From contig CBDFKD010000002.1 in the NCBI GenBank assembly GCA_965248695.1, forward strand, positions 3,456,001 to 3,520,000: a DNA stretch of 64,000 nt, in the 5' to 3' direction. The notes below the pieces were generated by a model. It ran no database searches and was not told where the DNA came from. It saw only the letters and a list, made by a program, of their open reading frames with translations. A program made the translations under genes and the position numbers. The DNA comes from Acidobacteriota bacterium. Lineage in GTDB: Bacteria; Acidobacteriota; UBA890; WLXD01. How positions within the stretch are numbered: the stretch's first letter is position 1; each line of letters begins with the position of its first letter. Positions 1-64,000 of this stretch are shown here, piece after piece.

Positions 1-40
1 GTGTGGACCGCAGGGCGCGAAAGGGCCTGATCAGCTGCAT
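1..40 (-). CDS. 5' fragment of a probable DUF1015 family protein (runs off the window)
   Basis: Minus strand AGGAG-cttctt-ATG gives MQLIRPFRALRST, resembling the IRPFRALR N-terminus of DUF1015 proteins; lies downstream of mog. Only 13 codons visible. Confidence 0.55.
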   Translation of the reverse strand, partial: MQLIRPFRALRST

Positions 41-89
41 AAGAAGCTCCTGCACGTTGCGGCACAGCTCCGCCTAGCGGCAACTCGCC

Positions 90-644
90 TCATTTCTTCT
101 TCGGGCGGAAGGCGACGAGCTTGGACTCGTCGGTGGTCAAGTAGGGGCCACCGACCAGGTCGACGCAGTACGGGATGGCCGGGAACACCGCGTCGAGGCA
201 CTCGCCGATCGCTTTAGGTTGCCCGGGCAGGTTGAGTATCAAGCTGCTACCACGGATACCGGCTGTCTGGCGCGACAGGATTGCCGTGGGCACGGCACGC
301 AGCGACACCGTCCGCATGAGCTCCCCGAACCCCGGCAGGAGCTTGTCGCTCACCGCCTCGGTGGCCTCCGGCGTGATGTCGCGCGCCGCCGGACCGGTTC
401 CCCCGGTGGTAATCACCAGGCAGCAGCTCTCGCGGTCGCAGAGATCGCGCAGCGTGCTCTCGATCTCGGCCTGTTCGTCGGGTATCACCCGCGCCACCGG
501 CTCCCAGCTCGACGTCAGGAGGTCGTCCAGGTACGCCTGGATAGCCGGCCCGCCACGGTCCTCGTACTCGCCGCGGCTGGCCCGGTCCGAGACCGTGACG
601 ATGCCGATCCTCGCGCTGTCGCTCACGGCGGCGGATTCTGCCAT
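90..644 (-). CDS. mog: Molybdopterin adenylyltransferase MogA
   Basis: IGIVTVSDRASRGEYEDRGGP, TTGGTGPAARDITPEAT, PGFGELMR, TAILSRQTAGIRG and NLPGQPKAI motifs; start trimmed to ATG 644. Confidence 0.93.
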   Translation of the reverse strand: MAESAAVSDSARIGIVTVSDRASRGEYEDRGGPAIQAYLDDLLTSSWEPVARVIPDEQAEIESTLRDLCDRESCCLVITTGGTGPAARDITPEATEAVSDKLLPGFGELMRTVSLRAVPTAILSRQTAGIRGSSLILNLPGQPKAIGECLDAVFPAIPYCVDLVGGPYLTTDESKLVAFRPKKK

Positions 645-685
645 CTCCGGAAGGGGAGCGTCAGCATAGAGCCTGTAAACAGGGT

Positions 686-727
686 GGACTCTGTATGAGG
701 GACTCCGTAAGAGGGACTCTCTATGAG
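686..727. repeat. Three tandem 14-bp direct repeats in a divergent promoter region
   Basis: GGACTCTGTATGAG (686-699), GGACTCCGTAAGAG (700-713), GGACTCTCTATGAG (714-727). Confidence 0.8.
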
Positions 728-808
728 AAAGTCCGGCGATCGACGCAACGCGAGCGGATCCCCGGAACGCGAGCCGGACCCGGCGCTCCACCTCTTTACC
801 AGAGACAG

Positions 809-3781
809 ATGCCAAGATTGCCCCACCTCAAGCTCTCCGCGCTGCTCGCACTCGTTGTCTGCATCGGCACAAGCACCGCCGCGACGCCTCAGGAAGGTGC
901 ATCGCTGACCCAGGACCTGCGCTGGCGTAACATCGGCCCGGCCAACATGACCGGGCGCATCGCGTCCATCGACGCGCTCGAGACGGACCACCGCACGGTG
1001 CTCGTGGCCTCGGCGTCCGGCGGCGTCTTCCTGAGCCACAACGCCGGGCTCACCTGGAAACCGATCTTCGACAACGCCGACGGCGCCGGATCGATCGGCG
1101 CCGCGGTGCTGTTCCAGGCCGACCCCGACGTCATCTGGGTGGGCACCGGCGAGGCTGCCAACCGAAACAGCAGCGGCTGGGGGGATGGCGTTTGGCGCAC
1201 CACCGATGGCGGCGACACCTGGGACCATCTCGGTCTCGCCGATACGCACCACATAGCCGAGATCGCCCTCCACCCCACCGACCCGGATGTGGCCTACGTC
1301 GCCTCGCCGGGTCATCTATGGGGATATGACGGCGACCGGGGCCTATTCAAGACGGTCAACGGCGGCGCCAGCTGGACGAGGCTCGGCGGCGGATTGCCGG
1401 AAGACAGCAAGACCGGATGCACCGAGATCATCATGCAGCCTGGAAATCCCGAGGTGCTCTACGCCGGTTTCTACCACCGCCTGCGGCAACCGGCGACGAT
1501 GGTCAGTGGAGGCGAGCAGGGCGGCCTGTACAAAAGCACCGATGGCGGCGCCACCTGGCGGCAGCTGACCAACGGGCTGCCGGCAGCCACGGGAATGATC
1601 GACGTCGCCATCCGTCACGGCGACCCACGCATGGTGGTGGCGGCAATCGAAGCCGATCAGAACATCGCCTTCGACGGCGATAGGCACGCCTCGGAAAACC
1701 CGCCGGGCCCCGGAATCTACATCTCCCGCGACGCCGGCGAGACCTGGACGTACGCGCTGCGCACCAACGTCAGGCCCTTCTACCACGGGCAGGTCGAGGT
1801 CGACCCCACCGACCCGGACCGCATCTACTCGGTCGGGCGTGAGTTCAAGGTCACCAAGGACGGCGGCGAGACCTGGATCGATCGCTGGTGGGGCGGCGGC
1901 GGCGACGACCACGACCTGTGGATCGCGCCCGACGACGGCTCCGTCCGCTACATGGCCACCGATCAGGGCGCCTACTTGACGGTCGACGACGGCGAAACGG
2001 TGCTGGGTTTCAACAACATGGCGATCGGGCAGTACTACAAGATCGGCGTCGACATGCGCGACCCGTACTGGGTGATCGGCGGGCTCCAGGACAACGCCAT
2101 CTGGCAGGGGCCCAGCAACTCACGTGAGGTGCGCGGCATCCTCAATCTGCACAACACCTGGCTGGCCGAGGGAGATGGCTCCGCATCCTGGGTCGACCCG
2201 ACCGACTGGCGTACCGCCTACGCCGTCAATCACGTGGGCTTCGCGGCGCGGCTCAACGTCGAGACCCGCGACCATACCTACATCACGCCGACGCCGGAGA
2301 CCGTGGTCAACTTCGACGACTACGCCGATCCCGAGTACGACGAGGAACCGATCGACTACACCATCGACCCAGGAGAGCATTGGTTCTTCCGCGAACGCCC
2401 GGAGCGGCCGCTGCTGCCGCCACAGTTCCGCTTCAACTGGAACAGCCCGCTACTGATCTCGCCCAGCAACCCGCACACGATTTATTTCGCCGGCAACCAT
2501 CTTTTCAAGTCCGTCGATCGTGGCGACAGCTGGCGCATCATCAGCCCCGATCTGAGCACCAACGACGAAACGCTGCGTAACCCGTCCAGCCAGGGTGGCA
2601 TGACCCGTAGCGTCACCGGCGGCGAGAACCACTTCACGATCTTTGCCATCGACGAGTCGCCGCTCGATCCGGCGCTCGTATGGGCCGGAACCGACGACGG
2701 CAACGTGCAGCTGACGCGGGATGCCGGTATCTCCTGGCGCAATGTTCGCGACGCGATCCCCGGCATCCCGAGCAAGATCTGGGTTGCCAGCATCCGGGCG
2801 TCGCACCATGCCGCCTGCCGCGCATTCGTGGCGCTCGACAATCATCGGCGCGACGACTTTCGTGCCTATGTGTATCGCACCGATGACTGCGGTGCGTCCT
2901 GGGCGGACATATCGGCCACTCTGCCGAACGACGGCAGCACGTACGTGATCGTCGAGGATCCGGTGAACCCGGATCTACTGTTCGTGGGCACCGAGTTCGC
3001 CGTCTTCACATCGGTGGACGCCGGCCGCAGCTGGACGCGCCTGGTGAACAACCTGCCGCGCGTCGCCGCGCGCGACCTGCTGGTGCATCCGCGCGATGGC
3101 GATCTCGTCGTCGGCACGCACGGCCGCGCCATCTGGATCCTCGACGACATCTCCCCGCTGCGGCAGACAACGGCAGAGGTCACGGCGAGCGCCGCCTGGC
3201 TGTACGAGCCGCGGCGCGCAACACGCTGGGCGCGCATCAACCTGGGGCGCAAGCAACCCGACTTCCTCTTCCGCGGCGAGAACCCTCCGTACGGCGCCCT
3301 ACTGCACTTCTGGCTGCGCGAGGCGCCAGGCGATGGTGCGACGCTACGAGTGGAGGAGATCCTCGGGGATCGGCAGCAAACGATCGACGTGGAAGCCAAG
3401 GCGGGCCTCAACCGCGCGCGCTGGGACCTGTCGTTCTCCCCCACCGACGCCGACCGACGCAATTTCCGTGACCATCTCCGCGAGGTACTGCGAACGCTGG
3501 CCAGTCGGGTGGACACGTCCGCCCTTCAGCGTCAGCTTGATGCCCTCAGCGGGCGCCTCGACGCGATCGATCTGGCATCAGATGACGTCGATCGTGACCT
3601 CAACGCCGTGCGCGGCGCCTTCGTCGGCGGCTTCGCTATGTACGCCGGCGGCCGGCCGCTGTTCGGCGACAAGATCGGTCCCAATGAGGCGCAGCCGGGC
3701 ACCTACCGCGTCGTGCTCGAGGTCGGGGACCGGACTCTGGAACGCAGGCTCGTTGTGCGGGACGATCCGTTGCGCCACTGA
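809..3781 (+). CDS. Secreted BNR/Asp-box repeat (VPS10/sortilin-like) beta-propeller protein, putative glycosyl hydrolase
   Basis: Signal peptide, WRNIGPANMTGRI start and many S/TxDGGxTW Asp-boxes; start trimmed to ATG 809. Confidence 0.88.
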   Translation: MPRLPHLKLSALLALVVCIGTSTAATPQEGASLTQDLRWRNIGPANMTGRIASIDALETDHRTVLVASASGGVFLSHNAGLTWKPIFDNADGAGSIGAAVLFQADPDVIWVGTGEAANRNSSGWGDGVWRTTDGGDTWDHLGLADTHHIAEIALHPTDPDVAYVASPGHLWGYDGDRGLFKTVNGGASWTRLGGGLPEDSKTGCTEIIMQPGNPEVLYAGFYHRLRQPATMVSGGEQGGLYKSTDGGATWRQLTNGLPAATGMIDVAIRHGDPRMVVAAIEADQNIAFDGDRHASENPPGPGIYISRDAGETWTYALRTNVRPFYHGQVEVDPTDPDRIYSVGREFKVTKDGGETWIDRWWGGGGDDHDLWIAPDDGSVRYMATDQGAYLTVDDGETVLGFNNMAIGQYYKIGVDMRDPYWVIGGLQDNAIWQGPSNSREVRGILNLHNTWLAEGDGSASWVDPTDWRTAYAVNHVGFAARLNVETRDHTYITPTPETVVNFDDYADPEYDEEPIDYTIDPGEHWFFRERPERPLLPPQFRFNWNSPLLISPSNPHTIYFAGNHLFKSVDRGDSWRIISPDLSTNDETLRNPSSQGGMTRSVTGGENHFTIFAIDESPLDPALVWAGTDDGNVQLTRDAGISWRNVRDAIPGIPSKIWVASIRASHHAACRAFVALDNHRRDDFRAYVYRTDDCGASWADISATLPNDGSTYVIVEDPVNPDLLFVGTEFAVFTSVDAGRSWTRLVNNLPRVAARDLLVHPRDGDLVVGTHGRAIWILDDISPLRQTTAEVTASAAWLYEPRRATRWARINLGRKQPDFLFRGENPPYGALLHFWLREAPGDGATLRVEEILGDRQQTIDVEAKAGLNRARWDLSFSPTDADRRNFRDHLREVLRTLASRVDTSALQRQLDALSGRLDAIDLASDDVDRDLNAVRGAFVGGFAMYAGGRPLFGDKIGPNEAQPGTYRVVLEVGDRTLERRLVVRDDPLRH

Positions 3782-3853
3782 GGCATCACACTGCGTGGCT
3801 GAGCCATCGCGCTGCGCCGTTGAGCCGTCGTCCTGACGTCGAGCTGCAGGCGC

Positions 3854-4795
3854 TCAGTCGGCTGTTCTCATGCGCAGACTGCGCCGCATGAACCGGCTCT
3901 CTCGGGCCAGCACATACAGGCCGCTGGTGATGATCACCCCCGCCCCGATCAGCATGCCGACGGTTGGCACCTCGGCCCATATCAAGTAGCCGAGCGCCAT
4001 CGCCCACACGAGATGGGTGTAGTCGAAGGGGGCAACCACGTACACCGGGGCCATTCGGTACGCCTGGATCATGGCGTAGTGAGAGACGCCACCGAGCAGC
4101 CCCAGCGCCAGCAGCAGGACGACGTCCGTGCCACCAGGCGTTACCCAGTAGAAGGGCCACGTGACGATCGAAACCAGCCCCATGAACACGGCACTGTAGA
4201 TGAGCATCGCAGCGGCCGACTCCGTGCGGCTCAATCGACGTGTCTCGATCATCATCAGGGCGTAGAAGAAACTCGACGCCAGTGCTGCGATCCCGGCCCA
4301 GTCGGTGGCCGCGTTGCCGGTCGGCCGGACGATGATCACGACACCGAAGAAGCCGATCAGCAACGCCGTCCAGCGGTGCACGCCGACATGCTCGCCAAGC
4401 AGCGGCCCCGACAGCGCCGTGATAATCAGCGGCGCCGAGAAGACGATCGCCGCTACTTCCCCGAGTGGCAACGCCGATATGGCGACATAGAACGTCAGCC
4501 AAGTGGCGAACGTCAGCCCACAGCGCAGCAGGTGCCGACGCGGCCGGCGCGTGCGCAACCGCTGCAGCCCGCCTTCCGCCCGTAGCAGGAACGCCGCCGG
4601 GACAAGCATCACCAAGCTGCGCACGCCGAGGATCTGCATGATCGGGTAGTCGGCAACCAGCAGCTTTATGATCGCGTCCTGGAGCGCGAATAGGGCCACC
4701 GCGAACAGGACGCAGGCAATCGCCAGCGGCGGACTTCGATCATCCACCGGCATCGATTGCGGCGGCGCAACCGCCAGCTCTTCGGGGGCCTTCAT
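3854..4795 (-). CDS. DMT/EamA family transporter
   Basis: About 10 hydrophobic segments in two repeats; LGEHVGVHRW and VVAPFDYTHLVWA motifs. Confidence 0.9.
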   Translation of the reverse strand: MKAPEELAVAPPQSMPVDDRSPPLAIACVLFAVALFALQDAIIKLLVADYPIMQILGVRSLVMLVPAAFLLRAEGGLQRLRTRRPRRHLLRCGLTFATWLTFYVAISALPLGEVAAIVFSAPLIITALSGPLLGEHVGVHRWTALLIGFFGVVIIVRPTGNAATDWAGIAALASSFFYALMMIETRRLSRTESAAAMLIYSAVFMGLVSIVTWPFYWVTPGGTDVVLLLALGLLGGVSHYAMIQAYRMAPVYVVAPFDYTHLVWAMALGYLIWAEVPTVGMLIGAGVIITSGLYVLARESRFMRRSLRMRTAD

Positions 4796-5374
4796 CGCTG
4801 TGCCTTCAAGGCGTGGGCGCCACTTCTGGCGCCAGCTCGAGGTCGTCCGGTCACGCCGCTGACGGCTGGTGGCAGCGGTGCCCTATCATACTCGCCGACG
4901 CTCTCCGATCCGATCTCCGAGGAGACCAATGCCTGGTTGCCGACTGGAGCTCAACGACGACGCCTGAGCCGGCCATGCAGCGAAAGTGCGGCCACCGGGG
5001 CGTGCAAGAGATTGCGGAAACTTCTTGCCAAAAGGCTTTCAGTACGCGCGCATGAGGACTAGGATCGCGCCGGGGGTCGCAAAAAACACAGGGGGTTGTC
5101 ATGCCTGAACGGCATGACCAGAAACGGGGAGGTGCCCGTTGCTACGTCTGTTAGCCCGGTGTACCTGCACAACAGCACGCGCGTGGAGTCTCGCTACCAT
5201 CACACCGTCGGGTTTCTTTTCGATCCCGCCGATCGAGAGGCCCGTTGACCCGGACGTCGACACTCACGTGTCGTCGGGCGCCAACGAAGGTTGGCTTGCC
5301 GGGTCGACGTCCGACTCCGGCGGCGGCAACGGTAGCGACGCCCAGGCAATCACCTCCACGGCGCTGCCGTGCGT

Positions 5375-5391
5375 CTGGCACGGCGATCGCA
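5375..5391 (+). promoter_or_regulatory. Candidate sigma54 (-24/-12) promoter
   Basis: CTGGCACGGCGATCGCA = GG-N10-GC with TGGCACG, about 120 bp upstream of ATG 5512. Confidence 0.45.
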
Positions 5392-5511
5392 CGTAATCAC
5401 CGTAGCACCAACAGACCGTCACCAACTTGTGCGCGCTCAGCGCGCGAGAGACGATCTTCGCCGGTCGCAGGTTTTCCGGCGATCGTCCGTATCCCCCTGG
5501 AGGTAGTACCC

Positions 5512-6261
5512 ATGTCCGATTCGATTCTCCGTGCCGCACGAACCACACAGGTTCACAGCGCGTGCCTGTTGCTGGGGGTAGTGTTGGCCATCGTCGTGGC
5601 GCCCGTTGCGGCGGTCCAACACGATGCCCTCAACGACCCCTCCCGACCCGAGGAGGACCGGGCGCGTGACGCAGGCAGCAAGCCTCTGGAGGTGTTCGAT
5701 TGGCTCGGGGTGACCGCCGGAAGCACGGTGGCCGATCTAATTCCCGGCGGCGGCTACAACAGCCACGTGCTGGCCCACGTGGTCGGCGCCTCGGGGCGTG
5801 TCTACAGTGTCGGAACGAGCGCTGATGGCGAGAAGAGTCTGGCGGAGCGATTCGCGGCTGCCGGGCTGGACAACGTCGAGGCGCACGAGAACCTGTCCAG
5901 CATCCCGGATGCGAGCGTCGACGTCTACGTCGTGGTGCGCAACGTACACGACATGCTCATCCCCGATGTCGCCGAGCAGTACGGAATGCAGCCGGATCCC
6001 ATCTTCGCCGAGCTCGTGCGCTCACTGAAGCCCGGTGGAGTACTCGGGGTGATCGACTCGCGCGCGCCAGGTGAAGGAATCGACAGCGAAACGCACCGCG
6101 TGTCCGAGGCGTTCGTGATCGCCGCGGTCGAGTCGCGCGGCTTCGAGCTCGTCGACCGTTCCGAGTTGCTCGCCAACCCCGGCGAGGACTTCGCTCAGCC
6201 GTACTGGGATAGCCGCTTCACGATGGATCGCATGCTGCTCAAGTTCCGCAAATCGAGCTGA
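5512..6261 (+). CDS. Exported class I SAM-dependent methyltransferase (COG4798-like)
   Basis: GGAGGT RBS; N-terminal signal; DPSRPEEDRARDAGSKP, VADLIPGGGYNS and LKPGGVLGVID motifs. Confidence 0.85.
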   Translation: MSDSILRAARTTQVHSACLLLGVVLAIVVAPVAAVQHDALNDPSRPEEDRARDAGSKPLEVFDWLGVTAGSTVADLIPGGGYNSHVLAHVVGASGRVYSVGTSADGEKSLAERFAAAGLDNVEAHENLSSIPDASVDVYVVVRNVHDMLIPDVAEQYGMQPDPIFAELVRSLKPGGVLGVIDSRAPGEGIDSETHRVSEAFVIAAVESRGFELVDRSELLANPGEDFAQPYWDSRFTMDRMLLKFRKSS

Positions 6262-6416
6262 GGGCACACTGGCGCGGTCGCCGGTAGATGCTCGGCGGCC
6301 GCGCCTGCAGTAACCTTACGTATGCGGAAGTGGTGTGGGGGCCATGCCGCGTCCAGCGTCGCATCCACGGGGTTGCGCGCCGGCCACGTTTACGTCCCGA
6401 AATCGTGGGTGGTTCG

Positions 6417-6959
6417 ATGAGACGGTTGTGGGGATTCGGTGTGCTCGTTGTTTTCCTCGGCTGTGCCAGCCCGGCGCTGGCGCAGGGGTTGCAGGCCCAG
6501 GGTCCGTACATCGCCGGGTCGGCTGGCGCGGCTCTCGTACGGCTCGACATCGACGACATCAACCTCATCGACGACACGACGATCGCCTGGAAGGCGGGTG
6601 CCGGCTATCGGTCGCGGAACATCGCCTTCGAGGTCGACTATCGGTCGCTGCGCGAGCTTACCGCCATCTTCCCGGGCGCTGATCTCACCGCCCGCACGAC
6701 CGGCCTCCAGGCATCGATGCTGTTGATCCTGCCCGCGGGTCCGTTCGAGATCTTCGGGCGCGGCGGCTGGTTCCGCTGGAAGCACGAAACCGGCATCATC
6801 GACGAGATCACGGAAACGAAGGGAACCGATTTCGCATATGGAGGCGGCGCCGCATTGCGAGCGGGCACTTTCTCGCTACGAGTCGAGTACGAGCGCTTCA
6901 ACGTCGACTTTCTCCGCGACCTGCAGATGGTGACCGTCGGAATCACAATCGGGTTCTAA
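6417..6959 (+). CDS. Small outer-membrane beta-barrel protein (OmpA-like transmembrane domain)
   Basis: Signal peptide ending ALA, alternating beta-strand pattern (GAGYR, LRVEYERF), C-terminal Phe. Confidence 0.8.
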   Translation: MRRLWGFGVLVVFLGCASPALAQGLQAQGPYIAGSAGAALVRLDIDDINLIDDTTIAWKAGAGYRSRNIAFEVDYRSLRELTAIFPGADLTARTTGLQASMLLILPAGPFEIFGRGGWFRWKHETGIIDEITETKGTDFAYGGGAALRAGTFSLRVEYERFNVDFLRDLQMVTVGITIGF

Positions 6960-7009
6960 TGGGCCTGTAACAGATGAACGCTGGCTATCGTGGTGGCGCT
7001 AGTGGCCTA
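6956..7009. mobile_element. Truncated relative of the MITE at 16823-17085
   Basis: CTAATGGGCCTGTAACAGATGAACGCTGGCTATCGTGGTGGCG aligns with the MITE left end CTAGTGGCCTATAACAGATGATCGTTGCATGTCGTGGTGGCG, and is followed by a second CTAGTGGCCTA end motif. Confidence 0.7.
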
Positions 7010-9886
7010 CTCGTAGCGCAGCACGTCCATCGGGTCGATCCGTGTGGCGCGCCGCGCCGGGATCCACACCGCGAGCAGCGCCACTGCCAGGAAGACCAGC
7101 GCCACCACCGACAGCGAGACCGGATCCGTCGGCTCGATCTCGTAGAGCATCGATTCGAGCAAGCGCGTCAAGGTGAGCGCCGCCGTGATTCCGAGGCCCA
7201 GACCGACAATTGCCAGCAGCATTCCCTGACTGAGAATGCGGCGCAGGATGCCGCCCACAGGGGCTCCCAGCGCGCGGCGGATCGCCGTATCGCGCACGCC
7301 TTGCTGTACCGAGTACGACAGCATGCCGTAGATCCCGACCGCCGCCAGCGACAGGGCAAGCAACGCAAACGCTGCCACCAGGCTGGCGTAGAAACGCGGC
7401 TCGGCCACCGAATCGGAGAGTCGATCGCGGATCGTAGCGGCGCTCAGCACCAGCAGCCGAGCTTCCGACTGGCGTAGCGTCGTGCGCACCGCGGGCAACA
7501 CGCTCAACGGAGCCGGTCCGGTTCGAATCAGCAAGTGCGCCGTCCTGAACAACATCGGCACCATGCGCTCCGACGCCTGACGGTACGGAAGGAAAATGTC
7601 CGCTTGCGGCGTCGGATCGACGCCGGCAGTTCGAACGTCCTCGACGACGCCGACGATCTCGAGCTCCTGCCCGCCAATGAAGGGCATCTTCTCGCCCACC
7701 GGGTCGCGATCCCCGAACATCGCCTCCTTGCCCGAGCGGCTCAGAACAGCCACCGCTAGCGTCTCCGGTCGATCATCGCGGTTGATGAGCCGGCCGGCGG
7801 CGGGCGTGGCTCTCAGGGCGTCGAAATATCCGTTCTCCACCATGCGTACGCCCACCGGCGTCGGACGTTGCTCCGGGGCGCTGGGGCCTTCGTCGCGCTG
7901 CGTCGACATCGCGATACGGATGTTCGCCGGCAGATAAGGCGGCTGGCTGGCAACCGTCGCGGAGAGGATCCCTGGCACGCTCTCGAGTCGACCCACCAGG
8001 TCGTCGTAGTAGTTCAGGTGCGATGCCGCGTCGGGGTAGGCGTTGGCAGGCAGGCTGATGTGCAGGTGCAACAAGTTGTTGGGGTCATAGCCAGGGTCGA
8101 CGCTCGTCAACCGGATGAAGCTCGCCATCAGCAGACCCGCGCCGACAAGCAGCACGACCGACATTGCCACCTCGGCGGTCACCAGCAGCTGGCGCAGCGC
8201 GTTACGGCCCAGTCCCCGGGTCAGCCCGGAGCTGGCGAACTCGTCCTTCAAGGCACGGGTCAGATCGAGGCGCGACGCACCGCGCGCCGGCATCAGGCTG
8301 AACAACGAAGCAGTGACCAACGTGACCAGGAGCGTGAACCCGAGCACGCGAACGTCAACACCAACCCCCTCGAGTCGCGGAATGAACTCCGGGCCCAGGG
8401 CGGCAAGCAACCGCAGACCACCGAACGCCATTGCCAGGCCGAGTACGCCCCCAGCCACCGCCAACAGCAAGCTCTCGATGAACAGATAGCGCGACAGTCT
8501 CCACGCACCGGCACCGAGCGCCGACCGCACCGCGGTTTCCTTGCGACGCTCTACCGAGCGCGCGGTCACCAAATTGGCGACGTTGGCGCAGGCGATCAGC
8601 AAGACGAACCCGACGGCCCCCATGAGCATCAGAAGCGATCTGCGCACCGAACCGACGACCTCTTCCTGCATGGAGATCACCTCGGCGGTGCGATCGCCCA
8701 GCGTGGCGACGTCCTCCTGACGCAGCCCACGCACCAGCGCCGTGCCCTCCTCGGAGGCCATGTTCAACGTGACTCCCGGAGTCAGCCGAGCGACCACGCG
8801 GCCCCAGAGCTCGAAATGGGCCTCGGCTTGGTCGCCGTCGTCTCCTTGGTCGCCGCCCTGGCCGCCACCCTCCTGGCCGCCGCCTGGGCCCTGGCCACCG
8901 CCGTCGGGGCCACCTGCCTGACCGGATTCCCCGGCACCACCTCGACGTACGTTGCGCTCGCTGCGAACCGAGGTTCCCTGTCGACTCGCCTCTTCCGCTC
9001 CACCTGCTGGATCAGGCGGCGATGCCAGCATCGGTACGTAGTACTCGACGGAGGCATCAGGAAACTGGAACCCCGGTCGAGTGACGCCAACGACGGTTCG
9101 ACTGCGGTCGTCGAGACGCAGCTCGGTCCCCACGACAGCAGGATCGCCACCGAAATACCGTTGCCAGGCACGGTGTCCCAGAACGATGACCCCGTCTTGC
9201 CCGCGCTCTTCCTCGTCGGGAGTAAACGTGCGCCCAACCATCGCATCGATCCGCAACAACGGGAACAGGGCCGGCGACGCCGCCAGCCCATTGAGCCTCA
9301 CTGGCTCCTCCAGGCTCGTGATGGTGGCTTCCTGCTGTGAGTACATCGCCATCTGCTCGAACGAGCGACTGTCGGAGCGCCAGGCCAGGAAGAGGTTCTG
9401 CGACGCGCCCGCGCGGCTGATCCCCTCGAGCTCCCCGTCGCCACGTTCATTGACGACCACAATGTCCGCCGGCTGGTCGTACGGCAGCGGCCGCAGCAAC
9501 ACGCCGTCGACGACGCTGAAAATGGCGCTGTTCGCACCGATCGCCAGCGCCAGGGTCACCACCACCACACCGCTGAACGCCGGCGTCTTCACCAGCGCAC
9601 GCGCCGCCTGTCGCACGTCCTGCAGCAGGTTCATCATCCACTCCGTTGACCACCCCGTGTCCGGGGCGCTCGTGTTCTCAGGGCGGCCGCGTCCATAGGG
9701 GCTGCGTGCAAGGCTCAGCACGTCGACCCAGTACTTCGCCGCGGCTCGCCGGCGTCCATGACTCTGCAATCGGAGCTCGAATAGCTCCTGAATGTCTCCT
9801 TCCACTACATCTCGATAGCGCGGTCGGCATAGCCGGCGCAGCAGCCACGCTGCGGCGGCTGGAGGCGACGGCGTCTGGTCAGGCAT
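7007..9886 (-). CDS. ADOP-type (MacB/FtsX duplicated) ABC transporter permease
   Basis: LALAIGANSAIFSVVDGVLLRPLPY, LLIACANVANL and PARRATRIDPM motifs; start ATG 9886 overlaps the PadR stop. Confidence 0.92.
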   Translation of the reverse strand: MPDQTPSPPAAAAWLLRRLCRPRYRDVVEGDIQELFELRLQSHGRRRAAAKYWVDVLSLARSPYGRGRPENTSAPDTGWSTEWMMNLLQDVRQAARALVKTPAFSGVVVVTLALAIGANSAIFSVVDGVLLRPLPYDQPADIVVVNERGDGELEGISRAGASQNLFLAWRSDSRSFEQMAMYSQQEATITSLEEPVRLNGLAASPALFPLLRIDAMVGRTFTPDEEERGQDGVIVLGHRAWQRYFGGDPAVVGTELRLDDRSRTVVGVTRPGFQFPDASVEYYVPMLASPPDPAGGAEEASRQGTSVRSERNVRRGGAGESGQAGGPDGGGQGPGGGQEGGGQGGDQGDDGDQAEAHFELWGRVVARLTPGVTLNMASEEGTALVRGLRQEDVATLGDRTAEVISMQEEVVGSVRRSLLMLMGAVGFVLLIACANVANLVTARSVERRKETAVRSALGAGAWRLSRYLFIESLLLAVAGGVLGLAMAFGGLRLLAALGPEFIPRLEGVGVDVRVLGFTLLVTLVTASLFSLMPARGASRLDLTRALKDEFASSGLTRGLGRNALRQLLVTAEVAMSVVLLVGAGLLMASFIRLTSVDPGYDPNNLLHLHISLPANAYPDAASHLNYYDDLVGRLESVPGILSATVASQPPYLPANIRIAMSTQRDEGPSAPEQRPTPVGVRMVENGYFDALRATPAAGRLINRDDRPETLAVAVLSRSGKEAMFGDRDPVGEKMPFIGGQELEIVGVVEDVRTAGVDPTPQADIFLPYRQASERMVPMLFRTAHLLIRTGPAPLSVLPAVRTTLRQSEARLLVLSAATIRDRLSDSVAEPRFYASLVAAFALLALSLAAVGIYGMLSYSVQQGVRDTAIRRALGAPVGGILRRILSQGMLLAIVGLGLGITAALTLTRLLESMLYEIEPTDPVSLSVVALVFLAVALLAVWIPARRATRIDPMDVLRYE

Positions 9887-10202
9887 CTCGCGGCGCCACC
9901 GACCGCCACATCGCCTCACGGTCGGCGCGCACCTGCTCGAGTGCTAAGCGACCGGCCTGCCGAAGCGTGAACAGTCTCTTGCGGCGCCCGCCGCGCGCTT
10001 TGCCGGGGTCACCGACGCGCGATCGCAAGTATCGTTTGCGCTGCAAACGATCGAGCGCCGAGTAGACCGCGCCAATAGTGACGGCCCGGCCGGTGCGCTG
10101 CTCGATCTGCTGCTGAACCCCGACACCGTACGCCGCGTCGCCAAGGCCGAGCACTGCCAACAGAACTAGCTCTTCGAGCTCGCCCAGATGCTTGCCTCTC
10201 AC
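9879..10202 (-). CDS. PadR family transcriptional regulator
   Basis: LGELEELVLLAV...AYGV...GAVYSALDRL...RGGRRKRLFTL; GGAGGT RBS before GTG 10202. Confidence 0.9.
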   Translation of the reverse strand: MRGKHLGELEELVLLAVLGLGDAAYGVGVQQQIEQRTGRAVTIGAVYSALDRLQRKRYLRSRVGDPGKARGGRRKRLFTLRQAGRLALEQVRADREAMWRSVAPRDA

Positions 10203-10410
10203 TGCGACCTCCGGGACCGGGCCTCGGGCAGAAAATCCGCCATCCTTTGATGCGATGCTGCCTGTTGACGGAAAGTCGAGGGTTTCTTCGGCAAATGCGA
10301 ATATAGGCTGCCTCTGGCCGAGGTTCGCCGGCCAGGCGGCCGCAGCGTGCTGGTTGCCATCGGCGGCGCACAGGCAATGATATAGCATGGTCTGTTTGGA
10401 GCGTTGAGCC

Positions 10411-11616
10411 GTGCGTAGATCCAGTTTGCGAAATCGGCGCCGCGCGGTGGTGGTTGGCACTCTGCTGGTCGCGGCGGCCGCGTATGTAGTGCTGGTCCTG
10501 CGACCTGCGATGGCCGGGTTCGCTGCCAGCAGCGACAGAGCTTCCGCACTCGCCGACGAGCTCGACGATGCACAAGCCACGGTCGCGAGCATGGACGATC
10601 TGGAAAAGTCCGGCGAGCTCCTGGCGAACCGCGCGTCCGAGATCGGCTCCAGCATCGCGCTGAATGCCGCCGGCGGCGGGCTGGCGCCGACCGTCCAGGC
10701 GCTGCTCGAGGCCGCCAACGAGACAGGGATCGAGCTGGTCGCGCTCCGCACCTCGCCGCCCCTGGACTCGGACGAAACCGCGCGACGGCTTCTGGAGTTG
10801 GAAGGCTATGCTGGGCCCAGCGACTTCGCCGAGTTCATCGCCCGGATCCAGGGTTTGCGGCTCGACGAGTTTACGTTGGACGGGGCGGCGCGCCGCGGCG
10901 ACCCGTTGCGCTTCCTGGTGCGAGCGGCGATGCCGCCGTCGGAAGATGTCGCCGAGCTGATCGCCGCCGCCGATGGAGTGGAGTCGCGCGGCCTGCCCTC
11001 CGTTTCCGACTCGCTGTTCGCCCAGCCGGCCCGCCCGCGCCCAGCGAGCCCCGAGCCCGCGCCGACCAGCACCGAGCCGGTGCTGAACCTCGTAGGGGTT
11101 TCGTCGTTCGGCGCCGGCCGTTTGGCGGTCATTGTCGAGCCGACCACAGGACGAGATCACTTCGTCATGACCGGCGGCGCTGTCGGCGGATTCGTGGTCG
11201 AGGAGATCACCGAGTCCACAGTCACCCTACGTGGCGAAGGCGGCGGACGTACGCTGGCGCTGTCCGACACGGTGGCCATCGCACCCGCCGAGGTCGAGGA
11301 CGGTGCGCCAGAAGCGCTGCCGATCGACGGGTCGACGCCGATCTACCTCGCCGCACTGGGGGTGTCGGTAATCGAGCTACCGCTCGACGCGCATGGGGCG
11401 GCGAGCGCCGACAACGAGCGGCTCTTGGTAGTGGGTCTCGACGCCGCGGATTCTCCGCTTCGCGTCGGCGACTTGCTCCGCTCAATCGGCGTCATCCCGA
11501 TCCGCAGTGTGCTGGAAGCCGCTGCCGTCCTCGCCGCCACGAGTGTCGGCACCGAGCTCGAGATAGGGCTCAAGCGCGGCAATCAGCTGCTCGCCTTGGT
11601 GATCCCGAGCCGCTGA
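10411..11616 (+). CDS. PilO/GspM-like protein apparently fused to a GspC-like/PDZ C-terminal region
   Basis: N-terminal TM, coiled coil and a PilO-like ferredoxin pattern (AANETGIELVAL...LELEG...FAEFIARIQ); Pro linker; HR-like LVGV...LAVI...EEITESTVTL; degenerate PDZ (SPLRVGDLLRSIG). First gene of the secretin operon. Confidence 0.55.
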   Translation: MRRSSLRNRRRAVVVGTLLVAAAAYVVLVLRPAMAGFAASSDRASALADELDDAQATVASMDDLEKSGELLANRASEIGSSIALNAAGGGLAPTVQALLEAANETGIELVALRTSPPLDSDETARRLLELEGYAGPSDFAEFIARIQGLRLDEFTLDGAARRGDPLRFLVRAAMPPSEDVAELIAAADGVESRGLPSVSDSLFAQPARPRPASPEPAPTSTEPVLNLVGVSSFGAGRLAVIVEPTTGRDHFVMTGGAVGGFVVEEITESTVTLRGEGGGRTLALSDTVAIAPAEVEDGAPEALPIDGSTPIYLAALGVSVIELPLDAHGAASADNERLLVVGLDAADSPLRVGDLLRSIGVIPIRSVLEAAAVLAATSVGTELEIGLKRGNQLLALVIPSR

Positions 11617-11862
11617 CAAGCACCGTCGAGAGCACCGCCACCGCCAGGCCACGCGTTGCGTGGGGCATCAAGATACTTCATCCCTTTCCGCCACCGCCCC
11701 CTAGCTTTGGCCAGAGCACCATGGAACATTCGTGAGGTGACGGTTGGGGCACCGTGACGATGCGCTATTCGCGCGAGTTCGGGGGGACAATCGAACGTGG
11801 GGTGCGGAGCTCCGTCGGGTGTGAAGTGCGTCATCACACGCTCATCCGAAGCGGAGCGATAA

Positions 11863-13146
11863 GTGTCGGGGGGCATCGCCGGCCCGCATAGGGCGCCGGA
11901 TGTAGTCGTGTTGCCGCCGGACGGCGCGGCTGCCAGGGCCGCCGGACTGCAGTTACCCGGCGTTCCGCTCGCCGAGGCCTTCGTCAAGAGCATGGCGTTG
12001 CCTAACGTCGATGAGCCGGTGTTGCGCGAGGTCGTCCGGCTTCAGGTCAAACACGGCCTGAACGGGGCCCGGGGCAAGCGCGTGATCTCGTGCCGGCGGC
12101 GCGATGCCGGCGACCGTACGCTCGTGCTGATCACTGCCGTGGTTCGGCAGCGCGGCCGAGTTGCATTGCCGCGGCCGTGGTTGCTTTTCGGCGCTGCGGC
12201 ACGCGCAGGGCTCGTCGACCGCGGGAAGAACTCGCTACTCGTTTATCGCGACGACGCGCAGCTTGTCGCCGTGTCCATCGAGGAGGGCGAGATTGTCTTC
12301 GTACACGGATTCGGTGCCGACGCCAACCTGCGGCAGCAGCTCGAGGTGTCAGCGCAGGCGGTCTACCTCCGTCGCCGTAGGCGGCCACTGAAGATCGATC
12401 GCGTCATCGTTTGCGAGGGGGCCGATCAGCTACGCGAGCCTGCCGCCAGCTTGGCCGGCGCCGAGGTCATCAGTGTCTTCTGGCTACAGCTCGCCGTCCA
12501 TATCGCCGGCGCCGCAGTGCCCGAAACGGATGCGCGGGTCGATCCGGCGCGCTGGTTGCCGATACCGGTACATTCCCGCGCGATTGTCGCGGCACCCAGC
12601 GCAATGCTCGTGGTGCAAGAAATCCCGCGGATTGCCCGCTCCCTGCTAGCGGGGCGGCCACGCCGCGGGTTCCAGAGGCTGGTAGCGGCCGCCGTGGTCG
12701 CGGCGGCGATTCCGTTGCTCGCGCTTCAGGTCATGACCAGCCTGGCGGCCAGGCGCAGCGCCGGCTTGGAGGACGCGCTGCAGCGGCTTCAGCCTCAGGT
12801 ACAGACCGTGCAGGCGCTGCGTTCACGCAACGCGGAGCTCACGCAGCTCACTACGGGCACCGGCGCCGCCATCATGGCAGGTCGTGATTGGCATCGCCTG
12901 ATGGCGGCCCTCGACACGTCGCGCCCAGACGGACTTCGCCTCTCGAGCCTGGAGGGCGCGCGCGCCGAGCGGTGGAGCATTGCCGGCCGGGCCGACGACG
13001 TCCGAATGGTCGGTGAGTTCGTCGACCGCCTGTCGGCCACTGGACTGGTGGCCGACGTGAATCTCACACTCGAAGAGGAGCCTGCCGGCGGCACCGGATT
13101 CGCGGTCGGATTCCTCATGGGCCCCAAGGAGCGGCTCGATCCATGA
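11863..13146 (+). CDS. PilM/PilN (GspL)-like alignment protein
   Basis: Cytoplasmic N-region, one TM, coiled coil and a PilN-like end (LDTSRPDGLRLSSL...IAGRA...FVDRLSATG); overlaps the secretin start (ATGA). Confidence 0.6.
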   Translation: MSGGIAGPHRAPDVVVLPPDGAAARAAGLQLPGVPLAEAFVKSMALPNVDEPVLREVVRLQVKHGLNGARGKRVISCRRRDAGDRTLVLITAVVRQRGRVALPRPWLLFGAAARAGLVDRGKNSLLVYRDDAQLVAVSIEEGEIVFVHGFGADANLRQQLEVSAQAVYLRRRRRPLKIDRVIVCEGADQLREPAASLAGAEVISVFWLQLAVHIAGAAVPETDARVDPARWLPIPVHSRAIVAAPSAMLVVQEIPRIARSLLAGRPRRGFQRLVAAAVVAAAIPLLALQVMTSLAARRSAGLEDALQRLQPQVQTVQALRSRNAELTQLTTGTGAAIMAGRDWHRLMAALDTSRPDGLRLSSLEGARAERWSIAGRADDVRMVGEFVDRLSATGLVADVNLTLEEEPAGGTGFAVGFLMGPKERLDP

Positions 13147-14987
13147 GACGACGGAAAGCCAACGTGAGCCTCGTGGCGGCGCTCTTGTTGACGATGCTCT
13201 CGTCGGCCGCGCTGCCGGCCAGCGGGCAAACTGCCGCGGCCGCATCGCAAGATCAGACGCAACAGGCGGTGACACCGGATCCCGAGCCACTTCCCGAACA
13301 ACAGCCCGCCGAGTGCATCCAGTTCGATTTTCGCGGCGCCAGCTTGCGCACGGTGGTTCGTTTCGTTGCCCAGTTGAGCAATCTTGTCCCGATCATCCCG
13401 GAAAGCCTCGTCGGCGTGGTGACCATCTCGTCACCGCGTCGGCTCAGCCTGTCCGATGCGCAGCGGGTATTGGGTGCTGTGCTCGACGCGTACGAGTTCA
13501 CCCTCTTGCGGGACGACCACTTCCTCCGTGTGGTCCCCAAAGCGGTGTCGATGCAGCGCTCGGTCGATCTGTTCTACGGCCGTGATCTCGACGCGATCCC
13601 CGCCGACGATCGCATCATCACGCAGATCATCCCAGTCGAGAACGCTCGCGCCGCCGGCATCGTCGATTCGTTGACGCCGCTGATCTCGACCACGGGCCAC
13701 ATGTTCGTCAGCGCCGAGAACAACATGCTCGGGATCACCGACTCGGCATCGAACGTGCGCCGTCTGCTCGGGATCATCCTGCACCTCGACGTCGAGCGTG
13801 CCGCGGTGAGCTCAACGTACACCCGCGTCTACAACATCCACTATCTCAAGGCCGAGGAAGTGGCCACGGCGCTTCAGGCCGTGTTCGGTGGCGGCACCGC
13901 AGCCACCACCACCGGATCCGCGGGCACCGCAGCCGCCACTACCGCGCCGGCCGCCGCCCCGCCGAGCACCCTCGGCTCCCTCGCCGCGGTGGCCAATCCG
14001 GCGACACCGGCGGCTCAGTCGACTGCTTCGCCGGCTTCTGTCCCAAACCAGGGGACTCGCATCACACCGGTGATCGCCGCCAACGCCATCATCGTTACGG
14101 CGATGCGCGAGATACACCGCCAAATCGAGGATACGTTGCTCGCTCTCGACACGCGGCGGCGGCAGGTGTTGATCGAAGTGAAGATCATCGAGGGGACTCT
14201 GTCACGCGAGACTTCTACCGGCATTAACCTGCTGGAGTTCATCTTCGCCACCGGAGCCGGCCTGCACACGATCACCGGCGGTGCCGACACCTCTAGTCCA
14301 TATGTCAACTACACGCTCAACTCCAATCAGCTCGATGTGGTGCTCACCGCAGCCGCAGCGGATGACACTATCCGGATCCTCTCGGCGCCACACGTGCTCA
14401 CATCTGACAATCAGCAGGCGCGCATCGTCGTAGCGCAAGAAGAGCCCATACTGACCTCGGTAACCGACCTGGCAGCGCAGACAGCGGGGCCGCGAACCGT
14501 GAGCTCCTTCGAATACCGCGACGTCGGTATCGAGCTCACGGTCACCCCGCGTATCAATGAAGACCGCGACGTCGATCTCGAGGTCGACTTCAACATCACC
14601 AGCCTGCTGGCGAACGTCGCATTGCCGGGCGAGACCTTCGCGCCCCGGATCGGCAAGCGCGAGGGATCCAGCAAGGTGACCGTGATGGACGGCAGCACGC
14701 TGGTCATCGGCGGGCTGATGAAGGACGACTATCGAGATCAGCGCCAGAAGGTGCCGATCCTGGGAAGCATTCCCATAATCGGGCGCTTGTTCTCGACCGT
14801 GCGCCAGGTCAAAGATCAGACCGAGTTGCTGGTGCTGGTCACGCCGCGGGTGGCAGAAACCGACGCGGAAGGTGTGCGCCTCACCCGTGAGGCCGAAGAA
14901 GGGATGGAGGCTCGCTTCCCGGACGCGCGGACGAAGAGCGAGTCTGAAACCGCCAAGGAGCAACAACCCCAGGAGCAGCAACGCTGA
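13143..14987 (+). CDS. gspD: Secretin, GspD type
   Basis: N0 (QFDFRGASLRTVVRFV), N1 and N3 repeats; QVLIEVKIIE, LSAPHVLTSDNQQA, YRDVGIELTVTPRIN, KVPILGSIPIIGRLF and ELLVLVTPRV motifs. Confidence 0.9.
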   Translation: MRRRKANVSLVAALLLTMLSSAALPASGQTAAAASQDQTQQAVTPDPEPLPEQQPAECIQFDFRGASLRTVVRFVAQLSNLVPIIPESLVGVVTISSPRRLSLSDAQRVLGAVLDAYEFTLLRDDHFLRVVPKAVSMQRSVDLFYGRDLDAIPADDRIITQIIPVENARAAGIVDSLTPLISTTGHMFVSAENNMLGITDSASNVRRLLGIILHLDVERAAVSSTYTRVYNIHYLKAEEVATALQAVFGGGTAATTTGSAGTAAATTAPAAAPPSTLGSLAAVANPATPAAQSTASPASVPNQGTRITPVIAANAIIVTAMREIHRQIEDTLLALDTRRRQVLIEVKIIEGTLSRETSTGINLLEFIFATGAGLHTITGGADTSSPYVNYTLNSNQLDVVLTAAAADDTIRILSAPHVLTSDNQQARIVVAQEEPILTSVTDLAAQTAGPRTVSSFEYRDVGIELTVTPRINEDRDVDLEVDFNITSLLANVALPGETFAPRIGKREGSSKVTVMDGSTLVIGGLMKDDYRDQRQKVPILGSIPIIGRLFSTVRQVKDQTELLVLVTPRVAETDAEGVRLTREAEEGMEARFPDARTKSESETAKEQQPQEQQR

Positions 14988-16792
14988 GCGACGCGACCAG
15001 GTCAGCGCCAACGGCGGGCCCCGGAGGGCGACCCGCCGGCTTCCCGAGGCGTCGGATCAACGGCCCGGCCGAGGCCCTTCTGATGGCGGCGCTTGTCGCC
15101 AGCGCATGTGGTGGTCCGTTCGATCTCACCGCGCCGACCGGCGCGATCCTCGTGATCAGCGCCAACCCGACTACGATTGCGCTGTTCACCGGTCGCTCGA
15201 CGATCACCGCGCGCATTACCAAGCCCGACGGTAGCGCCGCTCTCGACGGTACGCTTGTCACCTTCACCACGACGACCGGCACAATCGCGGAGCGTGTCGA
15301 GACCAAGGGCGGCGTAGCCAAGGCGGAGCTCGTCGCCGGCGACCGTCCGGGCACCGCCGACGTTACCGCTACCTCTGGCACCATCGTCGACTCCAGCAAC
15401 GAAGTAACGCCAAAATCGGCGACGGTCTCGGTGCAAATCGGCAGTACGCCGAATACGGTCAACATCGTCGCCAATCCCACGGAGTTACCGCCCATCGGCG
15501 GGGTTTCGTTGATCACCGCAGTGGTGACGGATGCCAGTGCCGAACCGGCAGCCGATGTCCCCGTGACGTTCTCCACCACGGCGGGCGAGCTCAACCCGGA
15601 TGGCGCCGTGGTTCGAACGGACGGCAACGGCAAGGCAAAGGTACGCCTGCGGACAACCGTGTCGGCGACGGTCACCGCAACGGTCGGCAGCCTGACCGTC
15701 GTCTCGGTAACCGTCGACGTCAACTCATCGCCGCCAGTTCCGGTAATCAGTTTTTCGCCGACGACGCCCAGCGCCGGGAAAGAGGTCCGCTTCAGTGCTA
15801 TCGGAACCACGGCGGCGAGCTCGATCCGGCGGTACGACTGGGAGTTTGGCGACGGCGCGGCCGCAACCGGGGTGGCCGCTGCGAACGTCTATGCGAACGC
15901 CGGCGACTTCGTAGTCACCTTGTCGGTCACCGACACCAACGGCCTGGTCGGAGTCGCGACCGCGCCGATCACGGTCGGACAGGGCGAGCCGCCCATCGCG
16001 AGCTTTACTTTCTCGCCCGGCGTCGCCACGGCCGAAGAACCAGTGTTATTCGACGGCTCGAGCTCAACCGATCCGGACGGCCAGATCGTCGAATATTCCT
16101 GGGGCTGGGGCGACGGCACGAGCGGCGACGTCGGTCCGTTGCCAACCGCTCAGCACATTTTCTCGGATCCTGGTAGCTACACCGTGCAGCTTACGGTTCG
16201 CGACGATCAGGGACTCAGCGGCAGCGCCAGTCAGACCGTCACGGTACCGGGCGGCAACGAACCGACGGCGAGCTTCACGTTCTCCCCGAGCGCGCCGGCG
16301 CTGAACCAAACTGTGACTTTCGACGGCGGCTCTTCGACCGACGAAGACGGAACGATCGTGCAGTATTCGTGGAATTTCGGCGACGGTACCAGTCCCGCAG
16401 TCTCGGCCTCGCCCATCGCCACCCACGCGTTCACTCAGAACGGTTCGTTCACCGTGACGCTCACCGTCACAGACAACGAGGGGCTAACGGGCACCGCGAG
16501 CAGCAGCGTCACCTTGGGCGGGAGCCAAGCGCCCACAGCCAGCTTCACCTTCTCGCCAAGCAAGCCGAGTATCGGACAAACGGTGACCTTCAACAGCTCC
16601 GCATCGTTCGACCCGGACGGCCAGATCGTGGAGTACACCTGGGACTGGGGCGACGGGAGCAGCCCGGTCGTGACTTCCAGCGCCACGACCCAGCACTCGT
16701 TCTCTGCCGCCGGCACCTTCAGCGTGAAGCTCACGGTGCGGGACAACGACGGGTTGGTCGGCGATGTCACCGTTTCGGTGACCGTGAGCTGA
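14984..16792 (+). CDS. Lipoprotein with two Big_1-like Ig domains and four PKD domains (candidate adhesin or cargo)
   Basis: Lipobox LVASA-C; Thr/Val-rich Ig repeats; four WxF/WGDG PKD repeats. Start is either ATG 15083 or the in-frame CTG 14984 that overlaps the gspD stop and follows AGGAG. Confidence 0.82.
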   Translation: MSDATRSAPTAGPGGRPAGFPRRRINGPAEALLMAALVASACGGPFDLTAPTGAILVISANPTTIALFTGRSTITARITKPDGSAALDGTLVTFTTTTGTIAERVETKGGVAKAELVAGDRPGTADVTATSGTIVDSSNEVTPKSATVSVQIGSTPNTVNIVANPTELPPIGGVSLITAVVTDASAEPAADVPVTFSTTAGELNPDGAVVRTDGNGKAKVRLRTTVSATVTATVGSLTVVSVTVDVNSSPPVPVISFSPTTPSAGKEVRFSAIGTTAASSIRRYDWEFGDGAAATGVAAANVYANAGDFVVTLSVTDTNGLVGVATAPITVGQGEPPIASFTFSPGVATAEEPVLFDGSSSTDPDGQIVEYSWGWGDGTSGDVGPLPTAQHIFSDPGSYTVQLTVRDDQGLSGSASQTVTVPGGNEPTASFTFSPSAPALNQTVTFDGGSSTDEDGTIVQYSWNFGDGTSPAVSASPIATHAFTQNGSFTVTLTVTDNEGLTGTASSSVTLGGSQAPTASFTFSPSKPSIGQTVTFNSSASFDPDGQIVEYTWDWGDGSSPVVTSSATTQHSFSAAGTFSVKLTVRDNDGLVGDVTVSVTVS

Positions 16793-16822
16793 TCGGCGTC
16801 GGCGACGCGCACGACCGGGGGG

Positions 16823-17085
16823 CTAGTGGCCTATAACAGATGATCGTTGCATGTCGTGGTGGCGAAATGGGTCCGGATGCCAAGCGCGACGACGAGACGA
16901 TGCTGGCGTCATCGTGCAGGAGGAGAGACGCCGCCATCGCCCGTAACTCCCACTTGCCCGAAGGGTCACGCCAGACCCATCACAGTCTCACCACGGCCTA
17001 CTCACATCGCTTTCCTCACCGCGCCTTGATCTCAACCGCAAATCCCATCTGCGACATGCAACGATCATCTGTTACAGGCCACTAG
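16823..17085. mobile_element. MITE (non-autonomous, 263 bp) with 34-bp terminal inverted repeats bounded by CTAG
   Basis: Left 16823-16856 CTAGTGGCCTATAACAGATGATCGTTGCATGTCG; right 17052-17085 is its reverse complement with one mismatch; no transposase inside. Confidence 0.85.
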
Positions 17086-17840
17086 ATCAGCTCAGTTTGC
17101 AGCAGGTCGCGGGCGCGGCTGACACTCGTGCTCGACAACGAGCGCTCGATGAACCCACAAAGCAGCCCAATGAGTGCTGCGATCTCGGGATGCTCGACGA
17201 AGCGCCAGGTCTCCATCGGCCCGATGCCCAGCACTACGGTCTTGGTCGAGAACAGCACCCCCACAGCCAGACTGCAGACGCCGGCAAAGATCAGACGCGC
17301 CCACGGCTCGAACAAACTCCCGCCGCCGATCTGCACATCGTCCAGCCGCAGCCTCAATCGCCGTGCCCCGAAAGACAGCCAGGTGCCCGCCTGACACCCG
17401 ACCCACACGAATAGGAAGTTGGTCCACTGCTGGTGCTCGCGAAAGAGCGTGTTCATCAGCAGCGCGATTACCAGCGGCGGCACGCCCAGGATCAGCGCGC
17501 GCACGCCGAGCCGCAGCAAATAGTCGTTCTTGAGACCGTTCATCACTTGGGCAGTCAGCTGATCTCTGAAGACCTCCAGCGCCCTCCTCGCCAACCCGGG
17601 TTGGGCGTTGTCGCCCTCGAGGCCCGCTTTGGCGAGCACGAATAGCTCGCGGCGGTAGCGATCGAAATCCTCACCTGACGACGAGAATACCGCACGGATC
17701 GCACGCAGCATGCGATTGATCTCGTCCATTAGACCGAGCTGACTCTCCGGTACCGCGGCGATATCGCCACCGCGCATCTCGAAATGAATCTCGGCCGGTG
17801 CCGAATCATCGACCGTAACAATGAAAGCGCCTCTAGACAT
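17082..17840 (-). CDS. Hypothetical membrane protein (about 4 C-terminal TM segments)
   Basis: GGAGAAG RBS before ATG 17840; helical N-domain followed by hydrophobic segments; last gene of the minus-strand pilus operon. Confidence 0.75.
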   Translation of the reverse strand: MSRGAFIVTVDDSAPAEIHFEMRGGDIAAVPESQLGLMDEINRMLRAIRAVFSSSGEDFDRYRRELFVLAKAGLEGDNAQPGLARRALEVFRDQLTAQVMNGLKNDYLLRLGVRALILGVPPLVIALLMNTLFREHQQWTNFLFVWVGCQAGTWLSFGARRLRLRLDDVQIGGGSLFEPWARLIFAGVCSLAVGVLFSTKTVVLGIGPMETWRFVEHPEIAALIGLLCGFIERSLSSTSVSRARDLLQTELI

Positions 17841-17864
17841 TGACTTCTCCAAATCGATCGTTGG

Positions 17865-18305
17865 TCACATTCGCAGCAGCAACAGGGCGTGATATCCCAG
17901 CAACATCACGTAGCCTGCCGCCAGGATTCCCAGGCCTGTCAGGCCGACACGGAAGTTCTGATGGATGGCCAGCAGCCAGACTCCGACCCCGGTGATCAGT
18001 AGCTTGACGGCCAGAAAGGCGCCGTAGCCGCCGCGCAACGTCCAAGCCATCAGCGGATTCGCCTCGGCGCCGCCCTCGTCCAGCCACAGCATGGTCAGCA
18101 GCGCATCACCGGCACTACTTAGCACTACGAAGATGGCGATCGTCGCGACCAGCCGTCGGGGCCTGTCGACGTACCGATTGCGGACGTCATCCGGGCGCCG
18201 TCCGCCGCTACGGCCGCCGCGCCATCGGAGGCTACCGAGCAGCGTGGTCGGTCGGGCGCGCCGGTCGACTCGCCGACGTCGGTCGGAGTGGGGCTTTGGG
18301 CCCAT
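17865..18305 (-). CDS. DUF5658-like membrane protein with Arg-rich DRR N-terminus
   Basis: LSSAGDALLTM...GGAEANPLM...FLAVKLLIT signature; N-terminal SDRRRRVDRR. Confidence 0.75.
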   Translation of the reverse strand: MGPKPHSDRRRRVDRRARPTTLLGSLRWRGGRSGGRRPDDVRNRYVDRPRRLVATIAIFVVLSSAGDALLTMLWLDEGGAEANPLMAWTLRGGYGAFLAVKLLITGVGVWLLAIHQNFRVGLTGLGILAAGYVMLLGYHALLLLRM

Positions 18306-18315
18306 GGATACCTCG

Positions 18316-18744
18316 CTAGTAGTTAGGCGGATAGAGCCGACTACCGCCAGAATTCAAGTAGCCCGTCACTTCGCCGTCCGGCGTGATCGCCAATCGTCCG
18401 TTCCAGCTCGCCCCTTTGACGCGGCGCGCGAAGGCGACGAAGTAGTCGTCGTCGCCGGTTCTGATGCCGTACTCGAACCGAGTGCGGGCCGGGGCGGCCA
18501 TCGAGTCAAGCACTCCCGATTCCTGCAGCTCATCGATCGAATCGGCATAGCGGGCGTTCTCGATCCAATAGAGTCGCTGGGCGGTCCATACTGACTCGAG
18601 ATGCGAGGCGGCCAGATCGAGCGCGGATTGCTCTACAACCTTCGTGTAGCGCGCCAGACCGTAGCTGCCGATGAGCACCGAAAGCGTCACGGTGATGGCA
18701 AGCTCAAGCAACGTGAAGCCGTCTTGTTCGGGTCGTCCTCTCAT
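18316..18744 (-). CDS. Type IV minor pilin (PilE-like)
   Basis: Class III signal QDG|FTLLE plus hydrophobic helix; AQRLYWIENARYADSIDEL. Confidence 0.88.
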   Translation of the reverse strand: MRGRPEQDGFTLLELAITVTLSVLIGSYGLARYTKVVEQSALDLAASHLESVWTAQRLYWIENARYADSIDELQESGVLDSMAAPARTRFEYGIRTGDDDYFVAFARRVKGASWNGRLAITPDGEVTGYLNSGGSRLYPPNY

Positions 18745-19137
18745 CGCCGCCGTCCGCCGCGACGACCGCCGCCATCCGTCGGACCTCCTCGACCTCGCGA
18801 ACCGCGGCCGCGATCCGGAGGCGAGAGCCCCGGTTCCTCGCGCACTACGACTTCAGCCCCGGCGCCGACCTGGACCAGAGCGCGCCACCCCATCTCGCCG
18901 GGCCCCACCGCCAGGATTCGAAGCGACGAGTTGAGCGCTGCCATGGCAGGCCTCTGGATCGAAGTCACGACGAGACGTTGCCCGTCATCCGAGATTCGAA
19001 CCTCGGTTCGATAGCGCTCCGTGAGTCGGTCCACGTAGCCCGTAGTGCGATGTACGGCCGGCCGTGCCCAACGCGACGATCGTGCTCGCAAGCAGCAGCA
19101 TCGCAATCTGTAATTCCAACAGCGACGAGCCCTTCAA
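18741..19137 (-). pseudogene. Minor pilin (PilV/GspI-like) with an apparent frameshift at ~19055-19064
   Basis: GGAGGT RBS then TTG gives MKG|SSLLELQIAMLLLASTIVALGT; that frame stops after 50 codons, while the adjacent frame (AVHRTTGYVDRLTERY...) runs to 18741. The switch falls at ACGGCCGGCCGTA. Confidence 0.65.
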
Positions 19138-19155
19138 GGTACCTCCCAGCAGGCC

Positions 19156-20262
19156 CTAGCCTGGTCCAGAGGAAGCCTGGAACATCGGTAGATAAACCGA
19201 TGCCAGGATCACCGCAACGACAACACCCATGCCGACGACGATGAGTGGCTCCATGAGCCCAGTGACGCGTTCGACCTGAACCTTGACGCGCTCGCGGTAG
19301 AACTTGGCAATGTGCGCCAGCGACTCCGGCAGCGTTCCCGACTGCTCACCGATGCGCACCATGCTGATCACGAGGTCGGTGTAGAGCAACGTTTGTGTGA
19401 GCGCGTCGGCCAACGAGCTACCGCGTGCCACCCGGGCGTTCACGCTCTTGAGGGCTCCGGCGTACACGGCGTTGTTGTTGAACATTTCACGTACTGCGCG
19501 GAGGGCCTCCAACAATGGCATGCCACTGCGGAGCAAGAGCGAGAGGTTGGAGGTGAACTTCTCCATTGCCGTCTGGATAACCAGATCGCCGACAACCGGG
19601 GTCGCGATTAGGAGTACGTCCTTGACGTTGCGGCCGTTCGGTGTGCGCACGTAGCGTCGCAACAGGAACACGCCGACAATCGTGCCGCCGATCATCTTGA
19701 AGCCGTTGGCCTGCAGAAACTCCGACAGACCGACGACCCACTGAGTGATCAGCGGTAGTTCACCGCCCATGTCCTGAAAGAACTCGGCGAACGTCGGCAC
19801 CACCTTCCACAGCATGACGACGACACACAGTACCGAGATTCCACCGAGCACCGCGGGGTAGGTGAGCGCACCGATGACATCGCTGCGGATCTGCTTGGCG
19901 TTGCGGATGGTGTCGTTGAGCTCGCGAAGCACGAACGACAGCTGCCCAGAGAGCTCGCCGACGCGAAGCACCTCGATCCACTGGGGCTCGAAGGCCTTGG
20001 GGTGCGCCGCCGCAGCCTCTGCAAACGATCGCCCGGACGCCACCTGACTCGCAACGATGCGAAGGGCGTCTCGGAGGTGATCGCTCTCGGTTTGCGCCGC
20101 CGAGATCTGCAAAGCTCCGAGCAGCGGCGTACCCGAATCGAGGAGGATGCTGAGCTGCTCGAAGAATGTGATCTTGTCGTCGACGGTGGCCTTCTTGTGG
20201 CGCTTCGAGCGCACCCTGGCCAGCGCCTGGAAGCGCGAAGTCCCAGCGGCTGCGGTCGCCAT
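19156..20262 (-). CDS. pilC: Type IV pilus/T2SS inner-membrane platform protein PilC/GspF
   Basis: QLSILLDSGTPLLGAL, GELSGQL, ALTYP, GEQSGTL and MEPLIVV...YLPMF motifs. Confidence 0.92.
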   Translation of the reverse strand: MATAAAGTSRFQALARVRSKRHKKATVDDKITFFEQLSILLDSGTPLLGALQISAAQTESDHLRDALRIVASQVASGRSFAEAAAAHPKAFEPQWIEVLRVGELSGQLSFVLRELNDTIRNAKQIRSDVIGALTYPAVLGGISVLCVVVMLWKVVPTFAEFFQDMGGELPLITQWVVGLSEFLQANGFKMIGGTIVGVFLLRRYVRTPNGRNVKDVLLIATPVVGDLVIQTAMEKFTSNLSLLLRSGMPLLEALRAVREMFNNNAVYAGALKSVNARVARGSSLADALTQTLLYTDLVISMVRIGEQSGTLPESLAHIAKFYRERVKVQVERVTGLMEPLIVVGMGVVVAVILASVYLPMFQASSGPG

Positions 20263-21989
20263 CAGTGCCCCCCCAACGTAACTCGAAGTGCCTCTTCAAG
20301 GCTGGTGAGGCCGGCTGTTGCCTTTGCCAGGGCATCCTGCTCGAGGCTTTCCATCCCATCGGCACGGGCGGCATTACGAATCACGCTCAGTTTCTCGCCA
20401 GCGGTGATCATCTCGCTGAGCTCGTCGGTGATTCGGACTACTTCGAAGACACCCACGCGACCGGCGTAGCCGGATTGCCGGCACTGATCGCAACCCACCG
20501 GCTTGTAGAGCACCGCATCGCTCTCCAATTGATGCTTCTCGATCATGTCCTCGGGGGGTTGGTAGGCCTCCTTGCAGTCCTTGCAGAGGCGGCGAATGAG
20601 CCGCTGCGCTTCGATGAGCCGCAGGGTCGAAGCGATCAGGAAGGGCTCGATGCCCATGTCGGCCAGCCGGTCGATCGACGACATGGCGTCGTTGGTGTGC
20701 AGCGTCGACAGGACCAGGTGACCGGTTAGCGCCGCGCGAAGGCAGATCTGTGCCGTCTCGTGATCGCGCACCTCACCAACCATGATGACGTCGGGGTCTT
20801 GGCGCAAGAAGGCGCGCAGCACGCGCTTGAAATCGAGGCCGATGGCCGACTTCGTTTGCACTTGGCCGATCCCCGGGTACTTGTACTCCACCGGGTCTTC
20901 GACGGTGACGATGTTGACCTCCGGCGAGACGAGCATGTTGAGCGTGGCGTAGAGCGTTGTCGACTTGCCGCTGCCGGTGGGACCGGTAACGAAGATGAGG
21001 CCGTGCGGCGAGTGCGCCGCCACGTCGAAGTCCGCCAGCTGGCGCTCGCGGAAACCGAGTGCCGCGAGATCGGTCGGCGCAGCCGACTTGTTGAGCACCC
21101 GCATGACCATCTTCTCGCCGAAGACGGTCGGCACTGTCGACACGCGCCAGTCGATGTCGTTCGTGCCCAACTTCGTCGTGAAGGCACCATCCTGCGGCAC
21201 GCGCTTCTCTGCGATGTCCATCTTCGACAGTACCTTGAAGCGCGATACCAGCGGAACGAAGAGCGACTTGTGCGGTGGGGTCATCTCGATCAACTTGCCG
21301 TCGATGCGAAACCGAACCTTGACGAAATCGGGATACTGCTCCAAGTGCACGTCGCTGGCGCGTTCGTCGATTGCAGAAGTGAGGATGAAGTTCGCCAGTC
21401 GGATGACCTGGTTCTCGCGGCTCTTCGAAACCGGCTTGTCGAGGTCGAGGACCTCCTCGGCGTCCTCGTCATCTTCTTCCTCTTCTTCTTCTTCTTCCTC
21501 GACCCCCTCGCTGGCCATCTCGCGGACCATGTCACGGGCGCCCCAGAGCTCATCGAGCGCATGCCCGATGTCCTCGTACGAGGCCACCGCGATGGTGACC
21601 ATGAGGCCGGTGTACAGCCGCGTCTCCTGCAGGAGGTAAGGATCGGTCGGATCAACGACAGCCACATGCACCTGCAGGCCGTCGCTGCGAACCGGAATGA
21701 GACGACGCTCGCGAGCGAACTGCTCCGAGACCAACGCGCAGAGCGTCTCGTCCGGCTTCCCTTCGGCAAAGAGGTCGGTAACCAGGGGAACCTGGAAGCG
21801 CTCTGCGTAGACTTCGGCCAACCGGGTAGGCGCGAGGGATGTCGACTCGACCAGCGCTTCTTCCAGCGCAATCGATTTGCGCGACTGAATCTGCTCGACC
21901 TTGCTTGCCTGCTCGTTGGATATTTCGCCGCTATCCAGCAGCGCCGAGATCAGTGGAGCGCGCGCAAAGGAGGTTTCGGTATCGATCAT
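20262..21989 (-). CDS. pilB: Extension ATPase PilB/GspE
   Basis: ASDVHLE, MDIAEKRVPQDG, Walker A GPTGSGKS, TVEDPVEY, LRQDPDVIMVGEVRD, TGHLVLSTLHTN, tetracysteine CKDC/CDQC. Confidence 0.95.
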   Translation of the reverse strand: MIDTETSFARAPLISALLDSGEISNEQASKVEQIQSRKSIALEEALVESTSLAPTRLAEVYAERFQVPLVTDLFAEGKPDETLCALVSEQFARERRLIPVRSDGLQVHVAVVDPTDPYLLQETRLYTGLMVTIAVASYEDIGHALDELWGARDMVREMASEGVEEEEEEEEEDDEDAEEVLDLDKPVSKSRENQVIRLANFILTSAIDERASDVHLEQYPDFVKVRFRIDGKLIEMTPPHKSLFVPLVSRFKVLSKMDIAEKRVPQDGAFTTKLGTNDIDWRVSTVPTVFGEKMVMRVLNKSAAPTDLAALGFRERQLADFDVAAHSPHGLIFVTGPTGSGKSTTLYATLNMLVSPEVNIVTVEDPVEYKYPGIGQVQTKSAIGLDFKRVLRAFLRQDPDVIMVGEVRDHETAQICLRAALTGHLVLSTLHTNDAMSSIDRLADMGIEPFLIASTLRLIEAQRLIRRLCKDCKEAYQPPEDMIEKHQLESDAVLYKPVGCDQCRQSGYAGRVGVFEVVRITDELSEMITAGEKLSVIRNAARADGMESLEQDALAKATAGLTSLEEALRVTLGGH

Positions 21990-22037
21990 CGTTCGACGTC
22001 AGCGCTGAAGGAAGGGGCGTCGGCAAAAGGCAACGGA

Positions 22038-22078
22038 GGCGCGGTGACGGATCCAAGTAGACCCTCCACCACCGCGCC
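22038..22078 (-). terminator. Stem-loop 3' of major pilin copy 1
   Basis: GGCGCGGTG...CACCGCGCC 9-bp stem; related to the stem-loop after pilin copy 2. Confidence 0.55.
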
Positions 22079-22097
22079 CCATGAGGAGTCGCCTCAA

Positions 22098-22541
22098 TCA
22101 AGTGCCCATCGGGTTGATGGAGTCCAGCTCGTTGATGCTGCTGCTGTCGGCGTCGTAGCCGTCTTCGGTGAAAACGACCGTGTACTCGCCGTAACCGGCC
22201 GACGCACCCTTACGGGTCAGCGTCTGTGACCAGGAATCCTCGAGTGAACCGGTGCCGCCCGCCACGATCGTGCTGATGGTGAAGTACTTCGGCTCGCTGA
22301 GCTCGATGTCCAGCACCGCCGGATCATTTCCGTAGGTCGACTGGCGCGCGTGGTAGCGCTCCTGCGAGGCGCGGATCGAGCTCAAGTAGTTGAAGGCCTC
22401 CGAGGCCTTGGAACGCTCGACCGAGTCACGGAACCGCGGCACGGCGAAAGCCGCCAGGACGCCGATGATGATGATCACCACCGCCAACTCCACCAGCGTG
22501 AAGCCTTCCTGGCGCTTGGCGTTGAGACGTAAGCTGCTCAT
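22098..22541 (-). CDS. Type IV major pilin, copy 1
   Basis: QEG|FTLVELAVVIIIIGVLAAFAVP (G14, P22); 134-aa mature protein, no Cys; own promoter. Confidence 0.93.
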   Translation of the reverse strand: MSSLRLNAKRQEGFTLVELAVVIIIIGVLAAFAVPRFRDSVERSKASEAFNYLSSIRASQERYHARQSTYGNDPAVLDIELSEPKYFTISTIVAGGTGSLEDSWSQTLTRKGASAGYGEYTVVFTEDGYDADSSSINELDSINPMGT

Positions 22542-22618
22542 GTGTTTTCCCTCCGTTTCCAGACCGACTCATCATGAGTTATCTGAAGTTGTCAAAAGTT
22601 AGTAATAATCTAGATGAG

Positions 22619-22635
22619 AGCAATTAACATGCCAG
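22619..22635 (-). promoter_or_regulatory. sigma54 (-24/-12) promoter of pilin copy 1
   Basis: Minus strand CTGGCATGTTAATTGCT matches TGGCAY-N5-TTGCW, embedded in an AT-rich tract. Confidence 0.85.
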
Positions 22636-22741
22636 AACTTATTAGAAGTCATTTAAACGTTTCTACGTCCTACTGAGACCACCTGTGTCGCGTTTGTCGC
22701 GGACAACTGGACCCTCCTTCGGCACGTTTAGTGGGGTTCGC

Positions 22742-22781
22742 TGTCTCAGTTCGGCGCCAACGGGTGTCTCAGTTCGAGACC
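22742..22781. promoter_or_regulatory. Candidate enhancer (UAS) sites for pilin copy 1
   Basis: Direct repeat TGTCTCAGTTCG at 22742 and 22765; the second extends into the palindrome GTCTC-N5-GAGAC; about 109 and 132 bp from the -24 GG. Confidence 0.6.
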
Positions 22782-22825
22782 GAGTCGCAAACTGGCGCGC
22801 TCAGACCAGCGTCCGCTGCAGAGCG

Positions 22826-23830
22826 TCAGTTGGGGAGCTTCAGGGTCAGCTTCGCGCCCTGGCGCCGCACGTCGATATTCAATGGCTGGCCCTTCGGGGC
22901 TGCTTGGAGAACCGCGCGCGCCTCATCGAGCGTGCTCACTGGCTTACCGTTGACCGCCAGCAGGAGATCGTCGGGCTCAAGGCCGGTTAGGCCGAGCGCC
23001 GCTCCGGTCGGGTCCGCCGGTTCGGGCACCGCCACGGCCCCTAGGCCAGGGATCAAACTGGACAGTCCGGGCACTAACGCGAGTACCCCTGGAAGTGCCG
23101 CCGGCAACCCGGTCAGCGCGGGCACAGATGGCTCACCAGCCAGTACCGGATCGGGATCAAGTGCGACCATTGCGTTGTCCAACTCTTGGACCTCGGAGAA
23201 CTGGAGGCGAGCCTCTCCGTCGGTCGCTCGCAGAACGACCCTCATGGCATCGATGGAAGAGACGAATGCGTCGCGTACTTTGTCGCCCCGACGGACGATC
23301 GCATCGACACCCTCCAGGTCATCGCCCACCATCGCCCAGCGCTCGCCACCCACTTCCGAAAGCCCCACCAACCGTAGCCCGGGCATTTCGACCGGCGGCA
23401 AGGGCACGAGGGGCGCCTTCTTCTTTGTAGGCGGCGGACCGAGATAACGCGGCAGCGTTCGTATCGGGGCCGCGCTGCTCTCATCTTCGACAGCCGTCAG
23501 TACTTCGTGGTCCTCTTCTTCTTCTTCTTCTTCTTCTTCCTGCTCTGCGCTACTTGTAGGCGCGCCTTCGGTCAGAAGATCGCGACCTGTACGGATCCGC
23601 TTACCCTTTCGGGTATCGACAATGCCATCGTCCTCCGGCAGCGGAAACGGGCCCCAAACGCCGTCAAGATCGATGGCGTCCGGCAGCTCGACCGGCGGCG
23701 GCAACGGCCACGCATCGGCCCCCCCTGACTCATCCGTCCAACCCCCGTCGCCAGCCAGTGCCGACCAGCATAGATAAATCGAGACGGCAAAGGCCGTTCC
23801 GGCGACCACGAGCTGCTGGTTGACCTGCAT
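22826..23830 (-). CDS. GspC-like protein with HR-like domain and C-terminal PDZ
   Basis: N-terminal TM, acidic/Pro linker, LRLVGLSEVGGERWAMV...VRRGDKV...VSSIDAMRVVL, PDZ GLEPDDLLLAVNGKPV. Confidence 0.65.
   Translation of the reverse strand: MQVNQQLVVAGTAFAVSIYLCWSALAGDGGWTDESGGADAWPLPPPVELPDAIDLDGVWGPFPLPEDDGIVDTRKGKRIRTGRDLLTEGAPTSSAEQEEEEEEEEEDHEVLTAVEDESSAAPIRTLPRYLGPPPTKKKAPLVPLPPVEMPGLRLVGLSEVGGERWAMVGDDLEGVDAIVRRGDKVRDAFVSSIDAMRVVLRATDGEARLQFSEVQELDNAMVALDPDPVLAGEPSVPALTGLPAALPGVLALVPGLSSLIPGLGAVAVPEPADPTGAALGLTGLEPDDLLLAVNGKPVSTLDEARAVLQAAPKGQPLNIDVRRQGAKLTLKLPN
23516..23539 (-). repeat. (GAA)8 in-frame trinucleotide repeat encoding poly-Glu
   Basis: (TTC)8 on the plus strand inside the GspC-like gene. 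Confidence 0.85.
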
Positions 23831-23833
23831 CGC

Positions 23834-24391
23834 CTACCTCATCAATGCCGCGATCGACACCGTGCTCAGAAGAGTGCCGTTGTTGTCCTGTGAGCGGATC
23901 ACGATAACCCGGCAGAAGACCTCGTTGTATTCGAGCCAACCCAAGAACTTGACGAGGTTCGTGTACGGACCCTCGACCTCGACCCTGACAATGAGCCCGG
24001 TGTAGCCGGCGAACTTGATCCGGTCCTGTTTGCGGGGCTCGAAGCTCCGTAGCTTCAACCCGGCCAACCGCATGCCGTTCATGAGATGTTCGGACCAGAA
24101 ATTGACGTCTGCCTCTTCGGGCAATCGCGACTCGTAGATCTCGAGATACGTGCGCAGTGTCACGATCTCTTCGACCAGCGAGCCGCGCTCCTGAAGCCGC
24201 TCCAGTTCTTTCTGCCGCTTGGCGATGCCGCCTTCCAGCGGCCAGTAGACGAGGGCCACCGCGGCCAGGGCAACCAAGCTGAGCACGATGACCCGCAGCT
24301 TGCGGGGATCGCGAATGTATGGATCCAACGCCTTGAGTTGTGCTTGGATCGCCGAGCTCGACCCTCCTTTGCTGACCGGTTGGAACCCCAT
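23834..24391 (-). CDS. PilO/GspM-like protein
   Basis: Single TM, coiled coil, RLPEEADV...GLKLRSFEP...VEVEGPYTNLVKFLGWLE (PilO pattern); start ATG 24391. Confidence 0.75.
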   Translation of the reverse strand: MGFQPVSKGGSSSAIQAQLKALDPYIRDPRKLRVIVLSLVALAAVALVYWPLEGGIAKRQKELERLQERGSLVEEIVTLRTYLEIYESRLPEEADVNFWSEHLMNGMRLAGLKLRSFEPRKQDRIKFAGYTGLIVRVEVEGPYTNLVKFLGWLEYNEVFCRVIVIRSQDNNGTLLSTVSIAALMR

Positions 24392-24408
24392 GGTGCGACT
24401 CTCTCTCG

Positions 24409-25911
24409 CTATCGCGGCTGACAGACGATCGAGTAGCCGCTCGTCTCGGTGAAGCCCTCGCGGCGCCACTGCACCTCGGTAAGCTCAATGATCGGGAAAT
24501 ACTCGCCCACCGCCGAAGCACGCAGAGCCTCAAGGGCGTTATCAACGCCGTCAGGGACGGCGCCCCCGGGTCCGAGCGGTGCGGCTTCACTAATCAACAG
24601 ATAGCGATCGCCGAACTCCTTCTTTTGCTTGCGCGCCCATAGCGAATCCTCGGCCGTGATGGCGTTTACCCAGCTGTCGAGCGGCAAGGTGTCGGGGATG
24701 TCTGCAAGCAGCGGCGTCCAGGTCAGGCCGCCGGCCAGGTAGTCGGACATCGGAGTCACCGATTTCTTGAGCTCCTTGGCTTCGATCTTCAGTTGCGTAT
24801 TGGACAATGACTGGGCCCACTCCACCTGCTGCTGACGGATCATCGCCATACTCAGCTGGCCGTCGAGCGCAATCAGCTGAAAGCCCAAGACAGCTCCCAG
24901 CAACGCCGTAGCGCCAACCATCGCGACTGTCTCAGTCCAGGGCAAGGTCAGGAGGATCGATGGCGGGGGCTGGATCGAGCGCGCCAAGCTCAGGGCCGGC
25001 GCCGAAGACAGCGCGCCGAGGGCGAGCCCTTCTGCGATAGCCGCCGCATCGAGCGCCCGGTCGCCGCTTTGCTCGAGGTCCAGTTCCATGAGAGCCGAGA
25101 GCCGAGCCACGGTCTCTGCGTCGGCTGGCCCCTGGAGGATGAAGCGCGTCGGGGGTCCGGAGCCGATCTTCGAAACTGCTACGGTCGTCAACCGCACCAC
25201 GGCGCCAACGAGTGCATCGAGCCAGCCGTCGTGGTTGCGCGGAATCTCGTCCCATGCCAACGGCGTGCGGCCGCGCGACAACGCCGCGATGCAGTGACGC
25301 TCGCCCATCCAAACGCGAATCTCGGCCGCGCTCCCTTTCGGGGCGACCTCGCGGTAAGCGACCCGTAACGCCGCGGCGGCGGCCAGCTCGCATCGAGCCC
25401 GCCGCGCGCCCTCCGTGCCAACGTGTCGCAGTAAGCCACGCACGTCCGCCTCTTGGGCGGCTGCGACCAACAGATACGATGTCTTGGCGACGCTCACCTC
25501 GATGCGGTCCGATAACACGGTGCTCGATCCGGTTTTGTCCCCCTCGATATAAGCGCCCAGTGAGCCACCGCCCGCAGTTATCTCGTCCTTGCGCTCTGCC
25601 TCCAGCGCCACGAAGTAGCCCGCGCCGGCGTTCAACCCCACCGCGTAGCCGATGCGTGCCTGGTTGATTGCTTCGAACATCCGACGGATTCGGGCGATGT
25701 AATGCGCCAGCCTCGGCTGCGCGACCTCATCCTCGTCTGGCGTTGCCTCGGGCTCCTCGGGCGGCGGCACCTTACTCGGAGCGATTTCGGTGTCCCGCAC
25801 GCGAGCACCGAAGGGTGTCCGTACTGCCACCGCGCGGTGCATCTCTTCGCCGTCGACGTAGTAGCCGTAGGCGCGCCTCAACTCCATTCTCAGCAACGCC
25901 GAGACGCTCAT
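24409..25911 (-). CDS. PilM/PilN (GspL)-like fused alignment protein
   Basis: Large cytoplasmic domain (YLLVAAA, AIAEGLALG), one TM, then PilN-like WTPLLADIPDTLPLDSWVNAI; AAGGAG RBS before ATG 25911; directly upstream of the PilO-like gene. Confidence 0.6.
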   Translation of the reverse strand: MSVSALLRMELRRAYGYYVDGEEMHRAVAVRTPFGARVRDTEIAPSKVPPPEEPEATPDEDEVAQPRLAHYIARIRRMFEAINQARIGYAVGLNAGAGYFVALEAERKDEITAGGGSLGAYIEGDKTGSSTVLSDRIEVSVAKTSYLLVAAAQEADVRGLLRHVGTEGARRARCELAAAAALRVAYREVAPKGSAAEIRVWMGERHCIAALSRGRTPLAWDEIPRNHDGWLDALVGAVVRLTTVAVSKIGSGPPTRFILQGPADAETVARLSALMELDLEQSGDRALDAAAIAEGLALGALSSAPALSLARSIQPPPSILLTLPWTETVAMVGATALLGAVLGFQLIALDGQLSMAMIRQQQVEWAQSLSNTQLKIEAKELKKSVTPMSDYLAGGLTWTPLLADIPDTLPLDSWVNAITAEDSLWARKQKKEFGDRYLLISEAAPLGPGGAVPDGVDNALEALRASAVGEYFPIIELTEVQWRREGFTETSGYSIVCQPR

Positions 25912-26306
25912 CTCGTTGCTCCTTCGAGCTCGACAGCGCCTGCGGCGACCGCGAAGCTGCGCGGACAATCCTCTGAACGCCACCAGGCCAGCGCCTCATC
26001 GGAGACCAACCAGAGGCTCGCGGCTACGCGTTGAAACGCGACGAGCCGCTCGACGCGCTCGCCAGCGCGTACCGAGACGACCCGGCAGCTGTAGCGATCA
26101 CTGGGCGGCTGACCGGTCTTGAGCAGGTCCATGCCAACCGCGAGCACCGGACCGGAGATCGGCGCGTCGGAAGCCTCCCGGACGGAGCGCTCCTCCATGT
26201 GAAGCACCGACGACAAGCGCTGGTACGCCGCCGACCACATCATCAAGCCGACCAAAGTAAGCGCCAGCGCAGCCGGTATCGAGTAACCGTCCTCGGCGGC
26301 GAACAA
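25908..26306 (-). CDS. Minor pilin-like protein (PilX/GspK-like, lacks Glu5)
   Basis: GGAGG RBS then TTG gives MFAAEDG|YSIPAALALTLVGLMMW; non-Glu at position 5 is typical of PilX/GspK. Confidence 0.6.
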   Translation of the reverse strand: MFAAEDGYSIPAALALTLVGLMMWSAAYQRLSSVLHMEERSVREASDAPISGPVLAVGMDLLKTGQPPSDRYSCRVVSVRAGERVERLVAFQRVAASLWLVSDEALAWWRSEDCPRSFAVAAGAVELEGATR

Positions 26307-26308
26307 CG

Positions 26309-26773
26309 TCAGGCCTCCCCGAATAGCGCTTCGGGTTCTTGACCGCGAACCTCGAGCGTCAGATCCAGCCGGGTGCCGCCGGTGTCGAACTCGAGCGTCG
26401 CCACGACCCGACCGCCCGGGACGTCGGCGAAAAACTCCACATGGTCGACGTACGTCGCGACGAGGACCTCGCGCCCGTCTGGGGTTTCTCGCCACAGGCC
26501 CTGTTCACGCAACCCGTAGCTCACGGGGTCGCCGTCGATGATCAGCACCAAGACTCGGGAGTCCGCCGGCGGTACGACCACGGCGGCAAGGAGATCGGCC
26601 TGTAGGTACTCACGCGCGAGCTTCGCCTCGCGTACCAGCAGCGCCTGTGACTGCAGTCGGTTCATCCACAGCGCGATCGAACCCCAGGCGCTCGCGAAGG
26701 CCACCAGCGCAATGCTGCCGATGGTCACCGCGAGGACGAGCTCCAGTAGACCAATCCCGCGCTGCTCGCCCAT
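26309..26773 (-). CDS. Minor pilin (PilW/GspJ-like)
   Basis: QRG|IGLLELVLAVTIGSIALVAF; LQADLLAA; VSYGLREQGLWRE. Alternative start 26791. Confidence 0.75.
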   Translation of the reverse strand: MGEQRGIGLLELVLAVTIGSIALVAFASAWGSIALWMNRLQSQALLVREAKLAREYLQADLLAAVVVPPADSRVLVLIIDGDPVSYGLREQGLWRETPDGREVLVATYVDHVEFFADVPGGRVVATLEFDTGGTRLDLTLEVRGQEPEALFGEA

Positions 26774-26825
26774 TTCCGTTAGCGAATGCATGGTCCCGTG
26801 TCCTCGCCCGGATACAACAGCGACC

Positions 26826-26863
26826 GCGCCGTGACTGACGCTCGTAGACGCCGGTCACCGCGC
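26826..26863 (-). terminator. Stem-loop 3' of major pilin copy 2
   Basis: GCGCCGTGAC...GTCACCGCGC imperfect stem; shares GTGAC..GA...GTAGAC...CACCGCGC with 22038-22078. Confidence 0.5.
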
Positions 26864-26881
26864 AGCCGCAGGAGGGCCGCT

Positions 26882-27325
26882 TCAGGTGCCCATCGGGTTG
26901 ATGGAATCCAACGAGGCGATCGTGCCGTTGGTGGCGTCGTAACCGTCTTCGGTGAAGACGATCGTGTACTCACCGTAGCCGGCCGACGCGCCCTTGCGGG
27001 TCAGCGCCTGCGACCACGAGTCCTCGAGCGAACCGGTCGTACCGGGCTCGATCGTGCCGAGCGTGAAGTACTTCGGGTCGCTGAGCTTGATGTCCAAGTC
27101 GTCCGAATCGTCCGAATAGGTCGACTGGCGGGCGTGGAAACGCTCCTGTGCGGCGCGGACCGAGCTCAGGTAGTTGAAGGCCTCCGAGGCCTTGGAACGC
27201 TCAACCGAGTCGCGGAATCGCGGCACGGCGAAAGCCGCCAAGACACCGATGATGATGATCACCACCGCCAGCTCCGCCAGCGTGAAGCCTTCCTGGCGCT
27301 TGTTGTTGAGACGCAAGCTGCTCAT
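26882..27325 (-). CDS. Type IV major pilin, copy 2
   Basis: AGGAG RBS; QEG|FTLAELAVVIIIIGVLAAFAVP; 147 aa, 25 differences from copy 1 by manual alignment. Confidence 0.93.
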   Translation of the reverse strand: MSSLRLNNKRQEGFTLAELAVVIIIIGVLAAFAVPRFRDSVERSKASEAFNYLSSVRAAQERFHARQSTYSDDSDDLDIKLSDPKYFTLGTIEPGTTGSLEDSWSQALTRKGASAGYGEYTIVFTEDGYDATNGTIASLDSINPMGT

Positions 27326-27406
27326 GTTGCTACTCCTGGTTGTTGGAGTCGACATACCCGACTCCGCCGATCGGAGCCACTGTTGAATGTCTCCGGGCAA
27401 TGTACG

Positions 27407-27423
27407 AGCACGTTACATGCCAA
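27407..27423 (-). promoter_or_regulatory. sigma54 (-24/-12) promoter of pilin copy 2 and its operon
   Basis: Minus strand TTGGCATGTAACGTGCT (GG-N10-GC), with a very AT-rich tract upstream (27430-27517). Confidence 0.8.
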
Positions 27424-27530
27424 ACAGCGCGTTTTTACATGTTTAAATCATATATTCTATTTATTAATCACTTTTACTTATCATAACTAGCTAATTCTAA
27501 CTATTCAGATATATAATGGCCCCGTCCGCG

Positions 27531-27567
27531 AATCTCAGAACGGAGCATCCCTGTCTCGGATCGGGAC
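27531..27567. promoter_or_regulatory. Candidate enhancer (UAS) sites for pilin copy 2
   Basis: AATCTCAGAACGGAGC (27531) and TGTCTCGGATCGGGAC (27552), about 110 and 131 bp from the -24 GG, matching copy 1 in sequence and spacing. Confidence 0.55.
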
Positions 27568-27625
27568 GGCTCCTGTGCAACGTCGGCGCTATCTGCGCTC
27601 CGGGCGGCCGGCTATCAGAGAGACT

Positions 27626-29395
27626 TCAGCGCAGCGGCCAGAACATCGGGACGAGAAGCACCAGTACGCCCAACGCAATGAGGCTCAGCGGCACGCCGGC
27701 GACGATGAAGTCGCGAAACCGGTATCTGCCCGGCGAGTAGACCAGCAGACATGCGGGCTCGAACGGCGCGATGAATGACAGCGATGCAGCGAGCGTCACC
27801 AAGATCGCCAGGGCGCGCGCGTCGACGCCGATGCGATCGGCGACCGAGAGCGCTATCGGCAGAACCACCAGGGCCGCGGCCGCGTTCGACAGTGGTTGGG
27901 TGAGCACCATGGTCAACACGACGAAGGCGGCCATCACCGCATAGGTCCCGAACGGAAGCACGGCGTCGGCCAGCAGCCGCGCCAACCAGTCGGCGGCACC
28001 GGTTTTCTGCAGCGCCACGCCGAAGGAAGTCATGCCGCCGATGAGCACGATGACTCGCCAGTCGATCATCGAGTACATCTCGTCCACCGCCACGCACCGC
28101 GACAACACGACCAGCACCACGGCGAGCAGAAACGCGATCGATAGCGGCATGATGCCGGTGCTTCCGGCCAGCACTGCTCCCAGCAGCGCCCCCAAGACGA
28201 TGATGCCCTTGCGTTGCGCCGACGGCTCATGCGCAACCTCACCGATCAGCCGCAGGTCGCCCGTCGCCTCGAGCAATCCAAGCTGCCCTTGGCCGCCACG
28301 CACGAGCATGATGTCGCCGACGGCGAGGCGCAAATCGCGCAACCCGATGGCGTACGGAACGCCCCGGCGGTGGATCGCCAGAACCGAGGCGCCGTAGCGA
28401 TTGCGCAGCCCGATGTCACGCAGGGTACGGCCGAGGAACAAGGAGCCCGGCATGACGATTGCTTCCACCAAGGACACGGCATCGCCTTCCAGGTCCTCGT
28501 CGACCAGCGGCGTCGGGCGCTGAAAATCGAGCCCAGGCATGGCCTCCAGATCCAGCAGCGCTTGCCGGTCTGCCTCGATCACGAGGACGTCATGGTCACG
28601 CAACGACCCGGCGCGTCGCGGCAAGAGACGCTTCCCGTCTCGCACCACCGCTAGCACGTAGACGCCACGATCGGCGAGATCCAGTGCGATCAGATCGTTG
28701 CCGACGAGCTCGCATTCCGCACCCAGCACCACCTCCGACAGGTAGCGTCCGAGGTCGTACTCCTCGCTCAATGACGGCTTCGCGGTCTTCGGCAGCAGGC
28801 GATAACCGAAGAGCGTCGTGTAGACGATTCCGGCAACGCTCATCACCGCTCCCACCGGCAGCAGCTCGAACAGGCCGAGTGGCTCGAGGCCGGCACGCTC
28901 CATGAACCCGCTGGCGGCAAGGTTCGCGGAGGTGCCGATGAGCGTGCAGGCGCCACCGAGCATCGACGCATATGCCAGCGGAATGAGGAAACGGCTGGGG
29001 CTGAGCTGGCTGCGACGCGAGAACTCGATGACCGCCGGGGTCAGCACCGCGGTCGAGTTGGTGTTGCTGAGAAAGCTGGACATGACGGCGGAAAGCGTCA
29101 TCACCGTGGCTACCACTCGACGCTCGCTGTTCCCCGCTAGCTGATGCAACCAGCGGCCGACCTCCTCCATCACGCCGGTTCGAACCAGGGTTCCGGACAG
29201 GATGAAGATGGCGCACAGCACGATGATCACATCGCTGGCAAAGCCGGCAAACGCCTCGGCGGGAGTGAGGATGTCCAGCAGCACCATCACCAGGACGAGG
29301 CTGATGGCGACCACATCGATCGGCAGCCACTCGAGCGAGAAGATCACCATCGCCGTCGCCAGCAGGGCGAGGAGAATGCCGATCTCGAAGGTCAC
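27626..29395 (-). CDS. SLC13/CitMHS-like permease with two TrkA-C domains
   Basis: SSFLSNT, LGGACTLIGTSANL, central TrkA-C repeats, LTQPLSNAAAA, PGRYRFRDF. Confidence 0.9.
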   Translation of the reverse strand: MTFEIGILLALLATAMVIFSLEWLPIDVVAISLVLVMVLLDILTPAEAFAGFASDVIIVLCAIFILSGTLVRTGVMEEVGRWLHQLAGNSERRVVATVMTLSAVMSSFLSNTNSTAVLTPAVIEFSRRSQLSPSRFLIPLAYASMLGGACTLIGTSANLAASGFMERAGLEPLGLFELLPVGAVMSVAGIVYTTLFGYRLLPKTAKPSLSEEYDLGRYLSEVVLGAECELVGNDLIALDLADRGVYVLAVVRDGKRLLPRRAGSLRDHDVLVIEADRQALLDLEAMPGLDFQRPTPLVDEDLEGDAVSLVEAIVMPGSLFLGRTLRDIGLRNRYGASVLAIHRRGVPYAIGLRDLRLAVGDIMLVRGGQGQLGLLEATGDLRLIGEVAHEPSAQRKGIIVLGALLGAVLAGSTGIMPLSIAFLLAVVLVVLSRCVAVDEMYSMIDWRVIVLIGGMTSFGVALQKTGAADWLARLLADAVLPFGTYAVMAAFVVLTMVLTQPLSNAAAALVVLPIALSVADRIGVDARALAILVTLAASLSFIAPFEPACLLVYSPGRYRFRDFIVAGVPLSLIALGVLVLLVPMFWPLR

Positions 29396-29407
29396 GGCGA
29401 TCGGCGC

Positions 29408-30196
29408 CTATTCGATCAGGCGCGCGCGGCGGACATAGTCGAGCAACGGGTACTCACTGTCCAGGTAGCGATTGCCTTGCGACCGGATGCGTCCCTGATC
29501 TGGCCCGGCACCTTGCGGAGGCCCATCGCCGTATCCGTTGTACAGGCTGTCCAGCACGCCGAGTCCTTCGACGATCTCGCCAAACGGAGGGAAGTTCTGC
29601 CGGTCGAGGAAGGAGTTGTTGCCGAGACTCAGGAAGAACTGAGTGGCTCGCGTATTGGGGCCACCGTGGGCGAAGGTGATCCGACCACGGGAGTTGGTCT
29701 GACCGACGGTCGGGTCGTCCTGCAACTCGGCCGCGTCCCACACCGCGTGGACGTCGGAATCACCGTTCATCCCGAACTGGGCCACAAACCCGTCGACGAC
29801 TCGGAAAAAGCGCACGTCGGTGAAGAACCCGACGCGCACCAGGTTGTAGAAGCGATCCGCCCCCAGTGGCGCCCAATCACGATACACCTGCAGCACGATG
29901 TTGCCCTTGGAGGTATCGAGCTCGACGCGATACTGCGCCGGAGCGGTCTGATTAGCGTCCGGGTGCGCCGGGTTCGACAACGGCGGAAGCTCCGGTGGCG
30001 CCGGAACGGATTCCGGATCGGATTCCGGCTCGGAAGCCGTCGGTTCCGGCGGCGCGGCGGTCGGCTCCGACACCGGCGCCTCGGTGGGCGGCGGATCGGC
30101 GCTGCCGGCAGCGTCCTCGGCGGCGGGCTCGGTCCCGCCACAGGCGACCAGGATCGCCAACAGCGACAACATCGACAGCGAGCGGAGCCAGCGCAT
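29408..30196 (-). CDS. Cyclophilin-type peptidyl-prolyl isomerase, lipoprotein
   Basis: Lipobox LVA-C, Pro/Glu linker, WAPLGADRFYNLV, FFRVVDGFVAQFG, TRATQFF. Confidence 0.92.
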   Translation of the reverse strand: MRWLRSLSMLSLLAILVACGGTEPAAEDAAGSADPPPTEAPVSEPTAAPPEPTASEPESDPESVPAPPELPPLSNPAHPDANQTAPAQYRVELDTSKGNIVLQVYRDWAPLGADRFYNLVRVGFFTDVRFFRVVDGFVAQFGMNGDSDVHAVWDAAELQDDPTVGQTNSRGRITFAHGGPNTRATQFFLSLGNNSFLDRQNFPPFGEIVEGLGVLDSLYNGYGDGPPQGAGPDQGRIRSQGNRYLDSEYPLLDYVRRARLIE

Positions 30197-30328
30197 GCGT
30201 TCACCTCGAAGTCTGGGTGCGAACAGTACGAGCGCGAATAGTCTACCGGCCGCGGCGCGCTTTGCATTTACATTCGATAATGGATACATTCGAAAGTGAA
30301 GATTGTTACCTCTGAACCTCGGTAGCTC

Positions 30329-30688
30329 ATGCCACGAAAGACCGTTGATCCACTGAGTCACCTACCGCTCCGGCCCGTCGTGTTCGGTATCCTCGTGGTG
30401 CTTCGCGAAGCGCCGCTGCACGGCTACGGCATCATGCAGCGGGCCAACGAGCACATCGGACAGCAGGCGATCCTGGGGCCCGGAACGCTCTACCGAACGC
30501 TCAAGGAGCTGCGCGCTCAGGGGCTGATCGAACACACCGCCGCAGTCGACGGCGAAGATGCGCGGCGCCAATACTACTGCCTCACCGCCACCGGCCACCG
30601 GGTAGCTACCGCCGAGGCACGCCGTCTGGCGGAGCTCGTTCGACGCGCCGACGTGAGCCTGCTGGTCTCGGCGCCGGAAACACCGTGA
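30329..30688 (+). CDS. PadR family transcriptional regulator
   Basis: LPLRPVVFGIL...HGYGIM...GPGTLYRTL...RRQYYCLTATG. Confidence 0.9.
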   Translation: MPRKTVDPLSHLPLRPVVFGILVVLREAPLHGYGIMQRANEHIGQQAILGPGTLYRTLKELRAQGLIEHTAAVDGEDARRQYYCLTATGHRVATAEARRLAELVRRADVSLLVSAPETP

Positions 30689-33390
30689 ACCGCAAGACGA
30701 CTTTGGCCGAGCGCGTCTACACCGCGTTGCTTCGCCTCATCCCGGCCGAGCTCCGGCGCGAAGCAGCGACCGAGATGCTCGCCGTTTTCCGAGATGGTCA
30801 TCGAGCCGCCCGACGCTCCGGTCGTCCGCTGCCGCTGTCGCGCTTCTGGATATCAACGCTACGTGACCTGTGGCGTACCGCCCGCGATCCGCACAGCCTG
30901 GCGATGTTGCGCCCACGATCGCGACCCGACTCTCCCTCCCCGGACCGTGCCAAGATGCTCGAGCTACTGCTGAAAGACCTGCGTTACGCCGTTCGTTCGC
31001 TGAGCCGATCACCGGCCTTCTCGATCGTCATCGTGTTCACGCTGGCGCTTGGCATGGGCGCCAACACCGCCATCTTCAGCGTCGTCGACGGTGTCCTGTT
31101 GCGCCCGCTGCCATTCCCCGAGCCCGACGAGCTCGTCGCCGTGTGGGCCGACTACACGCGCATCAACGGGCGCCAGCGCGAATGGCTGTCGTTCCCCGAC
31201 TTTCACGACCTCCGTGAGCTTTCGGAAGTGTTCGAGGAAGTCGGGACCTGGGGGTTCTGGGGGCCGACGCTCACCGGACACGGAGACGAGCCCGAGCAGA
31301 TCCTCGGGGTGCAGATGAGCCAGGGCCTGCTCTCCGGTGTCCTCGGCGTCTCGCCCACGATCGGCAGGGGGGTGCTGCCGGAGGAGGACAGGCCCGGCGC
31401 AGAGCGGGTCGCGGTCATCGCCCACTCGCTCTGGGAGCGCGTCTACGAGTCATCGGATAACGCCGTCGGCAGCACCATCCAGCTCGACGGTGAGCCGTAC
31501 TCGATCGTCGGGATCATGCCGGCGGCGCTGGAGCTGCCGTTCGCCCCCGGCGCCGAAGTCTGGGCGCCGCAACGCATGGACATGTCGGAGCATTTCGGAG
31601 GCCGCGGCGAGGCGGTGTTCCTCGCCGTTGGCCGGCTCCGCGACGGGGTCGACGTGACCACCGCACAGGCCGCCGCAAGTGCCCTCGGGGCGCGCTTGGA
31701 GGCGGCGTTCCCGGAGAGCAACACCAACGTGGGTTTTCTGATCTATCCGCTGCAGGCCGACCTGGTGAGCACCGCCTCGACCGCACTCTGGGTATTGCTG
31801 GCCGCAGTGGGATTCGTGCTGTTGATGGCGTGTGTGAACGTTGCCAACTTGTTGCTCGCGCAAGCGACGGCGCGCACCGCCGAGATCGGACTGCGGACGG
31901 CGCTCGGAGCGAGCCGGCGCCGCATCGTGCGCCAGCTACTGGGCGAGAGCGTCCTGCTAGCCGGGCTCGGAGGGCTGCTCGGAGCCACGCTGGGAATGTT
32001 CGGCACTCGGCTGCTGGTGGCGATGGCGCCGCCCGGAACGCCGCGGATCGAGGAAGTCAGCATGGACGCCCGAGTGCTCGCGTTCACCGCGGTAGCCAGC
32101 CTGGGCGCAGCGCTCCTGTTCGGATTGCTTCCGGCATTGCGGGCATCGCGAACAGACGTTCAGGCGGCGCTCAAGGAGGGTGGCCGCGGCGGCGACGGCG
32201 GCGTCCACGGGCGGCGGCTGCGATCCGCCCTGGTCGTCGTGCAAGTGGCTCTAGCGCTGGTGATGCTGATCGGCGCCGGTCTGCTACTGCGAACATTTCA
32301 GCAGCTCAACGCGGTAGATCTCGGCTTTGATCCCGAACGGCTTCTCACTGTCAGCCTCAACCTGCCGGGCTCGCGATACGCCGACGCCGCCGAGCGCAGG
32401 ATCTTCTACGAGCAGCTCGAAGGTCGCGTGCGCGCGCTTCCGGGCGTCGAGAGCGCCGGGGCGATCAACTCCCTGCCGTTGGGCGGCAACGACGGCGACG
32501 CGGATTTCAACGTCGAGGGAGTAGCAGCCGCCGAGCCGGGCGAGTCACGAGTCGCGTGGATCCGCCGTGTAACACCCGGCTACCTGGATACGATGGGACA
32601 GCGTCTCGTCGCCGGTCGGTTCTTCACTGACTCGGACGATGCGCAGGCTTCGCGCGTCGTCATCGTCAACGAGACGCTCGCCGAGCGCTATTTTGCCGAT
32701 AGCGACCCGGTGGGCAAGCGCATCTATTTCGGCAGCAGCGACAACCCCAACTACCGCACCATCGTCGGGGTGGCCGGCGACACGAAGCACTTCGGAATAG
32801 CGCAGCAGGCGCGCAACGCCATCTACTTCCCGTTCGCGCAGGTGCCAACCGGCTTCATGACGCTGGTCATCCGCACCTCCGGTGACCCGACGGCCATGAC
32901 GCCAGCCGTCAGGCGCGAGATTACCGCCGTCGACAGCCTGCTGGCCGCCTCGAGCGTCGGCACCATGAAGGCCGTGGTCGGCGGCTCGCTGGCCGCCGAG
33001 CGCTTCGTGGCAACGCTGATGTCGACCTTCGCGCTCGTCGCGCTCACCCTGGCGCTGGTCGGACTTTATGGAGTGGTTTCGTACGGGGTCAGCCTGCGCC
33101 AGCGCGAGATGGGTGTGCGACTGGCGCTCGGAGCCGGTGGCCGCGACATCGGCCGCATGGTCGTCGGCGGTAGCCTGTCCATGATCGTCGTCGGCGTCGG
33201 CGTCGGGCTGGTCGGCGCGCTGGCTGTCACGCGCCTGCTCGAAGGCCTGCTGTTCGGTGTCCGACCGACCGACCCGGTCACCTTCAGCCTGGTCGTGTTG
33301 GCACTCTTCGTCGCCGGCGGCGGCGCGGCGATCGTTCCGGCACGGCGAGCGGCGCGAGTCGATCCGGTATCGGTGCTCAATCGAGAGTAA
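30685..33390 (+). CDS. ADOP-type ABC transporter permease
   Basis: DLRYAVRSL, LALGMGANTAIFSVV, LMACVNVANLLL, PARRAARVDP; GTGA overlap with PadR. Confidence 0.93.
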   Translation: MNRKTTLAERVYTALLRLIPAELRREAATEMLAVFRDGHRAARRSGRPLPLSRFWISTLRDLWRTARDPHSLAMLRPRSRPDSPSPDRAKMLELLLKDLRYAVRSLSRSPAFSIVIVFTLALGMGANTAIFSVVDGVLLRPLPFPEPDELVAVWADYTRINGRQREWLSFPDFHDLRELSEVFEEVGTWGFWGPTLTGHGDEPEQILGVQMSQGLLSGVLGVSPTIGRGVLPEEDRPGAERVAVIAHSLWERVYESSDNAVGSTIQLDGEPYSIVGIMPAALELPFAPGAEVWAPQRMDMSEHFGGRGEAVFLAVGRLRDGVDVTTAQAAASALGARLEAAFPESNTNVGFLIYPLQADLVSTASTALWVLLAAVGFVLLMACVNVANLLLAQATARTAEIGLRTALGASRRRIVRQLLGESVLLAGLGGLLGATLGMFGTRLLVAMAPPGTPRIEEVSMDARVLAFTAVASLGAALLFGLLPALRASRTDVQAALKEGGRGGDGGVHGRRLRSALVVVQVALALVMLIGAGLLLRTFQQLNAVDLGFDPERLLTVSLNLPGSRYADAAERRIFYEQLEGRVRALPGVESAGAINSLPLGGNDGDADFNVEGVAAAEPGESRVAWIRRVTPGYLDTMGQRLVAGRFFTDSDDAQASRVVIVNETLAERYFADSDPVGKRIYFGSSDNPNYRTIVGVAGDTKHFGIAQQARNAIYFPFAQVPTGFMTLVIRTSGDPTAMTPAVRREITAVDSLLAASSVGTMKAVVGGSLAAERFVATLMSTFALVALTLALVGLYGVVSYGVSLRQREMGVRLALGAGGRDIGRMVVGGSLSMIVVGVGVGLVGALAVTRLLEGLLFGVRPTDPVTFSLVVLALFVAGGGAAIVPARRAARVDPVSVLNRE

Positions 33391-33481
33391 GCCTGACCGA
33401 TCGAGAGTAGTCTGTGCCGATTCGGAAGGACTCCCGTGGTCGCCGTCGTCCTGTGCACGCCGCTGGTCGCCGCGCCGCGAC

Positions 33482-34981
33482 TCAGCTGCTGACCGTCTTC
33501 AGCATGCGATACCAGAACTCGACCGCATCGTGGAACTCGTCCACACCGACGCGCTCGTCGAGACCGTGGGCGCGAACGTCACCCGGAGCGCTGAAGATCG
33601 CGCCCAACGCATAAACCGGAATGCCCGCATTGCGGACGAAGAGCCCGTCGGTGGCGCCGGTTCCCATGTTCGGGATCACCGGTGTTCCGGGCCACATCTC
33701 CTGCACGATGGCCTCGATCGGCGCCATCAGGTCCACGTCCCAAGGGGACGGTTCGCTCGGCGTCGCAACGCCGGTCGGACGAATCGATACACCCTCGTCA
33801 TCGATCACCTGGCGCAGCGCCGCTTCGGTCTCCTCGGGCGTTTGCCCCGGCAGGATGCGGCAGTTGACCGTCGCCTTGGCGTTGCGTGGCAGCGCGTTCT
33901 CGGCGTGCCCGCCGCTCAGCATGGTGGCTACACAAGTCGTACGCAGCGTGGCATTGAAGAAGGGTCCCGACGAGGCCAACCTACGCGCCGCGTCGTCGTC
34001 CGGCGAGTCGCCGGCAACGGCAAGCATCAACGCTCCTGTGTCTCCGTGCTGAAACTCCGCCGAACGCTCCAGGAACAGCCGCGTGCCGTCGTTGAGCTCC
34101 GTCGGAAAGGCGTGGCTCTCGATCCGACCGAGGGCGGCAACCAGCTGGTAGATGGCATTGTCGGGACGCGGCAGCGAGCTGTGCCCGCCCGGGTTGGCAG
34201 CCTCCAACTCGTAGCTTTGGTAGAGCTTCTCGCTCGTCTGCACCATGAACATCTGCGGCTCACCGTTGGGGTCGTAGACGCCGCCTCCGGAATCCGTGTT
34301 CAACGCCAGCTCGGCATCGACCAGATCTCGGCGCTCGTTTACCAGGTAGTTAATGCCACCGCCGCTGGTCTCCTCATCGCCAGTGAGCACCATGATCAGG
34401 TCACGGTCGGGCTCGTAGCCCTCGGCGCGAAGCCGGATGAAGTTGGTCACCAGCGTCGTCGCGCCGGCCTTGTTGTCGCTCGTGCCGCGACCGTAGTAGT
34501 AACCGTCGTCCTCGAGGAACTCGTACGGATGCAGTTGCCAGGCATCCGGCTCCGCATCGACTACGTCGACGTGGGCCATCAACATCACCGGCTGACGCGC
34601 GCCGGTGCCCCGGTAACGCACGACGAGGTTGAGGATATCACCGGGGCTCTCCACAAGGGTCATGTCGCCGGCATCAAACCCGGCAGCCGCGAGTCGCCCC
34701 ACTACCGCCGCGAGCAGGGCCGCGGTCTCGTCGGTGGCCGCCGAGGCCGAACGGAACTCGACCATCTCGCGGAGTATGTCGGCCGCCAGCTGCCGATATC
34801 GACCGGGCTGGCCGACAGAGCTCAGCGGAACGGTGGAACCCGGAACAGTGGCTTCCAATCCCGGAGCGCCAGATTCCGGGCCGCCCGCCCGGGCAATGGC
34901 CACACCGGGGCGCGGAACAACGCCGGTGCTCGACAGAATCACGGCTACGAACACTGCGACAAGGTGCTCACGACGACTCAT
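33482..34981 (-). CDS. M20/M25/M40 family metallopeptidase, exported
   Basis: LMAHVDVV, YGRGTSDNK, GDEET, GGHSS, AHGLDER. Confidence 0.92.
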   Translation of the reverse strand: MSRREHLVAVFVAVILSSTGVVPRPGVAIARAGGPESGAPGLEATVPGSTVPLSSVGQPGRYRQLAADILREMVEFRSASAATDETAALLAAVVGRLAAAGFDAGDMTLVESPGDILNLVVRYRGTGARQPVMLMAHVDVVDAEPDAWQLHPYEFLEDDGYYYGRGTSDNKAGATTLVTNFIRLRAEGYEPDRDLIMVLTGDEETSGGGINYLVNERRDLVDAELALNTDSGGGVYDPNGEPQMFMVQTSEKLYQSYELEAANPGGHSSLPRPDNAIYQLVAALGRIESHAFPTELNDGTRLFLERSAEFQHGDTGALMLAVAGDSPDDDAARRLASSGPFFNATLRTTCVATMLSGGHAENALPRNAKATVNCRILPGQTPEETEAALRQVIDDEGVSIRPTGVATPSEPSPWDVDLMAPIEAIVQEMWPGTPVIPNMGTGATDGLFVRNAGIPVYALGAIFSAPGDVRAHGLDERVGVDEFHDAVEFWYRMLKTVSS

Positions 34982-35063
34982 GGTAGTGATCTCCTGGATC
35001 GTGCGGGGGTGACACTTTCTGCCTCCGAGCTGATTCGTAGCCGGTGGGGTCGTGAGACATCGG

Positions 35064-36512
35064 TCATCGCGGGCGCAGCGGGTCAGCGATCACGCTGGCA
35101 CTGATCTGACGCAGCTGCGCCGCCAGTCTGGCAACGACCTCCGGACGTTCGGTAGCCCGATCGAATAGCTCGAAGCGGTCGGTACCGAGGTCGTACAACC
35201 GGGGGCTCCCGAACGCCTGGTCAATGAGCAGCTTCCAATCGCCGTCGCGCAACGCAAAGTGGAACCCCTGCTCGTCATCGAACTCCCAGTACAGGGGCCG
35301 GGACCGCTCCCAGGTCTCGCCGCCGAGCAGCGCAGACATGTCCTCGCCGTCGATGGGACGATCTGCCGGAACATCGAATCCGACCAGTGCCGCCAGCGTC
35401 GGCAAGAGATCGTAGCCGCTCACGGCCGCATCGCTGACCCCGCCCGGAGTCACCGTTCCCGGCCAACGAACGATGGCCGGCACACGAATGCCGCCCTCGA
35501 ACAGCTCGTGCTTGCGGCCGCGCAGCCCGGCGGTGTCGCCATAGAGGTTGACCTCCCACCAGCGGCGCCAATCCGTTGTTACGGGTCCGTTGTCGGAGGC
35601 AAAGAACACCAACGTATCGTCGCGCAGACCGAGCTCATCCACACGCTTCAGCAGACGCCCGATCTGGTGGTCCATGTACGTGATGTTGGCGTAGTACTCG
35701 CCTGGTCCGCGCGCCGCCAGATTGTCGGGCGGCGCCGGCAGACCGTTCTCCAACGGGTCCGGGTGGCCGTCGGTGTACGCGTCATACAGCGCGTTGAACT
35801 CGGGAGGGTTGGCGATCGTCGCATGCGGCTCGATCATCGGCACGTATAAGAAAAATGGCCGCTGCGGATCGCGTTGGTGCAGCCACTCGATGGCCTCGTC
35901 AACCACTATGTCGGCTGTGAACCCCTGTACCTCGCCGAGCGCCACACCGTTGCGGTAGAAGTTGCGCGGATTGCGGTTGTGGGGCACCGGAAAGGCGTGC
36001 AATGCGAGCCAGTGGTCGAATCCGTGATCGTCCGGCTGCGTATGCTCGACGACCTCCATACCACCGTTCAGATGCCACTTGCCGGCCATCGCCGTCTGGT
36101 AACCGGCGCCACGCATGAGGGTCGCGATAGTCACCTCCCGAGCCCCGAGCTGGACGTCGGTGCCGGGCGGAATCCAGCTCTGGATCCCGGTGCGGAACGG
36201 GGTCCTGCCGGTTAGCAGACCGGCGCGCGACGGCGAGCAGAGCGCCGAGGGGGCGTAGTAGGAGGTGAAGCGCATTCCCTCGCTCGCTAGGCGGTCAAGA
36301 CTCAGCGTCTGCACGGTGTGGTGCCCATACACACCCAGATCGCCGTAGCCGAGATCGTCGGCGTAAATGACCAGGACGTTCGGGCGCTCGTCGACAGCCG
36401 GCGTCGCCACGATCCCGACGAGCGTGGGGGCAGTGACGAGCACGAGGGCGGCTAGACGAGTCAACAGAATCCTCCCTGGGGGTCGGCGCCACGTCGTGCG
36501 AGACGCCACCAC
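35064..36512 (-). CDS. Arylsulfatase-like sulfatase (Cys-type)
   Basis: PNVLVIYADDLGYGD, CSPSRAGLLTGR, GKWHL, SDNG, EGGIRVP; exact start uncertain. Confidence 0.93.
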   Translation of the reverse strand: MVASRTTWRRPPGRILLTRLAALVLVTAPTLVGIVATPAVDERPNVLVIYADDLGYGDLGVYGHHTVQTLSLDRLASEGMRFTSYYAPSALCSPSRAGLLTGRTPFRTGIQSWIPPGTDVQLGAREVTIATLMRGAGYQTAMAGKWHLNGGMEVVEHTQPDDHGFDHWLALHAFPVPHNRNPRNFYRNGVALGEVQGFTADIVVDEAIEWLHQRDPQRPFFLYVPMIEPHATIANPPEFNALYDAYTDGHPDPLENGLPAPPDNLAARGPGEYYANITYMDHQIGRLLKRVDELGLRDDTLVFFASDNGPVTTDWRRWWEVNLYGDTAGLRGRKHELFEGGIRVPAIVRWPGTVTPGGVSDAAVSGYDLLPTLAALVGFDVPADRPIDGEDMSALLGGETWERSRPLYWEFDDEQGFHFALRDGDWKLLIDQAFGSPRLYDLGTDRFELFDRATERPEVVARLAAQLRQISASVIADPLRPR

Positions 36513-36697
36513 GGCGGCCCGATGCAGGCCCCGGATCGGCTGCGCGGACCGATTCTAACCGCTGCGTCCTTCCCACCGATGGCTACGCCCACCGTGCACT
36601 TCTCGTCGAGGGCCGAACGTTTCGGGTTGCCTGGCGGGTCCGCCGCTGCGTAGCTTCGATCATAGTTATCGATCACTCCACCATCCCGATATGTCCT

Positions 36698-38528
36698 ATG
36701 AGCTGTTTTTTCGTTGTCTGCGCGCCAGCAGATCGTCAGGAGGCCGCCTCCGAGGCGTTCGCCCTCGGTCTGCACAACGCTCGCGAGCTGCTCGGATCCA
36801 GCCCGCGACATGTCTTCCGTGGCGAAGGGATGCTGGCGGCAACGTTCGGTCGCCGCGACGGCAGCGGCGGTGAGATGGCCTTCGACGCGGACGGGTCCGG
36901 CTGCCTGCTGGGCTCGGGCACTTGGTTTCACCGCGGCCGGGCGACCGACGAGGCGGGGTTGCTTGACCGGCTGCGCCAGATCGGTCACACGGCGTTGGCG
37001 CGCGAGCTCGACGGCACGTTCGTGGTCGTTGATCTGGACGTACGCGAGTGTAGTGTGACGGCGTTCACCGACATCCTCGGGACCGGTCGTTGCTACGTCC
37101 GCGAGCTCGAGAGCGGCGCCGTCGCCCTGAGCGGGTCGTCACTGCTTCTGGCCTCCTTGGCACCCGTCCAGCTGGATCCCGTCGGCACGCAAGAGTTCTT
37201 GTTCATCGGCGACATCTACGAACAACGGACGCTGTTCCGCGACATCGAGAAACTCGGCCCTGCCGGGAGCGTAGTGGTGATCGGCAACGAGGTCGAACGA
37301 CCGGCGCGCTACTGGAGTGTGGCCGAGCTGGAGCCCGACTCGTTGACCGGAAACGCGGCGCTGGAGAGGCTGAGTGAGTCGCTTCAGGGCGCCGCTGGAC
37401 AAATCGAGCGCCGCTTCGCCAGCCCGATCTGCGACCTCACCGGCGGCTACGACTCACGCACGGTAGTTTCGCAGTTCCTCAGCGCCGGCGTCGGGTGTAC
37501 GGCGACGGTGACCGGCCCCCCGGGCGATTCCGAGGTGGCGACGTCTCAGGCGTTGGCCGACGCCGCCAACCTCGAACTGGCGCTCGTACGGCCGCGTTCC
37601 GAGATCACCTTCGACAGGATCGCAGAGACCTTGCGCTGGACCGACGGCGAGTACGACATGCTGTCATTCCGACGCATCTTCGACGTGCACCTGCAGCTCT
37701 CCGGCAGATTCGATGTCAGCGTCAACGGCTCGTGCGGCGAGCTGGCGCGCGGCTATCGATATGAGCTCGTGCGGCCCGGCCTCGGCGCACGGCGACCACT
37801 GGACGCGAAACGGGCAGCTCAACGCCGGTTCGGGGCCGAGGTACACGACGCCTCGATCGTACGGCCCGAACATCGCATCGATCTTGTCGAGCATGTGACC
37901 GACCTGGTGGAACGCCTGGTCACGCCGCTGCACGATCGTCCCAACTACTTCCAGCTCGACCACGCGTTCAACGAGCTCATCATGGCCGGCTGGCACGGCC
38001 GGATAGCCGCGAGCACCGATCGCATTCGTCCGCTAGCGTCGCCGTTCGTCTTCCGGCCGGTGGTCGAGTCGCTCATGGCGACGCGCGGCACCGATCGGGT
38101 CCGCAACCTGCTGGTCCGTCGATTGCTCCGCGGCACACGAGCCGCGCTGGGCTGGGATTCCGTTGTCCGACGGCCGCCCGCCGGCGCCGCTAGACGCTCG
38201 CAACCTGCACATGCTGTGGCCTCTGGCCTGCAACGTCGGACGTCGCATAGGGCGTCGGATGGGATGGGCGACTGACGGCGTCGACGATACCCAGTCGAAC
38301 ACCGGGTGGCGACGGCAGCTCTGGCAGGAGGAGTCGGTTGCGCAGCTGTTCGACACCAACAGCCTGAGCTCGACGGAGTTCCTTGACCCGGAAGCGTTGC
38401 GCAGCTTCCTCGAGCGCTCGCGCACGGATGCGTTCCAAACCCACGACCAGTGGTCGCGCGTATTGACGCTGGAATACACGCTCCAGAGGCTCGCCGCATG
38501 CCGGCAGAGCCTGCGGACCGCGGCCTGA
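36698..38528 (+). CDS. Asparagine synthase-related protein with an apparent frameshift at ~38150
   Basis: Ntn-like N-domain (LDGTF...DILG), PP-loop-like DLTGGYDSR, GSCGELARG; removing one G near 38149-38151 joins the 38163-38528 frame (ALAGIPLSDG...RVLTLEYTLQRL). Confidence 0.7.
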
Positions 38529-38641
38529 CCACCGGGCACGCGACGTTGGCGCCAACCCGCCATTGGCGCGCTCACGTCCCTACCGCAGGCCTGACCGCGC
38601 GCTAGCTGTACCCTGGCAACGCCGTGAGCTAGGGTGCGCAA

Positions 38642-40360
38642 ATGAGCCTCGGATTTCAGGCGGCCCTTGCCGTCCTACCGATTCTGCTAGCTGGCGTTCT
38701 GCTGGTTGGATTCCGAGTGCCGGCAAGAAAGGCGATGCCCGCCGTCTATCTCGCCGCCGTGGTTATCGCCGTCGGTCCCTGGGGCGTCGCCCCGGTTCGG
38801 ATCGTCGCTTCCACCATCCAGGGACTGTTCCTCACTTTCGACCTGCTGTGGATCATCTTCGGCGCCATCCTGCTGCTCAACACGCTGGAGGAATCAGGCG
38901 GCGTGGCAGCGATTCGACGCTCGTTCGGTGCCCTCAGCAGCGATCGACGCGTGCAGGTGGTGATCATCGCCTGGCTGTTCGGGTCATTCATCGAGGGCGC
39001 GGCAGGGTTCGGCACACCAGCGGCGGTGGCGGCGCCTCTGCTGGTGGCGATGGGCTTCCCCGCCGCCGCGGCCGTGGTCATCGGCATGATGATCCAGAGC
39101 ACGGCGGTCACGTTCGGCGCGGCCGGTACGCCGATCCTCGTCGGGGTGGCCGGCGGCGTCGCCAGCTCGGCATTCGATGCCCGTCTGGCCGCTTCCGGCA
39201 TCGATCTCGGCCAGTACGTGAACCTGGTTGCGGTTCGATCGGCCTATCTCCACGCCGTCGCCGGCACGCTGATGCCGACGCTCATGGTGATGGTCATGAC
39301 GCGCTTCTTCGGCGCGCGCCGGTCATGGACCGAAGGCCTATCGGTGCTGCCGCTGACGCTGTTCGGCGGCCTCGCGTTCACGATCCCGTATGTCGGCGCT
39401 GCAACCCTGCTAGGGCCGGAGTTCCCCTCGTTGCTCGGCGCGCCTATCGGGCTGGCGATCGTCGTCACCGTAGTTCGACGTGGCTGGCTCATCCCCGCCG
39501 ATCATTGGGACTTTCCGTCACCCAGAGACTGGCCGAGCGACTGGGTCAGCGGCATGGAGGTCACCGGCGATAGTCGGCTTGACGACAACGCCACGACCGG
39601 GAAGACGATCGGCGTGCTGAGCGCCTGGCTCCCCTACGGTGCGGTGGCCGCGATGCTGGTGCTCACGCGGCTGCCGGGGCTCCCGCTGGGTGGTTGGCTG
39701 CGCAGCGTCCGTTTCACATGGGACGGAATCCTCGGCACCGATATCACCGCCGCGACGACCCCCCTGTACCTACCGGGTACCGTGCTGATGGCCGCTGCAG
39801 CCCTGGCGTTCTTCCTTCATCGCATGCGCGTCACCGAGCTCCGACGGGCGGCGACCCGCTCGGCCAGCGTTCTGCTCAGCGCCGGCTTCGTGCTCGTGTT
39901 CACCGTTCCCATGGTGCGCGTCTACATCAACTCCGGCGCCAACAGCGGTGGTTACCTGGGTATGCCGATCGCCCTGGCCGAATGGGTGGCCACCAACGTC
40001 GGCGCCAGCTGGCCCGCGTTCGCCGGCGTCACCGGCGCCCTCGGGGCGTTCATCGCTGGCTCGAACACGGTGAGCAACCTCATGTTCTCCGCCTTCCAGT
40101 ACGGCGTCGCCGAGCGCCTGGCACTGTCGAGCGCCCTGATCGTCGCCCTCCAGGCCGTGGGCGCCGCGGCCGGCAACATGATCGCCATCCACAACGTAGT
40201 CGCTGCGTCAGCCACCGTCGGCCTCCTCGGCCAAGAAGGTTCGACGCTGCGCAAGACGATCCTGCCGACCCTCTACTACCTCACCGTGATCGGCGTGCTC
40301 GGCCTGCTGGCGGCGTACGTCCTTGGCGTCAGCGACCCGCTACTCCGTGCCGGCGGCTAG
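38642..40360 (+). CDS. lctP: L-lactate permease
   Basis: [43 protein letters not shown]. Confidence 0.93.
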
Positions 40361-40381
40361 TCAAGGCGACGGAGCCGCCCG

Positions 40382-42007
40382 CTACTGCAGTTGAAACTGC
40401 ACAGTTACGACAAGCCGCACTTTCACTGGCTTGCCGTCGATGATGACCTGCGTGTAGCGCCACTCTCGCATCGCATCCCGCGCCGCGTCGTCGAGTAGCG
40501 GATGGACGCCTCGGAGTACCGCGCTGCGCTCCAAGCGGCCTTCAAGCCCGAGCACTCCCTCGAGAATCACGGTCCCTTGGATGCGATCGTCCCTGGCTTG
40601 CTTCGGGTAACTGGGCGCGACGTACAAGATGCGCTCGGGTGCCGGCAGGTCGCCACCGACCGACTTGACCTCCCTGACGACCAGACGTTGCCGGCCATCG
40701 AGTTCGAACCAGAGCTGCTCGGACCGCGCTAGGGTCGCCAGCGCACTTGCCACCGTGCTGTTGCGAACCGCCAAGGTGGTCACGCGATCATCGGGCAGGT
40801 GTGACCGGTCGAGCTCGAAACCTCCCACGCCGGCAAGCCCGCCAAGGACTCGGCTAAGCCTGACGTTGGCTAGATCGATATCGGCGCGACGGTTACCGCC
40901 ACGAAGCGCCAGGAGGTGCGGGAAATCTGTCGCGAGATCGACCTGGGTGGCAAGCAGCCGAGCCTGAGCGCGACTTGCGTCGCCCGAAGCAGACTCCTGC
41001 GGCGCACCAGACACCCCAGCAACGCTGGAGACGGTAAACAGGCAGCCGGCCAAGGCCACCGCGACGCGGTGCTTTCTCATGACGGTGGTTCTCCCTACGC
41101 TTTGTAGGTGCCGAAGTCGCGTCTTGAATACCGACTTGCTCGCCACCAGCGCGAGCTCGCCGCTTCCGTGGAGGAAACCGAAACGCAGCGTGCGCGCCAG
41201 TGTCCGGGCGTACGTGCGCGCGTCAACGCCGGCGTGCACGACGGCTTCGTCGCACGCCAACTCAGCGGCGCGATGGAGTCTGACCAGCACCAGCCACGCT
41301 ACCGGAAAGAAATAGAGGGGCACGAGCGCCAGCAGCGCCACCATCCGCTGCGGCGGGTGACCGAGCCGTCGGTGGGCATCCTCGTGCGCCAAGATCGCGC
41401 TCAGCTGATCCTCGCTGAGCGCGCGGCACAGCGCCCGCGGCAGCAGGATCCGGGTCCGCCGGACACCGACCAGGCAAGGCATGATCGGCTGATCGACGAG
41501 CTCGATCAGAGCCGGATCGATTCCGTGTCGTCGGGCCGCACGCGCCACCGCCGATGGGGCCGGCGCCGACGCCCGATGGGCCACTTGGCGCAGCAGCGCT
41601 GACCGACGACGCCAGAACGTCAGTGCGACTACGAGCGCGCCAAGCAGCCACGCCAGCGTCAGGAGTTGATAGGCAACGCCATCAACCGGTGCACCAGACA
41701 CGGACGCTTTGCTCAGCAGTTCCGGTTCGAAGACGGCGCGCAGGCCGCGCACCGCGGTGGTCACCGTGACGCTCGCCACCGCCGGCCGCAGGGGGGCAAG
41801 CAGGGCTCCCGCGAGCGGCGTCAGCAGCGCCGCCGGCAGAATCAGCTTCAACAGGCCGACCCACCAGAGGTAGCCGTGAAACCGGGCCGGCGCACCACGC
41901 AGCAGACGGCCGAGCAGGACAAGCAGCCCGACGACGAGCGTGCTTTGCCACAGATGAATGGCGAACGCGCCCCAGAACGCTTGGTAGTCGAGCTCCAACA
42001 GGCTCAT
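40382..42007 (-). CDS. BlaR1/MecR1 (M56) peptidase-family sensor with STN-like and TonB C-terminal domains
   Basis: HLWQST, AILAHEDAH (HExxH), ELACDEAV; C-terminal PSYPKQARDDRIQGTV...AMREWRY...VQFQL. Confidence 0.88.
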   Translation of the reverse strand: MSLLELDYQAFWGAFAIHLWQSTLVVGLLVLLGRLLRGAPARFHGYLWWVGLLKLILPAALLTPLAGALLAPLRPAVASVTVTTAVRGLRAVFEPELLSKASVSGAPVDGVAYQLLTLAWLLGALVVALTFWRRRSALLRQVAHRASAPAPSAVARAARRHGIDPALIELVDQPIMPCLVGVRRTRILLPRALCRALSEDQLSAILAHEDAHRRLGHPPQRMVALLALVPLYFFPVAWLVLVRLHRAAELACDEAVVHAGVDARTYARTLARTLRFGFLHGSGELALVASKSVFKTRLRHLQSVGRTTVMRKHRVAVALAGCLFTVSSVAGVSGAPQESASGDASRAQARLLATQVDLATDFPHLLALRGGNRRADIDLANVRLSRVLGGLAGVGGFELDRSHLPDDRVTTLAVRNSTVASALATLARSEQLWFELDGRQRLVVREVKSVGGDLPAPERILYVAPSYPKQARDDRIQGTVILEGVLGLEGRLERSAVLRGVHPLLDDAARDAMREWRYTQVIIDGKPVKVRLVVTVQFQLQ

Positions 42008-42399
42008 GATCCGGACTCCCGGTCGGGTGACTCGTCGCTGGCGAGCTGCCTCTCGATCTCACGCAGGTCATCCAAATCCAGCGCCCGCATCTGTGCCAGA
42101 TGGCTCAGCAACGGGGCCGCCGCCCCGTCGAACAACGAATCGAGTAGCCGCGCGATCTCCTTGCGGATCATCGCCGGCCCGCTAACCGAAGGCCGATACA
42201 CTACCGAGCGGCCCGACTTGCCGACGCGCTCAATGGCCCCCTTGGTCTCCAGGCGCTCGAAGATCTTGCGCACGGTGGAGTACGAGGGTGGGTCGTCGAG
42301 CAGCGCGTGGACCGCACCGGCGGAAGCCTCCCCGCTCTGCCAAAGCAACCGCAGGCACTGCAGCTCGAACCTCGACAAGTCCGGCAGCTTCTTCGCCAT
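42004..42399 (-). CDS. BlaI/MecI/CopY family repressor
   Basis: LSRFELQCLRLLW, PSYSTVRKIFERLETKG, LLDSLFDG; ATGA overlap with the M56 gene. Confidence 0.92.
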   Translation of the reverse strand: MAKKLPDLSRFELQCLRLLWQSGEASAGAVHALLDDPPSYSTVRKIFERLETKGAIERVGKSGRSVVYRPSVSGPAMIRKEIARLLDSLFDGAAAPLLSHLAQMRALDLDDLREIERQLASDESPDRESGS

Positions 42400-42419
42400 C
42401 TCCCCCTCCGTTACGAACG

Positions 42420-42466
42420 GCGACAGTTGTCGCACTTAAAGTGCAGCATTTGTCGCACATTGTCAA
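42420..42466 (-). promoter_or_regulatory. BlaI-type operator palindrome and promoter
   Basis: GCGACA-GT-TGTCGC (42420-42433), a second imperfect site ending TGTCGC (42456), and TTGACA on the minus strand at 42461-42466. Confidence 0.65.
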
Positions 42467-42549
42467 GAAGGCAAGGCTCCTCGCCCGTGATACTCACCCC
42501 GTCGTTCTGTTACCTTCGGCGCCATTGACAGAATTCAAGGAGGAGCTCC

Positions 42550-44313
42550 GTGCATGTTGGCGCAGCGTTGGTCGCGATCGCAGTGGTGGCAATGAGCATC
42601 ACCGGAAGTGAGTTCCCCGAGTTGGCCAGCTCAGAGACCGCCGGCGCTCAGGACCAGACGAGCACGAAAGGATCCGGGTACGACCGGCCGGCCCACACCC
42701 CGAAGGGCAGCCGATCAGAGGTGATCGCGCCACACGGCATGGTTGCGGCCAGCCAGCCGCTGGCGGCGCAGGTCGGTATCGACATCCTGAAGGCGGGCGG
42801 CAATGCCATCGACGCAGCGGTGGCGGTCAACGCCATGCTCGGGCTCGTCGAGCCACATATGAACGGCGTCGGCGGCGACCTCTTCGCCATTGTCTGGAAT
42901 GCCGCGGAACAGAAGCTCCACGCGCTCAACGGCACCGGTCGCTCTCCATACGCGCTCAGCCTGGGAGCGCTGCGCGATCGAGACCTCGATCACATACCGG
43001 TGACGGGGCTGGTGGCCTGGACCGTGCCCGGGGCAGTCGACGCCTGGGCGGAACTTCTCCAGCAGCACGGGACAATGACCCTCGCACAGGTGCTGGCGCC
43101 AGCGATCTCGTACGCGCGCGACGGCTTCCCGGTCAGCGAGATCATCGCCCGGCAGTGGCAGGCCGAGGAGGAACAACTGGCCAAGTGGCCCGACTCCGCC
43201 GCCACCTACCTTCCTGGTGGGCGCGCCCCGAGGAAGGGCGAGGTGTTCCGCAACCCCAACCTCGCCCGGGTGTACGAGGCAATCGGCAACGAAGGCCGGG
43301 ATGTCTTCTACGAAGGCGCGATCGCGGATCGTATCGTCGCGTTCAGCGAGGCCAACGAGGGCTATTTCGCCAAGCGCGACTTCGAGGAGCACACATCAAC
43401 CTGGGTCGAGCCCGTAGGCAGTAGTTACCGCGGCCACCAGGTGTGGGAGCTTCCACCAAACAGTCACGGCATCACCGCGCTGATGATGCTCAACATCCTC
43501 GAGGGCTACGACCTCTCGAGCCTGGGCCACAACAGCGCCGCCACGCTGCATCGAATGATCGAGACGAAGAAGCTCGCCTTTGCCGACCGCTCACACTACG
43601 TCGCGGATCCCGAGTTCAATGCGTTGCCGGTGGCGGGGCTGATCTCCAAGCCCTATGGCGCCAGCCGGCGCGCGCTGCTCGACGCCAGCCGCGCCGCGCT
43701 CACGGTCGCGCCCGGAGACCCTCTAGAGCACGGTGACACCGTGTATCTGTCGGTGGTCGACAAGGACCGCAACGCGGTATCGATGATCCAGAGCATCTTC
43801 GATTCGTTCGGCTCCCGGGTGGTACCGGGCGACCTGGGCTTCGCGATGCAGAACCGCGGGATCGGCTTCAGCCTCGAGCAGGGCCACCTGAACGTGCTCG
43901 AACCGCACAAACGCTCCCTGCACACGAACATGCCGGGGATGGTAACCGAGGACGGCGTTCCGTGGCTGACCTTCGGCGTGATGGGCGGCAATATGCAGCC
44001 ACAGGGTCACACCCAGGTGCTCGCCAACCTCATCGACTTCGGCATGAGCGTGCAGGAGGCCGGTGACGCGGCGCGCTGGCGCCACATGGGCGGTACCCCG
44101 CAGCCCGGCGAGGCGCCCACCGGCGGCACCGTGCTGGTGGAGAGCGGCGTCCCCGACGACGTCGTTGAGGCACTCGAAGCGATGGGCCACGTCATTCGCC
44201 GCGCCGGCGGCGGCGCCATGGGCGGCTACCAGGCGATCATGATCAACCCCGCCACCGGCATGCTGCACGGCGGCACCGACCCAAGAAAAGACGGCGCCGC
44301 CATCGGCTACTAG
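42550..44313 (+). CDS. ggt: Gamma-glutamyltransferase
   Basis: GGNAIDAAVA, GGDLF, TVPGAV, ELPPNSHG, GD-TVYLSVVD nucleophile Thr, GVMGGNMQPQGH, DPRKDG. Confidence 0.95.
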   Translation: MHVGAALVAIAVVAMSITGSEFPELASSETAGAQDQTSTKGSGYDRPAHTPKGSRSEVIAPHGMVAASQPLAAQVGIDILKAGGNAIDAAVAVNAMLGLVEPHMNGVGGDLFAIVWNAAEQKLHALNGTGRSPYALSLGALRDRDLDHIPVTGLVAWTVPGAVDAWAELLQQHGTMTLAQVLAPAISYARDGFPVSEIIARQWQAEEEQLAKWPDSAATYLPGGRAPRKGEVFRNPNLARVYEAIGNEGRDVFYEGAIADRIVAFSEANEGYFAKRDFEEHTSTWVEPVGSSYRGHQVWELPPNSHGITALMMLNILEGYDLSSLGHNSAATLHRMIETKKLAFADRSHYVADPEFNALPVAGLISKPYGASRRALLDASRAALTVAPGDPLEHGDTVYLSVVDKDRNAVSMIQSIFDSFGSRVVPGDLGFAMQNRGIGFSLEQGHLNVLEPHKRSLHTNMPGMVTEDGVPWLTFGVMGGNMQPQGHTQVLANLIDFGMSVQEAGDAARWRHMGGTPQPGEAPTGGTVLVESGVPDDVVEALEAMGHVIRRAGGGAMGGYQAIMINPATGMLHGGTDPRKDGAAIGY

Positions 44314-44452
44314 GCCCACAGCGAGCTGTTACTCGCGCGAATAGGGTGCAGCGACGAGCACGCGGCGCGGGGGCCAAGGCGCGCCGACGCGACGTATTGC
44401 TACGTCAAGGAGGCGCAACGCCGGCCATCGCGTCGCGGACCGACGCTGTGCC

Positions 44453-45361
44453 CTATTCGCCGGCGAGACCGCGATAGACGACTGTAAGGAAGCGATCGGG
44501 CGACATGAAGCCACCGCCCCAAGTGTCGTCGTACTCGGCCATCGGACGCGCCGCGATGATCTCCTCGAGGCTCATGCCATCGTTGATCATCGTGCCGACG
44601 CGGTCGCGCGCCATCACCACCACGTCGCGGAACTTGCGCAGATCGGCCCCTGTGGCGAGCGTTCCGTGGCCGGGAATGATCTTGGTGTCGGAATCGATTC
44701 TCGCCAGCACGCGCCGAGCCGTGGCGATCATGCCGTCGACGTGGCCGCCCGAATCGACGTCGATGTACGGGTAGCGCTCGTTGAAGAAATTGTCGCCCAT
44801 GTGCACGACGTTGGCATCCTTGAACCAGACGATGGAATCCCCGTCGGTGTGCGCCCTTCTGACGTGCTCGACGCGAATGGTCTCGGCGTTCCAGTAAAAA
44901 GTTGCCGTAGAGCTGAACGTCACTACCGGCAGCGCCGCCGCCGGCGCCTGCTCGGAGCTCCCCATGACCTCGCCAAACTGCGCCGGGTTCATACGCTTGC
45001 GCACATTGTCGTGCGCCACGATCATGGCGCCGCCACCACCAAAGGCCTCGTTGCCGCCGGTGTGATCGCCGTGCCAGTGGGTGTTGACCACGAACTTGAC
45101 GTCGGTGTCGCTCACCGCGGCGATGGCCGCCCGGATCTTTTCGTTCAGTGGCGCGAACTGATCGTCGATCACGAACGCACCGTCCTCCCCGACGCTCAGA
45201 CCAATGTTGCCGCCGGCACCCATGAGCATGTAGACGCCGTCGGCCACTTCGATGGTTTCGATCTCGACGGCACTGAAGTCCTGCTGAGCGGAGAGCTCGG
45301 TGGCAACCGACCCGAATGCGAACGCGATGGCAACAGCTACGACGGCGTGACGGAGTTTCAT
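44453..45361 (-). CDS. Exported MBL-fold metallo-hydrolase (cyclase-like)
   Basis: Signal peptide, NTHWHGDHTGGN, AHTDGD, HMGD, IIPGHG. Confidence 0.92.
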   Translation of the reverse strand: MKLRHAVVAVAIAFAFGSVATELSAQQDFSAVEIETIEVADGVYMLMGAGGNIGLSVGEDGAFVIDDQFAPLNEKIRAAIAAVSDTDVKFVVNTHWHGDHTGGNEAFGGGGAMIVAHDNVRKRMNPAQFGEVMGSSEQAPAAALPVVTFSSTATFYWNAETIRVEHVRRAHTDGDSIVWFKDANVVHMGDNFFNERYPYIDVDSGGHVDGMIATARRVLARIDSDTKIIPGHGTLATGADLRKFRDVVVMARDRVGTMINDGMSLEEIIAARPMAEYDDTWGGGFMSPDRFLTVVYRGLAGE

Positions 45362-45517
45362 CGATCAGGCTCCTGCGATAGGCGGCAAGCTATAGGCAGC
45401 ACAGGGTGGGCGTCGAAACGGTAGGGTAGCGACCTTAGCGGCGTGATCGTCGGCCGGCAAGGCGCCAACGGTCCTATAATTCAGCACGTGACCGTCGAAC
45501 GCCTGCCGGAGAGACAC

Positions 45518-47293
45518 ATGGCAACTTCCCTCAACCGACGCGCGCCGTTGCACAGCCCGGCCGTAGCCGGCGTGCTCGCGCTGGCGAGCTTGATCTCGAC
45601 CACCCAGGCTGTCGCCACCCCGTCGTACGAGGCTGCCGCAGCTCAGTCGTACGAGGCCGCCATGGTCGTGGTCCTGGATGCCTCCGGCAGCATGAAGGAG
45701 CAGGTCGAGGGAGGCGTCAAGCGTGACCTCGCACAGCGGGGTCTGCTGCGAACGCTGGCCGGGCTGCCCGAGGGAACTGCGGTGGCACTGCGTCTGCTGG
45801 GCGAGGGGCCCGGCGACGACGAGTGTGGCGCCTCCACGCTGGCCGTCCCGTTCGCCGCCTTCGAGCCGCGACAGTGGCGCGAGTCGATGGGGTCGATCGG
45901 CTGGGACGGCGCCACGCCGCTGGTGCTCAGCATGCGTCAGGGACTCGAAGATCTCCGCCGGGTGAGCGCCCGACGCAAGGAGATGCTCATCATCGGCGAC
46001 GGCGAGGAGACCTGCGGCGAGGATCCCGTCGGTGTCGCGCGCGCCGAGGCCGACGGTATCCGCATCCACACCATCAGCCTCGGTGAGCGCGTCTCGCACC
46101 AGCTCGCCGGCATCGCGCTGGTAACCGGGGGCACCTACACGCGGGCGTTCGACGAGACCAGCTTCGAAGCCGCCACTGTCGAGGCATTACCGACCGAGCT
46201 CGGCCTGCCGTTGGACGGCGGCTTGCCGATCGACGGATCGCTCGGTGGCGGCGCCGGCGCGGCCTCAGGCGGCGCGGGGGCACAGCTGCAGGTGATTCTC
46301 GACGTCAGCAACAGCATGTGGGGACAGATCGACGGTCGGGTGAAGATGGAGTTGGCGCGAGAAGCACTGAACGGAGCACTGGGGGATGTGCCGCCGACCC
46401 TGCCGGTCGGTATGCGCGCCTACGGCCACCGCGTCACCTACGACAACAAGGAGGCCGGGTGCCAGGATACCGAACTGCTGATCGCCCCCGAGCCCGGCAG
46501 CGCCGAGCGCATCCTGGCGCACGCCGCGGCGCTGCAGCCGCGAGGCCAGACTCCCCTGGCGCTCAGCCTGCGTGCCGCCGCAGATGATCTGAGCGACGGA
46601 GGCGGCGGCGTGCTGCTGTTGATCAGCGACGGCATCGAGTCGTGCGGCGGTGATCCGGTGGCGGTCGCCGAAGAGCTGCGTGCCAGCGGGATACCGATCA
46701 TGATCCATGCCGTCGGTCTGGGTGTGGATGCGCAGGCGGCCGATGCGCTGTCGAGCCTCGCCAGCGCCGGCGGCGGCGACTACTTCGATGCCCCCAGCGC
46801 TGAGCAACTGTTCCAGGGCGTCGGCACGGCGGTGCGCGCGACCACCGAGTTCATCCTCGCCGGCGGCGAGGAGTCGGGCTTTCCGGCGCCGATCACGCGC
46901 CTCGGCGGCGGCGACAACGTGGCCACTGCGGAGGAGATAGGGCACGGCATCTACAGCTTCAGCGAGCACCTGTTCCGCGACGAGCGCTACTTCGCTGTAC
47001 GTGGCGAGCCCGGGGAGCAACTCGTTCTCGCGGGAATGGTCTGCGCTCTGGCCATCGGCCGGACGCGCGACGGCGACACCACGTTCATGGGCTCCCCGTC
47101 GATGATGATGGCGCAGCGAATCGACGCCGCCGGAGAACGCTTGCGGGGTCGTAGCCTGACGGTTCGAGGCGACATGGGCGAGTGGCGCGAGATGGAAATG
47201 ACCGTCCAGGACGATGGCTGGGCCCGCTTTCGTATCGGCCGCCCACAGGGCAACGTCCACCGCGACATGGTATTCCGTGTGTCGCCGAAGTAA
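45518..47293 (+). CDS. Exported protein with two VWA domains
   Basis: MIDAS motifs LDASGSM and LDVSNSM; TPL and DGEETCG/DGIESCG repeats. Confidence 0.88.
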   Translation: MATSLNRRAPLHSPAVAGVLALASLISTTQAVATPSYEAAAAQSYEAAMVVVLDASGSMKEQVEGGVKRDLAQRGLLRTLAGLPEGTAVALRLLGEGPGDDECGASTLAVPFAAFEPRQWRESMGSIGWDGATPLVLSMRQGLEDLRRVSARRKEMLIIGDGEETCGEDPVGVARAEADGIRIHTISLGERVSHQLAGIALVTGGTYTRAFDETSFEAATVEALPTELGLPLDGGLPIDGSLGGGAGAASGGAGAQLQVILDVSNSMWGQIDGRVKMELAREALNGALGDVPPTLPVGMRAYGHRVTYDNKEAGCQDTELLIAPEPGSAERILAHAAALQPRGQTPLALSLRAAADDLSDGGGGVLLLISDGIESCGGDPVAVAEELRASGIPIMIHAVGLGVDAQAADALSSLASAGGGDYFDAPSAEQLFQGVGTAVRATTEFILAGGEESGFPAPITRLGGGDNVATAEEIGHGIYSFSEHLFRDERYFAVRGEPGEQLVLAGMVCALAIGRTRDGDTTFMGSPSMMMAQRIDAAGERLRGRSLTVRGDMGEWREMEMTVQDDGWARFRIGRPQGNVHRDMVFRVSPK

Positions 47294-47323
47294 CCCCACG
47301 ACTCGATCGAGGAGAAACGCACG

Positions 47324-48202
47324 ATGACCCGACACAAGTTGCTGAGCCTGACAATCGGCTTGATTCTCCTGGTGGGGCTGGGCATCGCCGCCGGTCAGCA
47401 GAACGATCGCGAGGCACGCACGCAGCGCGAGCTCGCCATGGAGAGCCCGATCGAGGCGCTCGATTCCGTCTGGACCGAGGAGCTCACCTGGATCGAGATC
47501 CGCGACGCAATGACGGCCGGCAAGAGGACCGCCATTGTTACCACCGGTGGCATCGAGCAGAACGGGCCCTACGTTGCCACCGGCAAGCACAACTACGAGC
47601 TGATGGGCATGTGCGAGCGCATCGCCCGCGCGCTCGGCGATGCGCTGTGCGCACCGATCATCAAGATGGTGCCCGAAGGGGATATCGATCCGCCCACTGG
47701 CCACATGCGATACCCGGGCACGATCAGCGTGCGCCAGGAGACCTTCGAGATGATGCTCGACGATGCCGCCTCGAGCCTACGGACACACGGCTTCGACAGC
47801 ATCCTGTTTCTCGGCGCCAGCGGCGGCAATCAAGACGGTATGAGCAACGTGGCCGGGCGAGTCAACGCGCGCTGGGGCGAGTCGAGAGTTCACTTCATCC
47901 CGGAGTTCTATGACAACGACGGGGTCATCGCCTACATGGCCGACGAGTTCGGCATCGTCGAGGAGAGCGAGGGATACCACGACTTCTTCTGGGCCACCGC
48001 GATGCAGATGACCGTCGATCCCGAAAGCGTGCGCTACGAGCAGCGCGTGAAGGCCGGCAAGGCGAGCATCAACGGTCAGAGCATCGCCGATCTGGAGGCC
48101 ACGATCGCCATCGGTGACAAGCTCATGCAGTTCCGTGTCGAGCGAACCGTGAAGGCAATCCACGCCGCCATCGCGGCATCGCGGGCAACCGATCGGCCCT
48201 GA
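47324..48202 (+). CDS. Creatininase family protein, exported
   Basis: EELTWIEIRDA, TGGIEQNGP, HMRYPGTIS, SGGNQ. Confidence 0.9.
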   Translation: MTRHKLLSLTIGLILLVGLGIAAGQQNDREARTQRELAMESPIEALDSVWTEELTWIEIRDAMTAGKRTAIVTTGGIEQNGPYVATGKHNYELMGMCERIARALGDALCAPIIKMVPEGDIDPPTGHMRYPGTISVRQETFEMMLDDAASSLRTHGFDSILFLGASGGNQDGMSNVAGRVNARWGESRVHFIPEFYDNDGVIAYMADEFGIVEESEGYHDFFWATAMQMTVDPESVRYEQRVKAGKASINGQSIADLEATIAIGDKLMQFRVERTVKAIHAAIAASRATDRP

Positions 48203-48373
48203 TCCCGACCGTCGGGACAGCGGCTGCCAGAGAGGGTGCGGGGGATCTCTTTCTCCTGCCTGGGCAGAGCGTATAGACAGCCTTATACTGCACCGAAGGG
48301 CTCCCCGGAGGCTGGCGAACTCCGTGCGCTCATCGGTTCGATCGAGCCTGTTTTTCGCAGTGGAGAGATTCGA

Positions 48374-50824
48374 ATGAAGCGGTCCTTGCTGTATCTCGCC
48401 GCCATCGGCCTCGCCGGCCTTGGGGCGACGGCAGGAACCGGTCTGGCGCAGCAGCCGGCGACGCACACGACCTCGGCAGAGGCCGGGAACCCGGGGCGCG
48501 CGGCAACCGCATATCAGGAGCAGAACCAGGTCATCGGCCGTTTCTGCCTGCGGTGCCACAACGACAGCTCGATGCGCGGCGGCCTGAGCCTGGAATCGTT
48601 CGACGTCGGCCAGGCGCACGAGAGTGCCGAGATCGCCGAGAAGATGATCCGCAAGCTGGAAGCGGGAATGATGCCCGCGCTCCCGGCGCAGCGCCCCGAC
48701 GACGAAACCTTGACGGCGCTGGTCGCCGCCCTCGCTTCTCGAGTCGACGACGCTGCCGCCGCCAACCCGAACCCGGGCGGGCGCACGTTCCAGCGACTGA
48801 ACCGGGTTGAGTACGAGCGTTCCGTACGCGATCTGCTCGAGCTCGACATCGACGCCGGCGCCTACTTGCCGCCGGACCCACTGAGCGCCGGCTTCGACAA
48901 TATCGCCGACGTCCAGGGCCTCTCGGCAACCGTGATGGAAGGCTACCTGTCGGCCGCAGCCGAGATCAGCCGTCTGGCGGTGGGAGACCCTACCGCTGCG
49001 GTGGCCGAGACCAAGTACACGATGTCACGCTACACATCGCAGCGCGAGCGGGTCGAAGGCGCGCCCTACGGCACCCGCGGCGGGCTGTCGGTAGTCCACA
49101 ACTTCCCGGCCGACGGCGAGTACATCGTCACCATCACGGTCTTTGACTCGCCGGAAGGACTGCTGTTCGGCAAGGCGCTCCACCACCAGGAAGAGGTCGA
49201 GATCTCGGTCAATGGCGAGCGCGCCGCGTTGCTCGCTATTGACCGATTCATGGACCCCGACAACCAGAGCCTGTCCACCCCGCCGGTGTCCATCCGCGCC
49301 GGAGCGCAGCGCGTCTCGGTGGCGTTCATACAGCGGTCGGAGGGACCCGATGTCGATCTGATGTCGCCGCACGAGTGGAGCCTGTCGGATCGCTCGATCG
49401 GCTCGGTTCACGGGATCACCAGCCTCGTCCATCTGCAGAGCGCTGCGATCATCGGGCCGCACAACCCCACCGGCGTCTCCGCGACGCCGAGCCGCAGGCG
49501 CATCTTCACCTGCCGGCCGACATCGCCCGACGAGGAAGCACCGTGCGCCGAGGCAATCATCTCGCGGCTGGCGACGCAGGCCTACCGTCGCCCCACGACC
49601 GAGCGTGACCTCGCCGGGCTGATTTCCTTTTACCGCAAGGGCACGGCCAGCGGCGGATTCGAGGCCGGCGTCCGTGCGGCGCTCGAGGCCCTGCTGTCGA
49701 GCCCGCATTTCGTGTTGCGATTCGAAGCCCCGGCCGACGGCCAGACGAATGGTCCCGCCAACCGGATCAGCGACCTGGCGCTGGCCTCACGCCTGTCCTT
49801 CTTCCTCTGGGGGGCGGCGCCGGACGAGGAGCTGATGACGCTGGCGCGCGACAACCAGCTGTCGGGCGACTCCGAGCTCGAAGCGCAGGTACGCAGGATG
49901 CTCGACGATCCGCGCGCCGCGGCCTTGGGAACGCGGTTCGCAGCTCAGTGGCTCCGACTGCAAGATCTCGACAAGGTGCACCCCGATGCCCTGATGTTCC
50001 CGGACTTCCACGAGGAGCTCGCCGCGGCCATGCGGCGCGAGACCGAGCTGTTCTTCAACAGCCTCGTGCAGGACGATCGTAGCGTCCTCGATCTCTTGCT
50101 GGCCGACTACACGTTCGTGAACGATCGCTTGGCACGGCACTACGGCATCCCGGAGATCAGTGGAGACCACTTCCGGCGGGTGCAGGTCCCCGACCCGGAG
50201 CGCCGCGGACTCCTGGGCCACGGCAGCATCCTGACGTTGACCTCGCACGCCGAGAGAACATCACCGGTGCTGCGCGGCAAGTGGGTATTGTCCGTGTTGC
50301 TCGGAAGCCCGCCGCCGCCGCCGCCGCCCGACGTGCCCGAGCTGGATGCAACCGCCGCGGTCGCCGACGGCCGTGAGCTCACCGTGCGCGAGCGCCTGGA
50401 GCAGCACCGCGCCAACCCGGCGTGTGCCAGCTGCCACCGAGCGATCGATCCGATCGGCCTGGCGCTGGAGAACTTCGATGTCACGGGGGCCTGGCGTACC
50501 CGCGACGCCGGCAACCCGGTGGACACGTCGGGCAGCCTGTACGACGGAACCTCCTTGACGAGCCCTTCGGACCTCCGCTCGGCATTGCTTAAGTACTCGC
50601 CGGCGCTGATCACGACCTTCACCGAGAACCTCATGGCATATGGACTTGGACGCCGGGTCGAGTACCCTGATATGCCACAGATCCGCGCCATAGTTCGCGC
50701 GGCATCGCACCACGACTACAACCTGTCGTCGTTCATCTTGGGGGTGGCGACAAGCCCGGCTTTCCGCAGCAACAATGAAGTTCAACCAGTTGACGTAGCC
50801 GCGGATCGCGACGAGATCAGCTGA
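48374..50824 (+). CDS. DUF1592 (DUF1587/1595/1592/1588/1585) protein with two c-type heme motifs
   Basis: CLRCH and CASCH; RLNRVEYERSVRDLL; LASRLSFFLW..PD; RTSPVLRGKW; start ATG 48374. Confidence 0.92.
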   Translation: MKRSLLYLAAIGLAGLGATAGTGLAQQPATHTTSAEAGNPGRAATAYQEQNQVIGRFCLRCHNDSSMRGGLSLESFDVGQAHESAEIAEKMIRKLEAGMMPALPAQRPDDETLTALVAALASRVDDAAAANPNPGGRTFQRLNRVEYERSVRDLLELDIDAGAYLPPDPLSAGFDNIADVQGLSATVMEGYLSAAAEISRLAVGDPTAAVAETKYTMSRYTSQRERVEGAPYGTRGGLSVVHNFPADGEYIVTITVFDSPEGLLFGKALHHQEEVEISVNGERAALLAIDRFMDPDNQSLSTPPVSIRAGAQRVSVAFIQRSEGPDVDLMSPHEWSLSDRSIGSVHGITSLVHLQSAAIIGPHNPTGVSATPSRRRIFTCRPTSPDEEAPCAEAIISRLATQAYRRPTTERDLAGLISFYRKGTASGGFEAGVRAALEALLSSPHFVLRFEAPADGQTNGPANRISDLALASRLSFFLWGAAPDEELMTLARDNQLSGDSELEAQVRRMLDDPRAAALGTRFAAQWLRLQDLDKVHPDALMFPDFHEELAAAMRRETELFFNSLVQDDRSVLDLLLADYTFVNDRLARHYGIPEISGDHFRRVQVPDPERRGLLGHGSILTLTSHAERTSPVLRGKWVLSVLLGSPPPPPPPDVPELDATAAVADGRELTVRERLEQHRANPACASCHRAIDPIGLALENFDVTGAWRTRDAGNPVDTSGSLYDGTSLTSPSDLRSALLKYSPALITTFTENLMAYGLGRRVEYPDMPQIRAIVRAASHHDYNLSSFILGVATSPAFRSNNEVQPVDVAADRDEIS

Positions 50825-50875
50825 GCCTCCGGAGCTCGACGCGATTCCGTCGCCACGCGGCGAGGAAACGAACCG

Positions 50876-52267
50876 ATGTACATCACGCAGAAGGCGATGC
50901 CTCGCCGAACCGTCTTGCGCGGTCTGGGCGCAACGGTGGCGCTCCCGCTCATGGACGCGATGGTTCCGGCTGGAACGGCGCTCGCGAAAGCGGCGGTGAA
51001 CACCAACGTCCCTCCGAAGCGACTGGTCTGCATCGAGATCGTTCACGGAGCTGCGGGTAGCAGCGCGTACGGCGCCACCAAGAATCTATGGGCGCCGGCG
51101 GCAACCGGACACGATTTCGATCTGAGCCCGACCTCGTTGAGCCCGCTGGATCCGTGGCGCAAGTACCTGACGATCGTCAGCGACACGGACTGCCAGCAGG
51201 CGGAGGCCTACGAGACCAAGGAGATCGGTGGCGATCACTATCGGTCGAGCGCCGTGTTCCTGACCCAGGCGCATCCGAAGCAGACCGAAGGATCGGACGT
51301 CATGGCCGGCGTTTCGATGGATCAGGTCCATGCGCAGCGATTCGGACAGGACAACCCGATCCCGTCGCTGCAGCTGTGCATCGAGAACGTCGATCAGGCC
51401 GGCGGCTGCGACTACGGGTACGCGTGCATCTACTCCGACACCATCAGCTGGGCAGCGCCGACCGAGCCGCTGCCGATGATCCGTGATCCGCGCGCCGTCT
51501 TCGACCGCCTCTTCGGGGCCGGTGGAACACCCGAGCAGCGTGCCGCCCGACGTGCCAGCAAGCGCAGCATCCTCGACTGGATCGCCGAGGAAGTCTCGCA
51601 TATCCAGCAGGCGTTCGGGGCCGGCGACCGGCGGCGGCTCGATCGCTACCTGACCAACATTCGTGAGATCGAGCGACGAATCCAGATAACCGAGGAGCGC
51701 AACAGCAGCGGCGAGCTACGTGAGTTGCCTGCCGCACCCGCCGGAGTGCCGGACTCCTTCACCGAGCACGTCGAGCTGATGTTCGACCTGCAGGCGATGG
51801 CGTTCGCCGCCGACCTGACACGCGTTTTCTCGCTCAAGCTAGGACGCGACGCTTCGGCCCGCGTGTTCCCGGAGAGCGGCGTGCCGGAGCCGTTCCACCG
51901 CACTTCGCACCATGGCGATGTCGCGGCAAACGTCGAGAAGTTCGCCCAGATCAACCGCTACCACGCGGGCAGGCTGCCGTACCTCCTCGACAGGTTGAAC
52001 ACCACGCTCGACGGCGACAGCCCACTGCTCGACAACACCATGGTCATATACGGCTCGCCGATGGGTGACCCCAACCTGCACAACCACAGGCGCTGTCCGC
52101 TGATCGTGCTCGGCGGCGCCAACACGCAGCCGCACGGCGACCTCCATATCCGCGCCGAGCCGGGTACGCCGATGGCGAACGTGATGCTGGAACTGCTCCA
52201 TCGGCTTGGGCACGACGACATGGAGAGCTTCGGCGACAGCACCGGGCAATTCTCCTACTCGGTCTGA
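50876..52267 (+). CDS. DUF1552 (HxxSHH) protein with Tat-like signal
   Basis: PRRTVLRGLGATVALPLMDAM; FHRTSHH; follows the DUF1592 gene. Confidence 0.92.
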   Translation: MYITQKAMPRRTVLRGLGATVALPLMDAMVPAGTALAKAAVNTNVPPKRLVCIEIVHGAAGSSAYGATKNLWAPAATGHDFDLSPTSLSPLDPWRKYLTIVSDTDCQQAEAYETKEIGGDHYRSSAVFLTQAHPKQTEGSDVMAGVSMDQVHAQRFGQDNPIPSLQLCIENVDQAGGCDYGYACIYSDTISWAAPTEPLPMIRDPRAVFDRLFGAGGTPEQRAARRASKRSILDWIAEEVSHIQQAFGAGDRRRLDRYLTNIREIERRIQITEERNSSGELRELPAAPAGVPDSFTEHVELMFDLQAMAFAADLTRVFSLKLGRDASARVFPESGVPEPFHRTSHHGDVAANVEKFAQINRYHAGRLPYLLDRLNTTLDGDSPLLDNTMVIYGSPMGDPNLHNHRRCPLIVLGGANTQPHGDLHIRAEPGTPMANVMLELLHRLGHDDMESFGDSTGQFSYSV

Positions 52268-52297
52268 CGAGGACACCAAAGGCGGAGGACTGATTCG

Positions 52298-54223
52298 ATG
52301 TCGGCAACGCACAAGCATCGCCCGATTGTGGGCACACGCCTCTGCTTGATGCTCGCGATCGCGGTGTGTCTGCCGGCCCTGGTGGTCGCCGCACCGGCCG
52401 AGTCACCCGTTGCCGATGCCGCGATGGCCGGCAATGCGGATGCCGTCCGCACGCTGCTCCGCCAGGCGGCCGACGTCAACGCCGCCCAGGCCGACGGCAT
52501 GACGGCGCTGCACTGGGCAGCGGAGAACAACGCCGCCGAGCTCGCCGAGATGCTCATCTACGCCGGCGCCAACCTGGAAGCGGGAACGCGGATCGGTGCC
52601 TATCGGCCCCTGCATATCGCCAGCAAGTCGGGCAACGCGAATGCGGTTCGCGTGTTGCTGGAAGCAGGCAGCAACGTCGACGCCGCGACAACGGCGGGCG
52701 GCGCGAGCGCGCTGCACTTCGCGGCGGCGACAGGCAATGGCGAAGTCGTTTCGATGCTGCTGGATCACGCTGCCGATCCGAACGCGCTCGAGGCGGCTTG
52801 GGGCGAGACGCCGCTCATGTTTGCGGTCGCTCACAATCGACTCGGCGTGATCAGAACACTACTGCAACGCGGCGCCGACGCCTCCATCGCGACCAAGGTG
52901 GTCGACATCGCGGCCGCCGGCAAGGAGCTCCAAGCCGCTGAGCGACTGCGCCGCGAGCGCATCGTGGCGTTGCGGAAGGTAGAGGAAGAGGCAGCCGCTC
53001 GGGCGGCCGAAGCAGAGCGCGACGAAGAGGCCGAAGCCACAGAAGCCGGCGAATCCGAGGCCGCTGCGGAAGAAGCGCCGTCTCCCGCTCCTGAGGAAAA
53101 GGCCGAGCCTGACGAGAGCACCACCGAAGCCGCCGAGAAGGAGACCCCCGAGGCGGGCGAGGATGAGCAACCCGAGGACGATGAGTACGCCGACAAGAGC
53201 GAGGAAGAGATCGCTTTCATGGAGCAAGCACGAGGCTTCCCCGATCTCGTCTTCGCCCAGGGCGGCCTCACTGCGCTTCACTTCGCGGCGCGCGAGGGAC
53301 ACACCGACGCCGCGATGACGCTGCTCGACCACGACGTCAACGTCAATCGGGTCAGCGGGGGCGACCAGACCAGCCCGCTGCTGATCGCCACCATCAACGG
53401 CCACTTCGACCTGGCCATGAAGCTGCTCGAGCTCGGCGCCGATCCCGATCTTGCCAGCGAGTCCGGTGGCACTCCGGTGTACGCCGCGATCAACGCCCAA
53501 TTCCCGGCCAAGACGAGCTACCCGCAGCAGACCGCGCACAAGAAACAGCAGACGACGCACGACGAGCTCGTGGCAGCGCTGCTGGAGGCCGGCGCGGACC
53601 CCAACGTGCGGCTAAAGAAGAAACTCTGGTATCAGGCGTACAACTTCGACCAGCAGTCCGACACCACGGGCGCGACGCCATTCTGGCGCGCGGCTCAGGC
53701 TCTCGATGTCGAGGTCATGAAGTTGCTGGTGGCGCACGGCGCCGACCCTGAGGTCCCGACCCGCAAGATCCCCCGGCGGCGGTACCGTCGAGGACGGAAG
53801 GCTCAGACCGATCATTCAGGGCTGCCTCCCGCGGAGATCGGCGGACCCGCCATCTACCCGATCCACATCGCGGCCGGTGCCGGCTACGCCGAGGGCACCG
53901 GCTTCGCCGCCAACCATCACCGTCATGTCCCGGATGGATGGATACCGGCGATGAAGTACCTGGTGGAAGATCTCGGCCTAGATGTCAACGCCAGGGACGA
54001 CAAGGGCTACGCGCCGCTGCACCACGCCGCCGGGCGCGGTGACAACGAGATGGTCGTCTACCTCCACATGCAGGGCGCTGATCCGACTCTGCTGAGTCGC
54101 CGCGGCGAGACCATCGCTGACATGGCCAACGGGCCGATGCAGCGCGTGCGGCCGTATCCGGCAACCATCACGTTGGCCGAGGCGCTCGGTTCGGAGAACA
54201 ACAACAACTGCATCTCCTGCTGA
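52298..54223 (+). CDS. Exported ankyrin repeat protein
   Basis: Multiple GxT(A/P)LHxAA repeats, an acidic insert, C-terminal NNNNCISC. Confidence 0.92.
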   Translation: MSATHKHRPIVGTRLCLMLAIAVCLPALVVAAPAESPVADAAMAGNADAVRTLLRQAADVNAAQADGMTALHWAAENNAAELAEMLIYAGANLEAGTRIGAYRPLHIASKSGNANAVRVLLEAGSNVDAATTAGGASALHFAAATGNGEVVSMLLDHAADPNALEAAWGETPLMFAVAHNRLGVIRTLLQRGADASIATKVVDIAAAGKELQAAERLRRERIVALRKVEEEAAARAAEAERDEEAEATEAGESEAAAEEAPSPAPEEKAEPDESTTEAAEKETPEAGEDEQPEDDEYADKSEEEIAFMEQARGFPDLVFAQGGLTALHFAAREGHTDAAMTLLDHDVNVNRVSGGDQTSPLLIATINGHFDLAMKLLELGADPDLASESGGTPVYAAINAQFPAKTSYPQQTAHKKQQTTHDELVAALLEAGADPNVRLKKKLWYQAYNFDQQSDTTGATPFWRAAQALDVEVMKLLVAHGADPEVPTRKIPRRRYRRGRKAQTDHSGLPPAEIGGPAIYPIHIAAGAGYAEGTGFAANHHRHVPDGWIPAMKYLVEDLGLDVNARDDKGYAPLHHAAGRGDNEMVVYLHMQGADPTLLSRRGETIADMANGPMQRVRPYPATITLAEALGSENNNNCISC

Positions 54224-55334
54224 TCTCGCGCTCGAATCGACCCGTATCGAGGCGGCGGAGGTAGGCGCTGCCGCGCTGGATCCGCACGCCGTCAAGCGCT
54301 CCCAACCAGCGCCGGATTCCCTCATCGATACGTTGCTCGTAGGCCATCCGCATCCAGTGCGCCAGTGGCACATGCGGCGCCGCCGAGCGCGTTTGAGTCT
54401 GCCCGGCGATGAACGCGAAGAACACGATCATCGTGTCGATGAACAACGCGATAAACGCGAACACCACTGCCGCCGGGCTGCCGGCGACCATATCGGTCAT
54501 GGCCCGCTCCCAATACTCCTCCTCCTCCAGCGGGCGTGTGTCGAGGATTGCCGGGTCGACCGCCATCGGTGCGAACTCGCCGCGTACCTGGCGGATTCGA
54601 TCCGCCGGGATCGCCGCCGATGCGCGCGAGTACGAGGCCCGCAAAGCACCGTGGTCGATCTCGTTGCCCTCCGTCAGCGCCGCGATCTCTGCATCGAGAC
54701 GTTGCAGCGAACCGCCGACCTCCATCTCCATCTGCTCGATGCGCGGCAGGACGCTGGTCAGGAACCGATAGCGCTCGCCGGTGCCACTCTGAACTTGCCG
54801 CAGATCGACGAGAAGGTCGGACTCGCCGATGAGCTTCTGCAGGTACGGGTTGGAGATGTTGCGCAGACCGCCGCCGCTGGCCTGCTCGATCTCGACTCGC
54901 CGGCGCAGCTCGGCCGAGGCCTCCTGCAGGGTGCCCAGCGTGCCGCCCGTCTGCGATCGCGCGTCCACGAGATACGCGCGCAGCGATTCATATCGCTCCA
55001 GGCGCCGCTCGTTGGCGATGGTCTCTTCGGAAAAGCCGCGATAGTAGAAAACGTAGGAAGTGAAGCTGGACATCACCACCGTGAAGATGATCACAGCGAC
55101 GAGCATCGGCTGATAGCTGGTGCGCTCACGGATTGCGAGCGCAGAGGTCAGCATCCCGAGCTGGATGATGGCCGCCAAGCCCAGCGCCGCCAGCATCGAG
55201 TAGCCGAAGTCGGGGAAGATCTCCGAGATGCCGTTGAAGGTGCTGTACCCGGAGACCAGGCAACCGATAGCGGCGGCAAGAGCGGGAAAGGTATGGACGG
55301 GTGATTTGACGAAGCCCAACAATGCGCGAAACAC
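54168..55334 (-). CDS. Hypothetical membrane protein (3 N-terminal TM, coiled coil, 1 TM), possibly 3'-truncated
   Basis: Hydrophobic segments plus a helical soluble region; the frame runs 56 nt into the convergent ankyrin gene; start uncertain. Confidence 0.6.
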   Translation of the reverse strand: MFRALLGFVKSPVHTFPALAAAIGCLVSGYSTFNGISEIFPDFGYSMLAALGLAAIIQLGMLTSALAIRERTSYQPMLVAVIIFTVVMSSFTSYVFYYRGFSEETIANERRLERYESLRAYLVDARSQTGGTLGTLQEASAELRRRVEIEQASGGGLRNISNPYLQKLIGESDLLVDLRQVQSGTGERYRFLTSVLPRIEQMEMEVGGSLQRLDAEIAALTEGNEIDHGALRASYSRASAAIPADRIRQVRGEFAPMAVDPAILDTRPLEEEEYWERAMTDMVAGSPAAVVFAFIALFIDTMIVFFAFIAGQTQTRSAAPHVPLAHWMRMAYEQRIDEGIRRWLGALDGVRIQRGSAYLRRLDTGRFEREISRRCSCCCSPNRAPRPT

Positions 55335-55566
55335 GACGCAATACACCTCCGGTTCGCGCCTCCCGAACCAGATCCCCGGCAAATCCGACCGTACGCCGCT
55401 AGCGCGGCAGATCGAACGCTTTCGCCCCAACGCGGAGATGCTAGATGGAGCATACGACTCCGTGCCCCCCGGTGACCAGTCCGCCGACGGGAAAGTCCGA
55501 CTGGCGGGTCGAATCTCGGGCGGTTAACGTGCCCTGTCAAACGATTCCACCGACCGAGATCTCCCG

Positions 55567-56340
55567 ATGCGCATCGCCACCTGGAACATCAACGGGCTCA
55601 GCGCTCGTATCGACTTCGTCTTGCACTGGCTACGAGCGCGACAGCCCGACGTGGTCGGCCTGCAGGAGCTCAAGACGGCGGACGACAAGTTCCCTCATAT
55701 GGCCTTCCAGGCCGAGGGCTACCACGCCGTGGTCCACGGACAGAAGGCCTGGAACGGAGTGGCGATCTTGTGTCGCGAGCCCACCGAGGCGCTGCAGATC
55801 GGGTTGCCGGGCCAGGAGGAACACGGCGCGCGTCTGCTGACCGCACGCGCCGGCGGGCTCGACTTCACCACCATCTACATCCCCAACGGTAAGACCGTCG
55901 ACCATGACGACTTCCCAAAGAAACTTGCGTGGTTCGAGGCACTAACAGAGCACATGAAGGCCTCGACCGCCGAGGGCGCGGAGGCCATTCTGTGCGGCGA
56001 CTTCAACATCGTCCCGGCAGGAATCGACAGCTGGAACGAGAAGGCACTCTGCGGCGGCATCTTCCACACCGATAGGGAACGCGCCGCGTTTCGCCGGTTG
56101 CTCGACGGCGGCCTCGCAGATCTGTTCCGCCTGCGGTACCCAGACGAACAGAAGTTCTCGTGGTGGGACTATCGCGGCGGCGCATTCCACCGCGGCATGG
56201 GGCTTCGAATCGACTTCCTGCTCGGCACGCCCGCGGTGTGCGCCCGGGTCGAGGACGTATGGACGGACCGTGACTACCGCAAGAAAAAGGAGGGGCTCAT
56301 TGCCTCGGACCACGCTCCCGTCATCGCCGATCTGACCTGA
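55567..56340 (+). CDS. xth: Exodeoxyribonuclease III
   Basis: [43 protein letters not shown]. Confidence 0.95.
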
Positions 56341-56828
56341 TGGGAAGCCGCGCTCGAGTCTCCCCGGGAGCCGGATTGATTGCCAGATGGAACCGCCTGC
56401 GCGGTGTGCCTGGCGGCCGGTGGCTGTTCTCCTGGCTGGTGGGACGGTCAGCGCCGTACACCGGCAGCATCGGCGCCCGGGTCGCGGAGCTGCGACCTGG
56501 CTACTGTCGCGCGACGCTGCGCGATCGCCGTTCGATCCGCAATCACCTCGACTCGGTGCACGCGGTGGCCCTGGTGAACCTCGGCGAGCTGTGCAGCGGC
56601 CTGGCTATGCTGACCGGCCTGGCCCCTGACGTGCGCGGCATCGCCGTGGCGCTGCAGATCGACTACCTCAAGAAGGCACGTGGGACGCTGACCGCCGAGT
56701 GCACCTGTGATCCGCCGGAGGTGGCCGAGCCGATGGACTATCGCCCGTCCGCGGTGATTCGCGACGCCGGCGGCGACGAGGTTGCCCGCCTCACGGCCAC
56801 CTGGCGACTCGATCGGCGGAGCACGTGA
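56340..56828 (+). CDS. Hotdog-fold thioesterase (DUF4442/PaaI-like)
   Basis: [25 protein letters not shown]. Confidence 0.85.
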
Positions 56829-57847
56829 CCGCGACCATGTCGTTGACCACCGACCTCACGCGACACGCCGGCACCGAGATACCGTTGATCTGCGGCCCGA
56901 TGTATCCGTGTTCCAATCCCGAGCTGGTAGCGGCGGCTTCAGAAGCGGGCGCCTTGGGGGTCTTGCAGCCGGTCTCGCTGACGTTCGTCCACGGCCATGA
57001 CTTTCGTCAGGGCATCCGGCTGATGCGGCGCCTGACGTCCAAGCCGATTGGCATGAACGCTCTGATCGAGGCCTCATCCAAGCGGTACCTGGACCGAATG
57101 ACCGAGTGGATCGATATCGCCCTCGAAGAGGGCGTGCGCTTCTTCATCACCTCGCTCGGCAAGCCGCGCTGGGTCGTGGATCGGGTGCACGCGGTCGGTG
57201 GCTTCGTCTATCACGACGTCACCGAGCGTAAGTGGGCGCTGAAGGGGCTCGAATCCGGCGTCGATGGCCTCATCGCGGTGAATCGTCGCGCCGGCGGTCA
57301 CGCCGGCCCGCGCGGCGTCGCAGCGCTGTACGAGGAGGTCGGCGACCTGGGGGTGCCGGTGGTCTGCGCCGGCGGCGTCGGCAACCCAGAGGGGTTTATC
57401 GAGGCGCTACGAATTGGCTATGCCGGGGTGCAGTGCGGAACTCGATTTATCGCCACCACCGAGTGCAACTCCTCGGACGCGTACAAGCAGGCGATCCTGG
57501 ACGCATCCGCCGACGACATCGTGCTCAGCGAGCGAGTCACGGGCATCCCGGTGGCGGTCATCAACACGCCCTACGTGCAGCGCACCGGGACCAAGGTGAG
57601 CGCCCTTGGCCGCTGGCTATTGCGTAACGAGCGCACGAAACACTGGATGCGGGCCTTCTACAGCATTCGGTCGTTCTTTCAGCTCAAGCGCGCCTCGCTC
57701 GACGCGAGCGGCACGAAGGATTACTGGCAGGCCGGCAAGAGCGCAGGCGACATCCACCGGGTCGTACCGGCGGGTGACATCGTACGCGCCTTCGCCGCCG
57801 CGGCCAGCGGACGGTCAAGCGAGAACGGCGACGGGCTGCCCGGCTAG
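56825..57847 (+). CDS. Nitronate monooxygenase family flavoprotein
   Basis: [41 protein letters not shown]. Confidence 0.9.
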
Positions 57848-57968
57848 ATTCAGTCGCAGTGCTCCACGAGGCCAACGATGCTTGCCCTTGCATCAGACCC
57901 TGAGGTAGCCCAGCATCGAGACGCTTTCAGGTCCGAGACTGCACCACCAAGCGTGTAGGAGATGTGTG

Positions 57969-59456
57969 ATGGGCATGGTTCCGTCGAGCGATGGCCTCGA
58001 TCTCGAGGGGCTCGAGCCGCCGAGCACGACGCTGCGCAGCATGCTGCGCACCTTCGGCCCCGGCATCATCCTGATGATGACGGGCATCGGCACCAGCCAC
58101 CTGATCACCGCTCCCACCGCCGGCGGTCGGTTTCAGTACGCCCTTCTGTGGTGCATCCCGGTGGCCTACATCTTCAAGTACTACGGCTTCGAGATGGCGT
58201 TCCGGTTCACCAACGCGACCGGCAAGAGCCTGCTCGAGGCCTATGGTACGGCGTGGAAGAAATGGCCCCTGTGGTACGTGCTCTCGACCACGTTGTTGCA
58301 GTGCGCCATCGGCCAGGCAGGGCGGCTGATCGCCGCATCGGCGGTGCTGTACTCGATCTTCACGATCTCGCTCGGGTTGCCCGTACCGCTCGGAGCATAC
58401 GGCATCGTCCTCGGGGTCGGCTCGGTGGCAGTGCTGTTGAGCGGCAGCTATCGCTCGGTGGAGAACTCCGCCAAGGCGGCCGCGATCGCACTCTGTCTGT
58501 CGACGATCGCCGTGTACATCGTCAGGCCGGCACCGCTCGACGCGCTGCGACACTTCTGGATCGTGGAGACCCCGGTGGGATCGTGGTTGCTGGTGGCGGC
58601 GTTCCTGGGCCTGCTGCCGACCGGGCTCGACGTGTCGTTGCAGGCGTCCGAGTGGGGCAAGGCCAAACGTGCCGGTATGAGTCGCATTCGACCCGAGCTC
58701 GAGCGCCGCGGATTGGCGCGCGCATTCGACCCGTTCACCTCCACCAAGGAAGACTTGGCGGTCGATGCCAATCTGCTGCCCGAAGCGGCGCAAGAGTATT
58801 GCCGCCGTTGGTTCCGGATCAGCCTGTGGGATTTCCGGCTCGGTCACGTGGTGTCGTTCGTGATGGCGTGCATTTTCCTGTTGCTGGCCGCCGTGTGGCT
58901 CTATCCGAGTCCGGTCGAAGGGCGTGCGGTGATGGGCGAGATCGCAGGAATCTTCACCAACAGCGTCGGGCCGTGGATGATGGTCGTGTTCATGACCGGA
59001 GCGTTTGCCGCCACGTTCTCGACCGCCTTCAACTACTTCGACGGCTGGCCACGCGTGGTCGGCGCCTGCTGCCGCAACATGTTCCCGACCACGGCCCGTC
59101 TGCAGGGAATCGTGAAGGCCGACCTGACCGCCGAGCACCGTGCCACCTGGTCGTCGGAGTACAACATTTACCGCGCGACGATGTTCTTCTCGCTGATCAC
59201 TGCGACGGCAATCGTCATCGGCATGCCGCGACCGGTCTTCCTGGTGCTGGTGGCCTCGGCGCTGGCCTTCTTCGTGGCACCGGTGATCTTCTTCCTTAAC
59301 CTCTACTACTGCCTGACAGTCATCCCGAAGCACGCCAGGGACTACTACCCCTCGCCGTTCGCGATCTGGTTCGGTGGTGCATCGCTGGTCGTGTTCACCG
59401 CGCTCAGCGGCATATTGATCGCCGCCCGCGTCCTCGGCATCCAGCTGTTCGGCTAG
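57969..59456 (+). CDS. Nramp-related divalent metal/solute transporter
   Basis: FGPGII..TGIGTSHL, FQYALLW, AATFST..DGWPR; about 11 TM; lacks the canonical DPGN motif. Confidence 0.8.
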   Translation: MGMVPSSDGLDLEGLEPPSTTLRSMLRTFGPGIILMMTGIGTSHLITAPTAGGRFQYALLWCIPVAYIFKYYGFEMAFRFTNATGKSLLEAYGTAWKKWPLWYVLSTTLLQCAIGQAGRLIAASAVLYSIFTISLGLPVPLGAYGIVLGVGSVAVLLSGSYRSVENSAKAAAIALCLSTIAVYIVRPAPLDALRHFWIVETPVGSWLLVAAFLGLLPTGLDVSLQASEWGKAKRAGMSRIRPELERRGLARAFDPFTSTKEDLAVDANLLPEAAQEYCRRWFRISLWDFRLGHVVSFVMACIFLLLAAVWLYPSPVEGRAVMGEIAGIFTNSVGPWMMVVFMTGAFAATFSTAFNYFDGWPRVVGACCRNMFPTTARLQGIVKADLTAEHRATWSSEYNIYRATMFFSLITATAIVIGMPRPVFLVLVASALAFFVAPVIFFLNLYYCLTVIPKHARDYYPSPFAIWFGGASLVVFTALSGILIAARVLGIQLFG

Positions 59457-59519
59457 CATCCGCAGCCGGTCGTCAAGCACCGGCAGCCAGGGACACGCCG
59501 GGTTCGATAGGCTACGCGC

Positions 59520-60572
59520 ATGAACAGCGAAACTGTCCAGGGGCTGCTGGAGCAGATTCGGCGCGACACCGGTGGCGCATTCATCTCTGGCCTGGGGTAT
59601 ATCGGCGATCGACTCGGCCTGTTCACTGCGCTTGCCGAACAGGGGCCTGTCGGCAGCGTCGCCCTGGCCGCGTCGACACGTCTGAACGAGCGCTACCTAC
59701 GGGAATGGCTCAAGGCCATGGCGGCGTTCGGCTACATCGAGTACGACGACGAAGCGGCGACGTACGCTATGTCACAGGAGCAGAGCGCCGTCCTCGCCGA
59801 GGAAACGTCGGCCGTGTTCGGCGCCGGCACGTTCCACTTCACGTTGCCGTCGTTGCTGCGAACCGAGGAGCTGATGAACGCGTTCCGGCACGGCGGGGGC
59901 ATTGCTTACGACGAGCTCCATCCCGAGGTCCCGGCCTCGATCGATCGAATGCACCGAGCCTGGTTCGATCATCTGCTGACCGAGGAGTGGCTGCCGGCGG
60001 TTCCGGGGCTCTGCGACCGGCTGCACGATGGCATCCGCGTGCTCGACGTCGGCTGCGGCCTGGGCCGTTCAACAATTGCCGTCGCTCGAGCGCACCCCGG
60101 TACCTCCGTGCTCGGCATCGACCCGCATGCACCCAGCATCGAGTTCGCCCGCGCCCTGGCGGTCGAAGGTGATGTGAGCAACGCGGAGTTCGCGGCGCTG
60201 CCGCTAGAGGATATCGAGCCCGAGCTGCGCTTCGACCTGGTGCTGGCCATCGACTGCATCCACGACATGGCCGATCCGGTCGGAACGCTGCGCGGTATCC
60301 ACCGACACCTCTCGGGCGACGGCCTGCTGGTCTGGTCTGAGCCAGCCGGGTCGTTGAACCCATTGGAGAATCGCGACACCCTGTCGCGCATGCGCGCCGC
60401 CCTCAGCCCGTTTCATTGCCTCACCGTCTCGCTGGCCGCAGGGGGACCCGGGCTGGGAACTCTGATCGGCACCGAGGGGGCACAGCAGCTGGCGGCCGAG
60501 GCGGGCTTCAAGAGCTTCGAGACGCTGCCGGTGCCATCCGACACCCAGCTATTCTTCGGACTTCGACGCTGA
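59520..60572 (+). CDS. Class I SAM methyltransferase with N-terminal winged helix (Rv2258c-like)
   Basis: IGDRLGLF, ERYLREWL, VLDVGCGLG, DCIHDMADP, GLGT. Confidence 0.9.
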   Translation: MNSETVQGLLEQIRRDTGGAFISGLGYIGDRLGLFTALAEQGPVGSVALAASTRLNERYLREWLKAMAAFGYIEYDDEAATYAMSQEQSAVLAEETSAVFGAGTFHFTLPSLLRTEELMNAFRHGGGIAYDELHPEVPASIDRMHRAWFDHLLTEEWLPAVPGLCDRLHDGIRVLDVGCGLGRSTIAVARAHPGTSVLGIDPHAPSIEFARALAVEGDVSNAEFAALPLEDIEPELRFDLVLAIDCIHDMADPVGTLRGIHRHLSGDGLLVWSEPAGSLNPLENRDTLSRMRAALSPFHCLTVSLAAGGPGLGTLIGTEGAQQLAAEAGFKSFETLPVPSDTQLFFGLRR

Positions 60573-60680
60573 GCTGGGCGCAATACGCGCGGTCTGTGAT
60601 CGACCGACCCCGACGGCGCGCGCCTGGACAAGTAGAATGGCGCCGTCATCGAGGCCCCAACAGCCGGCGTCACGCCGGCT

Positions 60681-61562
60681 ATGAGCCCTGGGAACGCCAT
60701 GCCCGCGTCACGTGAATCAGCCGACACCGGCGCGCGGATCCGCCTCTGGGGAGTGCGCGGTTCCGTGCCCACCCCGCAGGCAGACCACCTCGCGCACGGC
60801 GGCAACACGCCCTGTGTGGAGCTGCGTACGTCTGACAATGACGTGCTGGTGATCGACGGAGGCACCGGTATGCGCCCGCTCGGCGATGCCCTGGACGAGG
60901 AGGTGGGCGGCGGCGGCGTCACCGTGCACGTGCTGCTGTCGCACTTTCACTGGGACCATCTCCAGGGAATCCCGTACTTCGCGCCCCTATTTGACGAGCG
61001 CAGCGAGATCGTCTTCTACGCCGATGCCAGCAGCGCCCGTATCGAAGCTGCTCTGGACGGCCAGATGCAGGCACCCTTCTTCCCCATCGGCCTGGACCAG
61101 ACCGCCGCAAGGCGACGATTCGTCAGCCTGCCGACGGAAGGCATGGACATAGGAAGCGCCCGCGTGACTCCGGTGGCGTTAACCCACCCCCAGGGGGCTA
61201 GCGGATTCCGGATCGACGACGGTGCCGGATCCTTGCTATACGCATCGGATCACGAGCACGGCGATGCCATCGTCGACGCCGCCATCCTCGAGGCGGCCAC
61301 CGGTGCCGACGTTCTGATCTACGACGCGCAATACACTCCGGAAGAGTACGCCACCCGGGTCGGCTGGGGCCACAGCACATGGGAGTCGGGCGTTGACGTG
61401 GCAGCCGCCGCGCAGGCCGCCAAGCTGCTCCTCTTCCATCACGATCCGGCCCACGACGATGATGCGCTGGCGGCGATCGAGGCACAGGCGAAGAAGCGCC
61501 TCTCGTGCGCCACGATGGCACGCGAGGGCGAGACCTACGTGCTCGGGGAGTCCAGGACGTGA
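60681..61562 (+). CDS. MBL-fold metallo-hydrolase (putative phosphodiesterase)
   Basis: WGVRGSVPTP, GGNTPCVE, SHFHWDHLQG, DAQYT, WGHS, LFHHDP. Confidence 0.9.
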   Translation: MSPGNAMPASRESADTGARIRLWGVRGSVPTPQADHLAHGGNTPCVELRTSDNDVLVIDGGTGMRPLGDALDEEVGGGGVTVHVLLSHFHWDHLQGIPYFAPLFDERSEIVFYADASSARIEAALDGQMQAPFFPIGLDQTAARRRFVSLPTEGMDIGSARVTPVALTHPQGASGFRIDDGAGSLLYASDHEHGDAIVDAAILEAATGADVLIYDAQYTPEEYATRVGWGHSTWESGVDVAAAAQAAKLLLFHHDPAHDDDALAAIEAQAKKRLSCATMAREGETYVLGESRT

Positions 61563-63226
61563 CCGAAGAAGCCAGGACCAAGCTAAAGCTCCGCTACGCC
61601 ATCAACGACGACGCGTTCGAGGTGGTGGTTGCCCACAGTGGCGCAGAGATCGGTCGCGCGGCCGAGTGTCGGATCGTGATCGAGGACTCCGAGGTTTCGC
61701 GGCATCACGCGCGACTGTCCTACGACGACGCCCGATGGACGATCACCGACCTGGGATCCACCAACGGTACGGCGGTAAACGGTGAGGAGTTGAGTCAGCC
61801 GCAACAGCTGTCCGACGGCGACATCGTGACCATTCACAGCTACGAGCTCACGGCCAGCATCGAGGAGGATGCCGGCGGCGGCATTGTGTTCGACGAACGC
61901 GACCCCGACGAGTCCGTCGGCACGTTCATCGCCTCGGCCGACGTTCTGCAGCTGCTCGAGATGGGAGCGTCGGAGGCGGTCAGCGCCGCCGAGGTCACCA
62001 AGGCGGCCGACGCGACGGCAGCAGAGCCGACATCGTCACCCGGAGGACTCAGCGTCAGCTCCCGATCGACGCTCGGCGCCAACCACGTGTTGGAGCTGTG
62101 CAGCAGCGCTGCCGAGGCACTGCTCGGCGCGGTCGGTGTCGAAGGAGTCCTGGAAGAGATCATGCGGTTGGCGTTCGAAAACGTACCGGCCCAGCGCGGC
62201 GCGATCTCGCTGTGCGAGGAGGAAGGCGCCGAGCTGCGACCGGTGGTCGTGCATGGTCTGTCGGACAACGACGAGCTGCGCATCAGCCGCAAGATCGCCA
62301 CCGGCGCGGTGGAGGAGCACAAGGCGTTCCTGATCCGAGAGGTGGAGTCCGATGAGCGCTTCACCGCCAGCGACACGATTGCCCGGATGGACATCCGCTC
62401 GGCAGTGTGCGTGCCGATGGAACACGACGGCCAAGTGCAGGGATTGATCTACCTCGACACGCGCGACAACGCCTCTCGCTTCGGCGAGCGCGACCTGCGC
62501 CTGGTGACGGTGCTCGGAATGCTGGGCGCTATCGGCATCCGCCAAACGCGCTACCGGGAGGAGATCGCGCATCAGCTGCAGATCCGCTCCCGACTGGAGC
62601 GCTACAGCTCCCCGTCGGTCATCGAACGGCTGCAATCAGTTGGTGAGTACGGTGAGATGCTGGCCGAGGAACGCGAGATCAGCGTGCTGTTCACCGACCT
62701 GTGCGGCTTCACGGCGTTGTCCGAGAGGATGGCCCCCGCCGATACGGCGCGGCTGCTCAACTCGATCTTCGAGCAGCTGACCCAGGTGGTCTTCACTCAT
62801 GAGGGCACTCTCGACAAGTTCATGGGTGACGGCATGATGGCGTTCTTTGGAGCGCCTTTCGATCAGCCGGACCATGCTGAACGGGCGGTCGCAGCAGCAT
62901 GGGGGATGTCGGAGGCGCTCAACGCTATCAACTCGGAGCTCACCGAGGACCACCGCATCAACATGCGCATCGGAGTCAACACCGGTCCGGCGATCGTCGG
63001 TGACATCGGCTCACAGAGGCGGCGCGACTACACCGTGGTGGGCGATACGGTGAACGTCGCAAGCCGACTCGAAAGCACCGTCGCCACCCCGGGACAGATC
63101 GCCATCAGCCACCACACTCACGAGCTGGTGGAGAAGCTCTTCCGCTGTGAGGCCCTCCCCAAGATGAAGGTCAACGGGCGTCAGAAGGAGGTCACGCCCT
63201 TCCTGGTGCTCGGCCCGGCGGAGTAA
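61559..63226 (+). CDS. FHA-GAF class III adenylate cyclase
   Basis: FHA (IGR..VSRHHA..DLGSTNGT), GAF (IRSAVCVPM..GLIYLD), cyclase LFTDLCGFT, DKFMGDG, DYTVVGDTVNVASRLE; GTGA overlap with the MBL gene. Confidence 0.93.
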   Translation: MTEEARTKLKLRYAINDDAFEVVVAHSGAEIGRAAECRIVIEDSEVSRHHARLSYDDARWTITDLGSTNGTAVNGEELSQPQQLSDGDIVTIHSYELTASIEEDAGGGIVFDERDPDESVGTFIASADVLQLLEMGASEAVSAAEVTKAADATAAEPTSSPGGLSVSSRSTLGANHVLELCSSAAEALLGAVGVEGVLEEIMRLAFENVPAQRGAISLCEEEGAELRPVVVHGLSDNDELRISRKIATGAVEEHKAFLIREVESDERFTASDTIARMDIRSAVCVPMEHDGQVQGLIYLDTRDNASRFGERDLRLVTVLGMLGAIGIRQTRYREEIAHQLQIRSRLERYSSPSVIERLQSVGEYGEMLAEEREISVLFTDLCGFTALSERMAPADTARLLNSIFEQLTQVVFTHEGTLDKFMGDGMMAFFGAPFDQPDHAERAVAAAWGMSEALNAINSELTEDHRINMRIGVNTGPAIVGDIGSQRRRDYTVVGDTVNVASRLESTVATPGQIAISHHTHELVEKLFRCEALPKMKVNGRQKEVTPFLVLGPAE

Positions 63227-63253
63227 GCCGGCACCGCTTGCGACCCCGGCAGG

Positions 63254-64000
63254 CTAGTCGGTCGCGCCCTCCACCGCCTGCAATAGCAGCTCGACGTTGC
63301 GTCGTCCCTCTCGGCCGTCGACCTCAGGTGGTCGACCATCTCGGACCGCGGATACGAAGTCCTCGATCTCGCCGACGTACGGATCCGCTACGGTGTAGTC
63401 AATATCACCGTCCGGCCCGTGCACCTCGCCGCCGCCATGCGGACCCAGCGTGCCGGTGCAAACGATGCTGCCGCGACTACCGTGGATCTCCAGCGCCGAC
63501 GGCGCGTCGAACTGCACCGAGGAACAGATCTCGGCCGTGGCGCCGGACTCGAAGCGCAGCGCCAGCAACGCGGTCTCGTCGTGTGTCGCGCCCCACACGC
63601 CGCGGCTGATGGTGCTGCTCAGATCCACCACCTCGCCGCTGCTCGGCAGCAGCGTCCAGCGCACGAGATCCAGACAATGAGTGCCCACCGCCCCCAGGCT
63701 CCACCAGCGACCCACCTCTGGATGCGCCCGCCAGTTGGTAAGCATCGCTTGCACGATAGCTCCAGCGAACGCGTACATGGCGCAGATCCCCGAGCTCGCC
63801 GGCATGCGCCGCGGCCACCGCCTTGCGGTGGCCGTTGTGCCAGCGCAGGTGATACGCCACCCCGAGCGTCACGCCGGCCGCCGCCGCGGCATCGATCATG
63901 CGCGTCGCGTCGTCACGCTCGGTACACATCGGCTTCTCGACCAGCACGTGCTTGCCAGCCTCTGCGGCAGCCACCGCCGCGTCGGCATGAAGCCGATCGG
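63254..64000 (-). CDS. Gfo/Idh/MocA oxidoreductase (5' end outside the window), apparent frameshift at ~63740
   Basis: GKHVLVEKPM...VAYHLRW in one frame; NWRAH...GTHCLDLVRW...EIEDFVSAV in the next. Confidence 0.8.

Follow-up and report, generated by a model that had tools for sequence, protein, structure and literature searches.

A type IV filament island in an Acidobacteriota genome that probably joins a planctomycete-type pilus operon to a T2SS-like outer module

A stretch of 64,000 nucleotides from an Acidobacteriota bacterium (contig CBDFKD010000002.1; referred to below as the window) carries two convergent operons for type IV filament proteins, with one motor, one platform and one secretin, and with two sets of alignment proteins and two major pilins. 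Exchange of secretins among type IV filament systems is considered rare, and the pairing of GspC with GspD is considered species-specific. The locus raises the question of whether the pilus motor of one operon uses the foreign GspD of the other, or whether two partial systems lie side by side without cooperation.

Gene content and borders of the island

All genes listed in the initial annotation were present as ORFs with Pfam or NCBIfam matches, arranged in two convergent halves. The features are as follows.

10411..11616, plus strand: putative GspM/PilO-GspC(HR)-PDZ fusion, 401 aa (weak GspM, E 0.0012, GspC_delta, E 0.0013, and PDZ matches)
11863..13146, plus strand: GspL-type PilM-PilN fusion, 427 aa (Atlas, AF2 model)
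13143..14987, plus strand: GspD-type secretin with N0, N and secretin domains (domain profiles; small clade, 43-51% identity)
15083..16792, plus strand: Big/PKD lipoprotein of a type found in the host's family, where similar ones follow other secretins
16823..17085, no strand: MITE-like element of 263 bp, bearing inverted repeats of 34 nt, where the two operons meet
17082..17852, minus strand: membrane protein that fits no known family and has no counterpart in the related loci
17865..18305, minus strand: DUF5658 membrane protein, a recurring neighbour of the planctomycete-type family
18316..18744, minus strand: E/H-like minor pilin (profiles, related loci)
18741..19137, minus strand: V/I-like minor pilin with a frameshift near 19055 in the present assembly
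19156..20262, minus strand: PilC/GspF platform (profile matches)
20262..21989, minus strand: extension ATPase of the PilB type (tree), with intact Walker A/B, Asp box, His box and Cys4 motifs
22098..22541, minus strand: major pilin 1 (profile matches)
22620-22634, minus strand: sigma-54 -24/-12 motif of pilin 1, the only perfect match in the window
22826..23830, minus strand: GspC-type protein with TM, HR and PDZ, the only PDZ-bearing member among the C proteins of its family
23834..24391, minus strand: PilO/GspM-like protein (profiles)
24409..25911, minus strand: PilM-PilN (GspL-type) fusion (profiles)
25908..26306, minus strand: X/K-like minor pilin without E5 (sequence, homologues)
26309..26791, minus strand: W/J-like minor pilin (profiles, related loci)
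26882..27325, minus strand: major pilin 2, 83% identical to pilin 1
27408-27422, minus strand: sigma-54 -24/-12 motif of pilin 2, with one mismatch, behind an AT-rich stretch

In the plus operon all four ORFs are intact, those of the GspL-type protein (plus L), the secretin and the lipoprotein are closely coupled, and GspE, GspF and pseudopilins are absent. The secretin scored 325 bits against the GspD profile TIGR02517, narrowly missing its cut-off of 351, compared with 177 bits for PilQ and with 127 bits for MshL, where 250 are required. The protein at 11863 scored 0.96 against PilN clusters in the Atlas, and its AF2 model (pLDDT 76) matched PilM (E 2.6e-6) and the periplasmic domains of GspL/XcpY. 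The lipoprotein gene may start at a CTG near 14984. The earlier calls of a PilM/N-like protein, a GspD-type secretin and a PKD lipoprotein were borne out, while the fold proposed for the protein at 10411 was left to its weak profile matches because the structure could not show it (single-sequence AF2, pLDDT 36). This protein scored 0.76-0.78 in the Atlas against PilO/PilP fusions, its N-terminus matched best a T2SSM-positive gene of G007, a genome from the same family as the host, and no homologue was found among the 7,999 candidates scored. The profile matches and the match to the G007 gene tentatively suggest an M-C-PDZ protein (plus C).

The minus operon contained every gene that had been called, with the V/I-like pilin frameshifted. 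The frameshift was also present in runs X1 and X2, while the X3 and X4 contigs of the same sample lack four bases there and keep the frame intact. The ATPase scored 588 bits against TIGR02538, under the cut-off of 676; binding of c-di-GMP was considered for it and rejected, the RLG motif being absent from the N-terminus. The major pilins scored 39-40 bits against the GspG profile TIGR01710 (cut-off 89), and their best PDB matches were T4a pilins, ranked above PulG. A conductive e-pilus was likewise set aside, since position 27 is not aromatic, though the aromatic content averages 12%. As had been noted, PilT, PilP and a prepilin peptidase are missing from the island; two PilT-size ATPases, one prepilin peptidase, three further extension ATPases and three other secretins are encoded elsewhere in the host genome.

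The major pilins had also been described as sigma-54-driven. Motifs do stand upstream of both, but the window as a whole shows no enrichment of the motif (18 matches, 12.5 expected). An upstream motif was present in 4 of 54 pilin copies, compared with 40 of 2700 control windows, and those four are the two pairs from Acidobacteriota only, namely those of the island and of a Thermoanaerobaculia genome; the host's native pilA also has the motif. Variant clusters in single contigs affect both promoters, and one variant drops a G of the -24 element at pilin 2.

The two operons form one island at 10302..27612 (about 17.3 kb), bordered by the upstream region of a PadR gene and by the stop of an SLC13 transporter gene. 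It is missing at the same site in four of four genomes of the same genus (G001-G004), in which the flanks lie 17-26 bp apart and the DNA left of 10301 is followed by the SLC13 gene that ends at 27626. With the flanks this close in the congeners, both operons occupy a single site. One gain would be the simplest account, with loss in four congeners as the alternative. No integrase or target duplication was seen at the island, promoter and terminator scans stayed at chance level, and PADLOC returned no matches for the 3 proteins queried. An ADOP permease with a score over the cut-off adjoins the island; its family is linked to the Acidobacteriota, and together with the pilin tree it points to this phylum as the probable one of the host.

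The MITE-like element at the junction is common in the host genome, with 21 full-length matches, and its ends match; for these reasons we do not regard it as the cause of the operon fusion. An assembly chimera is unlikely, given that contigs 9000-16927, 16898-16966, 16937-17085 and 17059-20720 overlap across the junction at similar depth; all four runs behind these contigs were made on a single sample, which may be the source, and no single contig crosses the junction.

Different origins of the two operons

In order to place the minus operon, we searched with its pilin and its PilM-PilN (MN) protein. At E 1e-15 the pilin matched nothing in 40 relatives, and the MN profile was without a match in 400 further genomes of the host phylum; the pilin search yielded 30 loci, mostly labelled Planctomycetota, and the MN profile matched in 11 of 301 Planctomycetota genomes, two of which had helped to build it. 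We annotated 41 family loci, which left 36 distinct ones after 5 duplicates were dropped, on DNA of up to 20 kb each, often ended by contig edges. Relative to this family the gene order of the island is rearranged, and the pilin, MN-O-C, PilB, PilC and E/V/W/X content is kept together with a clade ATPase. The island ATPase is a deep branch of the family clade (100/100), and this clade groups with the T4aP PilBs of Neisseria, Acinetobacter and the host against the GspEs (98/91, in an unrooted tree of 26 rows out of a 62-row set). These searches and the tree assign the minus operon to a type IV filament family that occurs mainly in Planctomycetota. In the pilin tree (FastTree), two pilins from Thermoanaerobaculia are the sister group of the island pilins (99). 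The Thermoanaerobaculia genome has no clade PilC (best 35%), which indicates that such pilins can exist without their own machine.

The secretin arrangement varies within the family. Among the 23 loci that reach PilC, 14 continue with their own secretin, mostly followed by a TPR lipoprotein, seven have PilZ genes and no secretin after PilC, and one has neither. The remaining locus, G552, carries a head-to-head non-native secretin of the GspD-N0 type, a TPR protein and a second ATPase. With 8 of 23 loci lacking a secretin after PilC and a non-native one in G552, the family accepts other secretin arrangements. In the island, the native secretin and TPR lipoprotein seen after PilC in 14 of 23 relatives are absent. 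The native secretins form a clade of 14 rows with a support of 100, which excludes the island secretin.

The island secretin has seven close relatives at 43-51% identity, after which identity drops to about 35%. Together they make up a clade distinct from that of the 14 native secretins (FastTree), and the branch of the island secretin in it is not long (0.44, compared with 0.30-0.41). The ATPase and secretin phylogenies that had been proposed as a check gave two separate placements, with the T4aP PilBs for the former and in this plus-type clade for the latter. One secretin relative lies in G007 and was the only match among 10 genomes of the host's family. Its locus is IS-riddled and decayed, with the order M fragment, L fragment, IS-split GspD, MinD-like, GspE, split GspF, GspH-like and GspI-like. 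The GspE of G007 defines a clade at 52-67% identity that scores best as GspE and groups with GspE-labelled proteins (99/93). Records of this clade share contig sizes with plus-type secretins and L proteins (433068, 59417, 31970, 31850, 26407 and 27540), co-location being judged from the matching sizes. These relatives place the origin of the plus operon in a T2SS-like clade whose members are elsewhere accompanied by a GspE of their own.

This GspE is absent from the host genome, where the best candidate reaches 43.6% compared with 52-67% within the clade. No branch in its family is longer than that of plus L (1.76, median 0.8), and the plus L profile gave a full-length match in the host only among 401 genomes, 37 others matching its PilN part. 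At E 1e-25 the profile found nothing in 201 genomes of the phylum of G409 or in 301 Planctomycetota genomes, the phylum of G402, both sets containing no known positive, and metagenome scans yielded no DNA for the clade to which the secretin belongs. At other loci of the host's family, too, secretins are followed by PKD lipoproteins, and that of the island is 53% identical to a broken gene behind another secretin in G007, an indication that the unit was put together within this family. Thus the suggestion that two half-loci had been joined was well founded, as the halves differ in phylogenetic origin and yet share one island.

The other suggestion, that alternative or heteromeric alignment sets define a subtype, was not supported as far as a conserved subtype is concerned, because a second set is missing from all 25 distinct relatives of the minus operon and the relatives of the plus operon carry their own GspE. 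Each of the 25 has one MN-O-C (L/M/C-type) set, and a second set, PDZ or PilT was found in none of them within the DNA examined (at most 20 kb). The two major pilins, once taken as distinctive, are ordinary in the family, with 1-5 copies per locus. A stable two-set machine, with both L/M/C sets in one ring or alternating with the two pilins around one motor and secretin, agrees with the single motor, platform and secretin and with two intact, homologous sets that both end in HR+PDZ (the minus MN protein and plus L are homologous by profile, with an hhalign probability of 97.3 at 11% identity). However, we consider it improbable, in view of its absence from all 25 relatives, the lack of plus L matches at E 1e-25 in the 301 Planctomycetota genomes, and the normal occurrence of several pilins in single-set loci.

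The host genome (G000; 5.89 Mb, 96% complete) encodes 7 T2SSE-family ATPases, 4 secretins, 1 prepilin peptidase and rpoN. It has a canonical T4aP, with pilMNOPQ and with pilB-pilT-pilC beside a sigma-54 two-component pair and pilA, and by our reading of its ORFs also a T2SS-like and an MSH-like locus; the island is its fourth type IV filament system. The plus operon could be an accessory outer module for a T2SS-like or MSH-like host motor, for instance for export of the PKD lipoprotein, with the minus operon acting separately. The three further extension ATPases, the other secretin loci and the PKD lipoproteins behind secretins at other host-family loci would suit this explanation, but none of those ATPases falls in the GspE group of the plus clade, each already has a secretin locus, and the plus operon arrived with the minus operon and not with those loci, and we consider it improbable. 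As to whether the plus half pairs with another ATPase in the genome, no member of its native GspE clade is present, and the host's other motors may be partners.

A weightier alternative is that a T2SS-like remnant was joined by a planctomycete-type operon in a donor and that the two do not cooperate, the pilins being assembled by the host T4aP or leaving through a host secretin while the island decays in part of the population. We give this explanation its weight because the frameshifted V-like pilin, the promoter variants clustered in strain contigs and the long plus L branch are signs of decay; the decayed G007 relative, the Thermoanaerobaculia sister pilins without a clade PilC (best 35%) and the complete host T4aP also fit it. 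It remains somewhat doubtful, since all four plus genes are intact, the secretin branch is not long, both halves were retained through transfer into one site, and other contigs of the same sample are free of the frameshift.

The GspC proteins and the island secretin

Within the planctomycete-type family, a GspC-like HR+PDZ occurs in the GspC-type protein of the minus operon (minus C) alone. The C profile of the family matches the GspC HR structure 2LNV (E 1.6e-4). Among the sequences compared, minus C is also the best match of the plus HR+PDZ (29%). When the HRs of the two island proteins were aligned, they scored 14-17 bits, no higher than with unrelated GspCs (19-21 bits). A swap of HR+PDZ from plus C into minus C is unsupported on this ground.

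Modelling of the M/N-O-C proteins with the secretin N0 had been proposed, and the pair of minus HR and N0 was run. The complex model scored 0.67, compared with 0.02 for the best of 3 controls; the runs showed 100% contact agreement and a partner pLDDT of at least 82. The docking mark is reached by 116 of 157 solved pairs and by 2 of 215 mismatched pairs. Because the docking resembles the complex of GspC HR with GspD N0 that has already been solved (PMC3169554), which the model may simply reproduce, we take it to indicate likeness and not binding. The GspC-GspD interface is reported to be species-specific in the same work (PMC3169554), which favours plus C as the partner of the island secretin.

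A possible chimeric machine and its place among known systems

The two halves are complementary, the minus operon having motor, platform and pilins without a secretin and the plus operon a secretin with L-M-C proteins without a motor. Because motor and pilus genes are joined to pore genes that have no motor, the two partial machines probably work as one. We put at about even the chance that the island encodes a single type IV filament machine of chimeric make-up, its pilus motor working with a GspD of foreign origin. Several points speak against it, namely the frameshift in the V-like pilin, the promoter variant of pilin 2, the long plus L branch, the IS-riddled G007 relative and the three other host secretins.

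In the chimeric machine, sigma-54 and a host activator, probably the PilR-like regulator beside the native pilA, would drive both major pilins, and the host's single prepilin peptidase would process the island pilins. PilB and PilC would build the filament, and the minus MN-O-C set would couple the motor to the envelope. The HR of minus C would dock on N0 of the foreign GspD, and the filament would pass through this secretin. Plus L and plus C may be the partners that the secretin had originally, either retained as a scaffold for docking or stabilisation or undergoing slow drift. A non-twitching adhesive pilus or a short endopilus would be the most likely product, with the PKD lipoprotein as candidate cargo or surface partner. 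A more far-reaching version, which we hold to be unlikely, is a working hybrid that passes a T4aP-derived filament and motor through a T2SS secretin with both L/M/C sets in one envelope cage, the secretin of the subfamily being exchangeable (native, absent, or borrowed twice independently) and the Phycisphaerae coupling assembly to c-di-GMP by PilZ-prepilin fusions.

Six types of bacterial type IV filament are distinguished by Pelicic (PMC10191384). With PF00437, PF00482 and N_methyl pilins in one locus, the island falls within the generic TFF superfamily. It resembles the type IVa pilus in its PilB-clade ATPase, the T4a pilin PDB matches, the V/W/X/E-like minor set and the sigma-54 pilin promoters. 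However, it differs from that pilus in several ways. First, PilT is absent from every family locus, and the host PilT lies elsewhere. Second, a GspD-type secretin, a TM-anchored GspC and a fused M-N take the place of PilQ, the lipoprotein PilP and separate PilM and PilN. Third, the genes form a single locus, and the family pilins are 55-70% conserved across phyla and mostly without cysteines (46 of 49). The T2SS shares with the island a GspD with N0, a GspL-type and a GspM-type protein, a GspC with HR+PDZ (GspC and GspM by weak matches) and the lack of PilT, while the island ATPase outside the GspE group, the lack of a major pilin at GspG level and the two L/M/C sets set it apart. The MSH pilus differs as well, as the island secretin is under the MshL cut-off and the MSH-like secretin and ATPase of the host lie elsewhere in the trees.

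The closest comparison is with the generic and chimeric TFF systems described by Denise et al. 2019 (PMC6668835), among them a chimeric chlamydial T2SS and a secretin co-opted by Tad. As in those systems, parts of different system types are combined and an ATPase, a platform and a major pilin are present; unlike in the chimeric ones as described there, a whole L-M-C-D module accompanies the island secretin and both source lineages can be identified. The same authors report that secretins were seldom transferred from one system to another, and they left systems of mixed type out of their reference set (PMC6668835). The main text of that paper contains no mention of Planctomycetes, and its supplementary tables may list the family as generic. 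For the M/O-C/P fusion at 10411, PilO-PilP fusions such as that of Pseudomonas putida, cited by Korotkov et al. (PMC3169554), are a precedent, although the island protein adds a PDZ and sits in a T2SS-type operon. In our literature search, neither the planctomycete-type family nor the island layout was described in titles and abstract openings, with thin coverage of subscription journals. The planctomycete-type pilus subfamily is apparently undescribed so far, and the island is probably a chimera of this subfamily with a T2SS-like outer module. No second genome with the island layout was found, and it is so far confined to a single genome.

If true, a pilus motor with a T2SS outer module would be a rare natural pore swap, one that overcomes specificity by importing the secretin together with its L-M-C partners. 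The island offers a defined set of parts in which to ask which alignment set the motor and the secretin accept, and the analysis outlines a conserved single-locus pilus family in Planctomycetota.

Strain variation and repeats in the island

We compared the window with strain contigs assembled from four sequencing runs of one sample, possibly the source of the window, and substitutions were found to be clustered in both sigma-54 pilin promoters, while the adjacent coding DNA contained very few. Eight substitutions lie at window 22595-22647 (pilin 1) and five at 27411-27450 (pilin 2), each cluster being taken from single contigs with a depth of 5-11, and one of the clustered substitutions removes a -24 G. 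The island also carries the following repeats.

Window 16823-17085, member of a MITE-like family with 34-nt inverted repeats
Window 21455-21509, poly-Glu codon run in PilB
Window 23501-23549, poly-Glu codon run in the linker of the minus-operon GspC

The MITE-like family has 21 full-length matches in the genome carrying the window (G000) and many in congeners. Position 16934, within the element, is C in the window versus T in contigs of three runs, and the C is possibly an assembly error.

Other filament genes of the genome

Filament genes were also located elsewhere in G000, on contig C2.

1723000-1749000, MSH-like locus (L001, L002)
1224149-1224871, truncated GspF gene copy adjoining an IS
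4680770-4682122, broken T2SSE ATPase gene

Besides a gene for an ExeA-like ATPase, the MSH-like locus holds six or more long pilin-like genes, and one region is interrupted by an IS.

Pilins and deep-branching members of the family

The major pilin of the family is unusually conserved across phyla from end to end and in most cases contains no cysteine, and its gene is present in 3-5 near-identical copies, in tandem or close by, in five loci (L013, L015, L016, L020 and L037). Family pilins also occur away from any machine.

L012, 8876-11008
L039, 2088-3089

The clade PilC was not found in the Thermoanaerobaculia genome searched, so assembly of the family pilins there may fall to the host T4aP. 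A second deep-branching member (L182, L203; contig C82 of genome G552) is arranged head-to-head with a gene set comprising a GspD-like secretin of non-native type, a TPR lipoprotein and an ATPase of 985 aa.

PilZ domains preceding E-like minor pilins

In five Phycisphaerae-type loci, a PilZ domain stands ahead of the prepilin cleavage site of the E-like minor pilin, and a free PilZ gene adjoins the fused gene.

L013, 18014-18868
L015, 10517-11284
L020, 16872-17657
L023, 10509-11366
L024, 6913-7710

Our literature search found no paper describing a PilZ domain in this position. The pilin may instead have a start of its own, separate from PilZ. As a fusion, the protein would release its cytoplasmic PilZ domain upon prepilin processing.
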